From positions 2,496,001 through 2,560,000 of the forward strand of contig OZ251539.1 in assembly GCA_965243135.1 (NCBI GenBank): a stretch of 64,000 bases of DNA, in the 5' to 3' direction. This document shows positions 1 through 64,000 of this stretch, one piece after another. How positions within the stretch are numbered: the first letter of the stretch is position 1; each line of letters begins with the position of its first letter. Under the pieces are notes generated by a model. It made no database searches. It was not told the origin of the DNA and saw only the letters and a list, made by a program, of their open reading frames with translations. The position numbers and the translations under genes are program-made. This stretch comes from Alphaproteobacteria bacterium. Its GTDB lineage: Bacteria > Pseudomonadota > Alphaproteobacteria > MPNO01 > UBA830.

Positions 1-165
1 CGGCATCGCTTCGAGAAAGTTGCGTCGTCCCGGCCGCCGCCCGGTCCGAAAACCGGCCACGCCGCGACTTGCCGCGTCGCTTCTTCATGAGGCAAGCAAG
101 GCGTTTGCGATCTTCGGAATATCCTGTGCCATAATGGACCCGCAAGGCGTTTGAAAGGTGACGGC

Positions 166-1170
166 ATGCCCGATTCGCACATCCTGACCACCGTAGTGGG
201 CAGCTACCCCGTTCCGGACTGGCTCGGCGCCCGGCCGTCCGAACAGGCGATCGTCGACGCGACCCGAATCGTAATCGCGACCCAGGAGGCCGCCGGCATC
301 GACGTCGTCGCGGACGGCGAACTCTACCGCTTCGACGCCGACCATCCCGAGACCAACGGCATGATCGAGTATTTCACCCGTCCCATGAGCGGCATCCGCA
401 ACGAGGCTACGTTCGAGGAAACGATCGCCTACAGGTCGCAGAAAGGAATGGGTTACCGCACCCGTCCGCCCGGCGTCGTCGAAGGAGAAATCGGCCACGG
501 CGCGCTGGACCTGCCGGGTGCCTGCGCGCGCGCCCGTCCGCTGACGCGCAGACCGCTAAAATTCACCCTTACCGGGCCTCACATGCTGGCCAAGACGCTT
601 GTCGACAAGCATTACGGCGACCTGCCGGCCCTGACGTCGGCGCTCGGCCGGGTTCTCGCCGAACAGGTGGCGCATCTCGATGCGGACGTGGTTCAGCTCG
701 ACGAAGCGAACCTCCCCGGCAGCCCGCGCGAATGGAAATGGGCCGCCGAAGCGCTCAATCTCGTCCTCGACGCCGTCAACGGCGCCGCCGCGGTGCACCT
801 GTGCTTCGGCAACTACGGCGGACAGCGCGTGCAGGAAGGAACGTGGAAGGACCTCGTCGACTACCTCAATGCGCTGCATGCGGACCACGTCGTCATGGAG
901 ACCCGAAGGCGGCCTCCCGAGGAACTCGCCGTGTTCGCAGGTCTCGACCCGAAAATCGGCATGGGTCTCGGCGTCGTCGACATCAAGACGACGGCGGTCG
1001 AGACCGCCGACGACGTCGCCCGCGCCATCGAACGCGCCGAACGCGTCATCGGAGCGGGACGGGTAAGGTACGTTCATCCCGACTGCGGCTTCTGGATGCT
1101 GCCGCGTTCCGTCGCGGACGCCAAGCTCGCGGCGCTCGCCGCCGGCCGCGATCTCTACGAGGGCCGCTGA
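166..1170 (+). CDS. Cobalamin-independent methionine synthase II family protein (MetE C-terminal-like)
   Basis: TTVVGSYP start, DGELYR, QLDEA, HLCFGNYGG, GVVDIK and HPDCG Zn-site motifs; ATG at 166. Confidence 0.85.
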   Translation: MPDSHILTTVVGSYPVPDWLGARPSEQAIVDATRIVIATQEAAGIDVVADGELYRFDADHPETNGMIEYFTRPMSGIRNEATFEETIAYRSQKGMGYRTRPPGVVEGEIGHGALDLPGACARARPLTRRPLKFTLTGPHMLAKTLVDKHYGDLPALTSALGRVLAEQVAHLDADVVQLDEANLPGSPREWKWAAEALNLVLDAVNGAAAVHLCFGNYGGQRVQEGTWKDLVDYLNALHADHVVMETRRRPPEELAVFAGLDPKIGMGLGVVDIKTTAVETADDVARAIERAERVIGAGRVRYVHPDCGFWMLPRSVADAKLAALAAGRDLYEGR

Positions 1171-2027
1171 TCCCAGGACTGCAAGAAAGGAACGCTTCTT
1201 TCCAGGCAAGTCGACAGCACCTCGTCCGCCGGCCGCGTCCACCAGTCGAACTTCGAGAATATCTCGACTTCGACCGGCCCGGCGTAGCCGGCGGCGGCGA
1301 CCTGCCGGCCGATCCCGGCAAGGTCGACGACGCCGTCGCCCATCATGCCGCGATCCAGCAACGGATCGCGGGTTTCGCGAAGCCAGTCGCAGACGTGAAA
1401 GGCGAAGATGCGTCCGTCCCGGCCAGCCCGCGCGATCTGCCGCTCCAGTTCTGGATCCCACCACACGTGATAAACGTCGATCGCGACCCCCGCGCCGTCG
1501 CCCAACGCCTCGCACAGATCGAGCGCTTGCCCCAGCGTGTTGATGCATCCGCGATCGGCCGCGTACGCCGGATGCATCGGCTCGATCGCGACCTTCACGC
1601 CGCAGGAACGAGCATAAGGAAGCAGTTCCGCGAGGCCGTCCGCCACCTGCCTTCGCGAATCCTCGAGGCCGCGGCTGCCGACGGGCAGGCCGCCGGCCAC
1701 GATTACCAGGCAATCTGCGTCGAGTTCCGCCGCTTCGTCGACCGCTCGCCGGTTGTCGTCCATCGCAGTCTTGCGGCTAACCGCGTCCGCCGCCGGAAAG
1801 AACCCACCGCGGCACAGGCCGGTGACCCGAAGTCCGGCAGCCCGGATCGTTCGCGCAGCACTCCCGAAGTTCGCCGCATGCAGCTGGTGCCGCCACGGAT
1901 CGATTCCCGAGAAACCGAATTTCTCGCATCCCCTGACGGCGGCGTCGATCGGCGAATCCCAGCCGAGAGTCGCCGTATTGAGCGACAGGCGAGCCGCGTA
2001 GCGGCGCAGTTCCGGCGCGGGTTTCAA
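1155..2027 (-). CDS. Sugar phosphate isomerase/epimerase (xylose isomerase-like TIM barrel)
   Basis: LSLNTAT, GLCRGGFF, AIEPMHP, IDVYHVWWD, FHVCDW, MMGDGVVD, VEVEIFS; TTG start overlapping the upstream TGA. Confidence 0.85.
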   Translation of the reverse strand: MKPAPELRRYAARLSLNTATLGWDSPIDAAVRGCEKFGFSGIDPWRHQLHAANFGSAARTIRAAGLRVTGLCRGGFFPAADAVSRKTAMDDNRRAVDEAAELDADCLVIVAGGLPVGSRGLEDSRRQVADGLAELLPYARSCGVKVAIEPMHPAYAADRGCINTLGQALDLCEALGDGAGVAIDVYHVWWDPELERQIARAGRDGRIFAFHVCDWLRETRDPLLDRGMMGDGVVDLAGIGRQVAAAGYAGPVEVEIFSKFDWWTRPADEVLSTCLERSVPFLQSWDQRPS

Positions 2028-3175
2028 CGAATGCCGTAGGCGGCGAGAACCGAACGCATGCGATCGACCGCAAGATCCGGGTCTCCCAAGAGGCCGGCGC
2101 GGTCGGCGAGGCGGAAGATCTCCGCCATGTGAACGATCGACCGCGCGCTCTGCTGCCCGCCTATCATCACGAAATGGTCCTGGTGGCCGTTGAGGTAGGC
2201 CATGAAGACGACGCCGGTCTTGTAGAATCTCGTCGGCGCCTTGAAGATGTGCCGGGACAACGGCACCGTCGGCGCAAGCAGATCGGCGAAGCCTCGGACG
2301 TCGCCGTCCGACAGACAGCCCAGAGCCGCCGACGCCGCGGGCGCGATGGCGTCGAAGATTCCCAGCAGGGCGTCCGAATGCCCTTCTTCGTCGCCGGCGA
2401 TCAGTTCGGCGAAGTTGAAATCGTCGCCCGTGAACATGCGGACGCCGGCGGGAAGGCGGCGGCGCATTCCGATCTCGCGATCCTTGTCGAGCAACGAGAT
2501 CTTGATGCCGTCCACCTTTTCGGCATGCGCCTCGATTACGGACAGGCAGACGGACATCGCTTCGCCGTGATCCAGGCGTCCCCAGTATCCTTCGAGAGCG
2601 GGGTCGAACATTTCCCCGAGCCAATGAATGATGACCGGTTCGCCCACTTGCGAAAGAATGCGGTCGTATACCCGCACGTAGTCTTCGGGTCCCGAAGCGC
2701 AGGCCGCGAGCGCCCGGCTGGCCATCAGGACGACCCGGCCTCCGAGGGATTCGACGAACTCGATCTGCTCTTCATACGCGGCAATTACGTCGTCGGCCTC
2801 GACATGCGGTCCGGGAATCAGGTGATCGGTGCCGACGCCGCTGGCGACCAAAGCTCCTTCGCCGGCCGCGTCGAGCGTGCGGCGAATGAGGTTCTTCGCT
2901 CCGGTCCAGTCGAGTCCCATGCCGCGTTGAGCGGTATCCATCGCTTCGGCGACGCCGAGTCCGAGGTCCCAAAGATAGGCGCGGTATCGAATCGTCGATT
3001 CCCAGTCGATCGCGGCGTCAAGCCAGGGATCCCCGTCCGCCAGCGGATCCGCAACGACGTGAACCGCGGCGTAGGCAACGCGATTGAACGGGCGACGCCC
3101 GGGAAACGCGGAGCCGCGGCGCAGCGCGTAGGCTTCGAGGCGGCCGTCCGCCGTCGGCAACGCGATCGAGGGCAC
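2024..3175 (-). CDS. DUF993 / dihydrodipicolinate synthase-like TIM barrel protein
   Basis: AYAAVHVVADP, AEAMDTAQRGMGLDW, HWLGEMFDPAL, GIKISLLD, FTGDDFNF, YKTGVVF; GTG start at 3175. Confidence 0.85.
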   Translation of the reverse strand: MPSIALPTADGRLEAYALRRGSAFPGRRPFNRVAYAAVHVVADPLADGDPWLDAAIDWESTIRYRAYLWDLGLGVAEAMDTAQRGMGLDWTGAKNLIRRTLDAAGEGALVASGVGTDHLIPGPHVEADDVIAAYEEQIEFVESLGGRVVLMASRALAACASGPEDYVRVYDRILSQVGEPVIIHWLGEMFDPALEGYWGRLDHGEAMSVCLSVIEAHAEKVDGIKISLLDKDREIGMRRRLPAGVRMFTGDDFNFAELIAGDEEGHSDALLGIFDAIAPAASAALGCLSDGDVRGFADLLAPTVPLSRHIFKAPTRFYKTGVVFMAYLNGHQDHFVMIGGQQSARSIVHMAEIFRLADRAGLLGDPDLAVDRMRSVLAAYGIR

Positions 3176-3177
3176 CG

Positions 3178-4329
3178 CTAACCCTCCATCTCCGTCAGAT
3201 CGACCCAGCGCCGCTCCTTCCACGATCTGAGGCCGGCCTCGGCAAGTTGGACGCCCTTGGCGCCCTCCCGCAACGTGTGGGGCCATGGCGCGTCCTCCAT
3301 GACGTGCCGGATGAACAGTTCCCACTGGACCTTGAACCCGTTGTCGTAAGCGACGTTGTCCGGCACTTCCTGCCAACCGGAGAAGAAGTCGATGGTCTGC
3401 GGAACGTCCGGATTCCAGACAGGCTTGGGCGTATTGACGCGAGCCTGCGAGAAGCACTTGTGCAGTCCCGCGACGGCGGAACCGAGGGCGCCGTCCAAGT
3501 GAAAGGTGACGAGGTCGTCGCGCCGGACGCGCGTGCACCAGCTCGAATTGACGCTCGCGACGACGCCTCCCTCGAGTTCGAAGTGCGCGTAGGCGGCATC
3601 GTCGGCGTCCGCGGCGTAGAAGTTCCCGTCCTCGTCCCGGCGTTCCGGAATATGGGTCGCGCCGATGCAGGATACGGATTTGACGGGCGCGATCACGTTG
3701 TCGAGGACGTAGCGCCAGTGGCACAGCATGTCGAGAATGATGCCGCCGCCGTCCGCCAAGCGATAGTTCCAGCTCGGACGCTGCGCGGGCTGCCAATCCC
3801 CTTCGAACACCCAGTAGCCGAACTCGCCGCGAACCGAGAGCAAGCGCCCGAAGAAGCCGGATTCGCGCAGCATCCGCAGTTTCAGCAGACCGGGAAGAAA
3901 TATCTTGTCCTGAACCACGCCGTGCCTGACGCCCGCCTCGTCCGCCAGCCGCGCGACTTCGAGGGCGCTCTCCAGGTCGTCCGAAACGGGCTTTTCGCAG
4001 TAGACGTGCTTTCCCGCCTCGATGGCCTTGCGCAACAGCCCGGCCCGCATCTCGGTGGTCGCGGCGTCGAAAAAGACCGCGTCGTCGGGATCGGCCAGCG
4101 CCGCCTCCAGATCCGTCGTCCATCTTTCGAGGCCGTGCGACCGCGCGAGCGCCTCGAGCTTGTCCGCGTTCCGCCCGACCAGGATCGGATCCGGCATCGC
4201 GCGATCGCCGTTCGACAAGGCGACTCCGCCCTGCTTCATGATTTCCAGCACCGAGCGGACGAGATGCTGGTTGGTGCCCATGCGGCCCGTCACGCCGTTC
4301 ATGATGATGCCGAGTCTGCGTCGCGGCAT
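3178..4329 (-). CDS. Gfo/Idh/MocA family oxidoreductase
   Basis: NGVTGRMG Rossmann motif, HVYCEKP, GGGIILDMLCHW. Confidence 0.9.
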   Translation of the reverse strand: MPRRRLGIIMNGVTGRMGTNQHLVRSVLEIMKQGGVALSNGDRAMPDPILVGRNADKLEALARSHGLERWTTDLEAALADPDDAVFFDAATTEMRAGLLRKAIEAGKHVYCEKPVSDDLESALEVARLADEAGVRHGVVQDKIFLPGLLKLRMLRESGFFGRLLSVRGEFGYWVFEGDWQPAQRPSWNYRLADGGGIILDMLCHWRYVLDNVIAPVKSVSCIGATHIPERRDEDGNFYAADADDAAYAHFELEGGVVASVNSSWCTRVRRDDLVTFHLDGALGSAVAGLHKCFSQARVNTPKPVWNPDVPQTIDFFSGWQEVPDNVAYDNGFKVQWELFIRHVMEDAPWPHTLREGAKGVQLAEAGLRSWKERRWVDLTEMEG

Positions 4330-4341
4330 GACGATCTCCCT

Positions 4342-6693
4342 TCAGGCTTGTCGCGGGGAACGAACGCGGTCTGCGGTCCGCATATGTTCGGCGTCCATGA
4401 TCGCCCGCCATATTCGCTCGGGCGTGGCGGGCATTCCGATATGCGTCGCGCCGAATGCCGAAAGCGCATCGACGACGGCGTTCGTCACCGCGGGAAGAGC
4501 GCCGACGGTTCCCGCTTCGCCGGCCCCCTTGACGCCAAGAGGATTGGTGGCGGTCGGCACGGGGTTGCTTTTCACTTCGATCGCCGGAAAATCGTCGGCG
4601 CGAGGCATGGCGTAATCCATGAACGTGGCGGTCACGTTCTGCCCCGCTTCGTAACGAAGGTCTTCCATCACCGCCTGGCCCAGCCCCTGCGCCACGCCGC
4701 CATGGATCTGCCCCTTGAGAAGCAAGGGATTCATCACGGTTCCCACGTCGTCGACCACGCTGTATCGAAGGATTTGAGTCGATCCGGTTTCAGGATCGAT
4801 CTCGAGTTCGCATACGTGGCAGCCGTTGGGATAGTTCATCGTCTTCGCCGTATAGACGGCCTGCGCCGTCAGCCCCGGCTCCATGTCGTCCGGGATCCGG
4901 CCGGGATCGGCGGCCGCGCGGGCGACGTCGCGAATCGTCACGGTCCGGTCCGTCCCCGCGATTCGAAAGACGCCCTCGTCGAACTCCACATCGTCCGCCG
5001 CCGCCTCCAGCGCGTGCGCGGCGATGCGTTTCGCCTTGTCCAGAATCTTGTCCGCGGCCATGAGCAACGCCGAGCCGCCGAGCGTCGCCGAACGCGAACC
5101 GCCGGTGCCGTGTCCGAATGGAACGAGGTCGGTATCGCCCCAGCCGTAATGGACGTCGTCGTAATCGAGGCCGAGACGATCGCAGACAAGTTGCTTGTAG
5201 ACCGTCTCGTGCCCCTGGCCCTGCGTGATCGATCCCGAAAGAACGGCGGCCGTGCCCGAGCGGTCGAAACGGATTTCGGCGCCTTCGATGCCGGGAGCCG
5301 CCGCGCGCTCGATGGTGTTGGATACGCCGATTCCGCGGAGCCGCCCGCGCCCGGCCGCTTCCTCCCGGCGCTCCGGGAATCCGCCGTAATCGGCCAGTTC
5401 CAGAGCCATATCCATGTTCTTTTCGAACTCGCCGCAATCGTATTCGAACACGAGGCCGGTCTTGAACGGCATCGCGTCCGGCGGGATGGCGTTGCGGCGG
5501 CGCAACGAAACCGAATCCGTGCCGAGTTCGACCGCCGCGAGTTCCACGAGCCGCTCCATCACGTAAGCGGCTTCCGGCCTTCCCGCTCCCCGGTACGGGC
5601 GGGTCGGGGTGGTATGGGAATAGACCGTCGCTATGTCCACGTGGATGGCTGGCGTCCTGTACACGCCGGCCAGCGTCCCGATGTTGTTCACCGCAGGACC
5701 GCTTCCGGCCTGGATCAGGTAAGCGCCGACATTGACGACGTTCCTGACCCGCATCGCGAGGAAGCGCCCGTCCCGATCGAGCGCCAACTCGGCGGCGGTC
5801 GCATTGTCCCGCCCCTGGCAATCGGACTGGAACGCCTCGGTCCGGCTGCTCGTCCACTTGACCGGCCGGCCGACGACCCGAGACGCCCACAGCACGAGGA
5901 TATTTTCGCGGTAGACGGGAGATTTCATGCCGAAGCTGCCGCCGATGTCGCCGGCGACCACCCGCACCCTGCTTTCGGAAACGCCGATGACCTTCGCGAG
6001 ATGCATGCGATAGGGGTTCGCCTGCTGGAGGGTCGTATAGATGACGTAGCGGTCGTCCGACGCGTCGCCGAGGCACGACCGCGGCTCCATCGCGGCCGCG
6101 GTGACCCGATTGATCGCGAAGTCCTTCGAGACGACGTGCGCGGCGGACGCGAAAGCGGCATCGACCGCGGCCCGGTCGCCGACCTGATGTTCGAAGCAGA
6201 CATTGTCGGGATTGCCGTCCCAGACGGCGGGCGCTCCGCCTGCCGCCGCCTTCGCGGTATCGGTGACGGAGGGCAGCGGTTCGTAGGTCACTTCGATCAG
6301 TTCCGCCGCGTCTTCGGCCAACGCCCGCGTTTCGGCCACGACGAAGGCCACGGCGTCGCCGACGAACCGGACCCGCTCCGTCGTCAGCGCCGGAAACCGC
6401 GAAGCGTACATTCGGGTCCCGTCCCGCTTCCTGCGATTCGGCGGATCCCCCGGAACGTCGCCCCAACCCAGCGCCTGCCAGTCGCGTCCCGTCAGCACCG
6501 CGAGCACGCCCGGCGCGGCGGCGGCGGCTTCCGCGTCGATTTCCGTTATGCGGGCATGGGCGTGAGGCGAGCGCAGGACATGGCCGTGAACCATTCGAGG
6601 AAGCGTCCGGTCGTCGGCGAACCTGCCGGCGCCGCGCAGCAGGCGAGGATCTTCCGATCGGGGAACGGGTTGCCCAAGCGCGTACTTGCCCAC
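4342..6693 (-). CDS. Xanthine dehydrogenase family molybdopterin-binding subunit (CoxL form II-like)
   Basis: RSPHAHARI, GGSFGMK, YRGAGRPEA, QGQGHET, GQIHGGVAQGLG, KGAGEAG. Confidence 0.9.
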   Translation of the reverse strand: MGKYALGQPVPRSEDPRLLRGAGRFADDRTLPRMVHGHVLRSPHAHARITEIDAEAAAAAPGVLAVLTGRDWQALGWGDVPGDPPNRRKRDGTRMYASRFPALTTERVRFVGDAVAFVVAETRALAEDAAELIEVTYEPLPSVTDTAKAAAGGAPAVWDGNPDNVCFEHQVGDRAAVDAAFASAAHVVSKDFAINRVTAAAMEPRSCLGDASDDRYVIYTTLQQANPYRMHLAKVIGVSESRVRVVAGDIGGSFGMKSPVYRENILVLWASRVVGRPVKWTSSRTEAFQSDCQGRDNATAAELALDRDGRFLAMRVRNVVNVGAYLIQAGSGPAVNNIGTLAGVYRTPAIHVDIATVYSHTTPTRPYRGAGRPEAAYVMERLVELAAVELGTDSVSLRRRNAIPPDAMPFKTGLVFEYDCGEFEKNMDMALELADYGGFPERREEAAGRGRLRGIGVSNTIERAAAPGIEGAEIRFDRSGTAAVLSGSITQGQGHETVYKQLVCDRLGLDYDDVHYGWGDTDLVPFGHGTGGSRSATLGGSALLMAADKILDKAKRIAAHALEAAADDVEFDEGVFRIAGTDRTVTIRDVARAAADPGRIPDDMEPGLTAQAVYTAKTMNYPNGCHVCELEIDPETGSTQILRYSVVDDVGTVMNPLLLKGQIHGGVAQGLGQAVMEDLRYEAGQNVTATFMDYAMPRADDFPAIEVKSNPVPTATNPLGVKGAGEAGTVGALPAVTNAVVDALSAFGATHIGMPATPERIWRAIMDAEHMRTADRVRSPRQA

Positions 6694-6703
6694 GACCGCC
6701 CCC

Positions 6704-7516
6704 TCAACCGGCGTTCTGCGCGAATTCGGGATCGGCGTAGCGCGCGCTCGCCGACAACGCGTGATCGAGGATGTCCGGATCCGGGTTGCCCCGCGGCACC
6801 GGATCCGGATCCCAGTGCCGGTGCCTGTCGGCGCCCCGCGCGAGAAAGGCGGTGCGCCGTCCGATCGTCGACCTTACGTGCGCAGGCACGTAAAAGACGG
6901 CAAGTCCGATTCGCGGCGCGGCCGTCCCGTTCGGAAGCGACCCGTGCACGATCCTTTCGTGATGGCAGGAAAACTCGCCCGCCTTCAGCTCGAGATCCAC
7001 CGCGTCGGCGTCGTCGATCCCCTCGATCGCCTGGCCGCGCGCCAGCAGATTCTTTTCGTGAAAGGTTTCGACGTGCGCCCGCTCCGGCCCCCGGTGCGAT
7101 TCGGGAATCACCCGAAGGCAGCCATTTGCCGGGTTGCTGTCGGTGAGCGCCAGCCAGACCGTGACGAGTTCATGGGGTTCAAGACCGAAATAGGCGGAAT
7201 CCTGATGCCACGACACGTAGGAGCCGTCGTTGCCCGGCTTGATCCAGAACCGGGAGGCGAACGTCAGAATGTCGGGGCCGATCAGGTCTTCGACCACGTC
7301 GAGAATGGGCGTTTCGAAGCAGAAATCATACGATCTGCGAAAACACAGATGCCCCTTCATATTGATGTCGCCGGCCGATACGCCCGTCGCGCGCCGGAAA
7401 CGATCGAGATCCGCGCACATGGAGCGCGCCCGATCCGGATCGATGCCGCGGAACGGCGCCAGATAACCGTTTCTCCGGTAGAATTCGACTTGGTCCGCGC
7501 TCAGGATTCCCGACAT
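6704..7516 (-). CDS. Phytanoyl-CoA dioxygenase (PhyH) family Fe/2OG dioxygenase
   Basis: WHQDSAYF, VWLALTD, NGCLRVIP, HGSLPN; ATG at 7516. Confidence 0.88.
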   Translation of the reverse strand: MSGILSADQVEFYRRNGYLAPFRGIDPDRARSMCADLDRFRRATGVSAGDINMKGHLCFRRSYDFCFETPILDVVEDLIGPDILTFASRFWIKPGNDGSYVSWHQDSAYFGLEPHELVTVWLALTDSNPANGCLRVIPESHRGPERAHVETFHEKNLLARGQAIEGIDDADAVDLELKAGEFSCHHERIVHGSLPNGTAAPRIGLAVFYVPAHVRSTIGRRTAFLARGADRHRHWDPDPVPRGNPDPDILDHALSASARYADPEFAQNAG

Positions 7517-7815
7517 CGCCCGCCCTCTTGCGAACGCAATCCTATCGCATTCTCCGACGCCGCGGTATCGCGAGAGCGGCGCGCCGTTCGCGGACTCCGG
7601 AACCCCGGGAAACCCGCGGCCGCGCCTGGACCTCGAGACCGGCAGCCGGCCGAGAGGGTTCCCGTCGGTCGGCTCGCCGGGCATCGACCGAACTCCGCGC
7701 GTCGTTCGAAAAACCCGAAACCCTCGGGAACCCGGCGCGGCTCGGCGGAAACGAGGACGCTCCGCCGGACATGCCGGCCGTCGCCGCGTTGCGGACATTC
7801 GCAAACTGCGGAATA

Positions 7816-9003
7816 ATGCTCCTCTTCACGTATTCGCCGACATTCATGAAATTCGTTCCTGCTTCCGGCCGCCTTACGGGCGCAATGACGTTTCTGACGC
7901 CGCCGTTGGCCATGCTGGTCCCCTTGTTCCTCACGGTCGTCCTTCTGGTCGGCGCGCTTCTGGTCCTGGCGGCGCGCGCATTCGACCGTCGCATCATGCG
8001 CCTCACCCTGCCAGGGGTCCTGTTGTGCGGGCTGCTGGCCTGGTCGGCGATCAGCGTCTTCTGGACGACCGATCCCGAGGCGGCGCTTCCGAAGCTCTCG
8101 GGAACGGTCGCGCTCGTCGCCGCAGGACTGATTTTCCTGAGCGCGCGCGCTCCGTTCGGCGACGGCCACCGGCGTCTTTTCCTGGCCGGGATCTGCCTGG
8201 CGGTCTGCATTCTGGCCGGCGCTCTGGTTCTCCTGCCGGTCTGGGCCGCAAACGAATCGGGCCGCCTGGTTCATTTCAATCGCGGCCTGGCCTTTCTCGC
8301 GATCGCGATCTGGCCGGCCATCGTCGTGGCCGCGCGTCATCGACGGCTCTTCGGCACCGCGCTTTATTTCCTCCCGTTCTGCCTGTTCTTCGCGTTCGAA
8401 TCGAACGCCGCCCTGGCGGCGATGCTGCTGAGCGGCGTAGCCTTCGCGGCCGTTTACGCAGCGCCGAGGATCTCGGGCCTCGCGCTGACGGCAATCGCCG
8501 CCGCGTACATGCTCGCCGCCCCGGCAATTCACAAGGACGTGCCGCCCCCGGAAGTCCTTGCCTTGGTCGACCTTCCGGAATCCGCCTATCACCGGCTCGT
8601 CATTTGGGACTACACGACCGATCGGATAGCCGAGCGCCCGCTGCTGGGATGGGGCTTCCATGCGTCCCGCCGCGTTCCCGAAGTCAATCCGGCGAAGCCG
8701 CTGGAGAGGTCGCTGCATCCTCACAACGTCGCGCTTCAGCTCTGGCTCGAGCTGGGAGCGGTGGGCGGGCTGCTGGGGGCCGCGCTGTTCGCGGCGATAG
8801 CGAATCGCGTTCGCAGGATCTCCACCGACAAGCTCCGTCTGGCGGCCGCGTCGGCCGCCTGCGTGTCGGCCTTCACCGTCGCCCAGGTCGGGTACGGTTT
8901 CTGGCAAAGCTGGTGGGTGGCGACGCTTTTCCTGTGCGCCGGCTTCGTGACGATCGTTTGCGGCGCGAACCGCTCGCCGACCGCAACGCCGACGAACGGC
9001 TGA
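7816..9003 (+). CDS. O-antigen ligase (Wzy_C) family membrane protein
   Basis: Multiple hydrophobic segments; HRLVIW, RPLLGWG, HPHNVALQLWLELG; start uncertain (7816 or 7885). Confidence 0.8.
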   Translation: MLLFTYSPTFMKFVPASGRLTGAMTFLTPPLAMLVPLFLTVVLLVGALLVLAARAFDRRIMRLTLPGVLLCGLLAWSAISVFWTTDPEAALPKLSGTVALVAAGLIFLSARAPFGDGHRRLFLAGICLAVCILAGALVLLPVWAANESGRLVHFNRGLAFLAIAIWPAIVVAARHRRLFGTALYFLPFCLFFAFESNAALAAMLLSGVAFAAVYAAPRISGLALTAIAAAYMLAAPAIHKDVPPPEVLALVDLPESAYHRLVIWDYTTDRIAERPLLGWGFHASRRVPEVNPAKPLERSLHPHNVALQLWLELGAVGGLLGAALFAAIANRVRRISTDKLRLAAASAACVSAFTVAQVGYGFWQSWWVATLFLCAGFVTIVCGANRSPTATPTNG

Positions 9004-9007
9004 GCGT

Positions 9008-9739
9008 TCAGGAACCGAAGCCGGGATCGAGCCTTTCGGCGAGGCGACGGTACATCGGCCAGTCGTCCGCGCCGAAGGGCCGGTTGCCGCGCCGGACGCG
9101 CATTTGTTCGAAGGTATGCCTCGCGAGATGCGGAGACAACTCGCGAGGCGTCGCCTTCATCGCAAGCAGGCGCGCCTGAAGCGCGCAGGCGTCGACGAGC
9201 CGATGCATATAGGCGAACGCTTCGCCTATCGTGCGCCCGACGGTCAGCAGCCCGTGGTTTCTCATGATCAGCGCGTGCTTGTCGCCGAGGTCGGCGACGA
9301 TGCGCGGACCTTCCTCCAGTTCCTGGGCGATCCCTTCGAAATCGTGATACGCGACTTCGCCGTAGAGCGCGCACGAACTCTGATCGTAAATCCCGAGACC
9401 TTCTTCGGTCGCCGATACGATGACGCCCGCCGCTTCGTGAACGTGCAGCGAACAGCCGATCTCGGGCTTCATGCGCAGGATGCAGCTGTGGAAATTGAGG
9501 CCGGCGGCGCCGGGCTTGCCGCCGTCCCCGGAAACGACCGTCCCGTCGACATGCGCCCGAAGCAGGCGCGACGCGGTGACTTCACCCCATCCGACTCCGG
9601 CCGGGTTGATCAGGAAATGATCCGGATCGCTCGGGACGCGCGCCGCAATGTGGTTGCGCGACGTTTCGTTCCAGCCGTAGTGGTGGGCGACGCGAAACGC
9701 GGCGGCGAGTTCGACCCGCGCTTCCCGCTCGTCGGTCAT
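9008..9739 (-). CDS. Class II aldolase/adducin family protein
   Basis: NHIAARVP, FLINP, HVH, MRNHGLLTVG; ATG at 9739. Confidence 0.88.
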   Translation of the reverse strand: MTDEREARVELAAAFRVAHHYGWNETSRNHIAARVPSDPDHFLINPAGVGWGEVTASRLLRAHVDGTVVSGDGGKPGAAGLNFHSCILRMKPEIGCSLHVHEAAGVIVSATEEGLGIYDQSSCALYGEVAYHDFEGIAQELEEGPRIVADLGDKHALIMRNHGLLTVGRTIGEAFAYMHRLVDACALQARLLAMKATPRELSPHLARHTFEQMRVRRGNRPFGADDWPMYRRLAERLDPGFGS

Positions 9740-9797
9740 GAGCGCTTCCTCCTTCGCTTCGGGCGCGGGTCGGCGTTCCGCCGTCCCGACGCCGGGT

Positions 9798-10709
9798 TCA
9801 CGGCACCGTTCCGTCGGGCAACGCGACGACATGATCGTATATGTCTCGCGGACGAGCGAACCACACGCGGTCGGCGCGGTCGACGATATGGCGCAGGATG
9901 TCGCGCAGCCCCGCCAGCCGGTACGGCTGGCCCACCACGAAGGCGTGGAGCGCGAGACTGAAGACCAGAGGCTGGCGTTCGCACTGGCGGATCTGCTCGT
10001 CGAAATGCGCCGTGACCATGCGGGTGAAGTCGTCGGCGGTGTGACGCCGGGTCAGTTGCGCCGGGGAATCGTTGATTTCGATATGGTAGGGAATGGCGAG
10101 CAACCGGCCCGCCCTGGTGCGCATCCAGAACGGCTGGTCGTCGGCGGACCAGTCCATGACGTAACGGTACCCCGCCTCCTTCAGAAGATCGGGCGTGTTG
10201 CGGCTTTCGGAAATCCACGGTCCCATCCAACCGCCCGGCGCCTCGCCCTCGCGACTCCTGAACGCTTCGGTGGCCTCCCCTATCAACCGGCGCTCCTCGT
10301 CCTCGGCGAACTCGCCCTGCGCCTCCGAATTGGTCCGCCCGTGCCCCACGAACTCGTCTCCGCGCGCCCTGACGCGCGCCGGTATCTGCGGCGCGTAGTC
10401 ATAAATCGCGGAATTCATCAGATGGCACAGCGGCAGCCCGAATTCATCGAACAAATCGAAAATGCGCCATATGCCGACCCGCAGCCCGTAGTCCCGCCAC
10501 GCGTAATTCCTGACGTCCGGCTGGGCGCCGGGCGCGGTCGGCGAGTGGCCGAGGCCCTCGCCGAAACTGAAGTGCTCGACGTTGAGCCCGAAATACGCCG
10601 CCAGCCGCTTGCCGCCCGGCCAGTCGTAATCCGGGCGTTCGACGATCGGCGAATAATCGTAGCGTCCGTGCCGTTTCAGCTCCACGTCCGGGCCTCCCCT
10701 TGCATGCAT
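9798..10709 (-). CDS. Polysaccharide deacetylase family protein (PuuE allantoinase-like)
   Basis: YSPIVERP, WPGGKRLA, DYGLRVGIWR, GWMGPW, DDQPFW, EIND, LHAFVVGQPYR. Confidence 0.85.
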   Translation of the reverse strand: MHARGGPDVELKRHGRYDYSPIVERPDYDWPGGKRLAAYFGLNVEHFSFGEGLGHSPTAPGAQPDVRNYAWRDYGLRVGIWRIFDLFDEFGLPLCHLMNSAIYDYAPQIPARVRARGDEFVGHGRTNSEAQGEFAEDEERRLIGEATEAFRSREGEAPGGWMGPWISESRNTPDLLKEAGYRYVMDWSADDQPFWMRTRAGRLLAIPYHIEINDSPAQLTRRHTADDFTRMVTAHFDEQIRQCERQPLVFSLALHAFVVGQPYRLAGLRDILRHIVDRADRVWFARPRDIYDHVVALPDGTVP

Positions 10710-11703
10710 AGCATACCGCCGCCCCCCCGCTTGCGAAAACCGTCGCCGAATCCGCAGGAAAAATTTCCGCTCCCGACGACCAGCGCCGCCTCCTGTCGGC
10801 GCTCTCGATCAGGAGAGCTTGACGGACAGGACAGGCGAACGCCTTCCGCTTTCCGCAAACGCCGCGTTCCGCGCCCGAATCGAGATCCGCGAACTCGCCT
10901 TCCCGGAGAATCAGGGCATCCCCGTCCATCTCGAAGATGCGAACCTTCCCTCTCCCCGTTGCGCTCGGGTTTCGGAAGCTACTGGTTCGCTACGCTCCGG
11001 GCGGCGGCGGGGTTAAAGGCGCCCGCGGGCGAAGAACGCTCTCCTCCGGGAGGAAAACCCGGACCCGGAACGTCGGCAGATCCTTCCGGCCAGCCGGAGG
11101 GCATTGCGGACATCAAGCGGAGCGCAGTCCATTCCGGCGCGGCATCCCTGAGTCTCGTCCCCCTGCTTCGAACGTCCGACCGCCCGGCCCTCGCCGGGTT
11201 GAGAAATTCGGGAACAGGCCGGGCGGGTCGGAAAATGCCAACCGGAACTTCAGATCTCCTGACATGGCACGACGCCGCACGGACGCTCGACGCTCCCTGG
11301 CAAGGCGCAGCGATGGACGGAACCGCCCGGTCCGAAGAACCGAAGGCGGCGTCGTCGCGGACGTGCCCAGCCGGCCGCTGACGAGACTGCTTTGTCGGGC
11401 ATGGAAAACCGCGAATTTCTCATCCCGGGAACACGGCTCGCCCCGAGTTCGCCGCACGGCGCCGCGACAGCCGGATATACCGTTTTCGTTCCGAAGTCCC
11501 TGCGCGACCCCGCAGGCATTGCCGACGGGCGGACGGGGCGCCGAACGAAAATGGCGCAGCGCAAACGCCTCCTCGCGCAGGAAGATTGACGGCGGGCATG
11601 TGGCAGTTTTGAAGCATAGGCGTTCAAACGCACATGGACAGAGAATGGCTCGACGGAACCTTTCCATCCCCGAGAAGACGGATCGTGCGGTTCGAACCTT
11701 GCT

Positions 11704-14105
11704 CTGCCCTGTCATCACAAATCCCCTTCTGGACTGAGCAGGGGATGCGATCGTCCCGATTTCTTGATTTCCGCCAGATCCTCGTATGCCTGACAATAGC
11801 CGGAGAGATAGGAATAACCCTGCCAGATTTTCTGATGGCCGGGCGGCGGGTCGTGCTTGCGGTTGCGGTAGCCGGCCATGATGGCGACGATCAGCACCGC
11901 TTCTTTGAGCGTCCTCGGCTTCGGCGTTCTCGGCAGTTTCGTCGCGTAGTCTTCGATGACGAGCAGTTCCATGTCCGAGAACATGAGCCCGGCGGGGACG
12001 TCCGGCGTCTCGCGCGCCAGCAGCGCCATCAGCATGACGCGCCATGCGATGACTGCGTTGATCGCAATCACGCGTTCGAGGCGCGCTGCGGTGCGGTGGC
12101 CCGTTTCTTCGACCTTGCACCCGGACTTCAGCGTGCGATGCCAGTCTTCGATGCGCCATCTCAGGGCGTACCAACCCACGACCCGCATGGCGTCTTCGAC
12201 GGACGAAACGGCGACCGTGGTAAGCAGGAACCATTCGACCGGTTTGGCCCCTTCCGGCGGCTTCGGCTCGCTGATGTGAACGACCTGAACGGGAAGCGGC
12301 GCGGTTCCGCCCGACGTCGGCGGCAGAGAGACGGTCCGAATCTCCATGTCGGCGACGCGTTCCTTGCGCCCGTTCGTCGCCTTGCGTTTGCTGACCTTGG
12401 GCCGTTGGCTCAGGCGCGAGACCGTAAGTTTCCGGTGCCCTTGAACCGGCGCGGCGCGGACGCTGTCGAACAGCTTCTCCGTTTTCGACAACTTCCGGCT
12501 GTGCTTGGCGCGCACCAGAATGTCGATATTGCCGAGACGCCGCTGCTCGGCGAACATTTCGAAGAAGTCCGCTTCCCGGTCCATCACGCTGACCAGTTGC
12601 GTACCTTCGAGCCGCCGGGCCGCCTCGGCGCATTCGCGCAGCCCTCGAAGCCACCGTGCCGACTTGCGTTCTTCCGGCAGCTTGTCCTTGCCCGGCCGAG
12701 GCGCGTCGAACTCGAGCTTCAGCAGACCCAGCGGCAAGCCGGCGTCATCCACCGCCATCGTCGTGTGCAGATGAAGTCCGGCGGTCTTGGCGCTGGTCTG
12801 GTTGTGCCCAATTACGCCCAGGTCGTCGCACTGCGCACGCGTGGCGAAGTTCAGGTCGGTGCCGTCCTGAAGGCACAGAACCGTATCCCGTGTCTGCATT
12901 CGCCCGAGCGTGCGCTCCTTGTGCGGCGTCAGGATGTTTTCCGGCGTGACCGCCCCCGGCTCGTCTCGCGGACGGCAGGCGGTAAAACCCCGTCACTGCC
13001 GCCATGTTTCCGCCCGCCGCTACCGAGAAGGGAGCGTGCGGTGCCTCCGCCTGGGCATGGGCACTGTCGACCAGGCGCTTCGCCAGACGCTTGTCTCCCA
13101 ACGGCGCACCTCCGAACTCGTTCTCGGCCCAGCACTCGCGCGACAGCCCTTCGCCGACCGGCACCGGGAGGGCCGGCCGGGCGCTCAGCGTTGCCCGGCA
13201 ACCCGGTTCGAGCTCGTACATGTATATCTCTTTCATGGACTCGGCCGCCAGTCCTTTCCGGTCCTGCCGGCCGCGTCCGCGAGTTGCGCCCACATGCGTC
13301 CAGTTCGCCGCGCGGAGCGAGATCCCTAGGTGATGCGCCGGGTCGACAAAGGTCTCCACCAACCAGGGGCGATGGCCGTAGCGTTCCTCGAAGTCCTGCG
13401 CCATCGTCGTCAGCGACATGCTCAACACCTGTGACGCGAGATTGCGGCACTCGACGCCGGGCCGGATCAGAAAGCGGTTCAGCCCGACGATGCGGTGAAG
13501 GCGCCGCTCCCGCGTCTTGTCGTCCCAGCCGATCCAGTTGTCGCGCGCCGCCAGGCGCCGCGCCGAGGCGGCAAAACCCACCGCGCCGAGCCAGCCATGG
13601 GACGAACCCACGAGATAACGGCACTGATAACCAACCAGCACCGCCTTGCCGAGGGGGTGTTCCGTGATCATCAATTCGTTCCAGATTGCGCTCTGTGCAG
13701 GGTTCTGCACCGGGACCAACTGTAGCTCCTCGATGAGATCCACCCGTTCGGGAACGTCTACCGCGGGCGGCACCGGTTCCGGGTTGCGGCGCACCCGGCG
13801 GCCTCCGCTTCCTCGCGGTGGCGGCAGAGCAATCCGTCCGTCCGTCGCGAGAACGCCAAGAGCCGCGTTGCAACTACTGATCTGCGGACGCCCGCGGGCA
13901 TCGAAAAAGCCGAACTCGTGACAAACCCTGCGGCTGAGTTCGGCTCGCGAAAGTTGCGGTTCGGCAGACAGTAATCCGCCGACCCGCTGCAATGCCTCAG
14001 GCGTGCTCAGGCGTTGCTTGACAAGATTCTGCGTATCCATGGCGTCTTGGTGAATACGCGAATCGATTGTCTCTGTCCAGAGCCTTGTTTGTGTTCACAG
14101 GGCAG
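11704..14105 (-). mobile_element. IS4-family insertion sequence (2402 bp)
   Basis: Terminal inverted repeats CTGCCCTGTCATCACAAA (11704-11721) and CTGCCCTGTGAACACAAA (reverse of 14088-14105), 16/18 match; 8-bp direct repeat ACCTTGCT at 11696-11703 and 14106-14113. Confidence 0.9.
11715..14040 (-). pseudogene. IS4-family transposase with N-terminal DUF4338 domain, frameshifted near 12975
   Basis: N-part: DUF4338-like RDNWIGWD, NRFLIRP, LVETFVD, AANW, then Tn5-type WAENEFGGAPLGDKRL and GFYRL. C-part in another frame: QDGTDLNF, DREADF, YALRWRIEDWHRTLKSGC, PPG. Confidence 0.85.
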
Positions 14106-14395
14106 ACCTTGCTCGGGTGCAAAGACGGCAAGAAAGGCGGCCTTTTTCGCTTCGGCGACAAGGCGGCCACCTTGCGTATGCGTGGACCTTAACGCCCTGA
14201 TCGGCGCATCGTTACAATGGGCACGCTACCGCGCAGGTTCTATCGGGGATGACTGCGCGGCGAGTTCGTGACCATCACCGTGAAAATGGCCGCAATGGCC
14301 AAGGTCCTCGCCCGGCCGCTCCGGCAATGGCTGCTTGAGCCCGCTCAAGCAGCGGCTACCGTCGACAACATCGGTGCAAGGGCGGTGGAAGAGCG

Positions 14396-15201
14396 ATGAC
14401 CTTCGAGCGGCAGCCCACGGACAAGTGGCGCAAGGAGATCCCGGGTACGCGCTGGTTCAAGGCGGATCTGCACGTCCACACCATCGACGACCATCCGGGC
14501 GGTCGGGCAAAAATGCCTGCTGGCCTGTCCGGCGATCCAGCGGATCCGCAAACGCTATCGGGCTATGCACGACGCTTTCCGAAAGCCCTCGTCAAACGCG
14601 GCGTACAGGTCGTCGGCCTGACTCCGCATTCGCCGCGCGCGGGGATCGGCCTCCGGTATCCGGCCCGACGCGGCTGCGATATAGCCGCATTCGCCGCGCG
14701 CGGGGATCGGCCGTCGGCAGTTCAATCGCCGCGCCGACCGTTCAACCGCATTCGCCGCGCGCGGGGATCGGCCCCGAAACGAGCGCAGTCTGGCGCATCG
14801 TCGACGAATGGAACGGTGGAACCGACGACGACAGCGTTCCGTTCCGGGAAAAGATTTATGCCATATTCCCCGGATTCGAGCCGTCGCTTAAAGACGGTGA
14901 ATCAGGATTGCACCTTCTGTTCCTTTTCGATCCCGAGATCGGCCGCGATCATTACCTGAAAGCGTTCGACCTTGTCATGAGTGGCGTATCGCCTTGGCAC
15001 GCCGGAAAGTTGCAGATTGCTGGAAAGCGTGCCGAAAAGGCATTCGACGAGTTGGAGGAGTTTCGGGAACGGAAGTGCTCTGTTGCGGCCGGCGGAAATC
15101 GCGCGTGGAGTTCCATGGTTCTTGGCCCCTATATCGACGCAGAGAAGAGATTTTCCGGGGATCGAAAAGCTCAAGTGCTGCAATTCTTCGATCACGGGTA
15201 A
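14396..15201 (+). pseudogene. PHP-domain protein (N-terminus of TrlF/Ppl-like PHP-ATPase), disrupted by a mini-array and apparently truncated
   Basis: WFKADLHVHT PHP motif, VGLTPH, IFPGFE, GLHLLFLFDP; removing 122 bp of inserts joins the two frames into one 227-aa ORF. Confidence 0.75.
14624..14773 (+). CRISPR. Cas-less mini-array 1: 3 x 28-bp repeat, 2 x 33-bp spacers, inside a CDS
   Basis: CCGCATTCGCCGCGCGCGGGGATCGGCC at 14624, 14685 and 14746; spacers 14652-14684 and 14713-14745; GCGGGGAT-N3-CC 3' end as in type I-E repeats. Confidence 0.85.
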
Positions 15202-15269
15202 GCGTTCGCTACCCGGGGGACGAAAAAAATTTGCCCCGGGGACTGGAAACGATTCGCTGATCCCTGCGC

Positions 15270-15565
15270 CTTCATGGAGTTGGCGACACGCAGCCCGTCG
15301 GCTACGCCAATGGCTCTGTCGCAAGCACAAGGTGCGTAAAGGAAAGCATGCGCACTTTCCAAGCGAATGGAACGAAATAGGTCTTACACGCCTACACCGC
15401 AACGAAGAGCTTTCCGTGGGCGAAGGCATGACGAAGCGCGGGAAATCCGCACGTCCGGTTTGACGAGCGGGGACTGGAAACGTGGCCAAGGGAGCCGGAC
15501 CGAGGCCCGGAGCGAAAGCGACGGAACCCGGACCCTAAAGCTAACGCGCCAGTCCTCGACTCTAC
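15270..15565 (+). mobile_element. Group II intron 3' remnant (maturase C-terminus plus domains V/VI)
   Basis: RRLRQWLCRKHKV..IGLTRL maturase tail; GCGGGAAATCCGCACGTCCGGTTTGACGAGCGGGG domain V; CTCGACTCTAC 3' end at 15565. Confidence 0.85.
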
Positions 15566-15910
15566 CTCGACACGCTGGAGCGATTGCCGGCATACGTGGA
15601 CAGGCTTCACCGGCTCGCGGAGGACGCCGGGCGGGATCCCGCGTCGCTCCGGGTCATGTGGTTCACGTTGTGGTGGGGAACGGAACCGGGCGAGCCGCTT
15701 CGGCCGGCGGAGGCCAGTGCTCCGTTTCCCGGCGGCGACCGGCGCCTCCTGAGCGGCGGCACCCAGCGGATGAAGGACGACATGGCGGAGATGGAGGGGA
15801 TCGGCGTCGACTCCGTCATCGTCAACTTCGAGCGGGAAACCGTCGAGGACACGCTCGAAGGCATGGAGGTGTATGCGGCGGAGTTCATCGGGTCCGGAAC
15901 CGGCCTGTGA
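15566..15910 (+). pseudogene. C-terminal fragment of an LLM-class flavin-dependent oxidoreductase
   Basis: LDTLERL..AEDAGRDPASL..GVDSVIVNF..YAAEFI; begins exactly at the intron 3' end and lacks an N-terminus. Confidence 0.7.
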
Positions 15911-16479
15911 CCCGCAATCTCCGGCCGTGGAAGTTGCTGGGATCGAGAGAGATATTCGTCGTCCCCCGGCGGTTCTCGGTGTCCGCCCACGCGGTCGAGT
16001 TGCCCGGCGGCCGACGATACGAGCCCTACTACCGGGTCGATCTCGCCGATCAGGCCTGGGTGGCCGCGACGACGGAGGACGGCCGGTTCATCTGCCAGCG
16101 GCAGTACAAGCACGGGCCGGAGCGGGTCGCGCTCACCCTTCCCGGCGGGATCGTGGATCCGGGTGAGGAGCCCTTGGCTGCCGCCCGCCGGGAACTGCTC
16201 GAAGAGACGGGGTACGAATGTCGGGACTGGCGGCCTCTCGGCGCCTTCTGCCGCAACAACAACCAGCGCTGCGGCGAGGAGCATTTCTTCCTGGCGTCGA
16301 GCGGCGTCTGGAAGCAGGAGCCCGACCCGTCGACGAACCTGGAGGAGATCGAGACTGTGCTCATGACCCGCGACGAGCTGGCGCGGGCCGCGGCGAACGG
16401 CGAGGCGCCCGTGCTCGGCCATCTCGCCGGCATCCTGATGGCCCTTCGGCAACCGCCGCCGGAAGCCGGGAGATCGTGA
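15907..16479 (+). CDS. NUDIX hydrolase (ADP-ribose pyrophosphatase-like)
   Basis: PGGIVDPGEEPLAAARRELLEETGY Nudix box; RQYKHG; GTG at 15907. Confidence 0.9.
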   Translation: MTRNLRPWKLLGSREIFVVPRRFSVSAHAVELPGGRRYEPYYRVDLADQAWVAATTEDGRFICQRQYKHGPERVALTLPGGIVDPGEEPLAAARRELLEETGYECRDWRPLGAFCRNNNQRCGEEHFFLASSGVWKQEPDPSTNLEEIETVLMTRDELARAAANGEAPVLGHLAGILMALRQPPPEAGRS

Positions 16480-16554
16480 CGCCGCCGCCGGGCTCGGCGG
16501 GATTCAGTCCATATCGACCATGTCGACGGATTGCGCCGCCTGCGGTCCGGCGTT

Positions 16555-17628
16555 TCACCCGGCCTCGTCCCATGCCGCGGAGACGGAGGAAGCGAGCCCG
16601 AACAGCGTTTCCTTGCGCATATTCCATCTTTGCCGGTCCAGGATGCAGTACCACTGCTCCGTGACGTTGTTCGTAGGAGGAGCATTGGGTGGAGGCTCGC
16701 GTTCGAAAGGGATGGTTCGCTCCGCCTCCCCGAATTCCTCTTTGCAAAGATGCACCGAGACAGGAAAAAAGGTCACGCGCATCTCCCCGCGATCGGTGAT
16801 CGTCAACGACAGTGGGGCGTTGAATCTTGTCTCGTGTTCGGGGAGTTCCAACGACCGTCGCGCTGTATAGAAGGTGTACCCGCGTGTGCGGGCGTGCAGC
16901 GTGTAACGGCCTTGTTGTTGGAATCTCTCGACCGCCTCGTGGAAAATATCGCTCACACCCTGATTTTCCGCGAATTCGTCGACGGCGCGATGGCGCTCTT
17001 CGCGGCTCTGTCGCCTGTTGCGGCCCCCTCTTGCCGCTTCGGTCGCCTCCGGTTCCGCCCGTACTTGCCTGGCGAGGAGCGTTTTGCCTTCGTGTTCGTA
17101 ACCGTGGAACGTCAGGAGCGATACGTCCACGCCCCGGGCCGCCAGGAAATCCACCATTCGGGTAGCCCGGGCATTGGTGCCGAGGCCGACGAGTATCATC
17201 CTCACGGGCCTCAAGGACGACAGCGGCTGTCCTTCGAAGCGCTGGGCGTACCAGTCCTCGAAATCCTCTATCTCGGCTATGCCGTCGCGGCCCGAGTGTT
17301 GAGCGATGTGCGCCGTCAGTTCGTCGTCGCCCATGGTTTCGAGGTGCGAGGCGTAGTCGATGATCTGGGTGACCGCGTCCCGTGTGAGATCGCCGCGCTT
17401 CAGTTCGAATACGACGAGCTGGCCGTCCGGGTCCACGCCCAGCAGGTCGAGCCAGCCTCCATCGGTCGGAGTCTGCCGCCCCACGAGTTCCAGCCCCGGT
17501 ATCAGCATGTCTGGGTTCTGAACGAGCGTATCCTCGAGCAGGGTCTCGGTTTCGGTGTGACTCGCCCGTTCCACCGGAGCGACCTCGCCTCCGCCCTCGA
17601 TCGCCCACATTTTCAGTTCTTCCGCCAC
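16555..17628 (-). CDS. NucS/DUF91-like PD-(D/E)XK endonuclease domain protein
   Basis: LEDTLVQNPDML, LVGRQTPTDGGWLDLLGVD, VVFELKRG, QIIDYA; GTG at 17628 after a GGAG RBS. Confidence 0.75.
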   Translation of the reverse strand: MAEELKMWAIEGGGEVAPVERASHTETETLLEDTLVQNPDMLIPGLELVGRQTPTDGGWLDLLGVDPDGQLVVFELKRGDLTRDAVTQIIDYASHLETMGDDELTAHIAQHSGRDGIAEIEDFEDWYAQRFEGQPLSSLRPVRMILVGLGTNARATRMVDFLAARGVDVSLLTFHGYEHEGKTLLARQVRAEPEATEAARGGRNRRQSREERHRAVDEFAENQGVSDIFHEAVERFQQQGRYTLHARTRGYTFYTARRSLELPEHETRFNAPLSLTITDRGEMRVTFFPVSVHLCKEEFGEAERTIPFEREPPPNAPPTNNVTEQWYCILDRQRWNMRKETLFGLASSVSAAWDEAG

Positions 17629-17672
17629 GTCCACTCCTCCTCGTCCGCCCTTCCCCGTGGGTTCCGGCGCGG

Positions 17673-18112
17673 TCAGTCGAGGTTTCCCCAGCTTACCACG
17701 CGCTCGACGCGGACGGCGATGACGGGAAGGCCCTCTAGGGCCATCCGCCGGTACTGAGGGGTATCGCCCCCGCAGCATCGCCTGCGCACGGTCGTGCTCC
17801 TCCCCGTTCTCCAGGATTTCCGCCGCGCCTCACCATGACCCAGCCGAGAAGGCTCCAGTCCTCGTCGTAGCGGTCGACGACCAGCGCCGCGGAAGGGTTT
17901 TCGAGGATGTTGCGAATGCGCTTCAGGGGCCGCGCCGTCTCCCTCTTCGGTTTCTCGTCGATCGTGACGTAGAGGCCGCGCGCCCCGAGCGCGAAGCACA
18001 CCGGCGTCACGTGGGGCCGCCCGCCCGCGTCCGCCATCGCCAGCCGCCCGACGCGCTGGCCGTCCAGAAACGCCCGCTCCCCGAACATCCGTAGGAACCC
18101 TTTAGTTGACAT
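17673..18112 (-). pseudogene. PPOX-class F420-dependent oxidoreductase (TIGR03668-like), two frameshifts
   Basis: RVGRLAMAD, PHVTPVCF, IDEKPK, RIRNILENP, VDRYDEDW; C-terminal EILENGEEHDRA and QYRRM..VVSWG lie in two other frames. Confidence 0.8.
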
Positions 18113-18250
18113 CCATGAGTGATTGTGCGAATGGTCTTCCGAAGAAACAGCAGACGGAGTTCGCCATGAGCCGGTGGAAGCCTATTTTCTAGCGTTGGTC
18201 TACACGAGGTTTCGTCTCGCCCCTGACCCGTGAAGTCGGGAACTGGACGT

Positions 18251-18830
18251 TCAAGACCGCCTCTGATCGCTCCGTTCCTGGGCTTTCTCGGCCAACGACC
18301 GGAAGTGCTTGAAGTATCCGGGTGGCATCCCCGTCTCCTCCGCCCGGGCGGAGACGTGCATCTCGACGACATCGTGCAGTTGGATGAGCGCCCCACCGTA
18401 CAGGGGGAGGACGTCGTCCAGCTGCATCAAATCCCGTTCTACCAGCAAACCGACGGTTTCGAAGAATCCCGGCAGCTTCGGGATTTTCAAATAGCGCGCC
18501 TCGCCCGTATCGCGCATATCATGTAGGCGACGGGAGCATTCCTCTCGGAAAGCATCGGTCTTTCTCGATTCGTCAAAGTGTTTGTAATCGTCGTTACTGT
18601 TGACGAACGTTTCAACATCTCTTCGAAAATTGTGAAATTCCGTGCGCGGATCACTGAATTCCGCACTTTCCCACAATCGATCGAGATCGAGGATGATAGA
18701 CGCCCGAGCTTGCCGGGCTCTGCCCTTATTTGCCTCGATTGCCGCCTGAGCCTGCTCCGACGCGGCACCGGTCCGATGCATCGCAAGATGCAGAGCCCGT
18801 ACCGCGACGACTGCCAAGACCACGTTCGCC
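18251..18830 (-). CDS. Hypothetical protein, DUF4760-like (possibly degraded; start uncertain)
   Basis: Hydrophobic N-segment, then RQARASIILDLDRLW and FFETVGLLVERDL. Confidence 0.45.
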
Positions 18831-18989
18831 GCCGCGGATCTGCTTTGGAAACTCTGGTCGGGGATAGCGGTCGCGCGCAGCGCCATTGTCTCCGGCCGTT
18901 GCGGGAAAGCGAGGATTTGGCTTTGGCCCTTCGAGGCGATGACGCTTGTCCCTTGGTTCGCGGCGCCTGATGATTGTTTGCCACGCCGA

Positions 18990-20080
18990 ATCGACCCGAC
19001 TTGGCCCTGAAGGTAAGAACGTTCTGACCTCATGCCCCGGCGCGCCGCTTCGTACGCCGGTTGACCAGCGCCTTGTTGCTTGTTGGCGGGCCACGCCTGA
19101 CCCGTAGCCTCCAGCATTCAGGTTCGCGTAGCGCATGCGGTGCCCGTGCTCGCGAAATCGCCCGATCTCGCGCTCGAGATCCTTGAGCGCCGTCGCTGTC
19201 GTCGCCTTGTCGCGGAGATGGCGCGGCCTTGTCGATACCATTGGCATTGCAACTCAGGACGGCACGGTACTTCTCGTCGGGCGCGACGGTCGGCAACATC
19301 GCTGAGACGTTCGCATGCACGACGAAAATAGACCGCCTGTTGGTCGGGTTGGAGTCTCTCGAGAAACGTCCGGTTGTCGGCTGCGGCGTCGGCGATAGCG
19401 AAAAGCTGAAGGCCAAGCCGCACTTTCGTGGGCGACCTCTTCGGCAATCTGCGCTTTTAGCGTCGCCTCACCGGCCGAAATGCAAATGATCCCGGTCGAT
19501 TGCCGTCCGCGTCATGGAAACTGACGCCTCGCGTCGGCGCGCTTCTTCGCGCCCGTTGGAACGCAGCCCGACGCTGTCGAGCGAGACAGCGCCGCCCGGC
19601 ACCGGTTTCTCCTTGTTCGTCCAAGCCCGCCTCCCCCTTCTCCTCCCATGCCCGCCATCGCCAAAAGGTGCCGCAGGTAACTCGACGACGAGTTCATGCT
19701 CCCCGGCTTTCCGAAGAGTTTGGTCCCGCGGCGTACAGCGATCCATGACCAAGAGAGCGCGGTAACCGGTCCAACCGTCAACCAAACCGAGGCTTTCGTC
19801 GACCGGCGGACGAACTCCCGCGAGCGGGAGAATGTGACCGGACCGGACAACGCGGGTTCATCGCGTCGGCACAGCCCGGTAGAAAACCTGACCGTCCCGG
19901 CGGACCGGGCCGTGGCCATCGTCCTGCGATGTAATCGCCTATAGCCGCACGGCAGGCAGGCAAGCTCGAACGACCCGGTTTCGGTGAACGCTTCGAATCC
20001 CTGATCCCGTCGTTCCATCCGTTTGAGGGCTGCGACTGACTGAAGCGCCTCGGCCGTCGCCGCAGGGAGGTTCGAGAAGG
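18990..20080 (-). pseudogene. Heavily degraded ISKra4/ISLre2-like transposase relic
   Basis: Scattered frames: HRMRYANLNAGGYGSGV, ALVNRRTKR, AVSLDSVG, VDGWT; boundaries approximate. Confidence 0.5.
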
Positions 20081-20346
20081 GCAAACCGGGGCGGTAACGC
20101 CGACATGGCAATGCCGAACCTCCATCCGTTCCAAGTGCGGCGCTCGCCATGTAGGTCGGCGGCCCGCGGCATGAGCCGACGGCAAATCGAGCGAGAGCGC
20201 CGCTGGCGACCCGCCGCCAGGATACGCTCTTCCGCGAGCGCCGCCGGCCCCGGAGCGCGACGCCGGCCATGAACGGGCGCCGCCGCTTGCGCACGGCGAA
20301 ACGGAGTGTGAATATCGGGCTGCGGACAACGGTAGCGGAGGACGGG

Positions 20347-21219
20347 GTGAAGGCGCCGAAATTCAGGTACGCGAGGGCGGAGTCGGTAAGGCATGCCCTC
20401 GAGCTGCTTCAGGCCCATGGGGAGGACGCGCGGATTCTCGCGGGCGGCCAGAGCCTTATGCCGACTCTCAACATGCGCCTGTCGCAGCCGGAGATTCTAA
20501 TCGACATCAACCGTCTCGAAGAGCTGCGCGGCATCCGCGACGACGACAGCGCGATACGCATCGGCGCCCTCGCGCGGCACGTCGAAGTGCTGAACTCGGA
20601 CATCGTCGGGAAGCGTCTGCCGCTGATCGCCGAAGCGATGCCGCACGTCGCCCATGCGGCGGTCCGCAATCGCGGGACGTTCGGCGGCAGCGTGGCGCTC
20701 GCCGACCCCGCGGCCGAACTGCCGGCCTGCGTCCTCGCGCTCGGCGCGACCATCGTCCTGGAAAGCGTCGACGGCAAGCGGGAGGTCGCGGCGGAAGACT
20801 ACTTCAAAGGCCTTTACGAAACCGCGCGGCGCGACGACGAACTCCTCGTCGAAATCCGCGTTCCTCCGCAAAAATCCGAAAACGCGTCGGTTTTCCTGGA
20901 ACTCGCGCGCCGCCGCGGCGATTTCGCGATCGCCGGCGTCGCCGCCTGCGGAAAGGTGTCGAAAGGAACGATAGAAGACATGCGCCTGGTTTATTTCGCG
21001 AGCGAGGACAAACCGACGGTCGGAACGGCGGCCGCCGCCGCCCTGCGAGGCCGGCCCTGGTCGAACGAGACGCGCGAGGCCGCGACCGCGGCGCTGGAGG
21101 ACGATCTCGACCCGATGGCGAACCTGCACGGCAGCGCAGCGATGAAGATGCATCTCCAGAAGGTGCTGACCGGCCGCGCGATGGACGCGGCCGTCGCGCG
21201 CGCGGAAGCGTCGTCATGA
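20347..21219 (+). CDS. Xanthine dehydrogenase family FAD-binding subunit (CoxM-like)
   Basis: AGGQSLMP, IRIGALARH, RNRGTFGGS, ADPAAELP, RRGDFAI. Confidence 0.92.
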   Translation: MKAPKFRYARAESVRHALELLQAHGEDARILAGGQSLMPTLNMRLSQPEILIDINRLEELRGIRDDDSAIRIGALARHVEVLNSDIVGKRLPLIAEAMPHVAHAAVRNRGTFGGSVALADPAAELPACVLALGATIVLESVDGKREVAAEDYFKGLYETARRDDELLVEIRVPPQKSENASVFLELARRRGDFAIAGVAACGKVSKGTIEDMRLVYFASEDKPTVGTAAAAALRGRPWSNETREAATAALEDDLDPMANLHGSAAMKMHLQKVLTGRAMDAAVARAEASS

Positions 21220-21704
21220 ACGAGGAAACCCTTGCGGTCTCCATGACCGTCAACGGCGAACGAATCGCCCGGTCGATTCCCGTCAGGCAGCATCTGGTCG
21301 ATTTCGTGCGCAACGAACTCGGTTTCACGGGATCCCATCTCGGCTGCGAGCACGGGGTCTGCGGCGCGTGCTCGGTGCGGGTCGACGGCGCCGTCGTGCG
21401 CGGCTGCCTCGTTCTCGCGGTGCAGTGCGAGGGAGCCGACGTCGTCACCATCGAAGGCCTTTCGGATTCTGGCGAGATTAGCGATCTGCAGGAAACCTTC
21501 GTCGAGCGCAACGCGCTTCAGTGCGGATACTGCACGCCCGGAATGCTGATGACCGCGGCCGAACTTCTCGCCGAACGCCGGCCGCGAAGCCGCGAGGAAA
21601 TTCGCGAATTCATGTCCGGCAACTACTGCCGCTGCACCGGCTACCACGCCATCGTCGACGCGATCGAAACCGTCAACGACGCTCGGCTCGGGACCGAGCG
21701 ATGA
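21216..21704 (+). CDS. (2Fe-2S)-binding subunit (CoxS-like)
   Basis: GCEHGVCGAC, QCGYCTPG, NYCRCTGY. Confidence 0.93.
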   Translation: MNEETLAVSMTVNGERIARSIPVRQHLVDFVRNELGFTGSHLGCEHGVCGACSVRVDGAVVRGCLVLAVQCEGADVVTIEGLSDSGEISDLQETFVERNALQCGYCTPGMLMTAAELLAERRPRSREEIREFMSGNYCRCTGYHAIVDAIETVNDARLGTER

Positions 21705-24076
21705 TCCATCCCTACGAGCGCCCGAACTCGTACATCGGACGTACCCTTCCGCGTTCCCGCGCCCGGCGCGCCGTCGCCGGCCGCGCGCGGTACAGCGACG
21801 ACATCGCTCCGCCGCGCGCCCTGCACGCGGCTTTCGTCCGCAGCCCCCATGCGCATGCCGCGATCTCCGGGATACGGGCCGCCGACGCGAAGGGAGCGCC
21901 GGGCGTGAGGCTCGTCATGACGGGCGCGGAACTCGCCGAAATGTGCGCCGGCCCCTGGATCGGAACGTTGACCGTGTTCGAGGGCATGAAGGCGGCGCCG
22001 CAGTATCCGATGGCGGTGGAACGCGCTTGCTGGCACGGAGAGCCGGTCGCGATGGTCGTTGCGGACAGCCGCGCCGAAGCCGAAGACGCCTGCGAACTTG
22101 TCGAGGTGTCTTACGAGGAACTTCCCGTCGTCATAGAAAAGGAAAAAGCGCTCGATCCCGCTTCGCCCTTGATCCACGAAGCTCTCGGCACCAACCGGGC
22201 CTGGGGGAAGACGGTCGTTTCGGGGGACGTGGACGCGGCCTTCGCCGAAGCCGATCACGTGCTCGAAGACACCTTTTCGTTCGGCCGCCACACGGCGGTC
22301 AGCCTCGAGCCGCGCGTCCTTCTCGCCGATTTCGACCCGGGCACCGGCCGGCTCGAGATCCACACCTCGAGCCAGTGCCCGCACATGATCCAGACGGTCT
22401 TCGCGACGACGCTCGGCCTCGAGGAGCACGACGTGCGCGTCGTCGCCCCTGACGTGGGCGGTTCGTTCGGCCTGAAGATTCACACCTTCGGCGACGAAGT
22501 CGCGACGACCGCGGCGTCGATGAAGCTCGGCCGGCCCGTAAAATTCGTCGCGGATCGGCTGGAATCCTTCGTATCCGACATCCACGCGCGCGAAAACAGG
22601 GTTCGCGCCCGAATCGGCGTCATGAGCGACGGCACGCTCACGGCCGCCGAGATCGACGTGCTGTCCGGCGTCGGCGCGTATTCGCAGTACCCGAGAACGA
22701 GCGTCTTCGAGGCCAACCAGATCCTCAACGTCACCTTCGGCCCCTACGGACATCCGAACTACCGAGCCCGGGCGGCGGTCGCCTACCTCAACGCCGTGCC
22801 GACCTCGCAGTACCGGGCAGTGGGCCATCCGATCGGGATATCGGTCGGCGAAGCCATGATGGACAGGGCGGCCGAGGCGACCGGACTCGACCCGATCGAG
22901 ATCCGGCACCGAAACGTCATGGCGGACGATTCATACCCGAGAAAGATCGGGGCCGGCATCGTGATGAAGGATCTTTCTCACCAGGCCTGCCTCGAGAAGC
23001 TTCGCGCGATGATGGATTACGACGCTCTGCGTCGGGAACGGGACGCGCTTCGCCTGGAGGGCGTCTATCGCGGCATCGGCGTCGCCGGCTTCATAAAAGG
23101 CACCGCGCCGAGCCCGGTCGGGTATTACGGCGCGGGAGGCGCGCGGATCGCCGCGCAGGACGCGGCGACGGTCAAACTGGAGCCTTCCGGCGGGATATTG
23201 GTTCATCTCGGCGTCACCGATCAGGGCCAGGGCGTCGACACGGTGATGGAGCAGATCGCGGCCGCGGCCGTGGGCGTTCCCGTGGAGCGCGTCCGCGCCA
23301 TTTCGGGCGACACGGATGCGGTGCCTTACGGCGGCGGCACCTACGCGTCGCGCGCCACCGCCATCGGCGGAGAAGCCGCCTACCAGGCGGCCCTCGACTT
23401 GCGCCGGGAGATCCTCGAAATCGCGAGCCAGCTGCTCCAATCCGATCCGGAAGCGATCGATATCGTCGACGGCAACGTCGTGGATCCGGAAACCGGAACG
23501 GTGCGCCTGCCGCTCTCCGAAATCGGACGAATCGGCCATTTCCAGCTGGGCGAACTGCCGAACGACTTTCAACCGGTTCTTTCCCACACCCGGCGCTTCC
23601 GCCTGCAAGATCTGCCTTACATCTTCACCAACGGCTTTCACGGCGCCTATGTCGAAGTCGACGCCGATACCGGCTGGATCAGGCACCTCCGGCACTGGAT
23701 CGTCGAGGACTGCGGCCGCCTCATCAATCCGCAACTTGCGGACGAGCAGGTTCGCGGCGGCGCGGTTCAGGGGCTCGGCGGCGCGCTCTACGAACATTGC
23801 ATCTACGACGATAACGGCCAGCTGCAGAACGGAACCATGGCCGACTACGTCACGCCGATGGCGGGGGAAATGCCGGATATCGACGTCGCCCATGTCGAGA
23901 CGCCGACAAGCGAATCGGAACTCGGCGCCAAGGGCGCCGGAGAGTCCGGCACGGGGGCGGCTCCGGGCGTGGTGATGAACGCGGTCAACGACGCGATCGG
24001 TCCGCTTACCCGGCGGCGCGTCACGGAACAGCCGATGACGCCCGAGGTGGTGCTGAAAGCGCTGGGCAGAATCTGA
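21701..24076 (+). CDS. Xanthine dehydrogenase family molybdopterin-binding subunit
   Basis: RSPHAHA, GGSFGLK, QYRAVGHP, QGQG, QVRGGAVQG, KGAGESG; ATG at 21701. Confidence 0.92.
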   Translation: MIHPYERPNSYIGRTLPRSRARRAVAGRARYSDDIAPPRALHAAFVRSPHAHAAISGIRAADAKGAPGVRLVMTGAELAEMCAGPWIGTLTVFEGMKAAPQYPMAVERACWHGEPVAMVVADSRAEAEDACELVEVSYEELPVVIEKEKALDPASPLIHEALGTNRAWGKTVVSGDVDAAFAEADHVLEDTFSFGRHTAVSLEPRVLLADFDPGTGRLEIHTSSQCPHMIQTVFATTLGLEEHDVRVVAPDVGGSFGLKIHTFGDEVATTAASMKLGRPVKFVADRLESFVSDIHARENRVRARIGVMSDGTLTAAEIDVLSGVGAYSQYPRTSVFEANQILNVTFGPYGHPNYRARAAVAYLNAVPTSQYRAVGHPIGISVGEAMMDRAAEATGLDPIEIRHRNVMADDSYPRKIGAGIVMKDLSHQACLEKLRAMMDYDALRRERDALRLEGVYRGIGVAGFIKGTAPSPVGYYGAGGARIAAQDAATVKLEPSGGILVHLGVTDQGQGVDTVMEQIAAAAVGVPVERVRAISGDTDAVPYGGGTYASRATAIGGEAAYQAALDLRREILEIASQLLQSDPEAIDIVDGNVVDPETGTVRLPLSEIGRIGHFQLGELPNDFQPVLSHTRRFRLQDLPYIFTNGFHGAYVEVDADTGWIRHLRHWIVEDCGRLINPQLADEQVRGGAVQGLGGALYEHCIYDDNGQLQNGTMADYVTPMAGEMPDIDVAHVETPTSESELGAKGAGESGTGAAPGVVMNAVNDAIGPLTRRRVTEQPMTPEVVLKALGRI

Positions 24077-24370
24077 TCGCGGAGCGCCGGCTTCCGGGAA
24101 CCCGCGGCGCTCGTCCCGCGGTCGCGGCGGAGGCAGGACGGCCGGCGCCGGAAAACGCCAGGGGCGCCGCCGTCGTTTCGCAGGCGCGCGCGGAATTTCC
24201 GGCCGGCTTCAGCCTTCCTTTCGGCGCGAACGGCAGGCTCGACGAGGGGCGCTCCATGAAGGAAGCGCGGCTTCGCCGCCGACTCCCGGACGTCTCGGCG
24301 GATCCCCGTCCGGCCGCAGTTGCGGCTTCCTGCATGCGGCCGCCGTACGGGGGAATCTGCGAGGCAACGT

Positions 24371-25987
24371 TCACGCTCCAGGATCGTTGGCCCTTCGGCG
24401 CAGTTCGGAACGCCGGATCTTGCCGTTGACCGTTTTCGGCAGTTCGGCTTCGAAAGCGACGGCGCGCGGATACATGTACGGCGGCGCATGCCGCTTCACG
24501 TGGTCCTGCAGTTCGGTCGCGAGCGCATCGTCGCCGGCCGCGCCCGGAGCCGGCACGACATAGGCCTTGACGACCGCGCCGCGCCGTCCCGTCGGGTCCG
24601 GGGCCGGCACGCAGGCGCATTCGGCGACCGCCGCATGCTGCATCAGCACGCTTTCGACCTGCACCGGCGAAATGTTGTAACCCGCCGAGACGATCATCTC
24701 GTCGTGGCGGGCGACGTAACGGAAGTCGCCCCGGGCGTCGCGGACGACGACGTCCTGAAAGACGTTCCAGCCGTCTCTGACCGTTTTCGCCTGTTGGTCC
24801 GGCTTGTTCCAGTAGACGGTGCCGGTGGGCCCGCGGGCCGCCAACAGCCCCGGCGCGCCGTCCGGCACGGGTTCGAGCGTATCCGGATCGAGAACGGCAA
24901 CCTCGTATCCCGGCGCTTCGCGACCCAGCGTCGCGGCGCGCGGCGGACCGTCGAACCGCGTGGAGGTCAGGAAGCAGTGGAGCATCTCGGTCGTGCCGAT
25001 GAATTGCTCGAGCGGCAGGCCGGTCGCTTCCAGCCACGCTCGTTCCACCTCGCCGGCAAGCGGTTCTCCGCCGGTCATGGGGTGGCGGAGGCTCGAGAGG
25101 TCGGGCGCCGTGTCCCGTATCAGGGGCACCAGGGCGTTGTAGTACGACACCACGCCCGCAAAGATGGTGATCCGGCGGGCGGCGATCAGCTCGAGCGCCT
25201 TCTGCGGCGATTTGTCGGCTTCCAGAACCGCGGCGTGGCCGAGCCTGAGGGGGAAATACACGAACAGGCCGAAGCCGAGAGCGAAGGCGATCGACGGAGG
25301 TCCGCCCACGACGTCGTCGGGCCGGGGGGCCACCGACCCCCGCCAGTAACTGTCGGCGATCGCCAGCATATCGCTGTGGCAATGGCACGTGCCTTTCGGC
25401 TCCCCGGTGCTGCCGGAAGTGTAGAGCAACAGGCAGAGCGCTTCGGCGTCCGTGTCCGCGTAGACCGGTTCGACCGGACCTTTCGGCAGGCAGTCCGCGA
25501 AAGACCGGAAACGGCCCAGCGGATCGCGAGTCAGCGCGACGACTTCCGTTCGCGCGGCTCGGGCCACAGGCGCCGCCTCGTCGAGCAACTCGGCGGACGA
25601 AATCAGCAATCGCGCGTCGGCGTCGTCGGCGCGGTAAATCAAGTCTCCGGCGCGAAGCTGGATATAGGTGGGCATGGCAACCGCGCCGATCGCCTGGACG
25701 GCGAGAATCGAGGCCACGAGATCGAAACCGTCGGGAATGCGCAAAATCACGACGTCGCCCTCGACGATCCCCAACGCGCGAAGCGCCGCCGCGAAACGGT
25801 GCACTTCGCTCCGGACCTCGCCGAAGGATACGGTCCGCTGGTCTTGGTAGTAGGCGGGGCGTTCCGTCCAGCCTGCCGCGCGCGCTTCTTCGAGAACGGC
25901 CTCGACGGCGTTCAGACGCTCCGGGTAACCGAAAGCGACCAGTTCCGGCGCCGATTCCGGTGGACAGAGATCCGCGTATTTACGCAA
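24371..25987 (-). CDS. Aryl-CoA ligase (benzoate/2-aminobenzoate-CoA ligase-like)
   Basis: YTSGSTGEPKG, FALGFG, IGTTEMLHCF, GYNISP, PKTVNGKIRR. Confidence 0.85.
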   Translation of the reverse strand: MRKYADLCPPESAPELVAFGYPERLNAVEAVLEEARAAGWTERPAYYQDQRTVSFGEVRSEVHRFAAALRALGIVEGDVVILRIPDGFDLVASILAVQAIGAVAMPTYIQLRAGDLIYRADDADARLLISSAELLDEAAPVARAARTEVVALTRDPLGRFRSFADCLPKGPVEPVYADTDAEALCLLLYTSGSTGEPKGTCHCHSDMLAIADSYWRGSVAPRPDDVVGGPPSIAFALGFGLFVYFPLRLGHAAVLEADKSPQKALELIAARRITIFAGVVSYYNALVPLIRDTAPDLSSLRHPMTGGEPLAGEVERAWLEATGLPLEQFIGTTEMLHCFLTSTRFDGPPRAATLGREAPGYEVAVLDPDTLEPVPDGAPGLLAARGPTGTVYWNKPDQQAKTVRDGWNVFQDVVVRDARGDFRYVARHDEMIVSAGYNISPVQVESVLMQHAAVAECACVPAPDPTGRRGAVVKAYVVPAPGAAGDDALATELQDHVKRHAPPYMYPRAVAFEAELPKTVNGKIRRSELRRRANDPGA

Positions 25988-25996
25988 GGCGGCGCG

Positions 25997-27064
25997 TTAC
26001 CGGCGAAGAAGCGGCAAGACCCCTTCGGCGATGGCGCGCATCTGGCCGAACTGGTCGGGCGAACCGATTACGAACTGGAAGATGCGGACGCCGACGTCGA
26101 TATATTCCTGGAGGCGCGCGGCGATCCGTTCGGGAGGGCCTGCAACCGCCCAGCGGTCGACGACGTCGTCGCGGATGGGCGGTCCGTGGAAATCCTCAAG
26201 GTGCGAGCGCACGCCTTCCCAAGCGGCGCGGGGGTCGTCGCCAACGTTCATGAAGCAGTTCCAGGCGCGCGCGTAGGGCTTGCCCGGTTTGCGCTCCGCG
26301 GCAAGGTTTTTGATCGTCTTCCAGTTCTGCGCGTATTCTTCGGGAGTGACGTGAACCGTAATCCAGCCGTCGCCGTAATCCACGACCCGATCGAGATTGC
26401 CCGGCAACCATTTGCCCGCGTTCTTCGCCTTCCAGCCATGATGCACCGGCCCGCCCGGCTGGGTCGGAAAGTAGATGCCGGATCCGACGAGGACCGGCGG
26501 CATGGACGAGGGCCGCGCATAGCCCAGCGTAATCTCGTTGAAGCGAAAATACTCTCCTCTATAGGCGAACTTGTCCTCGCTCCAGAGGCGCCTCATGACC
26601 TCAAGGCATTCGTCGAATATCCGTCCTCGCCTGTTGTACAACGCGGCCGCGTCAAGGTCCGTATCGTGGCGAAGCGCCGCCAACCCTTCGAATTCGCGCT
26701 TTATCAAGGTCGGCGTGCCGGCGCCCATCCCGACCCCCATCACGGCGCGGCCTTCCGACAATTCGTAAAGGGTAGCCCATTGATTGGCCGTCGCGACCGG
26801 ATTCCGCACCTGAGGAGTGAGTATGCCGGTGCAGAGGCGCAACTTTCGGGTGCGTCCCGCAATGGCCGACAGCGTATTGATCGGACAATAGGCCGCGGTC
26901 GTCCGCCGGCCCATCATCGCGTCGTGCACCCAAACGGCGTCAAATCCCATGGCTTCCGCCTCGACCCCGGCTCGCACGAGATCCCGGAGATCGTAGGATT
27001 TGCCGGTGATTCCGGTCACGTTGTTGACGGAAACCCCGATTATGAACTCGTCGGCAAATTGCAT
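25997..27064 (-). CDS. LLM-class flavin-dependent oxidoreductase
   Basis: GFDAVWVHD, LRLCTGIL, LSEGRAVMGVGMG, YGDGW; ATG at 27064. Confidence 0.85.
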   Translation of the reverse strand: MQFADEFIIGVSVNNVTGITGKSYDLRDLVRAGVEAEAMGFDAVWVHDAMMGRRTTAAYCPINTLSAIAGRTRKLRLCTGILTPQVRNPVATANQWATLYELSEGRAVMGVGMGAGTPTLIKREFEGLAALRHDTDLDAAALYNRRGRIFDECLEVMRRLWSEDKFAYRGEYFRFNEITLGYARPSSMPPVLVGSGIYFPTQPGGPVHHGWKAKNAGKWLPGNLDRVVDYGDGWITVHVTPEEYAQNWKTIKNLAAERKPGKPYARAWNCFMNVGDDPRAAWEGVRSHLEDFHGPPIRDDVVDRWAVAGPPERIAARLQEYIDVGVRIFQFVIGSPDQFGQMRAIAEGVLPLLRR

Positions 27065-27400
27065 GGATGCCCCACCGGATGCGCCAAGCGAAGAAGGGAG
27101 TAACATCTGCGCCCGAGCGGCGCAACGACGGGTTCCGGCCATCGCTCAACGCCCGCAAAGCGGCAAGCTTGCCGTCGCAGGCGCGGCGAACGATGAGCCC
27201 AACGGTCGTCCGGCGGAACGAACCGCGGGCGAACAACTGCGCTTCGAACCGCGTCCCGTCGCAGTCGGAACGACGAACGTCGATGACGGACGACTCGCGG
27301 AACGCGGACGAAGCGAAAATCTTCGCCGGATCGAGCTTGACAACGCCAACCGATTCTCCGACCCTGCAGCGCTGTGGGCTGCACAGGATGGATCTCCAAT

Positions 27401-28063
27401 ATGTATAGTATCCTGACTAGGCCTGTCCTCCGTCAAAGCGCCCCGCGGCTTCGCCTAGCGTTCGCCGCGTGTCTCGCGGCCCTCGCCACCGGTTGCGCGG
27501 CGCCGGTCCCGACGGGCCAGAGCGACATCTGCTCGGTCTTCGAACAGTTTCCGGACTGGTATGACTATGCGCGCGCCTCCGAGTCGCGCTGGGGCACGCC
27601 GATCCACATTCAGATGGCCTTCGTCCGCCACGAATCGAGCTATCGCAGCCACGCCCGGCCGCCGCGGAAATGGTTCCTCTCCATCATTCCTCTCGGCCGC
27701 CCGTCTTCGGCCAAGGGCTATGCGCAAGCCCAGGATCCCGTCTGGCGCGAGTACGAGAGAGAGCGCGGCAGCCTGTTTCGAAGCCGGTCGGACATGGAAG
27801 ACGCGCTCGACTTCATCGGCTGGTACAACTACAAGACTTGGCGCGCTCTGAAGATCCCGCGAAACGACGCGCACCGGCTTTACCTTGCCTATCACGAGGG
27901 ACGCGGCGGATACCGGCGCGGCAGCTGGAAGAAGAAGCCCGGAGTCCAGCGAACGGCGAATAAGGTCGTCGCAACGGCGCGGCGGTACAAGTCGCAACTC
28001 GAACAGTGCGAGAAGAGGTTCCGGTGCGATTCCTGGTATCAGGTTTGGCCGCTCTGCCGTTGA
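27401..28063 (+). CDS. Transglycosylase SLT-like lipoprotein
   Basis: LATGC lipobox, RHESSY, SSAKGYAQA, DFIGWY, YLAYHEG; start uncertain. Confidence 0.8.
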   Translation: MYSILTRPVLRQSAPRLRLAFAACLAALATGCAAPVPTGQSDICSVFEQFPDWYDYARASESRWGTPIHIQMAFVRHESSYRSHARPPRKWFLSIIPLGRPSSAKGYAQAQDPVWREYERERGSLFRSRSDMEDALDFIGWYNYKTWRALKIPRNDAHRLYLAYHEGRGGYRRGSWKKKPGVQRTANKVVATARRYKSQLEQCEKRFRCDSWYQVWPLCR

Positions 28064-28157
28064 TCTCCTGACGGGCTCGCGCCCTGCGGCGCTCTCCCGC
28101 CTCCGGAAGAAAGGGAGTCGCGCTGTCCGACGGCGGCTCCGCCGCCGTTGTCCGCGG

Positions 28158-30524
28158 TCATTTGCCGCTAGGCAGCTTTCCCAACGCCTCCAATACGCTT
28201 TCGGGCGCAAAAGGCTGGCGCGTCACCTGTGCGCCGAGCGGTCTGAGAGCGTCGTTCACCGCGCACCACAAGGCGGCGATCGCGCCGATCGTGCCGGATT
28301 CTCCGATGCCGTTGGCCCCGAGTTCGGTCTGCCCGACAGGCGTCTCGACATGGGCGATTTTTATATCGGGCATTTCCCCCGCCATCGGCAGAAGGTAATC
28401 GGCCAGAGTTCCGTTCCGGATCTGGCCGGTCTCGTCGTAGATCAGATGCTCGTAAAGCGCGTTGCCGATGCCCTGGACGATTCCGCCGCGAAGCTGTTCG
28501 TCCACCAACAAGGGGTTGACGACTCGCCCGCAGTCGTCGGCGACCCACCATCCGAGCAGCCTGACGAAGCCGGTATCCTGGTCGACTTCCACGTGCGCGC
28601 CCTGCACCCCGTTGGCGACGTAATAGGGCGTCTCCGATGCGTGATGACGGGTCACCATCAGTTCCGGCTGGACGCCGGGAGCGAGCAAGTCCTGCCGGAA
28701 ATAGCCGATCGCGGCAAGTTCGGACAGGCCCATCCGCGCTCGTCCGGTCGCCGCGTCGCGGATCTCCCCGCCTTCGATCGCCAGGGCCTCGGGCGTGGTC
28801 TGGAGGATCGACGAGGCGAGTTCGAGGATGTTGGCGCGCAGCGCCTTGCCCGCCTGAAGAGCCGCCTCGCCGCCCATCGCCATGCCCCGCGACGCCCATG
28901 CGCCGCCGCCGTACGGAGTGACGGCGCTGTCGCCGGCGATGACGTCGATTTGGTCCATGCCCACGCCGACCTGTTCGGCGACGATCTGCGCTATCCCGGC
29001 GAGCGTGCCCTGTCCCTGGTCCGTAACGCTGGTCAGGCAGCGAACCGCGCCCGAAGGCTCGAGCTTGACGGTGCATCCGTCCTGGGTGGAAACCCTCGCG
29101 CCGGAAGGGCCGTAATACGACGCTCCGAAGGCCGCCGCCTCGACGAAGGCGGCGACGCCGAGGCCGCGCCGGACGCCCGCTTTCCGCAACCCGGCCTGTT
29201 CCGCGCGCAGCCCTTCGTAGTCCATGAGTTCGACGCAGGCGTCGAGGCACTGGCGCAGCGACAGGCGAGCCGCCTGGTAGCCGCCGACCGTGGTCAGCGG
29301 ATAGTCCTCGTCGGCATGAAAGTTGCGGCGGCGGAACTCCACCGGGTCGACGTTCGCGCGGGCGGCGGCCTGGTCGACCAGAACCTCGGTGACGGCGCAG
29401 CCGACGGGAACGCCCACGCCGCGGAACATGCCGACGACGCCCTTGTTGACGTACGCGACGCGGGTGCGGGCGCGGTAGTTTTCGAAACTGTAGGGCGCGG
29501 CCGCGCAGGTGATCGCCATCATGCCTTCCGCCAGTCCGAACCGGATGTAGGCGGTGTACGGCCCCACGGAGAGCGCGTCGTCGAAATCCATCGCCACGAT
29601 GCGGCCAGCGGAATCGACGCCCATGCGCGCCGTCGCCACGTGATCCCTGGTCTGGCAGTCGGCGGCGAACGATTCGAGTCGGTCGGCGGCGTACTTGACC
29701 GCGCCGCCGATAAGCTTCGCTATGGCGGCGACGGCGAGCTCTTCGCCGTGAACGTTGATCTTGAGCCCGAAGCCTCCGCCGACGTCGGGAGTTATCACGC
29801 GCACCTTATGCTCGGGAATATCGAGATGGCGGGAATAGACGTCCTGCATCTGAAACGGCGACTGGTGCGACTGATGGACCGTCAGCCTCTCCTCGACCGG
29901 ATCCCACGCGGCGACGATCGCGCGGCCTTCCAGCGTCACCGCCGTGTGGCGGCCGAATTCGAACCGGTGTTCGACGACATGAGCGGCGCCGGCGAGAGCG
30001 GCCTCCGCGTCGCCATTGTCGATTTCGTGCCTGAAACACTGGTTGTCGCCCAACTCGGGATGGATGACCGGGCCGCCCGGAGCGAGAGCGGCCTCGGTGT
30101 CGGTCACGGCCGGAAGCTCTCGCCACGTCACGCTCACCAGTTCCGCCGCGTCCTCGGCCTCGGCGCGGGTGGCGGCGACCACGGCGGCGACGGGTTCGCC
30201 CTGGTAGCACGCCCGTTCGACCGCCAACGCGTGCTGAACCGCGGACTTGTGGCCGGGACGGTGCGCCGCCACGGAATGCATCGGCTTGCAGGCCCGGGAG
30301 ATTTCGGCGCCCGTGAAGACGCGCGCCACGCCCGGCGCCGCGGACGCTTCCGCGCAATCGATCTTCTCGATCGCGGCGTGGCCATGCGGACTGCGCGCGA
30401 AAGCGACGTGAAGCATCCGCGGCATCCGGATATCGTCCGTGTAGCGTCCGGCGCCGTGAATGAGGCGTCTGACTTCAGGGCGCGGCACCCGTTTGCCGAT
30501 CAACGAACCCGCTTCGGAGGTCAC
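28158..30524 (-). CDS. Xanthine dehydrogenase family molybdopterin-binding subunit
   Basis: RSPHGHA, GGGFGLK, MFRGVG, QGQG, QLRGGIVQG, GIGESG; GTG at 30524. Confidence 0.9.
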   Translation of the reverse strand: MTSEAGSLIGKRVPRPEVRRLIHGAGRYTDDIRMPRMLHVAFARSPHGHAAIEKIDCAEASAAPGVARVFTGAEISRACKPMHSVAAHRPGHKSAVQHALAVERACYQGEPVAAVVAATRAEAEDAAELVSVTWRELPAVTDTEAALAPGGPVIHPELGDNQCFRHEIDNGDAEAALAGAAHVVEHRFEFGRHTAVTLEGRAIVAAWDPVEERLTVHQSHQSPFQMQDVYSRHLDIPEHKVRVITPDVGGGFGLKINVHGEELAVAAIAKLIGGAVKYAADRLESFAADCQTRDHVATARMGVDSAGRIVAMDFDDALSVGPYTAYIRFGLAEGMMAITCAAAPYSFENYRARTRVAYVNKGVVGMFRGVGVPVGCAVTEVLVDQAAARANVDPVEFRRRNFHADEDYPLTTVGGYQAARLSLRQCLDACVELMDYEGLRAEQAGLRKAGVRRGLGVAAFVEAAAFGASYYGPSGARVSTQDGCTVKLEPSGAVRCLTSVTDQGQGTLAGIAQIVAEQVGVGMDQIDVIAGDSAVTPYGGGAWASRGMAMGGEAALQAGKALRANILELASSILQTTPEALAIEGGEIRDAATGRARMGLSELAAIGYFRQDLLAPGVQPELMVTRHHASETPYYVANGVQGAHVEVDQDTGFVRLLGWWVADDCGRVVNPLLVDEQLRGGIVQGIGNALYEHLIYDETGQIRNGTLADYLLPMAGEMPDIKIAHVETPVGQTELGANGIGESGTIGAIAALWCAVNDALRPLGAQVTRQPFAPESVLEALGKLPSGK

Positions 30525-31012
30525 GGCGCCGACCTCGCCCTGGCGACGCTTTCGATCGCGTCGACGATCGCCTGATAGCCGGTGCATCGGCACAGGTTCC
30601 CGGAAATGTGCTCGCGGATCTCGGTCCGGTCAGGCACGCGGCGCGTCGCCAGCAATTCCGCCGCCGCGACCGCCATGCCGGGGGTGCAAAATCCGCACTG
30701 GGCGGCGTTTCTGATCTCGAATTCATGCAGGAGATCGGCGATCTCGCCCGATCGCGACAATCCCTCGATGGTTACGACCTCGGCGCCGTCGGCCTGCGCC
30801 GCGAGCATCAGGCAGCCGCGCACGGCCGCGCCGTCCACCCGAACCGTGCAGGCGCCGCACACGCCGTGCTCGCAGGCGAGGTGGGAACCGGTGAGATCGA
30901 GATCGAGACGCAGAAAATCCACGAGATGACGGCGTACGGGAGTCGACCGGGTGAAGGTCTCGCCGTTTACCTTGAGAGTGATGCGCACGGTTTCTTCAAC
31001 CATGGCAGCCAT
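30521..31012 (-). CDS. (2Fe-2S)-binding subunit (CoxS-like)
   Basis: CEHGVCGAC, QCGFCTPG, NLCRCTGY. Confidence 0.93.
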   Translation of the reverse strand: MAAMVEETVRITLKVNGETFTRSTPVRRHLVDFLRLDLDLTGSHLACEHGVCGACTVRVDGAAVRGCLMLAAQADGAEVVTIEGLSRSGEIADLLHEFEIRNAAQCGFCTPGMAVAAAELLATRRVPDRTEIREHISGNLCRCTGYQAIVDAIESVARARSAP

Positions 31013-31350
31013 TCTCGCATCGCCAGCGCGTCAAGAAAAGCGCATTCCGGCGCCGACTTCTCGCTCCCTGTCGACTTCGTGGTCCACCCCCGCCGCTCGA
31101 GAATCTGCAGTCGGGTTCGGAGGCAGGCCATGCGACGAACTTCCGCCGTCGTTCTGCAGGCGAGGGTTTCCGATCGTCGACGAGCCGCGCCCGCGGGAGC
31201 GTTTTCGCGGACCGGCCGCCGCGACGCCGTTCGAGTCGTCGAAAGGGTCTCGGCAAGAGCGCCGCCTTCGAACTTCGGGTATCCTCTCGCGACGGAAACG
31301 CATCGACCGATTCGTGAATTCATCAGCAAGAATTCGGACAGGAGCGAACC

Positions 31351-31809
31351 ATGACGAAATCAAGACTCTGCCGTTTGCCGATCGCGCTGGCCGCCGCCGT
31401 CGCGCTGACGACCGGATTCGCGGCCGCCCAGCAAGGCGACGGCGCGCCCGAAGGCGAAAGGCAGACGCCGCGCACGTTCACCATTCTCGATGCCGACGGC
31501 AACGACAAGGTGACCCTCGACGAAATCTTCGCGGAGCAGAAACGCCTGATTTCGGCCTCCGATCTGGACGGGGACGGCAAGCTCTCCGTGATGGAATTCC
31601 GTCGACGCGGCTGGTGGTTCCAAAGGCTTCGGACGACCACGCTCTTCGATCTCATGGACGCGAACGGCGACTTGTCGCTGACCGCCGACGAAATCGCCGC
31701 GCCGTCCGCCCGTTGGTTCAAGCGGTACGACGCCGACGCGGACGGCAACGTCACGGTCGAGGAGCTCCCGAAGCGGAAACGCGGAAAGCGGCGCAGAAAC
31801 TGGCGTTGA
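31351..31809 (+). CDS. Secreted EF-hand domain protein
   Basis: Signal peptide; four loops DADGNDKVTLDE, DLDGDGKLSVME, DANGDLSLTADE, DADADGNVTVEE. Confidence 0.85.
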   Translation: MTKSRLCRLPIALAAAVALTTGFAAAQQGDGAPEGERQTPRTFTILDADGNDKVTLDEIFAEQKRLISASDLDGDGKLSVMEFRRRGWWFQRLRTTTLFDLMDANGDLSLTADEIAAPSARWFKRYDADADGNVTVEELPKRKRGKRRRNWR

Positions 31810-31830
31810 CAGCTGGCGCGCGCGGGCGCA

Positions 31831-32388
31831 ATGCAGGCATCCGAAGAACGGACGCTCATCGACCGGGCGGCGGCCGGGGACGGCGCGGCATGGACCCGCC
31901 TCGTCGATCTGCACCTGTCGCCGCTGGTCGCGTTCGCCTGGTATCGCCTCGGCGACCATGGAGAAGCCGAGGACGTGGCGCAGGAAACCATGCTCCGTTT
32001 CTCCAAAAAGGCCAAAACCTGGGAGCCCGAAGGCGCGCGCCTCCGCACCTGGCTCTACCGGGTCGCGAACAATCTCTGCATCGACCGGCAACGCGCGCGA
32101 CGCCCCGAAATCCCGATCGACGAAACTTCCGAAGCCGCGCCGGTCGATCCGCAGCCCCGTCTTGACGGAAAGCTGGATGCATCCCGGATTGTCCAGAACG
32201 CGCTTTCCAGACTGCCGCGACGCCAACAGGCGATCCTGGTGTTGGTATATTGCCTAGGCCACAGGGTACGCGAGGCGGCGGAGATAATGCAGATCAGCGA
32301 ACATGCCGCCGAGTCCCTGCTTTCCAGGGCGCGTTGCGCGATGCGCGGCGCTCTCGAGCCGGAGGACATTGCAGGAGTCGCCGTATGA
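31831..32388 (+). CDS. ECF RNA polymerase sigma factor
   Basis: AEDVAQETML, TWLYRVANNLCID, LPRRQQ, region 4 HTH ESLLSRAR. Confidence 0.9.
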   Translation: MQASEERTLIDRAAAGDGAAWTRLVDLHLSPLVAFAWYRLGDHGEAEDVAQETMLRFSKKAKTWEPEGARLRTWLYRVANNLCIDRQRARRPEIPIDETSEAAPVDPQPRLDGKLDASRIVQNALSRLPRRQQAILVLVYCLGHRVREAAEIMQISEHAAESLLSRARCAMRGALEPEDIAGVAV

Positions 32389-32693
32389 CCAGCGCCGTCC
32401 ACGAACGCCGTCTGAACGAAGCGTTGGCGACTTTGCGGCCATCGCCTCCAACCGAATCGCTGCGCCGCCGCGTTCTGGAGATGGCGCCGGGACGGCGCGC
32501 GCTCGATCCTGTCCGGACAGCCCTCGCCGCCTCGCTGCTCGCCGCGCTCGCGACCGCCGCCTCGCTCGGCGTCACCGAAGAGGCTCCGGTCGCGTACCTG
32601 GAGGAAATAACCCCTGACACCCTGCCGCTGGTGGACGAACTGGCGGCAAGCGACGCAGAACCGGAGCAAGTCGCGGCTTTGCCGCTCGACTGA
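32385..32693 (+). CDS. Putative single-TM anti-sigma factor
   Basis: ATGA overlap with the sigma gene; one central hydrophobic segment. Confidence 0.55.
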   Translation: MTSAVHERRLNEALATLRPSPPTESLRRRVLEMAPGRRALDPVRTALAASLLAALATAASLGVTEEAPVAYLEEITPDTLPLVDELAASDAEPEQVAALPLD

Positions 32694-32699
32694 GGCCTC

Positions 32700-32738
32700 G
32701 GCAGGCCGGGCGACCGCAGGGCGCCAGTCCGGCCTGCC
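32700..32738 (+). terminator. Hairpin after the sigma/anti-sigma operon
   Basis: GGCAGGCCGG / CCGGCCTGCC 10-bp stem just after the stop codon; no clear U tract. Confidence 0.3.
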
Positions 32739-33242
32739 GCGAACGCCGTTCTTCTCGCCAAGGCGTCCGGTCGCCGCGTCCGCCGCCCGCATGGAAGAGG
32801 CCGAGCTCTTTTGAGGGCGCGTTCGGTCCGGGCGCGTCGACGGTCGAACCAGCCTCGGAAAAATCGCGCTCGCCGCGGTTCCGCGCGGCGAAACCGCCAG
32901 CCGATGCCCGCGCAAAACGCCCGCCTCGCCTTTGCCCGCAATGCACGCGACTGCGGCCGGCGTCCGCTTGAGGACGCATCGTCGATATCGCAATGCCGGA
33001 AGTCGGCGAGACCCTTCCGCCTCGTCCGCCTCGGAAACGCCGCGGCGCGCCCGCTTCGCGCGACCTCGGCGACCGCCCCGGCGCCGTCCGAGACGGAAAA
33101 GTCCACGCCCTCTTTCGCTGCGTCCCGCATAATGCCGGTCAAACCCCGCGGCGGCGCCCGCAACGACCTTGACATCCTTTCGCCTCCGGTAACGAGAATG
33201 TTATTGTAAAGCGGAGCGACGCTGGCCTATGCATAAGGAGAC

Positions 33243-33854
33243 ATGGAAATGACGAGACAGGCGGCCGCCCTCCTCGTGGCGGCCTCGGGCGTCGCCGCCG
33301 ACGCAGCCGCCGCGCAGTTGACGGCGACGTTCGCCGGCGGTTGCTTCTGGTGCGTCGAAGCGGACTTCGACAAGGTGCCGGGCGTGCTGGCGACCACCTC
33401 CGGATATACCGGAGGCAGAACGCCGAACCCGAACTACGGACAGGTTTCCGGCGGCGACACGGGACATCTGGAAGCGCTGCAAGTCACTTACGACCCGGCC
33501 AAGACGACCTACGCGCAACTGCTGACCGTATTCTGGCATTCCATCGATCCGACGGACCCGGGCGGGCAGTTCTGCGACCGCGGGGAACCGTACCAAACGG
33601 CGGTGTTCGTAGGCGACGACGCGCAGCGCCAACTTGCGGAGGAATCCAGGGCGGCGGCAATGCAATCGCTCGGGAAGGACATCGTCACTCCCATCAGGGC
33701 GGCGGCCGATTTCTATCCTGCGGAGGGCTATCATCAGGATTACTACAAGAAGAATCCGCTCCGCTACAAGCTCTACCGATGGAATTGCAGACGCGATCAG
33801 CGGATTCGCAAGCTTTGGGGCGACAAGGCGTTTACGGGCATCCCCGGGAAATAA
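33243..33854 (+). CDS. msrA: Peptide-methionine (S)-S-oxide reductase, probably exported
   Basis: FAGGCFWCVE, GYTGG, GHLEA, AEGYHQDYY; AAGGAG RBS; signal-like N-terminus. Confidence 0.95.
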   Translation: MEMTRQAAALLVAASGVAADAAAAQLTATFAGGCFWCVEADFDKVPGVLATTSGYTGGRTPNPNYGQVSGGDTGHLEALQVTYDPAKTTYAQLLTVFWHSIDPTDPGGQFCDRGEPYQTAVFVGDDAQRQLAEESRAAAMQSLGKDIVTPIRAAADFYPAEGYHQDYYKKNPLRYKLYRWNCRRDQRIRKLWGDKAFTGIPGK

Positions 33855-34142
33855 CGGCGGCGCAGGCCGCCGTCCCGCGCCGAGGAAGAACGAAGACCGT
33901 CCGCCCGAGCGCAGCGGGAAGGATGCTCCGCAGCCGGACTCGCAAACGGCGGCGAAGCCGATCGAAAATTCGCAACGCCGGGGAAAAACGCGGCGGCAAC
34001 CCGCGCCATCGCCGGTTCGACGGAAACCGCGGGTTGGAAAACCTTGCCGAACAACCCGAAATTCTTGTCCGCGCGCCGTCGCTCCGACAGGAAAACCGGC
34101 GCGCCGTTCCTTCGCCGAACCGCCGGCAGTTCCGCTTCCAAC

Positions 34143-34988
34143 CTAAAAATCGAGCGCCTGACCGCGGACCGTGTATCTGCGGAGGAGGCGGGTTTGGTCG
34201 CGCGGGAAGTCGGTTCGCGCATGCATCGTGCACCAGTTGTCCCACATGACCAGGTCGCCGGGCCGCCAGGCGTGCTCGTAGACGACGTCAGCCGACCTCA
34301 CGTGGTCGATCGCCGCATCGAGCAATTCGCGGCTCTCGTCCTTCCCGAAGCCCTCGACCAAGGCCGTCATCAATTCGTTCACGTAAAGCGCGCGACGGCC
34401 GCTTCGGGGATGCCTCACCACCGCGGGCTGCCAGCAGTGATCGTAACGATCGACGTCCTCTCCCGGATCGACCCGTTCGACGGGAAGGTATTTGTAGATT
34501 TGAAGAACCCTTCTTCCGTCGAGCCGCGCCTTCAGGTCGCCAGCCAGAGTTTCCCAAGCCTCGTACATGTTGGCGAAGAGCGTATGGCCGCCCTCGCGAG
34601 TCACCTCGATCGCGTAGAGCATGGTGCCCCAGTCGGGTTCGGGCGCGTAGCACTTGTCGTGGTGAAAGAACATCTCTCCGTCCGGCAACGAACCGATCGG
34701 CGCCCCGTCCTTGCGGAGGTTGGTGATCAGCATGACGTTTTCCGCCGCCGGACCTTCGGGGCGTTCCTCCGCCCTGCGCAACCGCCCGCCGAGCGGTCCG
34801 AAAGCCTCGCAAAACCGTCGCTGCGCCTCGGCCGTCAGATCCTGGCCGCGAAAAAGCAGGATCAGGTGTTCCGTCCACGCATCGATCAAGGCATCCCGGG
34901 TCTCCGGATCCAGCGGCCTCGACAGATCGAGTCCGCGCACCTCGGCGCCGAGCGAGCGATGAAGCGGATGAAGCGTGAATTCTCGCAT
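34143..34988 (-). CDS. TauD/TfdA family dioxygenase
   Basis: GAEVRGLDL, FHHD, GGHTLFANM, WRPGDLVMWDN..HAR. Confidence 0.9.
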   Translation of the reverse strand: MREFTLHPLHRSLGAEVRGLDLSRPLDPETRDALIDAWTEHLILLFRGQDLTAEAQRRFCEAFGPLGGRLRRAEERPEGPAAENVMLITNLRKDGAPIGSLPDGEMFFHHDKCYAPEPDWGTMLYAIEVTREGGHTLFANMYEAWETLAGDLKARLDGRRVLQIYKYLPVERVDPGEDVDRYDHCWQPAVVRHPRSGRRALYVNELMTALVEGFGKDESRELLDAAIDHVRSADVVYEHAWRPGDLVMWDNWCTMHARTDFPRDQTRLLRRYTVRGQALDF

Positions 34989-35677
34989 TCGGAAACGCTA
35001 TTCCCCGAAATCCGCAGGGTCAACCGCGGCGAGGCGTCCGCAAAATTCGTCCGAAGCCCGCGGCGCGAGCGGGCGCGACCCGAGGCCGGGCAGGCTCTCG
35101 AACACAATCCGCCGCGGCTGCCGGGGGGTTCGTAAACCGGGCAGAGGGCGTGGACGGGTGGCAGGTCGCTGCAATCGATCACGGCGATCTCCGGTGACGG
35201 GCCCGCCCGGCGTCATGGACGAAAGGACTGTCCTCGTCAGGTCGCTTCGGCCGGCGGGACGGCAGGGTAGCGGCCGGTTCGAGGACATCGGCGTCGGAAA
35301 CAAACACGTGCGCTTTCCAAGAGACGAGATCGGCGGCGCTGCGCTTGAGCGTAGGGAGGCCGTCAGCCCTTCGACCTCGATGCGGTCGGCAAGTCCGGTC
35401 GTGTTGCGGGCGCCAGTTCCAGCCGTTGGCGAGAGGGAACGATGCGGAACGGACAAGAGCCGCGTCGCCGAGGTCAGCCGGGGTTATCTTCGGGCCGCCC
35501 CCGCAGACTGCGCGGAAGGCGATGGCCCGCGTTTCGACCCCAGCTTGAAACTCGGGTTACGCCGGAATACAGTCCGTCGCCGCGAAGCGCTCTCCTGCGC
35601 GCCGCGGAACGGATCGACGATGCGAAACGGGAACCCCGCGCGATTCCACGCGGCGAAGCACGCCGGTTAGCCGACTC

Positions 35678-36511
35678 ATGTCCGACGGCATCGCCCTCTT
35701 CGATCGGCGCGTCGTTCGCCGCCACCGCGACCGCTCGGCCGGCCTCGGCGGCAAGCACGACTTCCTTCACCGGGAAGTCGCCGCCCGTCTCGACGACCGC
35801 CTGCAGGACGTCGCGCGCCCGTTCCCCGCCAGACTGAACATGGGAAGCGGCCATGCGGGTCCGGCTGGAGGGATCGCGACGGATCTGTCGGAGCGTCTGC
35901 TTCGACGCCGCGGATCGCTGCCGGCGGTGGTCGCCGACGACGAATGCCTTCCGTTCGCCGAAAACGCGTTCGACTTGATCACGTCCTGCCTGACGCTGCA
36001 CTGGGCGAACGACCTGCCCGGCGCCCTCATCCAGATCCGCCGGGCTCTAAGGCCGGACGGCCTGTTTCTCGGGGCGCTGCTCGGAGGCGACACGCTCGTC
36101 GAATTGCGCCGCGCCCTTCTCGAAGCCGAAGCCGACGTCACGGGCGGCGGCGCGGCCCGATGCGCGCCGGTCGTCGACATTTCGCAGGCGGGGAATCTGT
36201 TGCAGCGGGCGGGGTTCGCGCTGCCGGTGGCCGACGCCGATACGATCATTGCCGATTACCCGGACATGTTCGGCCTGTTGCGCGACCTTCGGGGCATGGG
36301 CGAAACCAGCGCTCTCGCGAAAAGGCGGCCTCTCCGCCGCGCGGCGCTCTTCGCGGCGGCGGCGCGATACCGGGAGCTCCATGGCGGCCCCGACGGACGC
36401 CTTCCCGCGACGTTTCAGGTGATCTGGCTCTCCGGTTGGGGGCCGCACGAATCCCAGCAGCGAGCGCTGCCTCCGGGCAGCGCAACCGCAAGGCTTGCGG
36501 ATGCGCTTTGA
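35678..36511 (+). CDS. SAM-dependent methyltransferase (BioC/NDUFAF5-like)
   Basis: LHWANDLPG, LRPDGLF, LQRAGFALPVAD, DLRGMGE, PHESQQ. Confidence 0.88.
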   Translation: MSDGIALFDRRVVRRHRDRSAGLGGKHDFLHREVAARLDDRLQDVARPFPARLNMGSGHAGPAGGIATDLSERLLRRRGSLPAVVADDECLPFAENAFDLITSCLTLHWANDLPGALIQIRRALRPDGLFLGALLGGDTLVELRRALLEAEADVTGGGAARCAPVVDISQAGNLLQRAGFALPVADADTIIADYPDMFGLLRDLRGMGETSALAKRRPLRRAALFAAAARYRELHGGPDGRLPATFQVIWLSGWGPHESQQRALPPGSATARLADAL

Positions 36512-36759
36512 CGGCAAAGGCTTACGCCGCCGCGACGCGCCTTTCCGGCGCCAGCAAGGAATAGACTCCGGCGAGCGCGAATCCCGTAGGCGGCGGATCT
36601 CCCGATAAGGTTGAAACCGCAAGTCGGGCATAGGGAATGAAATGCACGTCGTTCGCCGTCGTGAAGCCGCACGGCGCGCAGCGGCAGAAATGTCCGTTCC
36701 CGAAACAAGGGCTTCGGACGGCAGGGAACCGCCGCCGGCCGCCGCGACGGAGGCAGGCG

Positions 36760-36900
36760 TCGGCGCGTTTTCTGTCGGCGGTCTGAAACGAAGGACGATC
36801 AGCAGGGAGAGCGCCGCCATCGCAGCGCCGATGATCAGATAAGAAGTCCGCCAGCCAAGCGACGCGATCATGAGGCCCGGAAGCGACAGGAATCGTCGGC
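36760..36900 (-). pseudogene. MFS transporter fragment
   Basis: LMIASLGWRTSYLIIGAAMAALSLLIVL segment with no intact ORF. Confidence 0.45.
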
Positions 36901-37299
36901 GTAGGTCGCCGCGCTGCAACGCGGCAACGACGAAGGACACGGCGCGGCGAAGCCGTCGGGGAGGAACGTCCATCCCGTTGAACGGAGGAATTCCAGACTT
37001 GCACTCGGGCCGGTGGGCGCCTTTCGTTATTGCGGCGCAGGATGCCCGCTTCGGCGGCAGGATGTTTTTTCCGTCCGGGCGTTCCCAAGCAGTACCCGCG
37101 CCCCCGCCGCCCGACACCTTGACTCGCGGACCAAGCCGCCTGAATATTGCCCCCACGATTGCCGATCCTTGGGTTACGGTTCCGACTTGATGGGGGATGA
37201 AAAATCGGCGCGATTTGTGGGAACAGGCAGGCTTCGGCCCCTCCCTGTTGTCGTACGCTCCCGCTGCTTGATGGCCGAGAATGTCCGACGCGAGGAAAA

Positions 37300-37673
37300 G
37301 CGAAACGAATGGACAAGAACGCCAGCGCTCGTTTGACGTCCGATGGGTCGCTTCGTTTCTTCGCGCTGGTGACGCCGCTGAACCTCCCGCCCGAAACGTT
37401 CCCTGACGTATTGCCGCTAGACGAACCGGAACCAGGGTTGCCTCCAGTCGGCGGCATGATGAAGGCGCCGTCCGCCAGGCGGCAGGCGATCGTAGCGACG
37501 CAATCCCCATTACTCGTCGATGCGTTCGGTCTCGACGAGATCCTCGCGCCGGAATTACGTGATAAGGGCCGAACGACCGTTCGCCGATTCGAAGATGAAA
37601 ATTATCGGGACTGGTTGAAAATTATTCGACGAGTGAGCTTTGGCAAAAGAACCTGCTTGGAGACCGTCCGTGA
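37300..37673 (+). pseudogene. AAA_21-type ATPase C-terminal remnant
   Basis: SDGSLRFFAL, LDEPEPGLPP (degenerate DEPExGLHP), IVATQSPLLVD, then ELWQKNLLG in another frame. Confidence 0.7.
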
Positions 37674-38025
37674 TCCGCCTCGCAATATCCGTGGTGGGCC
37701 GGACCGAAGAAGAATTCGTCAAGCGCGGCGATCATGCGCTCGCATCGCGCCGTTCGACGGCGAAGGGGGCCGTTCTCTCCTGCGCCGAGGCACTCGCCCG
37801 AAAAAAATCGCCTCGCGGCATCCGGGTCGACGCCGTCGCTCCGGACCCTGTCGACGCGTCCCTCCTGCGGGGGGACGCGCGCGAATTCGAGAAAATGGTT
37901 TTCGAACGCGGGAAGGCCAGGACCGGCTGGCCGCGCCAGCGGCGGCCGGCATCCCTTTTCTGCCGTCGCCGGACGCGAACTGCCTGACCGGGCGCGTCGT
38001 GACCGGCGGCGAGGCGATGAACTGA
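37670..38025 (+). pseudogene. DUF4276-like N-terminus fused to an SDR C-terminal remnant
   Basis: VIRLAISVVGRTEEEFVK, then TAKGAVLS..GIRVDAVAP and FLPSPDANCLTG. Confidence 0.55.
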
Positions 38026-38028
38026 CCC

Positions 38029-40086
38029 ATGGACCCCGCGACGACATGGATCTGCCCGATGCACCCGGAGGTAATCCGGGAAACGGAAAGCGACTGTCCG
38101 ATCTGCGGCATGGCTCTGGAGCCTGCGGGCGCCGCGCCGCAGACCGGCCCGAGCGCCGAGCGGATCGACATGACGCGGCGGTTCTGGATATCCGCCCTGT
38201 TTTTCGCGCCGCTTTTCGCGGTCGCCGCCGGTTTCTCCGATTCTCCGGCCTGGTTGCAATTCGGGCTTGCGGCCCCCGTCGTGCTGTGGGGAGGCCGTCC
38301 GTTCTTCGCGCGCGGCTGGACGTCCGTCGTCAATCGCCAACTCAACATGTTCACGTTGATCGCGCTCGGCACGGGCGCCGCCTTTCTCTACAGCGCGGTC
38401 GCCACTGCGGCGCCCGGAATTTTTTCTTCGCCGCCGCCTCTCTATTTCGAGGCCGCGGGCGCGATCGTAACTCTGACGCTGCTCGGACAGGTTCTGGAGC
38501 TGCGGGCGCGCGAAAGCGCGGGCGACGCGCTCAGGGCGCTGCTCGACCTCGCTCCGGCGACCGCGCGCGTCGTCCGCGAGGATTCCTCCGAGGAAGACAT
38601 GCCCGTCTGCCACGTCTCGGCGGGCGATCGCCTGCGCGTCCGGCCGGGCGAAAAAGTGCCGGTCGACGGTGCCGTGATCGAAGGCGGCGGCTCGGTCGAC
38701 GAATCCATGATCACCGGCGAATCCATGCCGGTTCGCAAGGCCCCCGGGGACGCGGTCATCGGGGCGACGCTTAACGTCGGCGGGAGCTTCGTCATGCGAG
38801 CCGATCGGGTCGGCTCCGACACGACCCTGTCGCGCATCGTGGACATGGTGGCCGAAGCGCAACGCTCCCGCGCGCCGATACAGCGCCTCGCGGACGCGGT
38901 CTCCGCCTGGTTCGTGCCCGCCGTCGTCGCCATCGCGGCGATCGCCTTCGCCGCCTGGCTTGCGGCGGAAGATTTTCCCTTCGCTCTCGTCGCGGCAGTT
39001 TCCGTACTGATCATTTCATGCCCCTGCGCACTCGGCCTCGCGACTCCCATGTCGGTGATGGTCGGAGTCGGCCGCGGCGCGCGCGCCGGCGTTCTGGTCC
39101 GCGAAGCCGGAGCGCTGCAGCAAATGGAGAAGGTCGACACCGTCGTCGTCGACAAGACGGGAACCCTGACCGAAGGACGCCCGGCCGTGACCGCGGTCGC
39201 CGCCGTCGAGGGCTTCGCCGAAGCCGATGTCCTTCGGCTGGCCGCGGCCCTGGAACGGCGCAGCGAACATCCGATCGGGGCGGCGATTCTCAGGGCGGCG
39301 CAGGACGGAAACCTCGATATCGGCGACGTCGACGATTTCGCTTCGGCCGTCGGCGAAGGCGTGTCGGGACGCGAGGGAGCGCGGCGAATCGCCCTCGGCA
39401 GGGAATCCTTCGCTCTTGCCGGCCCCCTGCCCCCGAACTTGGAAGAAAGGGCGGCGCGGCTCCGTGCGGACGGCGCCACCGTCGCCTTCCTCGGCGTCGA
39501 CGGCGCGGCGGCCGGGCTGGTCGCCGTCTCCGACCCGGTGAGAGACGCCGCGCAGGCCGCCCTCGCGGCGCTGCGGCGGGACGGCGTCGCGATCGTCATG
39601 GCGACCGGCGACGACGCCCGCACGGCGCAAGCGGTGGCGCGGCAGGTCGGTCTCGACCGCGTCGTGGCGGATGCCCGCCCGGAAGACAAGAAGCGCCTCG
39701 TCGACGATCTCCGCGGTCGAAACCGTTGCGTCGCCATGGCGGGCGACGGCATCAACGACGCGCCTGCCCTGGCGGCGGCGGACGTCGGAATCGCGATGGG
39801 ATCCGGTTCGGACATAGCGATCGAAAACGCCGGAATCACGCTCGTCAAAGGCGACCTCGCCGGCATCGCGAGGGCGCGGGCGCTCAGCCGGGCCGTAATG
39901 CGCAATATTCGCCAGAACCTGTTCTTCGCCTTCGTCTACAACGCCGTCGGCGTGCCCGTAGCGGCCGGCGTCCTTTACCCGTTCACGGGCGCCCTGCTAA
40001 GCCCCGTCATCGCCGCGGCGGCCATGAGCTTGAGCTCGGTCTCCGTGATCTCGAACGCGCTCCGCCTGCGGTTCCGCAAGCTCTGA
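38029..40086 (+). CDS. copA: Copper-translocating P1B-type ATPase
   Basis: CPMHP and CPICGM metal-binding domain, TGES, CPC, DKTGT, SEHP, GDGIND, YN and MSLSS Cu(I) motifs. Confidence 0.92.
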
Positions 40087-40095
40087 CCGCCGGCC

Positions 40096-40863
40096 TCAGT
40101 GGACGGTCTGACCGCCGTCGACCACCATCGAAACGCCGTGAACGTAAGATGCGGCGTCGGAAGCGAGAAATGCGATCGCATTGGCGATCTCGTCGCATTC
40201 GGCGAGACGGCCCAGCAGCGCCAGCTCCTCGACGGCCCGGCCGTCGACCATGCCGGATTCGATGTAATTCCTGACCCGCGGCGAAAGCGTCGCGCCGGGG
40301 CAGATGCCGTTCACCCGGATGTTCTCCTTGCCGTAGTCGACGGCCAGCTGCCGGGTCAGCGACAGCACGCCTCCCTTGGCCGCGCAATAGACCGGCATTT
40401 CCGGGTGGCCGATGATGCCGAAGGTGGATGCGACGTTGACGATCGACGCGCCGTTCGGCGCCTTGCGCAACAACGGCAAAAATGCCCTGCACATGAAATA
40501 AACGCTGGAAAGATCGATGCCGATGACGCGCTGCCAGTCGTCCTCTTCCAAATCTTCGAGTTTCTTGACGAAGTTGGTGCCGGCGTTGTTGACGACCGAC
40601 TTCACGTGACCGTGCCTCGAAGCGATGTCGGCGGCGAGCGCTTCGACCTGACGCCGGTCCGAGACGTCGGCGACGTGCCCCTCGCACGACGCCCCGGCGC
40701 GCCGCAGGATATCTTCGGTCTCGCGAACGTTGTCGCCGGTCTTGCTGACGACGACGACATGAGCGCCCAGTTCGCCCAGCGTCTCGCAGCAGGCGCGGCC
40801 GATGCCCTGCCCGCCTCCGGTGACCACGACCGGCGCGCCGTGAAACTTGAGCCGTTCGAGCAT
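40096..40863 (-). CDS. SDR family oxidoreductase
   Basis: TGGGQGIG, NNAG, YCAAKGG, IRVNGICPG, VDGG; ATG at 40863. Confidence 0.92.
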   Translation of the reverse strand: MLERLKFHGAPVVVTGGGQGIGRACCETLGELGAHVVVVSKTGDNVRETEDILRRAGASCEGHVADVSDRRQVEALAADIASRHGHVKSVVNNAGTNFVKKLEDLEEDDWQRVIGIDLSSVYFMCRAFLPLLRKAPNGASIVNVASTFGIIGHPEMPVYCAAKGGVLSLTRQLAVDYGKENIRVNGICPGATLSPRVRNYIESGMVDGRAVEELALLGRLAECDEIANAIAFLASDAASYVHGVSMVVDGGQTVH

Positions 40864-40888
40864 CGTCCCTCCCCCTGCCCGGCAAACG

Positions 40889-42034
40889 TCAGGCGGCTTT
40901 CGCCTTTCTCTTCTTCGGAACCTTGATGCCGTAGAACCGCGCCGGATTGTCATGAAGGATTTTCCGTTGCTGACGCGGCGTGATGTCGGCTCGCGTCCCG
41001 AGATCTTCTCCCGAACCCTCCCGGGCCTCGAGATGCGGCATGTCTTCCGACACCATGAGGTTGTTTTCGCCGAGATATTCGATCGCCTGCGGCAGCAGGC
41101 GTTCGCCGGCTTCGCAGGTAGCGTAGATCCGGTCCTTGTAGGATTCGGGGCTTCCCGACGTGATCGGTTCAAGTCCGAACGACGAACGAAAGAATTCGCA
41201 GACCGGATAGTAGTGATCCATGCGCTCCAGATACCATGGGATCCAGCCCGCTCCGCCTTCGAGAAAGATCACACGAAGCTCGGGATGGCGGTCGAGAATG
41301 CCCCCGCCGGCGAAGGAATAGAAGCCGATGAGCAGCGGCAAGGTGAAAGAAACGTTGAGCGAGGACGAGTGTTCGTCGCACAGCTGCCGCAACGGGCCCG
41401 GCCATCCCACGTGCACTGCGACGGGAAGGCCGCATTCGGCCGCCTGATCCCAAACCCGGTCGAACCTGCGGTCGTGCAGCATGGTATCGCCGACGGTGCC
41501 GTAACACATCAAGCCGACGGCGCCCGCGTCCTTCGCGCGGCGTATCTCCCTGACCGCCGCGCCGGGTTCGCGCAGAGGCAGCGACGCCACCCATCTCAGA
41601 CGACCGGGCGCCTCGCCGCAACGTTCGGCGATCCATTTGTTGTAGCTGACCTCAAGCGCCGCCTGGAATTCATCGTCGTCGGTCAAGGGCGCGAACAGAA
41701 GGGTCGGATAGATCACCTGGACGTCGACGCCGGCGCGGTCGAGGTCGGCGATCCGCGCGGGCACGTCCATCAGCGACTGATTGCCGACGGAGAACTCCTT
41801 CATCCCGGCATGCACGGAGGTCAAAGGGCAGCCGATCTGGACCGTCCCCGGCCCCCAGGTCCACTGCACCGCCTTGCCGTCCACCAGCCAGAACGAATTG
41901 TCCACTCCCATATACGGCGCCTCGGCGGGCGGAACGGTGACGGCCAGGGGCCGCCGGTGCCGGAACTTCCTGGGCAGATAGTCCCATGTCTCCTCCACTT
42001 CGTAGACATGGGAATCGGCGTCGATATAGGTCAT
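40889..42034 (-). CDS. Amidohydrolase_2 family protein (decarboxylase/hydratase-like)
   Basis: IDADSH, QVIYPT, AVHVG, FLEGGAGW, SEDMPH, HDNPARFY. Confidence 0.85.
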   Translation of the reverse strand: MTYIDADSHVYEVEETWDYLPRKFRHRRPLAVTVPPAEAPYMGVDNSFWLVDGKAVQWTWGPGTVQIGCPLTSVHAGMKEFSVGNQSLMDVPARIADLDRAGVDVQVIYPTLLFAPLTDDDEFQAALEVSYNKWIAERCGEAPGRLRWVASLPLREPGAAVREIRRAKDAGAVGLMCYGTVGDTMLHDRRFDRVWDQAAECGLPVAVHVGWPGPLRQLCDEHSSSLNVSFTLPLLIGFYSFAGGGILDRHPELRVIFLEGGAGWIPWYLERMDHYYPVCEFFRSSFGLEPITSGSPESYKDRIYATCEAGERLLPQAIEYLGENNLMVSEDMPHLEAREGSGEDLGTRADITPRQQRKILHDNPARFYGIKVPKKRKAKAA

Positions 42035-42071
42035 GGCGAAACTCTCCAGCAGGTGGTTCCCCCGCGGAACG

Positions 42072-43265
42072 TCACTCCGCGGCGGCGGCGGTCGTCGTCT
42101 CGAAGCCGCGATACTGCGCGTCGGACAGGGTTTGCAGCGCCGGAAGCACGTCGGAAGCGAACAACCTGATGCTCTTTTCGGTCGCCGCGGCCGGCAGCGT
42201 GCCGAAATGCGCCAGGGCGACGAAGGTCCCGAATCCCAGCGCCTCATGGCACGCGGCGAGCTTGCGCCGCACGGTCTCCGGGCTGCCGACGACGACCACG
42301 CCGTTTTCCATCAGCCCCTCCATCGTCTGGGTCGACATGATGCCCCGCTTGTGAGCTGCAACCCGTTTCCACGAGCGGGGCGTGAGGTATCCCGGCGGGA
42401 ACAGCGTGTCGAACGGCAGGTACAGAAACTTGTTGAACAGCGCCTCCATGTGCGGCGCCGCCTCCGCAACGGCCCGCTCGTCGGTTTCCGCGACGTAAAC
42501 CGGAGCCGTCCAGGCGATCTGGTCCGAAGACGCGGCGTAGCCGTATTTCGCCTCGGCCGTCTCGCGGTACTGGTCGAGAAACTTGCGGACGTTCCGGAAC
42601 GGGCTGTAGTTCTGGGCGTAAACGTACCGGCGGTCGGGGTGTGCGGCCCATTCGATCGTCTCGGTGGAACCGAGCGACGGGCACCAGATCGGCGGATGCG
42701 GGGTTTGATACGGTCGCGGCCAGACGTTCACGTACTCGAAGTGAAAATGCTTGCCCTCGAACGCGAAGGGCCCCTCCTCCGTCCAGGCGCGGACGACGAG
42801 ATCGTGGACTTCCACGTGGCGTTCGTGACTGAAGGTCGGATTCGCCCCCATCGAATAGAACTCGGCTCCGATGCCCCGCACGAAACCGGTGACCAACCGT
42901 CCCCCGGTGATGCAGTCGATCATGGCGTGCTCTTCGGCCAACGTCAGCGGATGCTCGCGCAACGCGAACGCGTTGCCGAGGATCGCGATGCGGCAGCTTT
43001 CCGTCCGGCGCGAGAGGGACGACGCCATGACCACCGGCGACGGCATCAGGCCGTAGGCGTTCTGATGGTGTTCGTTGACGGCGATGCCGTCGAAGCCGAG
43101 TTCGGCCGCCAGTTCCAGTTCGTCGAGGTAACGGTTGTAGAGTTGGTGCCCCGCCTTCGGATCGTACAGCCGGTTGGGCAACGTGACCCAGGCCGACGAA
43201 TGCCGGCCGCGCTCCGTCATGTCGAGCGCGGCATACGGCATCAGGTGGAACATGAAGACCTTCAT
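42072..43265 (-). CDS. LLM-class flavin-dependent monooxygenase
   Basis: GFDGIAVNEHH, GRLVTGFVRG, WPRPYQTPHPP, VGSPETV. Confidence 0.9.
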   Translation of the reverse strand: MKVFMFHLMPYAALDMTERGRHSSAWVTLPNRLYDPKAGHQLYNRYLDELELAAELGFDGIAVNEHHQNAYGLMPSPVVMASSLSRRTESCRIAILGNAFALREHPLTLAEEHAMIDCITGGRLVTGFVRGIGAEFYSMGANPTFSHERHVEVHDLVVRAWTEEGPFAFEGKHFHFEYVNVWPRPYQTPHPPIWCPSLGSTETIEWAAHPDRRYVYAQNYSPFRNVRKFLDQYRETAEAKYGYAASSDQIAWTAPVYVAETDERAVAEAAPHMEALFNKFLYLPFDTLFPPGYLTPRSWKRVAAHKRGIMSTQTMEGLMENGVVVVGSPETVRRKLAACHEALGFGTFVALAHFGTLPAAATEKSIRLFASDVLPALQTLSDAQYRGFETTTAAAAE

Positions 43266-44045
43266 TCAGGCGCTTTTCGCCAGAAAGCCGGTCAACGAAT
43301 CGACGAAAACGTCCGGCCGCTCGACATGCGGCAGGTGACCCGCATTCTCGATCATGGTGACTTCGGCCCCGAGTATGCCGCCGAGCTCGCCGGCGTAGAC
43401 GGGGTCGACGATCCGGTCCGAGTCTCCCCACACGACGTGAGCCGGCACCGTTATCCGGTGCAGCCACTTGCGCAGGGCCGGGTTGAACAACCGGGGTTGC
43501 CAGCCGAGCCGGGCCGTCGACACCCGGTTGCGGAGCTGGATGTCGACCTGTTCTTCGGTCAGCTCCGCGCCGAGTATGCGGTCCGCATGGCTCTGATCGA
43601 CGAACAGTTCGCGAACGAGCTGATCGGGATCCATCATGAAGATGTCCGCGATCGGTTTCCCCTTGATGCGTATTCCCGCAGCGCCGATCAACGTAAGGCT
43701 CTTCAGCCGCGTCGCGTTTCGCACCGCGATCTCCATGGCCAACCAGCCGCCAAGGGAATTGCCGACGAGGTGGACGCCTCGCAGATCCAGCGCGTCGAGA
43801 AAATCGAGGTAGAACATCGCGAGATCGTTCATGTCGTCGAGCCAGTCCGGCTCGTCCGAAAGGCCGTAGGACGGATGGTCCGGAACGTGCAGGTCGAAGG
43901 CGTCGGAAAGCGACTGGAAAGCGGGAATCCAGCCGGGAACCCCGCTGGCGCCGTGAAGGAAAAGCATGGGTTCCCCGGAGCCGCCGCGGCACAAATGAAC
44001 GCCGCACCCCCTTACGTCGACCCTGGTCTCGGTGAAATCCGCCAT
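43266..44045 (-). CDS. Alpha/beta fold hydrolase
   Basis: FLHGASG, GNSLGG nucleophile elbow, WGDSD, AGHLPH; ATG at 44045. Confidence 0.9.
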   Translation of the reverse strand: MADFTETRVDVRGCGVHLCRGGSGEPMLFLHGASGVPGWIPAFQSLSDAFDLHVPDHPSYGLSDEPDWLDDMNDLAMFYLDFLDALDLRGVHLVGNSLGGWLAMEIAVRNATRLKSLTLIGAAGIRIKGKPIADIFMMDPDQLVRELFVDQSHADRILGAELTEEQVDIQLRNRVSTARLGWQPRLFNPALRKWLHRITVPAHVVWGDSDRIVDPVYAGELGGILGAEVTMIENAGHLPHVERPDVFVDSLTGFLAKSA

Positions 44046-44062
44046 GTCCTCGCTTCTCCTTT

Positions 44063-44893
44063 TCAGTTCTTCGCTTCGCCGTCCCCGGCCGACGCCGGGC
44101 CCAGCCCCGGCTTGTACTTCTTGTCGAGGAAATCGCCGATGCCTTCTTCCCGAAACGCGTCGTTCTGGCGCTGCGTGTGCCACGCCTGCATTGCCGCCGA
44201 GTAGTTCATCGCCGTATCCCAGTCCATTCCCAGCGAATGGAAATACGCCTCCTTGGTCGCCTGCAACGCGGAGAGATCCTTCTCGGCGATTTCCCGCGCG
44301 AGCGCCGTCACCTCCTCGCGCAGCCGCTCCCGCGGCACGGCGTAATTCACGAAACCCATCTCCGCCGCCCTGGCGCCGTCGAACGGCCGGCCGGTGAGCG
44401 CGTAGAACTTGTAGTCGCGCGGACGCAGCAGGTTGCCCATGGACTTCGACACGCTGCCGCCGGGAAACATCTTGAAGTTGATCTCGCTCAGCCCCATCTT
44501 CGCGTCCTCGGCCGCGACCGCGAGATCGCAGGCCTCGACGATGGTGAACGCGCCGCCGAAGCAGTGTCCGTTGACCATCGCGATAGAGGGTTTCGGAAAC
44601 AGGCGCAGCGTTCGGCCGCGCCATTCGATGGCGACCCGCGACGCGCGGTCGTACTCGGCCGGCTTGTCCCGCAAATCCATGAAGAATTCCTTGAGATCCA
44701 TGCAGGCGCAGAAGGATTCGCCCGCCCCGGTGATCACCAATACCTTGCAACGATCGTCGTTGCGCAGGCGTTCCAGCGCGTCCGCCGCCTCCTCCCCGAG
44801 AAGAGGGTTCATCGCGTTGCGCTTCTCCGGCCGGTCGAGCGTCAGCGTCGTCACGCCATCGTCGAAATCGACGCGTATCGTCCGGTATTCCAT
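44063..44893 (-). CDS. p-Hydroxycinnamoyl-CoA hydratase/lyase (crotonase family)
   Basis: KRNAMNP, MDLKEFF, FGGAF, LSEIN, and C-terminal FLDKKYKPGLG typical of HCHL/Ech; ATG at 44893. Confidence 0.82.
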   Translation of the reverse strand: MEYRTIRVDFDDGVTTLTLDRPEKRNAMNPLLGEEAADALERLRNDDRCKVLVITGAGESFCACMDLKEFFMDLRDKPAEYDRASRVAIEWRGRTLRLFPKPSIAMVNGHCFGGAFTIVEACDLAVAAEDAKMGLSEINFKMFPGGSVSKSMGNLLRPRDYKFYALTGRPFDGARAAEMGFVNYAVPRERLREEVTALAREIAEKDLSALQATKEAYFHSLGMDWDTAMNYSAAMQAWHTQRQNDAFREEGIGDFLDKKYKPGLGPASAGDGEAKN

Positions 44894-45426
44894 GCGCCCT
44901 CTCCGGCTGACGGACATCGTTACGTTGCGGGCGAAGTGTCGTCCGACTCCTGTGAATGTCAAGCGCGAGAGCCCGCTCGACTCGCCGCGAGGGCCGGCCG
45001 CTTGCCCTCGCCGGTTACCGCGTCTAGTTTGACGAGCGCCCACGCCGGCCGAGTGGCTGATCGTTCGACGCTGAAGAAACGATCGGTTTTCCGCTTTGGG
45101 ATCGCGCCGCGGAGACGGCGCATCGGGCGCTCGCCTGCGGCCGGGCGTTGCGGAACGGGCCGACCCGGCTGTCCGAAAGGGTGAATGAACCGTACGCGGC
45201 GGCCACCGCGAACAAGCTGGAGAACGACGATTTGGCGCGCCATGAGGCGAACGGGACAAACGGGCGCATGGCAAACGTCTTCTCGACCCCTGCCTGTCGG
45301 CGCATGCATCGCAAGGTGATTCCGGATGTCGAAACGCGCAGGACGCTCCTCCGGGCCGTCCCGGAACGGGCAGGCGGTGGCGCTCGAACGACGCCTCCGC
45401 GGTGACGTGACCGCGGCCTGAGCCAA

Positions 45427-46590
45427 GTGTCTCGCGCCCGGTACGCGGTGCTGGCAGGCGTCCTGGCGCTGCTGCCCATGCTCCTGCCGCTGACGGTCGA
45501 CGGATCCCTGCCGTTGCTGCCGGTCCTCGCGGCGGATTTCCGCGTCGAAACGGCCCAGTTCTGCGTTACGGCCGCGGTTCTGGGGATCGCGGCCGGCCAG
45601 CTGGTTTACGGCCCGCTGTCGGATAGTTTCGGCCGAAAGCCGGTCATTCTGACGAGCGTTTGCCTCTACGCAGCGGCCTCGGTCGCGGGCGCCCTCGCGC
45701 CTTCCATGGAGGCGTTGCTCGGGATCCGCTTTTTGCAGGGCTTCTTCGCATGCTCAGGCGTGATCGTCGCCCGCGCGGTCATCCGCGACCTCTTCGATCG
45801 CGAAGCCGGCGCGAAATTGTTTTCGCTGATGATGGGCATTCACGGGATCATGCCGGCGATCGCCCCCGGCGCCAGCGGCCTCCTCGCGGAACAATGGGGC
45901 TGGCGAACGGTCTTCGCGGCCATGGCGGGGTTCGGAGCGTTCGCGTTCGCGGCCGTCCTCCTGGGACTCGCCGAAACCCGCCGCGCCAGGCGCCGCCCCG
46001 CCCCGGTCCTCGGCAACTTTCGCCATGTCCTCTCGAACCGGAGTTTCCGCGCCTACGCCGTCTGCGCGAGTTTTTCCTACGCCGGGTTGTTCGCGTATTT
46101 CGCGGGCGCGCCGGTCGGGTTGATACAGTATCTCGGGCTCGCGCCCGAGCAGTACGGAATAGCGATGGCGGTTCCGATGATCGCCTACATCGCAACGCAG
46201 ATCGCGGTGGCGCACCTCGTTCACGCCCTCGGCCTCGACCGGCTGATTCGCGTCGGCGCATGGCTTGCCGTCGTCGCGGGCGCCGGCCTGGCGATTTCGG
46301 TTCTGGCCGGGTTCGTGAACGTCTATACGCTGACCGCGCCCATTGTCCTCCTTCTGACGTCGCTCGCGTTCGTCATACCCGGAACCACGGTCGGCGCCGT
46401 GTCGCCGTTCCCGCAGACGGCCGGCGCCGCCTCTTCGCTGTTGGGCTTCATCCAGTTCATGGCGGCCGCCGTCGCGACCGCCGCCGTCGGAGTCCTCGAC
46501 GACGGAACGCCCGCTCCCATGGCGGGCACGATCTGCTTCTGCGCCGTCGGCGCGCTGGCGACCGCGCCGCGGCGAAAGGCGTTCCCGTGA
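45427..46590 (+). CDS. Bcr/CflA family MFS efflux transporter
   Basis: GQLVYGPLSDSFGRKPV, ARAVIRD, GWRTVF, AGAASSL. Confidence 0.88.
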   Translation: MSRARYAVLAGVLALLPMLLPLTVDGSLPLLPVLAADFRVETAQFCVTAAVLGIAAGQLVYGPLSDSFGRKPVILTSVCLYAAASVAGALAPSMEALLGIRFLQGFFACSGVIVARAVIRDLFDREAGAKLFSLMMGIHGIMPAIAPGASGLLAEQWGWRTVFAAMAGFGAFAFAAVLLGLAETRRARRRPAPVLGNFRHVLSNRSFRAYAVCASFSYAGLFAYFAGAPVGLIQYLGLAPEQYGIAMAVPMIAYIATQIAVAHLVHALGLDRLIRVGAWLAVVAGAGLAISVLAGFVNVYTLTAPIVLLLTSLAFVIPGTTVGAVSPFPQTAGAASSLLGFIQFMAAAVATAAVGVLDDGTPAPMAGTICFCAVGALATAPRRKAFP

Positions 46591-47780
46591 AGTTCCCGAA
46601 CGGAATCGGCGTCGCGGCCCTCCTGGGACTGACGACCATGGCGACCGCGATCGGCATCGACGGCACGCTTCCCGCCATGCCGGCCATGGTGGAAGCGTTC
46701 GGAACGACCCGGACGTCCGTTCAGACCACGCTCAGCCTGTTCATGGTCGGCGTCGCCATCGGGCAGCTGGTGCACGGCCCGTTGTCGGACCGCTTCGGCA
46801 GAAAACCGGTCATCGTCGCGGCAATGCTGATCACCGGCGCGGCCACGGCCGGCTGCGCCGCCGCGCAGTCTCTCGAAGCGCTCATGGCGTTCCGTTTCCT
46901 GCACGGCATCTCGGCGTCGGCGGGCTTCATCGTGGCGCGCGCGGCCGTCCGCGACCGCTACGAACGCGCCGAGGCGGCGCGCGTCATTTCGCTCGTGCTG
47001 TTCGTTCACGGGTTCGCGCCGCTGATCTCGCCGGTCGTCGGCGCTCACCTGACCGTCGCCTTCGGCTGGCGCGCCGTCTTCGCCTTTATCGCCGGCTACA
47101 GCGTCCTCGTCGCGCTGGCGTTCGGCGCGATCTTTCGCGAGACGCTCGAACGTCCGGATCCCGACGCGCTGCGAATCGCGCCGATGCTCCGCAATTTCCG
47201 GGAGATTTCGCGCAACGCGACGTTCTGGGCCTACACGGGCTGCGCGACGGCATGCTTCGGCATCCTGTTTTCGTTCCTTTCCGCCTCGTCGCACGTGATC
47301 ATCGCCTTTTTCGGCGAAAGCGAAACCGCTTACAGCTACATGTTCGGCGGCTGCATGATCGGCACCATTGCCGGAATGCTCCTGAACTCCCGCCTGATCC
47401 CCCGTTACGGCACCGACCGGCTCCTGCGGTGGGGAGTCTGGCAGGCGTCGCTGTTCGGCCTGCTGATGCTCGGCCTTTCGCTGGCCGGCGCGCAGAACTG
47501 GGTCGCCGTAATCGGCCCCATGTTCTTCTGCATGATCGCGTTTTCCCTGATCTACCCGCAGACGCTCGCGGGAGCGCTGCAGCCGTTTCCTCATGCGGCC
47601 GGAGCCGCGTCCTCGCTGGCCGGGCTGGCGCAGCAGCTCGCGGCCGCCGTCACCGGCATGGCCGTCGCGGCGCTTACGACCGGCGGCACCCAGACGGCGC
47701 TGGCCGGCGGAGTCGCGTTCTGGGCGCTGTTCGCGCTCGTCCTCTACCTCGCCGCGATCCGGCGCCGCGCCCCGCGATGA
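46587..47780 (+). CDS. Bcr/CflA family MFS efflux transporter (tandem paralog)
   Basis: GPLSDRFGRKPV, ARAAVRD, GWRAVF, AGAASSL; GTGA overlap at 46587. Confidence 0.88.
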   Translation: MKFPNGIGVAALLGLTTMATAIGIDGTLPAMPAMVEAFGTTRTSVQTTLSLFMVGVAIGQLVHGPLSDRFGRKPVIVAAMLITGAATAGCAAAQSLEALMAFRFLHGISASAGFIVARAAVRDRYERAEAARVISLVLFVHGFAPLISPVVGAHLTVAFGWRAVFAFIAGYSVLVALAFGAIFRETLERPDPDALRIAPMLRNFREISRNATFWAYTGCATACFGILFSFLSASSHVIIAFFGESETAYSYMFGGCMIGTIAGMLLNSRLIPRYGTDRLLRWGVWQASLFGLLMLGLSLAGAQNWVAVIGPMFFCMIAFSLIYPQTLAGALQPFPHAAGAASSLAGLAQQLAAAVTGMAVAALTTGGTQTALAGGVAFWALFALVLYLAAIRRRAPR

Positions 47781-47823
47781 CCGGGCGCTTTCCCGGCGCG
47801 GCGGTTTTTGATACATCCCGCAC

Positions 47824-49116
47824 ATGGCCATCCCCCGCTATTCGCGACCCCGGATGACGGCGATCTGGGCGCCCGAAAACAGGTTCCGCATCTGGTTCGA
47901 AATCGAAGCGCTCGCCTGCGAGGCGCAGGCCGAGCTGGGCCTGATCCCCAAGGAAGCCGCGAAAGCGGTCCGCGAGCGCGGGCGGTTCGAGATCGAGCGC
48001 ATAGAAGAAATCGAGCGCGAAACCAGGCACGACGTGATCGCGTTCCTGACGAATCTCGCGGAACACGTCGGCGAGGAAGCCCGCTTCGTGCATCGGGGGA
48101 TGACCTCTTCCGACGTGCTCGATACCTGTCTCGCGGTTCAGCTCGCGCGCGCTTCCGACATTCTGCTCGAGGACCTCGACGGTCTGCTGGCGGCGCTCAG
48201 GTCCCGCGCCGAGGAGTTCAGGATGACGCCTACCATCGGGCGCAGTCACGGGATTCACGCGGAGCCGACCACGTTCGGAATCAAGCTGGCCGGGCATTAC
48301 GCGGAATTCGACCGCAATCGCGCGCGGTTGCGCGCCGCGCGCGCGGAAATCGCGGCCTGCGCCCTTTCCGGAGCCGTCGGCACCTTCGCGAACATCGACC
48401 CCCGCGTCGAAGCCTACGTGGCGAAAGCCCTGGGGCTGACTCCCGAACCGGTTTCCACCCAGATCGTGCCGCGCGACCGGCATGCGGCCTTTTTCGCGAC
48501 CCTCGCCGTCGTCGCGTCTTCGGCGGAACGCCTCGCCATCGAAATCCGGCACCTGCAGCGCACCGAGCTGCGCGAGGCGGAGGAGTTCTTTTCCGCCGGC
48601 CAAAAGGGTTCGTCGGCCATGCCGCACAAGCGCAACCCGGTGCTTACGGAAAACATGACGGGCCTCGCCCGCCTGGTGCGAGCGTGCTGCCCGCCCGCGC
48701 TGGAGAACGTGGCGCTCTGGCACGAGCGCGACATCTCGCATTCCTCCGTCGAACGCGTCATCGCGCCCGACGCGACGATCACGCTCGATTTCCTGCTGGC
48801 CCGGGCGGCGGGCGTCGTCGAGAACCTGGTCGTCTATCCGGAAAACATGCGGCGAAACCTCGACGCTCTCGGCGGCCTCGTCCATTCGCAGCGCGTGCTT
48901 CTCGCGCTCACGCAGGCGGGAATGAGCCGCGAGGAGGCCTACGCCGCCGTGCAGCGCAACGCCATGGCGACGTGGCGCGACGGCGGCTCGTTTCGGGATC
49001 GGCTCGAAGCGGATCCGGAAGTGCCGATCGACAAGGCGACCCTGAACGAGCTATTCGACCTCGGTTATCACCTGAAGCACGTCGACACCATCTTCGAACG
49101 GGTCTTCGGCCCGTAG
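47824..49116 (+). CDS. purB: Adenylosuccinate lyase
   Basis: IPRYSRP, RHDVIAF, TSSDVLD, GRSHGIHAEP, SSAMPHKRNP, WHERDISHSS. Confidence 0.97.
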   Translation: MAIPRYSRPRMTAIWAPENRFRIWFEIEALACEAQAELGLIPKEAAKAVRERGRFEIERIEEIERETRHDVIAFLTNLAEHVGEEARFVHRGMTSSDVLDTCLAVQLARASDILLEDLDGLLAALRSRAEEFRMTPTIGRSHGIHAEPTTFGIKLAGHYAEFDRNRARLRAARAEIAACALSGAVGTFANIDPRVEAYVAKALGLTPEPVSTQIVPRDRHAAFFATLAVVASSAERLAIEIRHLQRTELREAEEFFSAGQKGSSAMPHKRNPVLTENMTGLARLVRACCPPALENVALWHERDISHSSVERVIAPDATITLDFLLARAAGVVENLVVYPENMRRNLDALGGLVHSQRVLLALTQAGMSREEAYAAVQRNAMATWRDGGSFRDRLEADPEVPIDKATLNELFDLGYHLKHVDTIFERVFGP

Positions 49117-49118
49117 GG

Positions 49119-49445
49119 TCAGCCCTCTTCGGAGTCGATCTGCCGCTCCGCCTCGTCCAGCAACCGGTCCATTTCCCCGCGCAGCCGCGGCTCGTCCATG
49201 CCGATGCCGCGCGCAGCGAAGTCCGCGAGAACCTTGCGGACAACGTCGGCGTCGCCGGGTTCCTCGAAATCGGAGTGCACGACCTCCTTCGCGTATTCGG
49301 CGGCGGGGTCGCCGGAAAGGCCGAACCGCTCCGCCGCCCAGAGGCCGAGCAGCCGGTTGCGGCGCGCCGTGATGCGGAACAGCTTGTCCTGATCCCGCTT
49401 GTACTTGTGCTCGAAGCTTTTCTGGCGCTCTTCCAGAGTGGCCAT
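49119..49445 (-). CDS. DUF1476 family protein (ATPase inhibitor zeta-like)
   Basis: ERQKSFEHKY, ARRNRLLGLWAA, DFEEPGDADVVRK. Confidence 0.88.
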   Translation of the reverse strand: MATLEERQKSFEHKYKRDQDKLFRITARRNRLLGLWAAERFGLSGDPAAEYAKEVVHSDFEEPGDADVVRKVLADFAARGIGMDEPRLRGEMDRLLDEAERQIDSEEG

Positions 49446-49731
49446 GGTCGTTCCTTTTGCTGACGTCGGACTGCAGCGCCGCTCATAATCCGCGTTGGAT
49501 CGTCGGGTCACGATGCGAATGGCCACAATCTACAAAGGATCGTTTACCAACACATCGAAGCGCTAATCAAGTTCGACCTCCCAACGAAGCGTTCCCAAAA
49601 CGAATGGGCGCGACAACGAATCCGCACGCGCGCCGACCATCCGTTCGGCCGGCTCTCCCTTGTCCGGACGCTCCGTCGCCATTCGGCCTTCGATCGGGAA
49701 CGCGCCCTCCCCGGCAGCCGAATTCGGCAAA

Positions 49732-49881
49732 CGATTACCCGAGCGCGCGCGGCCGCGGGCGGAGTTTGAAGCGCCGTGACTTCGGTGTCGCCCGATTACC
49801 CGAGCGCGCGCGGCCGCGGGGGCAGGCCGCCCGCCGCGCCGTCGCTTTCTTTCCGATTACCCGAGCGCGCGCGGCCGCGGG
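49732..49881 (-). CRISPR. Cas-less mini-array 2: 3 x 28-bp repeat, 2 x 33-bp spacers
   Basis: CGATTACCCGAGCGCGCGCGGCCGCGGG at 49732, 49793 and 49854; spacers 49760-49792 and 49821-49853; both spacers start with G on the minus strand. Confidence 0.8.
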
Positions 49882-50458
49882 CATCGTCGTCAGCGACGCC
49901 CCAATGATTTTCGTTCGCCGGCGCTCCGCCTATCGAACGGCCTGACGCATGAATGCCCGGCAGGCCGCAAGGCCCTCGTCTGCCCGATTGATCTTGGACG
50001 AGGGAGCCGATCATGATCGTCAAGGACGGAACGATATTCGACGGCCCGAATCGCTGGAATGACCAAACGGTCGGTAAACGCGAGACGAAAAACGCACGGT
50101 CGACACTCGTCGTCGTCTGGCCGTCGAACTCGACAAAACCCGTACGTCGAACCGCCCGGACAACGACAGGCGTTCCGTGCGCAGGCGTCAGAAAAACAGG
50201 GAAAGGTCGTCGGGACAACTTCGGAGGTCGCTCACGGAGCAACTTCCGTCCCGCCGCGGGGGATCCGCCGGAATTCCCGCTCGCCGTCACCGGGAAAACA
50301 GGCGTGTTCGCGGCATGACTTACGGCGAGAGTCGCCGCCGCATCCACGATCGGAGACAGCAGGCCAAGTCTCTGGTATCTTCGGAGCGGAAAAAGCCTGA
50401 ACCTGCCCTTCGCTTGCGCAGGCTTTCCCTGCTTGCGCATTTGGAAACGGTCTGACGG

Positions 50459-52438
50459 ATGGCCGAAAGCATCGATTTCGCGAACCCGATCTGGCAGATC
50501 GCCGACCTGCTGCGCGGCCCCTATCGCCCGTCGGAATACGAGCGCGTCATGCTGCCGATGACCGCGCTACGCCGCTTCGACTGCGCGCTCGCCCCCACCA
50601 AGGAGAAGGTCCTCGCGGATTACGAGAGCTTGAAGGACAAGCTCAAAGGCGCGCAGCTGAACGCAAAGCTGAACGCGACGGCGGGTCAGCGTTTCCACAA
50701 CCGCTCGCCGCTTGATTTCGACCGGCTGAAGGGCGATCCGGACCGGATCGCGCCGCGTCTTGCGAGCTACATCCAAGGCTTCTCGGCCAATGTGCGCCGC
50801 ATCTTCGAGTATTTCGAGTTCGGGAACGAGATCGACAGGATGCGCGAGGCGAACATTCTCTATCTCGTGGTTTCCCGATTCTGCGACGTGGACCTGCACC
50901 CGGGCAGGATCCCGAATCTGCGAATGGGCCTTATCTTCGAAGACCTGATCCGCCGCTTCAACGAGCTGGCAAACAAGACCGTGGGCGATCACTTCACGCC
51001 GCGCGAGGTGATCCGGCTAATGGTGAGCATCCTGTTCATCGAAGACGATGCGCTACTCGCGCGCCCCGGCACGGCGCACACGCTGCTCGATCCGGCCTGC
51101 GGCACCGGCGGCATGCTGGCCGAGGCGCAAAACTACCTGCGCGACCGCCACCCGAAGGCTCGGCTCTTCGTCTACGGCCAAGATTACAACAAGCGGGCCT
51201 ACGCCACCGCCGCCGCCGACATGCTGATGAAGCAGGTGGATAGCGGCGGCGACAACATCCGTTTCGGCGACAGTTTCCTCAAAGACAGGTTCAGGGGCCG
51301 AACCTTCGACTATTTCCTCACCAACCCGCCGTTCGGCATGGACTGGAAGAAGCAACGCAACAAGATCAGGCGCGAACACGAAAAGGGAGGTTTCGCCGGC
51401 CGCTTCGGCGCCGGCCTGCCGCGAGTGAGCGACGCCTCGCTGCTGTTCCTCCAGCACATGATCGCGAAATTCGAGAGGGTCGCGCCACGCGAGCGCAAGC
51501 ACGGCTCGCGCCTCGCCATCGTCTTCAGCGGGTCGCCGCTGTTCGCCGGCGGCGCGGGGTCGGGCGAGAGCGAGATCCGCAAGTGGATCATCGAGAACGA
51601 CTGGCTCGAAGCCATTGTCGCCCTGCCGGAGCGAATGTTCTACAATACCGGCATCGGCACCTATGTCTGGATCGTCACCAACCGCAAGGAGGAGCGGCGC
51701 AAGGGTTGGATCCAGCTCGTCGATGCACGCGATGCGTGGACCGGCGGCAGCGGCGCGGAGAGCAAGCGCAGCCTCGGCAACAAGCGCCGCCACATCGCCG
51801 GGAACCAGATCGACGAGATCGTGCGCCTCTACGGACGCTTCGAGGACGGCGAGCGCTCCAGGCTTTTCGACAATGCCGACTTCGGCTACACCCGCGTCAC
51901 CATCGAGCGCCCGCTGCGGCTGCGCTACCGGATGACGATCGACAGCAAGGCGCGTTTCCTCGACGCCTGCCCGGAATTGCTCGACGATGTGCAGGCCATC
52001 GACAAGGCGATCGGCGGCGAACCCTTGCCGGACTGGAATGCCGTCCGGGGCTGCATCCACGACCTGCTGCGCGAGCGCGGCGCACGCTGGACGCAAAAGG
52101 AATGGAAGCTCTTCCGCGATGTCTTCGCACGGAAGGATCCCGAGGCCGAGCCCGTCTCCGCGGGCAGTCGAGTCGGCGGGTGGGAACCCGACCCGGCGCT
52201 GCGCGATTTCGAGAACGTGCCGCTCAGGCAGAACATCGATGCCTATTTCGAGCGCGAGGTTCGACCGCACCTGCCCGATGCCTGGATGGACCGCGAGAAG
52301 GACAAGGTCGGCTACGAGATCGCCTTCAACCGCCATTTCCGCAAATACACGCCGCCGCGTTCGCTGGAGGAGATCGACGCGGACCTGAAGGCGGCGGAGA
52401 AAGAGATCGCGCGTCTGTTGCGGGAGGTAGTGATGTGA
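50459..52438 (+). CDS. hsdM: Type I restriction-modification methyltransferase subunit
   Basis: IWQIADLLRG, HFTPREVI, DPACGTGG, NPPF, MFYNTGI, VGYEI. Confidence 0.93.
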   Translation: MAESIDFANPIWQIADLLRGPYRPSEYERVMLPMTALRRFDCALAPTKEKVLADYESLKDKLKGAQLNAKLNATAGQRFHNRSPLDFDRLKGDPDRIAPRLASYIQGFSANVRRIFEYFEFGNEIDRMREANILYLVVSRFCDVDLHPGRIPNLRMGLIFEDLIRRFNELANKTVGDHFTPREVIRLMVSILFIEDDALLARPGTAHTLLDPACGTGGMLAEAQNYLRDRHPKARLFVYGQDYNKRAYATAAADMLMKQVDSGGDNIRFGDSFLKDRFRGRTFDYFLTNPPFGMDWKKQRNKIRREHEKGGFAGRFGAGLPRVSDASLLFLQHMIAKFERVAPRERKHGSRLAIVFSGSPLFAGGAGSGESEIRKWIIENDWLEAIVALPERMFYNTGIGTYVWIVTNRKEERRKGWIQLVDARDAWTGGSGAESKRSLGNKRRHIAGNQIDEIVRLYGRFEDGERSRLFDNADFGYTRVTIERPLRLRYRMTIDSKARFLDACPELLDDVQAIDKAIGGEPLPDWNAVRGCIHDLLRERGARWTQKEWKLFRDVFARKDPEAEPVSAGSRVGGWEPDPALRDFENVPLRQNIDAYFEREVRPHLPDAWMDREKDKVGYEIAFNRHFRKYTPPRSLEEIDADLKAAEKEIARLLREVVM

Positions 52439-53709
52439 AGGACGACGTGCAGATGTCCACCCTTCCGACGAAGCGCCTGAAGTATCTCGTGACGCTTCGA
52501 CGTTCGCCCGTACCGGAAAGCGGGGAAGCGCTTCCGTATATCGGACTTGAAAATATTGGTTCACGGACCGGAAGGCTCGTCGGTGACGCAGAAATCAGCG
52601 GCACAACGACTCCTTTAGCAGACGAGGGGGACAAACCATCGGGAAATTACTTTAAAAGAGGCGATGTGCTTTTTGGAACGCTTCGACCGTATCTTATGAA
52701 GGCATGGGTAGCTGAATTTCCCGGCCGTTGCACGACGGAAGCCCTCGTCATGACTCCTCATGCGATCGAGCCCCGATTCTTACGCAGCGTTTGTCTGTCG
52801 TCTGCGTTCATCGATTCGGTCGATGCGTCAACCTTTGGATCGAAGATGCCTCGCGCTGAATGGAGCTTCATCGGGAATATGCCTGTGCCCGTTCCGACTT
52901 GGAAAAGGCAACATGCCGTCGCCGACTACCTCGATCAAGAGACGGCGCGGCTGGATGCGCTGGTCGCGGCAAAGGAACGCCTGCTGGAGTTGCTTGCGGA
53001 AAAGCGCCAAGCGCTCATCATCCATGCCCTCACTAGAGGCATCGAACTTGGCGCAACGTCTCGCGTTTCCGGCATGTCTTGGCCCGGTGAAATTCCAGCG
53101 CATTGGAGAATGGGCAGACTCAAGGATTTTGGATCCCTTATCGTCGGCGCCGGGTTCTCGCATGAATTTCAGGGCGTCGAGGGAGAGATCCTGCCGTTCT
53201 ACAAGGTTGGAGACCTTGCGACCTCGAGAGACGATCAGCATATTGAACAACCATTGAACACAGTCTCATCTGAGACGGCGACGAGGTCGCGTGCGCGTGT
53301 GGTTCCAGAGGGCGCTTATGCCAAGACAGGAGCGGCACCGTTGTTGAATAGACGCCAGATCACGACATCTCCATGCGTCATTGACAACAACATGACAGCC
53401 GATATCCCAAGCAAAGGGAACCTTACTTCCGGGTGGGCATTCTACTGGACCAGCATCCTCGATTTCGGAATGCTTGCCAATCTGGGGGCCGTGCCTTCAC
53501 TGAGCGAGGGAGATCAAGCGCGAATGCCTATCGCGATTCCACCTGTAGACGAACAACGCGCCATCGTCGACCACCTCGACCGCGAAACGGCACGGCTCGA
53601 CGAACTGGCGGCCAAGACGCGAGAAACCGTCGCGCTGCTCAAGGAACGCCGGACCGCCCTTATCTCGGCGGCGGTCACCGACCAAATGCACGTGGAGAAC
53701 GTCGCGTGA
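52435..53709 (+). CDS. hsdS: Type I restriction-modification specificity subunit
   Basis: Two TRDs; LRPYL, MPRAEW, helical spacers LLAEKRQALI and PPVDEQRAI..ERRTALISAAVT; GTGA overlap. Confidence 0.88.
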   Translation: MKDDVQMSTLPTKRLKYLVTLRRSPVPESGEALPYIGLENIGSRTGRLVGDAEISGTTTPLADEGDKPSGNYFKRGDVLFGTLRPYLMKAWVAEFPGRCTTEALVMTPHAIEPRFLRSVCLSSAFIDSVDASTFGSKMPRAEWSFIGNMPVPVPTWKRQHAVADYLDQETARLDALVAAKERLLELLAEKRQALIIHALTRGIELGATSRVSGMSWPGEIPAHWRMGRLKDFGSLIVGAGFSHEFQGVEGEILPFYKVGDLATSRDDQHIEQPLNTVSSETATRSRARVVPEGAYAKTGAAPLLNRRQITTSPCVIDNNMTADIPSKGNLTSGWAFYWTSILDFGMLANLGAVPSLSEGDQARMPIAIPPVDEQRAIVDHLDRETARLDELAAKTRETVALLKERRTALISAAVTDQMHVENVA

Positions 53710-54968
53710 GGGTCGCGCGCCTCGAACTGGCGAATGTCCGCGCGGTCGAGGCGGCCGAGTTTCGCTTCCAAGACGGCTTCAACCTCGTCGTCGGGGTCAA
53801 CGGGGTCGGTAAAACCACCGTCCTCGACGCCTTGGCCGTCTGCCTTTCCGATGTGGTCCGGCGCGTCAACACGCTTCGGAGTCGTACACGGCGTTTCGAG
53901 GTCGGAGACATCCGAATGGGCGCCGGCGCCCTGGATGTCGCATGCGACATCGAAAACGTCGAAAAAAATGAACGGCACAGTTACGCGCTCCATAAGCCTC
54001 GCGAGACCGCCGCGCCACGGGCGAAACAGGCAGGCATGCCTCGCGAACAGGTTCATGATACGCCCGTAAAGGCGGAGTTCGTCGGAGAAGCGCCGCGGGT
54101 CGCCACGGGTAACGAGCCGGAAGGCCGTCCGTTGGCCGTTCTGTTCTCGAGGATCCGGGCGATTCCAGAAAAGGCGCCCGCGAAGGGCACGGCGCCGGGA
54201 GGCTTGGAAGCCGCGTTTGGGGGTGCCCTGTTGAGCCGGTCGCTGCGCCTCGGCGAGCTCGCAGCATGGATACGGGTGCAGGAGGCGTTGAAGCCGGAGC
54301 GGCCCGCGGCGGGGCATGTATTGGATGCCATGGAGGATGCGGTAAGGCGCTTTCTCCCCGGTTTCCGAAACCTGCGCGTGGATGGCGAAGGCGCGAGCGG
54401 CAGTTCCCTCCTGATCGACCGCGATGCCACGACGCTGCCGGTTCGACTGCTCTCGGACGGCGAGCGGGGCGTTCTGGCGATGATGCTCGACCTGACTCGC
54501 CGGTTGGCGCAAGCCAACCCGGAGATGAAAGATCCCGCCGCCGAGGCCGAGGCGATCGTCCTGATCGACGAGATCGAGCTTCACCTCCATCCGGCGTGGC
54601 AGCGACGGATCGTAACCAACCTCACCAAGACATTTCCGAAATGTCAGTTCATCGCGACGACTCATTCGCCGCAGGTGATCGGCGAGGTGGAGCAAGATCG
54701 GATTCAAATCATGGCCGATGGCGAGGTCCATTCGCCAGCCCATTCTTTCGGCGTCGATTCCAGCCGGGTGCTGGAAGAAATCATGGGCGCGCCCCCGAGG
54801 ACGGAAAAGGTGAAAGAGCTGCTTTCGAAGATATCCCGGACGATCGGCAACGATCGGTACGACGACGCCCGCAAACTGTTAGCCGGACTGTCGGGCCACC
54901 TGGGAGAGAACGACCCCGAGGTGACGCGTATCCTGACTCTGCTGGACTTCATGACGAGCGACGCATGA
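53706..54968 (+). CDS. AAA/ABC ATPase, PtuA-like (Septu / retron effector type)
   Basis: GVNGVGKT Walker A, LSDGER signature, VLIDEIELHLHPAWQ, QFIATTHSPQV. Confidence 0.85.
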   Translation: MRVARLELANVRAVEAAEFRFQDGFNLVVGVNGVGKTTVLDALAVCLSDVVRRVNTLRSRTRRFEVGDIRMGAGALDVACDIENVEKNERHSYALHKPRETAAPRAKQAGMPREQVHDTPVKAEFVGEAPRVATGNEPEGRPLAVLFSRIRAIPEKAPAKGTAPGGLEAAFGGALLSRSLRLGELAAWIRVQEALKPERPAAGHVLDAMEDAVRRFLPGFRNLRVDGEGASGSSLLIDRDATTLPVRLLSDGERGVLAMMLDLTRRLAQANPEMKDPAAEAEAIVLIDEIELHLHPAWQRRIVTNLTKTFPKCQFIATTHSPQVIGEVEQDRIQIMADGEVHSPAHSFGVDSSRVLEEIMGAPPRTEKVKELLSKISRTIGNDRYDDARKLLAGLSGHLGENDPEVTRILTLLDFMTSDA

Positions 54969-55597
54969 GAGCGATCACGAAGGGACCGGAGCCGCAAAGC
55001 CTCACCGCCCATCGTCAGGCTGCGCATAGCGACTACGGCAACTACCAAGACAAGGACGCGCTTCGGGAAGCCTTGGCGACCGAACAGCGAGGGCTATGCT
55101 GCTACTGCATGGAACGCATCCGACCCGATAAAATGAAGATAGAGCATTGGCGATGTCAGGCCCGTTACCCAGATGAGCAGTTGAGCTATCGCAACCTTCT
55201 CGGCGTCTGCTTGGGCGGTGAAGGGCAACCGCCCCCCTTCCAGCACTGCGACACGAAGAAGGGCGATGCCGACCTGCGCTGGAATCCCGCCAATCCCGCC
55301 CATGCGATCGAAGCGCGGGTGCGATATGATCTCAACGGCACCATCAAATCCGATGATGAGACGTTCAATAATCAGTTGAACGAAATTCTGAATCTCAATC
55401 TTGCCTTTCTCAAAAACAACCGCAAAGTCGTTCTGGATGCCTTGTTACATTGGTACAAGCAGCGGAAACCCGTGTCGCCAAAGATATTCGAAAATCAAAG
55501 AGACAAATACATCGTCGAGGGCGGTGAGCTTACTCCTCACTATCAAGTCGCGGTTTGGTGGCTGCAGCAGAAACTCAGGAGGTGCAGCGATGGGTAG
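54965..55597 (+). CDS. HNH endonuclease, PtuB/TIGR02646-like
   Basis: EQRGLCCYCM, IEHW, YRNLLGVC, HCDTKKG, LNLN; ATGA overlap with the ATPase. Confidence 0.85.
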   Translation: MRAITKGPEPQSLTAHRQAAHSDYGNYQDKDALREALATEQRGLCCYCMERIRPDKMKIEHWRCQARYPDEQLSYRNLLGVCLGGEGQPPPFQHCDTKKGDADLRWNPANPAHAIEARVRYDLNGTIKSDDETFNNQLNEILNLNLAFLKNNRKVVLDALLHWYKQRKPVSPKIFENQRDKYIVEGGELTPHYQVAVWWLQQKLRRCSDG

Positions 55598-55616
55598 CGC
55601 GCATGATGCGGAAACG

Positions 55617-55730
55617 GTCACTCGGACACCAAATCCGGGGCTGTGCGCTTCAAGGTTGAACGGGCGGCTTGCGGTCGCGGCAGGTCTCCCGTTCCTCGGC
55701 CGCCAGCCGGACGATGTATTTCTTGTGCAT
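55617..55730 (-). pseudogene. IS630-like transposase N-terminal stub
   Basis: MHKKYIVRLAAEERETC, then a stop; resembles IS630 HTH starts (KKYIVRLxxEER). Confidence 0.5.
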
Positions 55731-55883
55731 GAAAGCGCCTTTATGTTGCATACATCAAACTTCTCGATAGCAAATACTATACGAAAAGTCTAATTTCTTA
55801 TTTGGATAAAGCATCAGCAATTCCCGTTAAGGCTCTAATCCTTGGAAAATATTAGGTCTCAGAAAAATTTTTCGTAGACTTTT

Positions 55884-57772
55884 CTAGGTAGTGCGATTTA
55901 CCTTCGAATGAGGGATTTGTCGCGGCGGCTTGTTCATTGGTAATTTCGCTTTCTCGGCGCACCTTCCGGACATGCGGCCGCCTCAGCGGGAATCGCTGAT
56001 AAAACGCTAGCGAGGCTTCGCCTCAGACCCACGAGGCATGCGCGCTCCCCGGACAGGACTCCAGTCGCTGTTCCGCTCTGCGGCCGAAGCCGCGTCCATA
56101 GTCGCACAAAGGCGTCAGTGGCCATGGCCATGTGGGGAACTCATCGACTGGAGTCCATGCCGTGAAGATAGCACGATCCGTTGCCGAGGTCCTGTCGGAC
56201 CACACGACCTTGGAGCTCGAATGCATCGACCGCCTTTACCTGAACGTTTACGTTCCCCTGCTGCAGACCGGAGCTGGAGTATCGCACTTCTTCCGCCACA
56301 TCCGGGGCAACCCTGTACCATCATCCGTGCTCATGGAGCCGATGACCCGTCGCTTCGTCAAGGGTTTGGAGCGCTTCGCACGGCAACATGAAATCGATAT
56401 CGTCAAATTCGAGCGCAAGGAACGCAAGGACGACCGCACGAAGGAATACCTAAGTCGGTGGCAAGGCGACGAAGGAATACTGTACATCGGTAAAGCTCAA
56501 GAACGCGCCCGTGTGCTCCGTACCGAACGACGATACGATCCTGTCACGGGCACTCCGTACCCTTGGTTGACCAACAGTACGGCGATGGTGAATCACTATT
56601 ACATTTACATTTTCGACGAAGACTTTGGCCCACTGTTTTTGAAGTTTTGTTCGTACTTTCCATACAATGCCAAGCTCTGTCTGAATGGGCACGAATACCT
56701 CAAGACGCAATTAACAAAGCGCGGCATTGCTTTTGAGGCACTGGATAACGGCATTTTGCGTTGCGACGACCATGAGGTCATGAACGCCATTTCGCAAGAG
56801 ATCACATCGGCATGTATCGACGCCCTGTTACGCAAATGGTTGGCACGTCTGCCGCATCCTTTCACCGCCCAGGATCGCATCCATGGTATTCGTTACGATA
56901 TCTCAATTCTACAAGCCGAGTTCGCACTAACCTGCGTGTTCGACCGACCGATTCAAGGTCGTGTGTTCTTTGAGGAAGTAGGAATGTTGACATTGGCCGT
57001 CCTGACCATGTGCAGTTGATCTTTGAGCGTCGAATCACCAGACGCACTCCCTCACGGTGCCGTGTCATTACCGAAGGTGTTGTGCCCTCGTTGCATGTGG
57101 ACTACAAACACTCCCGTATCAAGCAGTACCATAAGGAAGGCCGTGCGCTAAGAACAGAAACAGTCATTAACGACACTTACGACTTCCGCGTCGGCAGACG
57201 ACTATGCAACCTCGATGCTCTAAAGCAAATCGGCTTCGCAGCCAATCGACGCCTCCTGCGCGTCCAACGCATCAGTCACGACAGCCTTCTCGGAACCGAT
57301 ACCTTCGACCAACTTCATCAACCTGTCATCGTGGACAATCGCCGTGTTTCCGCTCTGCGATTCGGAGAACCTCGTGTCGTTGCTGTCCGCTTTGCTGGCT
57401 TTTCGCCTGCTTCCCGCAGGCTTCGCCAACCGGCAATTACGAGAACATGCGGCACCCCTGATGGGTTTGTCCACCGATGCTTATTCACCTAACCGTGCCA
57501 CATCTACGAAGGCTGCGGTTGCGTGGATTGGTTGAACGCATCCCGCACTCACATCGTTACCGCGTAACCGGAACCGGAATAAGGATTGCCCTATGTTATC
57601 AACGGACCCATCGGCGCGTTCTCAGCCCCGCTCTTGGCGCAGTCTTCGACGAACAAACCGGTCCACTCATCCAGAGATTCGATCACGAGATTCAACGCCT
57701 CTGGGAAGGGCATTCCGTTGCCATGTAAATTTGGCTCAAATGGAACGTATTCGGTTCTTTCAAGGTGTCTAG
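55884..57772 (+). mobile_element. Putative mobile element with one multiply frameshifted ORF (about 56162-57728), bounded by CTAG
   Basis: Visibly lower GC; fragments IDRLYLNVYVP, HYYIYIFD, FCSYFPY, KQYHKEGRALRTETVIN and C-terminal wHTH LRRLRLRGLVERIPHSHRY; CTAG at 55884 and 57769; boundaries inferred. Confidence 0.6.
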
Positions 57773-58662
57773 TCTCCTTCGACCACTACGTTCTCGATTC
57801 CGCCAAGGCCTTCGATCTCGATCCGGCATACGTCGCCGGGAGAAAGGTAGGTGCCGTGCGGATGACCGACTCCGCTTCCGGTGCCGGTCGCGATGACGTC
57901 TCCCGGCAACAGCGTGAAGTGCTCCGAGAGAGCTTCGATCTGCTCGACGATGGTGAACACCATCCATTTCGAATTGCTGTCCTGCTTGAGTTCGCCGTTG
58001 ACCCAGGTGCGAAGCGACAGAGACTGCGGATCTTCGACCTCGCTTTTCGGCGTGATCCAGGGCCCCATCGGCGCGGAACCGTCGAACGATTTCTGCCACA
58101 ACCAGTCGGAACTCATGGCGGGCCAGTCCTCGCGCCTCAGATAGTCGCGGGCGGACAAGTCGTTGATGACGGTGTAGCCGACGACGTGATCCATCGCGTC
58201 GGCCGCGCGGACGTTGCGAGCCGCCTTGCCGATGACGACGGCGATCTCGGCTTCCCAATCGAGTTTTCGCGTTATCCGCGGACGGCGAATCGGCTCGCCG
58301 GTTCCGATCACGCCCTGGGGCGAGATCTTGCTGAAGAAATACGGCTTGATCTTCGACTTGTCGACGTCCCTGCCGCTCATTTCCCGAAAGTGATCCTGAT
58401 AATTCGCGGCGGCGCAGAAAATGTTGGCCGGATAGAGAATCGGCGCGGCGAGGACGAGTTCCGCGAGCGGCCGGCCCGCCTTGCCGCCGGCCGCCAGTTC
58501 CTCCAGACGCGGCGCGGACGCCTCCCAGTCCTGCAGCAGGGACAGCGTGGAACATGCCGCGCCGAAGGCATCGGCGACGTCAATCACCGAATCGTCCCGA
58601 AGCAGACCCGCGCGCGGCTCGTCCGCCGGGTTCGCCCTGTAGCTCAAGAGTCGAAACGACAT
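57769..58662 (-). CDS. Fumarylacetoacetate hydrolase family protein
   Basis: AANYQDH, LDWEAEIA, NDLSARD, KSFD, PGDVIATGT. Confidence 0.92.
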   Translation of the reverse strand: MSFRLLSYRANPADEPRAGLLRDDSVIDVADAFGAACSTLSLLQDWEASAPRLEELAAGGKAGRPLAELVLAAPILYPANIFCAAANYQDHFREMSGRDVDKSKIKPYFFSKISPQGVIGTGEPIRRPRITRKLDWEAEIAVVIGKAARNVRAADAMDHVVGYTVINDLSARDYLRREDWPAMSSDWLWQKSFDGSAPMGPWITPKSEVEDPQSLSLRTWVNGELKQDSNSKWMVFTIVEQIEALSEHFTLLPGDVIATGTGSGVGHPHGTYLSPGDVCRIEIEGLGGIENVVVEGD

Positions 58663-58699
58663 CGTCCTTTCCTTCCCGCTGCTCCGGAGGCGAAACGCT

Positions 58700-59410
58700 C
58701 GCTCGATTGGACATCGTCGAGGGCAGCCAGAGCGAGAGTACCGGAAACAGGACGATGAACGCCAGCTTGCCGACGTCGGCGACGACGAAAGGAAGCACGC
58801 CCAAGTGGACGGTGGTCAGCGGCGCGTCGGGCGCGACGCTTCTCAAAACGGGCATGTATAAAGGGAGGCGTTATGAGCCCGACTCGATCACGATAACCAT
58901 GACGATCCCCGCCAGACGAGGCTGTAGTCGAGGACGACGGGTACGATCGCGGGCAGCGTGACGACCATGATGCCGAACGAATCCGTCACGCAACCGAGGG
59001 CGAGGTAAACCGCCGACAACAGGGCGATGACGGCGACCGGCGCCATGTCGAGGTTGGCGATCATGCGAACGATGATGTCCGGCACGCCGCTGACGTTCAC
59101 GAAAAACGAGAACGTCAGCGCGCCGAACGTCCCGGCCGCCGCCGATTCGGTCGCGGTGAAAACTCCCGCGTAGAGACCTCCGAACACGAGGGCGAACAGA
59201 CAGATTACCGGGATCGACCGGCGCAGAGCCGCCCGAATCTCCCGCCGCTCGCTCCTATTCGCCGACGGCGTGTCGGCCGCGAACAGCCGCAACGCGATCA
59301 CCGCGAAATACAGCGATACCGTCGGAATCGCCGGAACGATCGCCGCGATGAACAGCTGACCGATCGAAGTCTCGGTGAAAAGAGCGTGGACTAGAATGGC
59401 GCCGGCACGC
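58700..59410 (-). pseudogene. TRAP transporter large permease (DctM) remnant
   Basis: TETSIGQLFIAAIVP, GVFTATESAAAG, GVLPFVVAD..SLWLP; internal deletions, a frameshift and no N-terminus. Confidence 0.8.
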
Positions 59411-59466
59411 CGCGGCGGACGATCCGGCGCGTTGGCCAAGCCCGGCGAAACTGCTATCGACGCGCC

Positions 59467-60222
59467 ATGTGCACCGTCGTCCTGCTGCGTCGTCCCGATC
59501 GCGACTGGCCTCTTCTTCTCGCCGCGAACAGGGATGAAATGGTCGATCGGCCATGGGGTCCGCCCGGCCGCCACTGGTCCGACCGCGGGAACGTCGTGGC
59601 CGGCATCGATCGGCTCGCCGGCGGCACCTGGCTCGGGATCAACGACGAGGGCGTCGTCGCGGGCGTCCTCAACCGCAGGGATTCCCTTGGCCCCGACCCG
59701 TCCTTGCGGTCGCGCGGAGAACTGCCGCTCGAAGCGCTCGACCACGCGGACGCCGCCTGCGCGGCGGACGCGCTTTCCCGCCTCGACGGACGCAGCTACC
59801 GTTCGTTCAACATGGTTATCGCCGACAATCGCGACGCTTTCTGGCTCCGAAGCCGGGCGTCCCCCGCCGGCGCGGTCGAAAAACGCGAGATTCCGTCCGG
59901 GGTCTCGATGCTGACCGCGTGCGACCTGAACGACGCGGCGTCCGAACGCGTCGCCCACTTCCTTCCCCTGTTCGAGGCCGCGCCGGCCCCCGACCCGGAC
60001 GCCGGAGACTGGCGGGCCTGGGAAGCGCTGTTGTCCAGCACGGAACGCAGCGCGCGCGCCGACCCGCGGGACGCGATGCGAATCGCCGGCGACGACGGTT
60101 TCGGCACCCTGTCGAGCGCCCTGATCGGCCTGCCGTCCGTCGAATCCCCGTCCCGCCGACCGGTATGGCTGTTCTCCGCCGGCCCTCCGGGAACCGTCCC
60201 GTTCGAGCCCGTTCGAGCTTAG
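59467..60222 (+). CDS. NRDE/TANGO2 family protein
   Basis: MC start, AANRDE, GGTWLG, SRGEL, FGTLSS. Confidence 0.92.
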   Translation: MCTVVLLRRPDRDWPLLLAANRDEMVDRPWGPPGRHWSDRGNVVAGIDRLAGGTWLGINDEGVVAGVLNRRDSLGPDPSLRSRGELPLEALDHADAACAADALSRLDGRSYRSFNMVIADNRDAFWLRSRASPAGAVEKREIPSGVSMLTACDLNDAASERVAHFLPLFEAAPAPDPDAGDWRAWEALLSSTERSARADPRDAMRIAGDDGFGTLSSALIGLPSVESPSRRPVWLFSAGPPGTVPFEPVRA

Positions 60223-60303
60223 CGTCTTTGATTCCCCGCTCGGAACGGCTATATCTCCATTGCAAGCGCAACGCAGCGCCATCTCCCGAACCGAGGCAAT
60301 GTC

Positions 60304-61071
60304 ATGGCCCGTCGCAGACGCATCTACGAAGGCAAGGCGAAAGTTCTGTTCGAAGGACCGGAACCGGGCACCTTGGTCCAATACTTCAAGGACGACGCCA
60401 GCGCGTTCAACAATCGGAAAACCGGCGTCATCACCGGGAAAGGAGTGCTCAACAACCGCATTTCCGAATACCTGATGCTGAGGCTCGGCGAGGTCGGCAT
60501 CCCGACCCACTTGGTGCGCCGCCTGAACATGCGCGAGCAACTGATTCGCGAACTGGAGATCATCCCGGTCGAGGTGGTCGTCCGCAACATCGCCGCCGGC
60601 TCCATCGTCAAGCGGTTCAAGATCGAGGAGGGATCGCCCCTGCCGCGGTCGATCGTCGAGTACTATTACAAGGCCGACGAACTGGACGATCCGATGGTCG
60701 CCGAGGAGCACATCACCGCTTTCGGCTGGGCGACTCCCCAGGAAATGGACGAGGTGATGCATCTGTCGCTGCGGGTGAACGATTTCCTGTCCGGACTGTT
60801 TCTCGCGGTCGGCATCCGGCTGGTCGACTTCAAGCTGGAGTTCGGCCGGTGGTGGAACAACGACGACATGCGGATCGTCGTGGCCGACGAAATCAGCCCC
60901 GACAGCTGCCGGCTGTGGGACGTCTCCACCAACGAAATCATGGACAAGGACCGATTCCGGCGCGACCTCGGGAGCGTCGAGGAAGCCTATCAGGAAGTGG
61001 CCCGCCGCCTCGGCATTCTGCCCGAAAGCGGCAGCCCCGGAGACATGGCCGGTCCTTCGGTAATGCAGTAG
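60304..61071 (+). CDS. purC: SAICAR synthase
   Basis: [50 protein letters not shown]. Confidence 0.97.
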
Positions 61072-61209
61072 GGGTCGGGAAAACAGGCTCGTCGAGCCTT
61101 GAGGTTTTGACGCCGCTTCGGATAGAGAAGCCTCGCAGCCGCGCGGACAGAGGCTCAGGCCTTTTCCGCTTCGGAAGCCCCGCAGTCCGGCGACGTGCGG
61201 GAACATGCC

Positions 61210-62811
61210 CTACAGCGTCCAGACCGTCACCCCGCGCCCGTCCTGTCGGCTTGCCTCGCCCTCGCCGCTCCGGCGCCCCTCCACCCCGGTCCGGCGGTCA
61301 ATCACCACCAGATGCCCTTCGTCCGCCCCGCACTTCGCCATGTAGCCCAGCGTCTGCTCCACCCCCCGCTCGGCGGTCCGCTCCGGGCTCTTGCGGTCCG
61401 AGTCCCGCAGCACCTTGCACTCGACCACGAAACGCTCCCACAGGTCCGACGGCTGACCCGCCTCCCGCGGCCACAGCACCAGCAGGTCCGTCCGGCCCCG
61501 TCCGAGGCCGTACTCCCGCTCGATGCGGCCGCCGCCGTTCACCACCCGCTGCAGGTACGCCTGCAGGATGAGCTGCGGGCCGGCCTCCGGATACTCGGCG
61601 AAGCGCTCCAGCCAGTGCTCCGCATGCTCGCCGAAGAACGCGCGGAACGCCGTCAGCAGCTTCGTCATGTCCAGCCGGCCGGCCTCGTCCACGTACCACG
61701 CCAGCTGCACGTCCAGGCTGTCCTGCAACACGTAGCCAAGCTCGCGCGGCACCACCTCCGCGTAAATCGGGTTCGCCATGCGCGGCGGCGAGTCCGGCGC
61801 GAGCAGGCCCAGGTCGCGCGCATATTCCAGGTCGCGGGCATGGTGCCGCGCCTCCCCGCCGCTCAGGATAGGCTCGACGACCCGCCGCACCCGCGCCTCC
61901 TCCAGCTTGTGCGACAACTGGTCCAGATGCGTACGCCGCGACAGGATCAACTCCTCCCGGGCGGCGTAGACGTCGTCCGGTTCGATCGTCCGCGAGCGGT
62001 CCCGCCCCGCCTTGTCGTCGAAGCATGTCCCCGCGCACAGCGCGTTCACCAGCCACGGCTGCCCCCGCGTCTGCGTCCATACCGCTTCCTGCGCCGCCTC
62101 CGAAAAGCGCTGGCCGGTCTCCTCCGTGTGCTGCGCCATCAGCGCGCGCGTCTCCGCCTCGGTGAAGTCGCCCAGGCGAACCGACTTCGCCGCGACGTTG
62201 AACGGGCTGCCGCCGGCGACGACCTCGCCGGCGCTCGACCGGATGCGGTAGTCGCGGATGTCGCGCAACCCGCACAGCACGACGCTCTGCGGAAAGCCCT
62301 CGGGACGATGTTCGTAGCCGGCGCGGAGCTGGCGCAGCACCGAGAGCAGGGTGTCGCCGACTAGCGAGTCGATCTCGTCCACCAGCAGCACCAGCGGCGT
62401 CGGGTTCGCCGCGCACCAGCGGGAGAGCAGCCCCTTCAGCGCGTTGTCCGGCCCCGCCTTCGCCAAAACGTCCGGCCAGACGCCGTCCGGGTAGTCGTCG
62501 CCCAGAAGCAGCGCGCTCTCCGCCAGGTTGCTCAGAACGGCGCGGATGCCGCGCGCGGTGTCGTCGCGCGCCACCTGGCCGACCTCGACGTTCACGTTCA
62601 CGCAGCGGAAGTCGCCGGCTTCGCCCCTGTTGAGCAGGTCGCGCAGGGCGATCAGGGCGGAGGTCTTGCCCGTCTGGCGCGGCGCGTGCAGCGCGAAGTA
62701 GTTCTGGGTCCGAATCAGGTCCAGCAGTTCCGCCAGGTCCATCCGCTCCAGCGGCTGGATGGCGTAGTGCTTGTCCGGACGCACCGGCCCTGCGGTATTG
62801 AAGCGGCGCAT
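61210..62811 (-). CDS. AAA-like ATPase with C-terminal PD-(D/E)XK-like domain
   Basis: FNTAGP, APRQTGKT, LLVDEID, SPFNV, GQPWLVN, EREYGLGRGRTDL, VVECK; ATG at 62811. Confidence 0.85.
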   Translation of the reverse strand: MRRFNTAGPVRPDKHYAIQPLERMDLAELLDLIRTQNYFALHAPRQTGKTSALIALRDLLNRGEAGDFRCVNVNVEVGQVARDDTARGIRAVLSNLAESALLLGDDYPDGVWPDVLAKAGPDNALKGLLSRWCAANPTPLVLLVDEIDSLVGDTLLSVLRQLRAGYEHRPEGFPQSVVLCGLRDIRDYRIRSSAGEVVAGGSPFNVAAKSVRLGDFTEAETRALMAQHTEETGQRFSEAAQEAVWTQTRGQPWLVNALCAGTCFDDKAGRDRSRTIEPDDVYAAREELILSRRTHLDQLSHKLEEARVRRVVEPILSGGEARHHARDLEYARDLGLLAPDSPPRMANPIYAEVVPRELGYVLQDSLDVQLAWYVDEAGRLDMTKLLTAFRAFFGEHAEHWLERFAEYPEAGPQLILQAYLQRVVNGGGRIEREYGLGRGRTDLLVLWPREAGQPSDLWERFVVECKVLRDSDRKSPERTAERGVEQTLGYMAKCGADEGHLVVIDRRTGVEGRRSGEGEASRQDGRGVTVWTL

Positions 62812-63404
62812 GGACCGATTATAGCATCTATCGCCGGGGCAGCGTCGGCCGCCCTGTACCGGACGGTCAGCGATGCGAACCCGGCAGCGGCAGCACGTCG
62901 TTTCGCTCGGAATCGACTTCGCTGCATAGCGCGGAGGACCGCCTGCGCCGCCGACCGGTGCGAAGCGCATGTCCCGCCCGCCGCAAACGCGCCGGAGCGC
63001 ACGGCTGCCGGAGCCGGCAGGCGGCAGCGAGGCACCTCGGGCCTGTTTCCCGCTGCCTTCCTTTGCGGAATTCCGGTGGCGCGCGCCGTCAGGCTTTCAT
63101 GCGGCAGCGCTTCGGCAACCGCGCCGGCGATCTCGTCGACCGAGGCGGATTCCGCCTTCTTCGCCGCTGGAATCACGCAGAAGGCCCGGAAGAAAGCGCT
63201 GCCGAGGGCCGCCGCTTGCCTGACGGCAACCTGCTTCAGGGCATGAGCGACAGCGGATGTCGTCGGTCGGTCCGAACGCCTCGTCGGACAAGCGAAGTTT
63301 TTCGCGCACGATGCCTGTTGCCCCGAACCGCGCCCGGTCCGCGCTCGACGATGGGCGATCCCTTGCGTAGCGCGAGGATTCGGCGAATCCTCGCCGCTCC
63401 CATG

Positions 63405-63675
63405 CCGGGTTGTCGCCGAGCGCGGACTTTCCGGGTTGTCGCCGAGCGCGGACTTTCCGGGTTGTCGCCGAGCGCGGACTTTCCGGGTTGTCGCCGAGCG
63501 CGGACTTTCCGGATTGTCGCCGAGCGCGGACTTTCCGGATTGTCGCCGAGCGCGGACTTTCCGGATTGTCGCCGAGCGCGGACTTTCCGGATTGTCGCCG
63601 AGCGCGGACTTTCCGGATTGTCGCCGAGCGCGGACTTTCCGGATTGTCGCCGAGCGCGGACTTTCCGGATTGTCG
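63405..63675. repeat. 26-bp tandem repeat, 10 full copies plus 11 bp
   Basis: CCGG(G/A)TTGTCGCCGAGCGCGGACTTT from 63405; first four copies have G, the rest A. Confidence 0.97.
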
Positions 63676-63698
63676 TCATTCAACGACATAAGTATAAT
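63670..63698 (+). promoter_or_regulatory. Sigma70-type promoter with overlapping palindromic operator
   Basis: TTGTCG (63670-75), 17 bp, TATAAT (63693-98); palindrome TGTCG-N8-CGACA at 63671-63688. Confidence 0.7.
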
Positions 63699-63733
63699 CC
63701 CGCCGTTCGTCAGCAAATGGACAAGTCAAGGCC

Positions 63734-64000
63734 ATGCAGATTCGCACGCCCTTGGAACTCGGCCTCGTCATTCGCGACCGGCGCCGTAAACTCGAACTGA
63801 CCCAGACCGACCTTGCCCGCAAGGTCGGCGTCGGACGCCAGTGGATCGTGGCCGTCGAGAGCGGAAAATCCAGAGCGGAAGTCGGCTTGGTCCTGCGCGC
63901 GCTGTCCGCCCTCGATCTGCGGGTCGAGATCGGCGCGCCCCTTCCCCGGTCGGACGACAAGATAGACCCCGTCGACATCGACGCCATCGTGAATGCCGCC
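63734..64000 (+). CDS. XRE/HipB-like HTH regulator (antitoxin-like), runs off the window end
   Basis: MQIRTPLELGLVIRDRRRKLELTQTDLARKVGVGRQWIVAVESGK..VDIDAIV; not in the supplied ORF track. Confidence 0.85.
   Translation, partial: MQIRTPLELGLVIRDRRRKLELTQTDLARKVGVGRQWIVAVESGKSRAEVGLVLRALSALDLRVEIGAPLPRSDDKIDPVDIDAIVNAA

Follow-up and report, generated by a model that had tools for sequence, protein, structure and literature searches.

The window, 64,000 nucleotides of an alphaproteobacterial chromosome (genome positions 2496001-2560000), holds two short arrays, each built from a perfect 28-bp repeat in three copies with a unique 33-bp insert between successive copies, as an earlier note made from the sequence alone had described. 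Array 1 occupies 14624-14773 on the plus strand. Its three identical repeats, CCGCATTCGCCGCGCGCGGGGATCGGCC, lie at 14624-14651, 14685-14712 and 14746-14773, and the first of them, the original target site, encodes PHSPRAGIG within a host gene. The two inserts are unlike each other, and both are exact copies of distant chromosomal sites. Insert 1 (14652-14684) reproduces genome 4935965-4935997, inside a sulfatase gene and preceded by AA at its source, and insert 2 (14713-14745) reproduces the minus strand of genome 362269-362301, where the source is preceded by TT and lacks the AA motif.

Array 1 interrupts a protein-coding gene. The 5' part of this gene (14396-14623, plus strand; MTFERQ...VQVVGLT) encodes protein 54% identical to the N-terminus of a paralog at genome 1098523-1101414, and the 3' part (14774-15201, plus strand; PETSAVWRIVDEWNGG...), which lies in another reading frame, matches the adjoining segment of this paralog at 45% identity. 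Both halves match a single continuous paralog ORF, and the 122-bp insertion shifts the frame of the host gene by 2, in keeping with the earlier suggestion of an insertional mutagen. The repeat lies within the conserved frame, and paralog-homologous sequence continues on either side; the single-copy target of array 1 is visible at the protein level only, through this paralog (45-54% identity, one continuous frame). Array 1 is also present in contigs of runs from three public studies. In run X8, one contig covers the first two repeats together with both inserts and shows no difference. Run X1, from another study, has a contig with four differing letters that reaches from within repeat 2 through insert 2 and repeat 3 into the flank, so that the units of array 1 are found in independent runs, as the earlier note had asked to see. 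No presence/absence polymorphism or empty allele was seen among the contigs compared from public runs. DNA of this bacterium is found in sponge metagenomes.

Array 2 lies at 49732-49881 and is read on the minus strand, following the orientation chosen in the earlier note. Its repeats (49732-49759, 49793-49820 and 49854-49881) are identical and read CGATTACCCGAGCGCGCGCGGCCGCGGG on the plus strand. The source of one of its two inserts could be identified: the insert at 49760-49792 reproduces genome 3798571-3798603 exactly, from within a gene for an ABC transporter and with no AA on either side of the source, and that at 49821-49853 has no match elsewhere in the genome. A conserved gene for a 135-residue protein on the minus strand (49119-49526) starts about 206 bp from the array; in the loci of nine relatives, the best-matching segment of each has 61-69% protein identity to it. 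Since comparison with the relatives' loci found no conservation beyond 49529, array 2 lies in non-conserved and probably intergenic DNA. A paralog search for an empty-site comparator returned no spanning hits, and the relatives proved too distant to supply one.

The same 6.1-Mb chromosome encodes a complete type I-E cas operon. All cas1 matches fall at genome 5.26-5.31 Mb, which agrees with the earlier observation that the window has no cas gene, at least for cas1, and a search of the genome recovered the type I-E cas1-cas2 pair together with its full operon. Both Cas1e (TIGR03638, 301 bits against a cut-off of 215.6) and Cas2e (TIGR01873, 95 bits against a cut-off of 33) have open reading frames, and Cas5e and Cas7e likewise score above their cut-offs. 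Directly downstream of cas3-cse1-(cse2?)-cas7e-cas5e-cas6e-cas1e-cas2e, after about 55 nt of A+T-rich leader DNA following cas2, lies the canonical array (genome 5302374-5307163), in which 78 perfect 28-bp repeats alternate with spacers that are 33 bp long in 76 cases and 34 bp long in 2. The canonical repeat, GCTTCCCCCGCACACGCGGGGATGTACC, is close to the consensus predicted in the earlier note, occurs in the 28+33 geometry of the mini-arrays and folds into a 6-bp stem with a tetraloop. The periods of the two other arrays linked to cas1 are 66 and about 77 bp.

Repeats of the two mini-arrays resemble each other and the canonical repeat in part. Hand counts agree with the positions listed in the earlier note as shared by the oriented repeats (C8, 11-17, 20-21, T23 and C27) and add C1 and C2, giving 14 of 28 positions in common. 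They also agree with its 15/28 and 14/28 matches to the string quoted there as the E. coli repeat, and G is the first base of three of the four inserts in that orientation. Compared with the host's own canonical repeat, array 1 matches at 15 and array 2 at 14 of 28 positions; random 28-mers from the genome reach 14 at their 99th percentile.

A scan for pairs of 28-mers at distance d, outside the three large arrays, places both mini-arrays in a larger population. At a threshold of at least 26/28, 12 loci appear at d=61, all of the repeat-insert type, and none at d=55-59 or d=62. With thresholds of 21 to 24 of 28 there are 15 loci at d=61, against 0-4 at other distances in 52-71 (multiples of 3 excluded), and the period-61 pattern is far beyond chance. 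These 15 repeat-insert-repeat loci at exactly 61 bp represent 13 independent ones; the earlier prediction of further 28/33 units across the genome is thus borne out by 13 further coordinates. One locus, at genome 2742314-2742951, has 11 repeats, whose sequence allows a 5-bp stem where the canonical repeat has its hairpin, and it holds AT-rich inserts that are not self-derived. At another, genome 4812991-4813140, the repeats are 25/28 identical to the canonical repeat and have the same hairpin.

More than half of the inserts can be traced to the host chromosome. Fifteen of the 27 unique mini-array inserts match one other chromosomal place, eight of them exactly, and the matches mostly end precisely at the 33-bp insert boundary. 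Comparing the four inserts of the window with the host genome, as had been proposed, shows that three are exact 33-bp copies of other chromosomal sites (both of array 1 and one of array 2). ORFs scanned at nine source sites comprise eight Pfam-named cellular genes (rho, hydantoinase, HemN-like, MBL, sulfatase, ABC transporter, HATPase_c_4 and, for canonical spacer c43, a dihydroorotate-dehydrogenase-like gene) and one ORF without a hit. At five repeat-insert-repeat loci of other periods, no second copy of the insert was found outside a duplicated segment. AA lies directly 5' of the 33-mer at six of the 15 source sites, compared with a background of 4.1% (binomial 1.8e-5); AT is found at three, and neither at the rest. 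This source-adjacent motif is AA followed by a variable base, and canonical spacers begin with C (36), G (20), T (20) or A (2), findings that do not sustain the earlier derivation of the first G from an AAG PAM. Self matches are far rarer in the canonical array, at 2/78 spacers compared with 15/27 mini-array inserts (Fisher 3e-9), and for the two canonical spacers with a self match the AA motif is found on the opposite strand and hence on the wrong side.

The sites that received inserts can be compared with copies that did not. Empty sites of the kind that the earlier note proposed to look for exist within the same genome for loci other than arrays 1 and 2: paralogs of four hit sequences (H2992k, G2742k, D2208k and the multi-copy family holding B973k and C1912k) carry the 28-mer once; for this reason, the 28 bp can be identified as a target-site duplication. 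The paralog of H2992k lies at genome 2793879-2794208 with 95% identity. B973k and C1912k contain different inserts at the same site to within 1 bp. Target sites have a common core at positions 8-18, with G at position 14 in 12 of 12, and most of them cannot be oriented unambiguously against the canonical repeat. As a predictor of sites the motif is weak: in leave-one-out scoring, five of the 12 sites are outscored by about 40,000 other 28-mers of the genome, and unoccupied sites with an equal or better score number in the thousands.

We consider it highly probable (roughly 0.9) that both mini-arrays arose by off-target, or 'neo-CRISPR', spacer integration by the host's own type I-E Cas1e-Cas2e. 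The earlier proposal of an integrase that repeatedly writes spacers into repeat-like chromosomal sites is supported by the geometry, the cognate I-E operon, the further loci and the self-derived inserts, and Cas1e-Cas2e would be the enzyme responsible. This integrase would capture 33-bp fragments, mostly from the host chromosome and preferentially beside a 5'-AA motif, and would join them through two staggered cuts 28 bp apart, at sites centered on a CCGCGCGCGCG-like GC palindrome. The GC-palindromic core may mimic the stem that the genuine repeat forms from positions 8-11 and 15-18. Gap repair would then duplicate the 28 bp and yield a repeat-insert-repeat unit with a 61-bp period. Each insertion would double the targets and leave the same site open to further hits, of which arrays 1 and 2 would have received two each, and one site elsewhere would have grown to 11 repeats. 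The position of array 1 within coding sequence makes leader-independent integration plausible, as the earlier note had supposed.

It is very unlikely that the mini-arrays serve as a distributed immune memory, in the form of functional CRISPR arrays that are transcribed, processed and then used by Cascade. Their 28+33 geometry fits such a role, as does the locus with 11 repeats, AT-rich non-self inserts and a possible 5-bp stem. However, the repeats of arrays 1 and 2 agree with the canonical repeat at only 15 and 14 of 28 positions, respectively, and lack its 6-bp stem and tetraloop. Their folding energy offers no advantage over shuffled sequence, since 153-199 of 200 shuffles reach an energy at least as favorable (z +0.68 to +1.94). 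Three of the four window inserts are perfect copies of host genes, one with the AA motif, and would be autoimmune if the array were used; the excess of self matches in mini-arrays over the canonical array is what unselected, unused inserts would be expected to give. Array 1 also sits inside coding sequence with no leader, and no canonical-like A+T-rich leader flanks either array. The distributed memory raised in the earlier note is therefore unlikely for arrays 1 and 2, given the missing Cas6e-type hairpin and the self origin of three of four inserts. We infer that usable crRNA is not produced from these arrays; this would account for the tolerance of spacers that match the host perfectly.

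Descent from genuine arrays, as old or degenerate fragments or as pieces moved by recombination or transposition, is extremely unlikely for the mini-arrays. The locus at 4812991-4813140, with its 25/28 canonical identity and shared hairpin, is what such an origin would produce and may well be an isolated canonical-type array. The repeats of arrays 1 and 2, in contrast, differ from the canonical repeat at about half of positions, and from each other. In array 1 the repeat belongs to a conserved frame (PHSPRAGIG) that continues into paralog homology on both sides, and at four other loci paralogous genes already contain the 28-mer as a single copy. Almost certainly, neither faulty assembly nor a direct repeat arising by chance accounts for the pattern. 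The shortness of the arrays is the one point in favor of such an origin; the X8 and X1 contigs spanning array 1 units, the excess at period 61 and the 33/33 matches to distant genes all argue against it.

Off-target integration as the preferred explanation has precedents. Nivala, Shipman and Church (Nat Microbiol 3:310) reportedly described in 2018 neo-CRISPR loci formed by off-target Cas1-Cas2 integration in E. coli. There, as proposed here, a type I-E integrase places spacer-sized inserts at repeat-like chromosomal sites and duplicates a target of repeat length, and repeated hits offer a possible route to new arrays. As described in PMC7054753, such insertions occurred rarely in E. coli, came to light through deep sequencing and depended on over-expressed Cas1-Cas2 together with supplied oligonucleotides, and for natural cases 10.1101/148544 speaks of circumstantial evidence from two other species. 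The present genome differs from the E. coli system in having 13 independent loci fixed in a wild genome, 15 insert sources and single-copy targets in paralogs, and off-target integration, on this reading, is unusually abundant and traceable in it. The isolated arrays surveyed by Shmakov et al. in 2020 (CRISPR J 3:535) are said to have repeats mostly equal to cas-adjacent ones, whereas the repeats described here are unrelated host sequences, some of them coding, with only a GC-palindromic core in common. Self-targeting spacers in canonical arrays match the host chromosome; here, in contrast, self matches form the majority in mini-arrays (15/27) and are rare in the functional array (2/78).

Off-target acquisition was proposed by Shmakov et al. 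2020 as one of three origins of arrays away from cas genes, as outlined in PMC13142298. Pyrococcus furiosus Cas1-Cas2 integrates in vitro at repeat-like plasmid sites with no leader needed, according to the account in PMC6698737, and the resemblance extends to integration pairs one repeat length apart and to non-CRISPR sites sharing positionally conserved repeat bases (PMC6698737). That system differs in being in vitro, of another subtype and with 30-bp spacing, and the account records no fixation in a chromosome.

Taken together, the evidence leaves evenly balanced a broader reading in which the mini-arrays form an unselected natural record of type I-E adaptation in a wild bacterium. The captured fragments would be mostly self, with sources clustered in one 82-kb chromosomal hot region; recurrent off-target integration at GC-palindromic sites would break genes and transposases, and one site would have become an 11-repeat array that also has foreign-looking spacers. 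If this is true, the contrast of 15/27 with 2/78 self matches would be a direct measure of the autoimmune filter acting on the canonical array. The genome provides a dense, internally checkable natural case, with 13 independent sites, 27 unique inserts of which 15 have known sources, target-site duplications set against single-copy paralogs, one site reused in two paralogs, a gene frameshift and one site becoming an array. It makes testable the origin of new arrays, the sequence or structure that the integrase reads, the extent to which self DNA is sampled and the cost of adaptation to the host.

Array 1 (window 14624-14773) and array 2 (window 49732-49881) each consist of three identical 28-bp repeats separated by 33-bp inserts. 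The repeats begin at 14624, 14685 and 14746 in array 1 and at 49732, 49793 and 49854 in array 2, confirming the two repeat-insert loci of shared 28+33 geometry described in an earlier note. The repeats of the two arrays differ from each other and, by hand count in the orientation chosen in that note, have 14 of 28 positions in common, including a central CGCGCGC. Elsewhere in the window, a 26-bp unit (CCGGATTGTCGCCGAGCGCGGACTTT) is tandemly repeated 10.4 times at 99% identity (63405-63675), with degenerate copies on both sides (63353-63742); its length is not a multiple of three.

The window corresponds to genome positions 2496001-2560000 on a chromosome that forms a single 6,103,318-bp contig with 65% G+C. 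The chromosome was scanned for 28-mers recurring at a fixed distance, leaving out three large arrays. At a threshold of 26 of 28 matching positions, a distance of 61 bp yields 12 loci, all of the repeat-insert-repeat type; distances of 55-59 and 62 bp yield none, and 60 bp yields two, both plain tandem duplications. At thresholds of 21 to 24 of 28, 15 loci appear at 61 bp, and the other distances between 52 and 71 bp that are not multiples of three give 0-4. Multiples of three give 20-40 loci at the loosest threshold, as expected from protein repeats. Further 28/33 units, which the earlier note had anticipated, thus exist genome-wide. These mini-arrays lie at genome coordinates 2510624 (array 1), 2545732 (array 2), 385672 (four repeats), 2208565 and 4812991 (three each), 2742314 (11), and 973350, 2992258, 4477871, 5621020 and 5803370 (two each), together with two identical pairs of two-repeat loci, 1912722/1922849 and 1968209/1988846. 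The members of each pair, about 10.1 kb and 20.6 kb apart respectively, carry the same inserts and lie inside segmental duplications, indicating that their units were copied by later segmental duplication. This leaves 13 independent loci with 27 unique inserts.

The array 1 region is represented in nine public sequencing runs from three studies. A contig from one of these, X8, spans 14244-14742 with no difference and covers repeat 1, insert 1, repeat 2 and insert 2. A contig from X1, a sponge metagenome from another study, spans 14694-15226 with four other letters and one 6-base deletion, and reaches from within repeat 2 through insert 2 and repeat 3 into the flank; contigs from X7 and X9 cover parts of the array as well. 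These contigs place array 1 in a slightly divergent strain too and show that it is not an assembly artefact. No joints skipping 61 or 122 bp are among those listed for Logan contigs of four runs, a comparison in which rare alleles may escape notice because contigs drop rare variants. In X7 and X8, a joint skips 427 bp across array 1 (14493 to 14921), with 28 letters on its shorter side; it may derive from a repeat or from another organism.

The same genome encodes a type I-E system with matching dimensions, as the earlier note had proposed. Three cas1 genes lie at 5.26-5.31 Mb, each adjoining an array. The canonical type I-E array (5302374-5307163, minus strand) contains 78 perfect copies of the 28-bp repeat GCTTCCCCCGCACACGCGGGGATGTACC plus a degenerate terminal copy, and its spacers measure 33 bp (76) or 34 bp (2). 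Between cas2 and the array lies an A+T-rich leader of about 55 nt. Upstream on the same strand lie cas3, cse1, a 152-aa ORF, cas7e, cas5e, cas6e, cas1e and cas2e; the 152-aa ORF occupies the cse2 position and is not recognised. Cas1e, Cas2e, Cas5e and Cas7e score above the curated NCBIfam cut-offs, and Cse1 and Cas6e fall just below. The three CRISPR-Cas loci, each with its own cas1, lie outside the window within about 55 kb (genome 5263941-5316380). Of the two other arrays, one has a period of 66 bp (5265242-5272800), and the second, built on a 37-bp repeat (5284180-5287867), has a period of about 77 bp. Among the three systems, the 28+33 geometry belongs only to type I-E. Off-target products of the other two cas1 systems were also considered. 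Five of the repeat-insert-repeat loci at other periods (64, 67, 76, 76 and 77 bp), which also serve as a negative control for the origin of inserts, carry inserts without a second copy, save one in a duplicated segment.

Many inserts of the mini-arrays can be traced to the chromosome itself. When each insert was searched with 8 nt of flank against the genome (blastn-short), 15 of the 27 unique inserts matched exactly one other chromosomal place, and most matches start and stop at the insert borders. Eight of these matches are perfect; they involve array 1 (both inserts), array 2 (one), the 11-repeat array (three) and the mini-arrays at 5621020 and 1912722 (one each). The remaining matched inserts show 1-3 differences, as expected of older events. 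In the canonical array, 2 of 78 spacers match the chromosome well, far fewer than the 15 of 27 in mini-arrays (Fisher P = 3e-9). ORFs at eight mini-array source sites and at the source of one canonical spacer, c43, were scanned with Pfam. The sources lie in cellular genes, namely rho, a hydantoinase/oxoprolinase, a HemN-like radical-SAM protein, a metallo-beta-lactamase-fold protein, a sulfatase, an ABC transporter and a HATPase_c_4 protein; c43 derives from a dihydroorotate-dehydrogenase-like gene, and one scanned ORF has no Pfam hit. An exact scan of viral_contigs with two AT-rich inserts of other loci gave no hits, and a blastn comparison of the 11-repeat array with phages and plasmids returned nothing meaningful (best E=3e-4, a Streptomyces plasmid at 68% identity).

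Four of the 15 sources (rho, hydantoinase, HemN-like and metallo-beta-lactamase) fall inside 82 kb (genome 4658567-4740687; simulated P ~0.01), and seven fall inside 484 kb (simulated P ~0.004), P values that are optimistic since the window sizes were picked after seeing the data. The 82-kb cluster may represent an acquisition hot region, with the same post hoc choice of window size in mind. The cumulative GC skew has an anomaly at 4.6-4.9 Mb.

With each array read on the plus strand, 6 of the 15 source 33-mers, among them that of insert 1 of array 1, have the dinucleotide AA directly on their 5' side, compared with a background frequency of 4.1% (binomial P 1.8e-5). AT directly precedes three more of the 15, and one or two others are immediately followed by TT, which is AA on the other strand. 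The two canonical spacers that match self have TT immediately 3', in the orientation in which the array is transcribed; they were thus captured beside AA but sit 'flipped'. Such flipped spacers would lack a usable interference motif and would hence survive in a working array. The earlier note had equated the initial G of the inserts with the G of an AAG motif, an interpretation that does not hold: AA is followed by different bases (G, T, G, C, G, C), and the canonical spacers start with C in 36 cases, G in 20, T in 20 and A in 2.

Empty versions of several sites persist elsewhere in the genome. When the units were removed in silico and the result was searched for paralogs, several were found to run straight through one copy of the 28-mer. 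The 2992258 mini-array lies inside an IS transposase gene (DDE_Tnp_1_4); a 95% identical paralog at 2793879-2794208 is uninterrupted, as are four more copies. For the 11-repeat array, which lies inside a YhgA-like transposase paralog, a relative of that paralog at 4504509-4504837 contains the 28-mer once, and 2208565 has a single-copy paralog at 3781203-3781513. The 973350 and 1912722 mini-arrays lie in members of a multi-copy AAA-ATPase_like gene family in which the site is present once in 12-14 members. They carry different inserts at the same position, within 1 bp, so this site was hit twice in independent events. Judged by these paralogs, the 28 bp at these loci is a target-site duplication. 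Comparison by blastn with 40 relatives (one genome per species), which are too distant for this purpose, gave two hits of 24-25 bp and no real match for the 1150 bp around array 1, and matched the left-flank gene alone for the 1150 bp around array 2.

Array 1 interrupts a gene. The reading frame upstream of it (MTFERQPTDKWRKEIPGTRWFKADLHVHT...VQVVGLTPHSPRAGIG) and the one downstream (PHSPRAGIGPETSAVWRIVDEWNGG...), which is in a different frame, show homology to successive stretches of a single open frame at genome 1098523-1101414 (54% identity, E 4e-24, for the upstream half and 45%, E 6e-36, for the downstream half). This paralog encodes 915 aa, with AAA_21/SMC-type ATPase hits in its C-terminal part. 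It keeps the two segments in one frame, separated by 27 nt, whereas in the window 149 nt separate them and the frame is lost. This comparison indicates that the 28-mer belonged to the coding sequence and that two insertions of 61 bp each (122 bp) shifted the frame of the gene. The window copy stops far earlier than its paralog, at 15201, and may already have been decaying. In a metagenome scan with the 3' part of the broken gene, 123 stretches matched the pattern, one of them a weak relative (54% identical over 35 residues). The genes beside the two arrays are of defence or mobile type; adjoining array 1 is an ORF (window 12745-14040, minus strand) whose Pfam hits are DruA and transposase DNA-binding.

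Array 2 is located some 206 bp upstream of a conserved gene that encodes 135 aa (window 49119-49526, minus strand), in DNA that shows no conservation in the corresponding loci of nine relatives. A type I restriction-modification methylase gene, HsdM (window 50459-52438, plus strand), adjoins it. At 4477871, excision in silico fuses two open frames (at least 819 codons). Gene disruption is not claimed there because a Pfam enoyl-CoA hydratase domain is found downstream only, with nothing upstream, and open frames are common at 65% GC; GC3 is too weak a coding guide in this genome.

The target sites resemble the canonical repeat. Array 1 matches it at 15 of 28 positions, array 2 at 14 and the other sites at 13-17, compared with a median of 9 and a 99th percentile of 14 for random genomic 28-mers. 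Twelve sites in their best mutual orientation share a core, CCGCGCGCGCG, at positions 8-18, plus G21. Core positions 8-11, 13 and 15-18 are those of the canonical repeat, and the core corresponds to the stem region of its hairpin, with further CG in place of the loop. Counting both strands, there are only 105 exact occurrences of the 11-mer. When 12.2 million 28-mers are ranked by a leave-one-out PWM, 7 of the 12 sites are among roughly the best 4,300 and the other five rank far lower, so the motif is insufficient for site choice and other factors must contribute. For arrays 1 and 2, the orientation given by identity to the canonical repeat disagrees with that given by joint optimisation; the palindromic core leaves the orientation of most sites ambiguous.

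In the canonical repeat, a 6-bp stem capped by a tetraloop forms, with 7 nt after it (z -2.9). Neither array 1 nor array 2 has a repeat with such a fold, and 153-199 of 200 shuffles fold at least as well. Both the missing hairpin and the many perfect self spacers (some with AA) argue against Cascade-loadable crRNA from array 1 or array 2. The isolated three-repeat mini-array at genome 4812991-4813140 has repeats identical to the canonical repeat at 25 of 28 positions that form the same hairpin; one of its inserts matches the chromosome at 32 of 33 positions, with the AA motif on the opposite side from the expected one. An isolated mini-array of canonical type is the better reading of this locus. 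The 11-repeat locus (genome 2742314-2742951) has 10 inserts, two repeat variants and one duplicated repeat-spacer unit. Four of its inserts are self-derived and several are AT-rich without a self source, making it the best candidate for a nascent array. Phage, plasmid and viral-contig collections gave no meaningful match for these AT-rich inserts.

Nivala et al. (2018) reportedly described off-target integration by E. coli Cas1-Cas2 and introduced the term neo-CRISPR. Off-target events were seen in cells over-producing Cas1-Cas2 and fed oligonucleotides (PMC7054753). Three origins have been proposed for isolated arrays, off-target acquisition among them (PMC13142298, citing Shmakov et al. 2020). 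In vitro, P. furiosus Cas1-Cas2 integrates at repeat-like non-CRISPR sites, one repeat length apart, with no need of a leader (PMC6698737). In literature searches, the preprint 10.1101/148544 is the only one among the matches listed to contain the term 'neo-CRISPR', which leaves room for comparable natural cases in print.

The events in the present genome are of the same kind. The core of the neo-CRISPR interpretation put forward in the earlier note, off-target integration by Cas1-Cas2, is supported, with a probability of about 0.9. What sets this case apart is how densely the events occur in a genome from the wild. In addition, self sources can be traced, single-copy paralogs provide internal controls, one site was hit recurrently, a gene was frameshifted and one derivative has 11 repeats. 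The phenomenon is already known, and this genome represents an exceptionally informative case of it.

Follow-up and report, generated by a model that had tools for sequence, protein, structure and literature searches.

The origin of new CRISPR arrays is an open question, to which the laboratory has supplied an answer, off-target integration by Cas1-Cas2; one paper that uses the term 'neo-CRISPR arrays' (10.1101/148544) calls the natural evidence for it, from two other species, circumstantial. With the E. coli proteins, such integration has been described under overproduction of Cas1-Cas2 (PMC7054753, PMC11788318; also PMC6698737), and Nivala, Shipman and Church (2018, Nat Microbiol 3:310) are reported to have shown off-target integration by the E. 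coli I-E system that gives neo-CRISPR loci. The locus analyzed here is a mini-array of three repeats and two spacers inside a protein-coding gene, found within a 64,000-nucleotide stretch of DNA (the window; genome positions 2496001-2560000) of an alphaproteobacterial genome that consists of a single contig of 6.10 Mb with 65% G+C. Off-target type I-E Cas1-Cas2 integration of the 'neo-CRISPR' kind is very likely to have made this mini-array; catalysis by Cas1e-Cas2e is inferred, without an experiment.

The repeat is the 28-nt sequence CCGCATTCGCCGCGCGCGGGGATCGGCC, three exact copies of which are found on the + strand of the window, spaced 61 and 61 nt and giving a mini-array layout of 28+33+28+33+28. 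No further site for this sequence is present in the window even with up to three mismatches allowed, and 100 shuffles returned 0 matches (0 expected by chance). The elements of the mini-array, in window coordinates, are as follows.

14624-14651, + strand: repeat copy 1, native gene sequence coding PHSPRAGIG, in frame with the upstream part of the gene.
14652-14684, + strand: spacer 1, 33 nt, self-derived, with an exact 33/33 copy elsewhere on the chromosome.
14685-14712, + strand: repeat copy 2, a duplicate of the target 28-mer.
14713-14745, + strand: spacer 2, 33 nt, self-derived, with an exact 33/33 copy elsewhere on the chromosome.
14746-14773, + strand: repeat copy 3, which shares its frame with the gene part that follows.

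The frame that contains copy 1 runs from the ATG at 14396 and reads MTFERQ...WFKADLHVHT...VVGLTPHSPRAGIG, and the frame of copy 3 reads PHSPRAGIGPETSAVWRIVDEW... as far as the stop codon at 15199-15201; the upstream and downstream frames are not the same, 122 not being divisible by 3. Joining 14396-14651 to 14774-15201 in silico produces 684 nt, corresponding to 227 codons and one terminal stop. An earlier note, made from the sequence alone, had described the repeat as in-frame coding sequence present in three copies around two 33-nt inserts, and had proposed that deletion of 2 x 61 bp restores a 227-aa open reading frame; both claims held, and the two inserts have the sequences that the note had given for them. 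A search with the 21-nt core of the repeat (up to two mismatches) found no site in the 6.10-Mb genome beyond the three copies in the mini-array, the exact 28-mer has 0 matches in the metagenome contig collection, and an Rfam search of window positions 13900-16000 gave 0 matches at E values up to 1. Membership of the repeat in a larger, cas-linked array elsewhere would have counted against the earlier reading; the repeat belongs to no such array in this genome.

The 28-mer is native coding sequence of the gene, and it was single-copy before its duplication. The downstream gene part has 693 related proteins at E <=0.001, the best 120 of which were used for comparison; these are mostly ~920 residues long and 60-79% identical, and many of them cover the query from its first residue. 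Across the junction (residues 65-105) the alignment is ungapped for 117/120 homologues, the other three beginning downstream of it, and every N-terminus inspected (40/40) reads ...GLTPHSPRxxxxP(E/D)TSAVW... without a break. The closest homologue (P0003, 922 aa) carries VVGLTPHSPRAGTGPETSAVWRIVEEW at the junction, and its residues 1-226 align with the repaired 227-aa protein without a gap and with 81% identity. In tblastn, residues 1-85 of the same homologue match window 14396-14650 at 86% identity, and a second segment, which ends with residue 226 at window position 15195, contains PHSPRAG again; residues 77-85 are matched twice, once by each half of the split gene. At the DNA level, the site is single-copy in 9/9 homologous loci of the species genome collection, the nearest of which (L011, from an alphaproteobacterial MAG) has 23/28 bases identical over the repeat. 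In fact, the genome itself contains an intact paralogue (1098667-1101411, 54% identical to P0003) that reads through the site uninterrupted. The claim that the repeat is ordinary gene sequence that was duplicated, and not a decayed array, is supported by the homologues, the DNA loci and the geometry of the insert, and the expectation that homologues would be uninterrupted at TPHSPR..G held, the observed form being TPHSPRAGxGPETSAVW.

The interrupted gene is accompanied by mobile and multi-copy elements, and the features in question, again in window coordinates, are these.

14396-14623, + strand: 5' part of a TrlF-family PHP-ATPase remnant, codons 1-76, with the DLHVHT histidine motif (tblastn of P0003; NF045780).
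14774-15201, + strand: remaining part of the gene remnant; full-length relatives are matched only as far as residue 226 of 922, after which a stop codon comes.
15197-15289 and 15284-15566, no strand assigned: multi-copy short repeat elements of two kinds (blastn against the own genome: 47 matches, <=98% identity).
11704-14105, - strand: insertion sequence lying upstream; a second copy, 100% identical, is found at genome 4018330-4020731.

The match of the 5' part to NCBIfam NF045780 (TrlF_fam_ATP) has an E value of 1.4e-6 and is far under the cut-off (27.3 bits for the first gene half and 15.2 for the second, against a cut-off of 350). The full-length relatives match this family end to end, at 327.8 bits, slightly below the same cut-off, and match the anti-phage protein Ppl solely in their C-terminal ATPase part. 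A Pfam search of the two gene halves gave nothing useful. Compared with TrlF (NF045780) and Ppl, the window copy keeps the first ~226 of ~920 residues and is missing the ATPase part, and the remaining ~700 residues of P0003 were found nowhere in the genome by tblastn. The window copy is a remnant of a TrlF family member without the ATPase part, and is not a working member of the family. TrlF takes its name from a Photorhabdus temperature-restriction operon, and the literature examined gives no phage role, nor a proven role, for it. The identification of the gene as a PHP-ATPase gene, as made in the earlier note, held, the family being TrlF; its description in the note as likely anti-phage is inferred from family resemblance alone, and such a role can be called no more than possible.

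The multi-copy short elements start exactly where the gene homology ends, at the truncation point (window 15197), and have no Rfam family match; contigs from other sequencing runs show loose ends at 15197/15198. The upstream insertion sequence, of which additional copies exist at 93% and 88% identity, contains one open reading frame with a DruA-like Pfam domain and Tnp_DNA_bind. The order of the truncation and the insertions of the mini-array is undetermined from these data, and neither order is favored.

A true type I-E array is located at genome 5302435-5307163, and contains 78 repeats of 28 nt, all identical, with 77 spacers between them, of which 75 are 33 nt and 2 are 34 nt long; a degenerate terminal repeat is present at its far end. 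The open frames adjoining this array are cas3, cse1, cse2, cas7, cas5, cas6e, cas1e and cas2e (operon at genome 5.307-5.316 Mb), and Cas1e and Cas2e score 301 and 95 bits, each over its cut-off. The canonical repeat, in cas orientation, is GCTTCCCCCGCACACGCGGGGATGTACC. Placed in register with it, the 28-mer of the gene (+ strand) matches at 15/28 positions, including a 9-nt block, CGCGGGGAT (positions 15-23), and the terminal CC, with the 5' half unmatched; 0.6% of random 28-mers of this genome reach 15 or more matches in either orientation. For the canonical repeat, folding gives the expected hairpin, a stem of 6 bp and a loop of 4 nt (-13.1 kcal/mol, z -2.9), whereas the mini-array repeat has no such hairpin (z +0.68), from which we infer that processing by Cas6e is unlikely. 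The mini-array is likewise inferred to yield no working crRNA, an inference that draws also on the tolerance of an exact self spacer whose donor has an AA flank. The mini-array, at 2.5106 Mb, is ~2.8 Mb from the cas operon, the sequence upstream of it is the gene's own coding sequence, and no leader-like or IHF-like motif was seen upstream of copy 1 in an inspection by eye only.

The genome has three Cas1 genes in all, and three arrays, of period ~66, 76-79 and 61. The other two Cas1 genes each lie beside an array (genome 5263941-5272800 and 5282676-5287867; periods ~66 and 76-79), and all three CRISPR loci fall within 55 kb. In comparison with the true I-E array of the same genome, the mini-array has the same 28-nt repeat and 33-nt spacer lengths, and shares with it, in register, both CGCGGGGAT and the CC at the end of the repeat, but it differs in that it is not beside cas genes, lacks the hairpin, consists of coding repeats and contains self-derived spacers, whereas 75/77 spacers of the true array are without a long self match.

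Both inserts of the mini-array are self DNA. With up to six mismatches allowed, each spacer has one other match in the genome, and this is perfect (33/33). The donor of spacer 1 is genome 4935965-4935997 (+), which is preceded by ..GCCAA and has a PAM-like AA flank; the donor of spacer 2 is genome 362269-362301 (-), preceded by ..TTATT, that is, by TT and not AA. The surroundings of the donors are ordinary chromosome, one lying between aldolase-II-like and sulfatase genes and the other upstream of a Sel1-repeat gene. Because each spacer exactly reproduces one distant site of this chromosome, the integration occurred in this lineage. Protospacers, the search for which had been suggested as a check, were found, but on the cell's own chromosome, and the claim that the two 33-mers are foreign failed.

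Taking the mini-arrays of the whole genome together (described below), a self donor was identified for 14/26 spacers, with up to three mismatches allowed in a 29-nt core and the duplicate locus 1922849 excluded, and AA lies directly 5' of 5/14 of these donors; the frequency of the AA dinucleotide in the genome is 4.1%. The PAM of the true array is unset: when the array in its entirety was compared by megablast with the phage and plasmid collections, nothing matched. In the true array, only 2/77 spacers have a self match of at least 28 nt. Counted from the cas2 side, these are T43 (33/33 at genome 4133743-4133775) and T41 (28 nt at genome 5244043-5244070), and both have GAA|G opposite the expected PAM side, as though the spacers had been inserted flipped; a flipped insertion could account for the tolerance of both. 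The distribution of the identified donors is uneven, 6/14 being located at genome 4.45-4.94 Mb and 5 of these in 4.65-4.94 Mb, and this remains unexplained. The cumulative GC skew runs counter to its trend at 4.6-4.9 Mb. The possibility that the donor-rich region at 4.6-4.95 Mb is a conjugative element was considered and gained no support, with no T4SS coupling-protein or VirB4 matches found there.

The mini-array is very probably one of about ten ectopic loci in this genome. When the genome was scanned for stretches of 28 nt that agree at 26 or more positions with the sequence a fixed distance away, offset 61 gave 14 clusters, 2 of them the true array, leaving 12 loci outside it; offsets 55-59 gave 0 clusters, offset 60 gave 2 and offset 62 gave 1 (the true array). 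The 12 loci contain 2 to 11 copies of a 28-29-nt unit, which is specific to each locus, with a CG-alternating core that is common to the units. In silico models of the empty site identified uninterrupted paralogues for the loci at 973350, 1912721/1922849, 2208565, 2510624 (the window mini-array), 2742314 and 2992257, of which 1912721 and 1922849, ~10 kb apart, are one event copied by segmental duplication. The locus at 2992257-2992346 has two repeat copies, with DLYCARGEN in frame, and lies in one member of a multi-copy insertion sequence; in a sister member, at 2793976-2794063, the empty site is exact and the flanks are identical on either side, so that the two form a before/after pair.

Several further observations concern individual loci. 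A second mini-array within the window (49732-49882; genome 2545732-2545881) has the geometry of the first with another unit: CGATTACCCGAGCGCGCGCGGCCGCGGG, 28 nt long, is present three times without a mismatch, around two inserts of 33 nt. For insert 1, the core is matched exactly by a self donor at genome 3798573-3798601, and no donor for insert 2 was found in the genome. No empty site is available for this second mini-array from same-genus genomes, which are 76-78% identical and align to the neighboring gene alone. The largest ectopic array (genome 2742314-2742953) consists of 11 units of 28 nt, which come in two variants, and of 10 spacers, among which spacers 7 and 9 are identical and 4 have self donors; a paralogue at 4504465-4504878 has the site once, and this array therefore also arose from ordinary sequence. 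The loci at 973350 and 1912721/1922849 belong to one multi-copy repeat family and have nearly the same 28-mer (CGCATGTCGTCGCGCGCGCGGGT...) with different spacers, which suggests a hotspot for integration. The period of 61 is also found at genome 385672, 2208565, 4477870 and 5621021, where a 28-nt unit particular to each locus is present in 2-4 copies; a spacer with a self donor is present in 3/4 of these loci. At genome 4812992-4813140, ~0.49 Mb from the cas locus, there are three repeat copies that are 25/28 identical to the canonical repeat, one of the spacers having a self donor with one mismatch; it is possible that this locus is not ectopic but an orphan true array. At window 63405-63675, a 26-nt unit is repeated in tandem 10.4 times, with 99% matches.

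In the mechanism that we propose, prespacers of 33 nt would have been cut from the cell's own chromosome, and Cas1e-Cas2e would have integrated one, on two occasions, into the 28-bp pseudo-repeat of the gene. The target in the TrlF-family PHP-ATPase gene partly resembles the I-E repeat, and would have been attacked, as in a true array, by two strand transfers on opposite strands, 28 bp apart. Gap repair would then duplicate the 28-mer, such that the first event would give repeat-spacer-repeat and the second would give three repeats and two spacers. The added 122 nt shift the frame by +2, which puts the 5' and 3' parts of the gene remnant out of frame with each other. The number of integration events, two, is inferred. 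The geometry of the insert, the native origin of the repeat, the self origin of the spacers, the presence of a matching, complete I-E system and the recurrence of the same pattern at about ten loci are all shown. Evidence against this mechanism is provided by the TT at the PAM position of the spacer 2 donor, and by the repeat identity of just 15/28 with its unmatched 5' half; the lack of a leader-like or IHF-like motif to the eye, and of an empty-site allele or a contig with fewer spacers in the genomes and runs compared, also counts against it. The earlier proposal that CRISPR adaptation machinery inserted spacers into the gene is supported, with the correction that the case is not isolated but one of about ten such loci.

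A bolder reading, which as a whole we regard as having only a slight edge over its negation, is that the genome holds a natural record of CRISPR arrays born from non-CRISPR DNA. In this view, a low-fidelity or once-hyperactive I-E module would have seeded the ~ten self-spacer arrays, one of which (2742314-2742953) would have grown to 11 repeats, and would have acted as an endogenous insertional mutagen, hitting a defence-like gene remnant, insertion sequences and other repeats. The self spacers would be tolerated as the repeats are not processed to working crRNA.

The insertions are also seen outside the assembled genome. In contigs (not reads) from four other public runs, the filled form is present wherever the locus is covered: run X10 covers 14244-14742 and run X9 covers 14076-14681 and 14716-15225, both without a difference, run X11, from another study, covers 14415-14667, and run X1, a sponge metagenome from a further study, covers 14694-15226 with 4 base changes and a 6-nt deletion. 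The diverged strain of run X1 retains repeat 2, spacer 2, repeat 3 and the truncation, and since this strain is still filled, the insertions are older than that divergence and fixed in the sampled strains. No contig joint that skips 61 or 122 nt was found in the four runs; contigs drop rare variants, and little is said by this result of rare forms. As far as contigs alone can tell, there is no sign of ongoing spacer gain or loss at the site, and the variation in spacer number for which the earlier note had recommended a check was not found in the contigs of these four runs (raw reads were not used). A joint 14493>14921 (side 28) in runs X9 and X10 was disregarded as likely a repeat or another organism. 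The C-terminal part of the window gene is present in 0/60 related genomes, being found only in the source genome and in its paralogue, and with the gene in none of these 60 relatives, no empty-site allele of this very locus was found.

Three other explanations were considered. The first is that the mini-array had already formed in a different organism and was brought in, together with the gene fragment, by horizontal transfer. In favor of this are the absence of the gene from 60 relatives and its position between an insertion sequence and mobile repeats. However, both spacers are exact 33/33 copies of single sites on this very chromosome, and about ten more such loci are present in the same genome together with the matching I-E system, and transfer of a finished array is very unlikely.

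The second explanation, which we consider very unlikely as well, is that a non-CRISPR process (slippage, tandem duplication, or an integrase or transposon with a 28-bp duplication) or one of the two other Cas1 systems was responsible. The presence of three Cas1 genes, and the proneness of GC-rich repeats to slippage, speak for it. Against slippage, neither insert is related to the other or to the gene, and each exactly reproduces a distant locus; against the other Cas1 systems, their arrays have periods of ~66 and 76-79, not 61. An excess of clusters, moreover, is seen only at offset 61 among the offsets that are not multiples of 3. The third, a decayed or orphan true CRISPR array lying by chance beside gene fragments, for which the 61-bp period and the I-E-like look of the GC-rich, partly palindromic repeat might be cited, is all but excluded by a repeat that is conserved coding sequence, single-copy and continuous with its flanks in the homologues (117/120) and DNA loci (9/9), by its limited match (15/28) to the canonical repeat without a hairpin, and by the gapless 226-residue alignment that removal of 122 nt restores.

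With off-target Cas1e-Cas2e integration as the preferred explanation, the locus supplies the before state (homologues that read through the site), the after state (three repeats and two spacers) and both donors. Together with about ten parallel cases and the matching I-E system, this opens to direct test how a natural I-E integrase chooses its targets, what adaptation costs in fitness through gene disruption and self spacers, and how arrays are born. Also significant is a caution for annotation, namely that a small 'CRISPR array' within a gene need not be a false positive and can be a genuine scar of integration.

No case of natural, multi-locus ectopic spacer integration was found in the literature searched, which was a limited library. 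The closest described counterpart is the E. coli neo-CRISPR, with which the mini-array has in common the I-E subtype, integration outside the array and duplication of the target around a spacer-sized insert, as well as the capacity of repeated integrations to build a small array. The two differ in that Cas1-Cas2 was overproduced in E. coli, whereas the insertions described here are natural and fixed in strains from several studies; in that the donors are identified here, and the pre-insertion state can be read from homologues; and in that one event here lies in a coding gene, and about ten loci are found in one genome. Very likely, then, the mini-array is a natural and unusually well documented instance of a kind of event known from the laboratory.

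Follow-up and report, generated by a model that had tools for sequence, protein, structure and literature searches.

A two-insert mini-array of period 61 in an alphaproteobacterial genome and its probable origin by off-target type I-E integration

The mini-array and its genomic setting

The window, which is the whole 64,000-nucleotide stretch of DNA that was analysed, contains a small array of three identical units and two inserts (genome position 2545732). This mini-array is intergenic and is located between the gene for an ATPase-inhibitor zeta-subunit and a type I restriction-modification island (Table 1). Two ORFs run over the array, 49457-49945 on the plus strand and 49796-50440 on the minus strand. 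Neither had a match in Pfam or NCBIfam, and they were taken as chance ORFs of GC-rich DNA. Rfam gave no match in the window at gathering thresholds, no tRNA was found near the mini-array, and the promoter scan returned one weak sigma-70-like site (49460-49489, plus strand), which is not evidence of transcription. When 41 genomes of relatives, including the window's own, were searched, the match was confined to the end of the zeta-subunit gene (73-83% identity), and the search gave no orthologous intergenic site for comparison.

Table 1. Features at and around the mini-array, with the related loci of the same genome (window positions unless marked as genome positions).
Feature	Position	Strand	Remark
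Adenylosuccinate lyase gene	47824-49116	+	upstream of the mini-array
ATPase-inhibitor zeta-subunit gene	49526 to 49119	-	upstream of the mini-array
Unit copy 1	49732-49759		exact match; distal (original-site) end in a minus-strand reading of the array
Insert 1, 33 bp	49760-49792		exact opposite-strand copy of genome 3798571-3798603
Unit copy 2	49793-49820		exact match
Insert 2, 33 bp	49821-49853		no source found
Unit copy 3	49854-49881		exact match
Non-coding element, ~400 bp	~49980-50362		downstream; nine other genome copies, 71-84% identity
hsdM	50459-52438		type I restriction-modification island, beyond the ~400-bp element
hsdS-like ORF and AAA_21 ATPase			type I restriction-modification island, with hsdM
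Sibling mini-array (mini-array 1)	14624-14773 (genome 2510624)	+	three exact copies of a different 28-mer, period 61
Ectopic period-61 loci	genome 385672, 973349, 1912721, 2208565, 2510624, 2545732, 2742314, 2992257, 4477871, 5621020		ten loci, including the mini-array at 2545732

Two further observations concern the repeated DNA of the region and of the window. One copy of the ~400-bp non-coding element directly adjoins the end of the 37-nt-repeat CRISPR array (genome 5288426-5288870), and the longest ORF of the element, which is arginine-rich and has no family match, looks like a chance ORF. The window also has a 26-nt unit that is repeated in tandem almost perfectly at 63405-63675 (10.4 copies, 99% matches).

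The unit of the mini-array is the 28-mer CGATTACCCGAGCGCGCGCGGCCGCGGG, for which sequence and pattern searches found three exact copies in the window, alternating with the two inserts letter for letter as an earlier note on this DNA had described. None of 100 shuffles of the window yielded a match to this 28-mer. Across the single-contig genome of 6,103,318 bp, with up to three mismatches allowed, there were three copies and all of them were here, so the 28-mer is not the multicopy REP-like element that the earlier note had considered as a competing explanation. It was also absent from the genome_contigs and metagenome_contigs collections, in which the own genome or a very near one is possibly not included. 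On the plus strand, the bases 5' of the unit copies are A, C and C. The junctions on the minus strand read as had been noted before, both internal copies being followed by G and the terminal, distal copy by T.

Source of the inserts and a single-copy site in a related lineage

In a blastn-short search of the own genome, insert 1 had one full-length match, identical at 33 of 33 positions, which is located 1.25 Mb away from the mini-array. This donor is inside a long ORF (L020:469-2199), the C-terminal part of which matches ABC_membrane. The flanks of the donor are unrelated to the array, and the match covers exactly 49760-49792 and stops at the borders of the insert. The division into a shared unit of 28 bp and inserts of 33 bp, which had been deduced in the earlier note from the junction bases, is therefore confirmed independently. 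As the genome is very repetitive, a second copy alone would be weak evidence; 259 of 2000 random 33-mers had a second copy of at least 32 nt, and for this reason the mere presence of a second copy was dropped as an argument. It is the exact ending of the match at the borders that counts.

For insert 2, the longest matches in the own genome were 16-19 nt and gave no source there. Searches against phages (E values of at least 0.3) and plasmids (E values of at least 0.07) also gave no source, the matches being at the chance level of GC-rich DNA.

Four public runs were mapped onto positions 49100-50500 of the window. In run X2, record 16 (568 nt, depth 4.7) contains 49522-49731 followed directly by 49854-50183, so that 122 bp (49732-49853) are skipped, and 29 letters fit either side of the joint. 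The flanks in this record are ~90-94% identical to the window. In the X2 lineage a single unit copy is present between the two flanks, i.e. an empty site, as seen in a single contig from a diverged lineage. In another contig of run X2, the stretch corresponding to insert 1 is bordered on either side by flanking sequence of the donor gene, therefore the donor exists where the site is empty. Contigs with the flanks of the insert 1 donor were found in runs X8 and X2. The array itself was present in runs X8 and X10, and run X11 extended at least from copy 1 through insert 1 into the start of copy 2. The single-copy state in X2 could also have arisen from the loss of both inserts by recombination between the repeats.

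The native type I-E system and the properties of the unit

The genome has three cas1 loci at 5.26-5.31 Mb, identified by the Cas1 Pfam family, each with a large array. One of them is a complete type I-E operon (cas3, cse1, cse2, cas7, cas5, cas6e, cas1e and cas2e by NCBIfam), in which all genes are open and on one strand, and both Cas1e (301 bits) and Cas2e (95 bits) exceeded the curated cut-offs. The operon adjoins its array, ~2.8 Mb from the mini-array. This native array consists of 78 identical 28-bp repeats, with spacings of 61 in 75 of 77 cases and 62 in the other two, and spacers of 33 bp in 75 of 77 and 34 bp in two. The other two CRISPR systems have repeats of 36 and 37 nt, and their arrays have periods of 66 (108 of 114 spacings) and 74-81.

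The unit length of 28, the insert length of 33 and the period of 61 of the mini-array equal the values of the native type I-E array, and the locus is very probably the product of two off-target ('neo-CRISPR') integrations by the genome's own type I-E Cas1-Cas2, an agency that we infer from this shared geometry together with the properties of the site and of the family described below. Against this reading stand the missing AA beside the donor of insert 1, the lack of an identified source for insert 2, and the fact that the empty site is one metagenome contig with the low depth and diverged flanks given above.

The strand of the native cas genes was taken as the transcribed strand of the native array, because of the orientation of these genes, the fold of the repeat and the decayed repeat at the array end away from cas2. 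On this strand the native repeat is made up of 5 nt, a 6-bp stem with a 4-nt loop, and 7 nt, and it folds with -13.1 kcal/mol (z = -2.9), a value reached by 1 of 200 shuffles. The unit of the mini-array has no Cas6e hairpin (6-bp GC stem, 4-nt loop, 7-nt handle) on either strand. Its folds of -8.2 and -9.2 kcal/mol were matched by 181 and 156 of 200 shuffles, respectively (z = +1.05 and +0.76), in agreement with the earlier observation that the clean stem is missing.

Read in the usual orientation of I-E repeats, the native array has C as the first spacer base in 36, G in 20, T in 19 and A in 2 of 77 spacers, and the other spacer end is near background composition. In E. coli, as stated in a passage of PMC9699676, 33-bp spacers begin with a G that is derived from the AAG motif. 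The motifs surveyed for type I-E systems, in the part of PMC8482600 that deals with them, comprise AAG, AAN, AAC, AAT, AC and others, and the last base of the repeat matches the motif in 48% of I-E repeat clusters. This organism differs from E. coli type I-E in that its native first spacer base is not fixed as G, which would fit an AAN-type system, not the AAG case of E. coli. Self-matches and the composition of the first spacer base are the only sources from which the native PAM is deduced here. The native array gave only other I-E arrays or weak matches of 69-71% against phages and plasmids, and only other arrays and homologues of one self-matching spacer against 61 genomes, the window's own included.

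The two G's at the minus-strand junctions had been read as a PAM-derived signature. Because G is not fixed in the native array, they carry little information and do not fix the strand, and this part of the earlier interpretation could not be upheld. The same applies to the expectation of AA immediately 5' of the minus-strand G, as the donor of insert 1, the only one known for this locus, has AC as its adjacent dinucleotide on the minus-strand reading and GC on the other strand, so that the adaptation PAM (AA/AAG) is absent.

Two native I-E spacers, at genome 5304541 and 5304663, are the only ones that match the own chromosome, one at 4133743 (33/33) and one at 5244043 (28/28). In each case AAG is adjacent to the donor, on the wrong side for the transcribed strand, as though the spacer had gone in the wrong way round, which would explain why both are tolerated. 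The spacer with the 33/33 match comes from a gene that is conserved in relatives (88-91% matches in four genomes).

The unit of the mini-array shares 14 of 28 positions with the native repeat, a value that places it in the top 1.9% when compared with 200,000 random 28-mers. It contains an alternating pyrimidine/purine run of 9, the corresponding run in the native repeat being 10 (positions 9-18). Outside the units, the IHF consensus WATCAANNNNTTR had no match within 100 bp on either side when up to two mismatches were allowed, including the side beyond 49882 where a search for such a site had been suggested, and the AT content of the flanks is 35% and 31% vs 50% in the native leader. The AT-rich leader with an IHF-type site that characterises a functional array is therefore seen at neither side.

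Growth of the array on the minus strand, in which new inserts would join at the 49882 side as the earlier note assumed, is slightly favoured over growth on the plus strand. There are three weak hints to the minus strand. The donor dinucleotide AC has A at position -2, where A is also found in 9 of 11 other ectopic donor flanks; the alternating run is at positions 9-17 on the minus strand, which resembles the native 9-18, and at 12-20 on the plus strand; and G at both junctions is an allowed base. However, the plus-strand junction bases C and G fit the native distribution equally, both strands of the unit start with C and end with G, its identity to the native repeat (14 of 28 on the minus strand vs 13 on the plus strand) is uninformative, leader-like features are absent on both sides, and the three copies are identical, hence there is no polarity of decay.

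Compared with a canonical type I-E array, the locus has the same 28-bp duplicated core, 33-bp inserts and period of 61, and the same integrase family is present in the genome. It differs in having no Cas6e hairpin, leader or IHF-like site, and in carrying at least one self-derived insert. These differences also bear on the possibility that the locus is an ordinary orphan CRISPR array, which arrived with the restriction-modification island and is processed by Cas6 for immunity or regulation. Orphan CRISPR arrays, i.e. those with no adjacent cas genes, normally carry a recognisable family repeat. The mini-array resembles them in standing alone, far from the cas genes. Its repeats and spacers alternate regularly, it borders a defence island (hsdM, the hsdS-like ORF and the AAA_21 ATPase), and insert 2, having no match in the own genome, could be foreign. 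Its unit is nevertheless unique, unstructured DNA with no stable hairpin and just 14 of 28 positions shared with the native repeat, it occurs in no other record of genome_contigs and metagenome_contigs, and it is present as a single copy between both flanks at the same site in the related lineage. With insert 1 being a copy of a chromosomal ORF and no AT-rich leader or IHF-like site at hand, we consider an orphan array of this kind very unlikely. Elsewhere in the genome, far from any cas gene, there is an orphan array (4812991-4813200) with a near-canonical repeat (25/28 to the native I-E repeat), the last copy of which is decayed.

A genome-wide family of ectopic arrays and its interpretation

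A scan of the genome, from which the three big arrays were left out, looked for two 28-mers that agree at 25/28 positions or more, have unrelated flanks and are placed at a spacing from 50 to 74. The scan used a 28-nt window and would miss misplaced units of the 36- and 37-nt-repeat systems. There were 19 pairs at spacing 61, and 0-2 pairs at each of the 24 other spacings. These pairs belong to ten ectopic period-61 loci, the mini-array and nine more, each with its own unit (Table 1).

The ectopic loci share several properties. Among their 23 unique inserts, 10 match another part of the chromosome over the full length (at least 32/33) and three more match partially, compared with 1 of 77 spacers and one 28/28 partial match in the native array (10/23 vs 1/77, Fisher p = 6e-7). 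AA is found directly beside the donor in 5 of the 10 self-copies, the strand-averaged frequency of AA in the genome being 0.041 (binomial p = 7e-4). The ten sites have a mean of 12.8 matches to the native repeat vs 8.96 for random 28-mers, and a central alternating pyrimidine/purine run of at least 8 is present in 8 of the ten vs 5.6% of random 28-mers. At three other ectopic loci, paralogous copies of the host element hold a single 28-mer between the same flanks.

Two of the siblings were compared with the mini-array. In the one that lies in the same window (14624-14773), both 33-bp inserts are exact chromosomal copies, of 4935965-4935997 with AA beside the donor and of 362269-362301 with TT beside the donor. 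The 3' half of its unit is nearer to the native I-E repeat than is the unit of the 49732 locus (15/28). The largest relative is an 11-copy array at 2742314-2742951, in a decayed gene for an Rpn-family nuclease. It resembles the mini-array in being from the same genome, in its period of 61, in its 28-bp unit made from ordinary DNA and in its interpretation as neo-CRISPR, and differs from it in having 10 inserts and being inside a gene, whereas the mini-array has 2 inserts and is intergenic. Four of its nine unique inserts are copied from the same chromosome, its second insert is a perfect self-match with AAG beside the donor, and a paralogue with a single unit is located at 4504661-4504692.

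Several observations on the donors and on individual loci were made along with the family. The block at 4.65-4.80 Mb of the genome has a GC skew opposite to that of its replichore, and three inserts of the 11-copy array have their donors in it (4658567, 4716795 and 4740655); another two donors are at 4.91-4.94 Mb, so that 5 of 10 donors are within 0.28 Mb in total. Inversion or a recent integration of the block would be possible explanations, as would a hot spot of adaptation. The regions 1912589-1913560 and 1922717-1923690 are identical copies ~10 kb apart, with the same one-insert ectopic unit in each; as both copies have the same insert, the duplication was later than the insertion. At loci 973349 and 1912721, paralogous element copies were each used at nearly the same 28-bp site, with different inserts, on opposite strands and with borders shifted by 1-2 bp. 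At locus 2992257, a one-insert unit interrupts a multicopy element that by eye looks like an IS transposase gene, and an intact paralogue at 2794036-2794063 has a single 28-mer.

The family is also informative on whether some other process of insertion plus duplication, such as break-repair DNA capture or an unknown enzyme of a mobile element, could have made the mini-array, with the agreement with the type I-E period being a coincidence. The absence of AA beside the donor of insert 1 speaks for such a process. Against it are the excess of pairs at spacing 61 alone, a duplicated length and an insert length that are both those of the native array, the enrichment of AA beside donors across the family, and the resemblance of the ectopic sites to the native repeat, and we regard it as highly improbable. 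Tandem duplication or replication slippage of a 61-bp unit with later divergence of its inner part, to which the Tandem Repeats Finder entry for the locus (period 61, 2.5 copies, 81% matches) and a caution in the earlier note would point, is refuted, since the 28-mers are 100% identical while the inserts show 24% and 27% identity to each other and to the next 33 bp past the last copy, i.e. chance level, and since insert 1 is an exact copy of a distant locus.

Off-target integration by the type I-E Cas1-Cas2 is therefore the explanation that we prefer for the mini-array. In such a scheme, the integrase would take a 28-bp intergenic stretch for a repeat, and two staggered attacks 28 bp apart would allow a 33-bp prespacer to be ligated in, after which gap repair would duplicate the 28 bp. 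Two rounds would lead to the order of repeat-insert-repeat-insert-repeat. At least one of the prespacers would have come from the own chromosome, which would be naive adaptation from self DNA. Recognition probably depended on the central CG-rich alternating pyrimidine/purine run of the site, as in the native repeat, and not on a leader. The use of a site that is not a CRISPR repeat is consistent with the suggestion in the earlier note that the integrase had recognised a degenerate site.

As the unit has no Cas6e hairpin, its transcript, if there is any, would probably not be cut into crRNA. The array would then be a neutral scar, which could explain why a self-matching insert is tolerated. The simplest reading of the ectopic arrays in general is that they are neutral scars, not turned into crRNA, because they keep self-matches with AAG while the functional array keeps almost none. 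The view of the mini-array as a record of acquisition, and not evidently of immunity, is supported by these results, with the lack of processing being judged from the fold only.

Nivala, Shipman and Church (Nat Microbiol 2018) reportedly described neo-CRISPR loci formed by non-canonical integration by the E. coli type I-E Cas1-Cas2. The process that we propose for the present locus is the one attributed to them and is already known. Neo-CRISPR formation or off-target integration is also treated in passages of bioRxiv 10.1101/148544, PMC7054753, PMC11788318 and PMC6698737. The demonstrations of off-target spacer integration are mainly from E. coli overproducing Cas1-Cas2. The natural evidence, which comes from two other species, is described in a citing passage of 10.1101/148544 as 'circumstantial' so far. 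As far as these passages go, the E. coli events and ours are alike in several ways: a genomic site outside the array serves as the repeat, an insert of spacer length is found between duplications of repeat length, repeated use leads to a small new array, and both the I-E subtype and the 28/33 geometry are the same. On the same basis they differ in that the events here are natural and not driven by overexpression, and in that in silico analysis reveals the donor of an insert, an empty site and nine siblings together. With a donor, a product and an unoccupied site each identified, the locus is a firm natural case, and the single-copy site, the 28-mer and the donor are concrete substrates for integration assays.

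We lean slightly towards the view that a burst of off-target type I-E integration has left a natural record across this genome, with ten loci and 23 unique inserts, nearly half of them self-copied, in which donors, empty sites and the native array can be compared directly. If this is true, it would give the intrinsic target rule of the integrase in a wild organism, namely a central alternating CG-rich run that is used independently of a leader, and it would show the raw, self-dominated input of naive adaptation. It would also be direct evidence that selection purges self-spacers from the functional array only (10/23 ectopic vs 1/77 native), and the ectopic arrays would be a source from which new CRISPR loci could arise. 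The locus also calls for caution in annotation, as a small 'orphan CRISPR array' whose spacers target the own genome can be a scar instead of an immune locus.

Taken together, the mini-array and its nine siblings suggest that naive adaptation in this bacterium takes up much self DNA, that misplaced arrays may keep such DNA because they are not read, and that the integrase would need little beyond the central part of the repeat.
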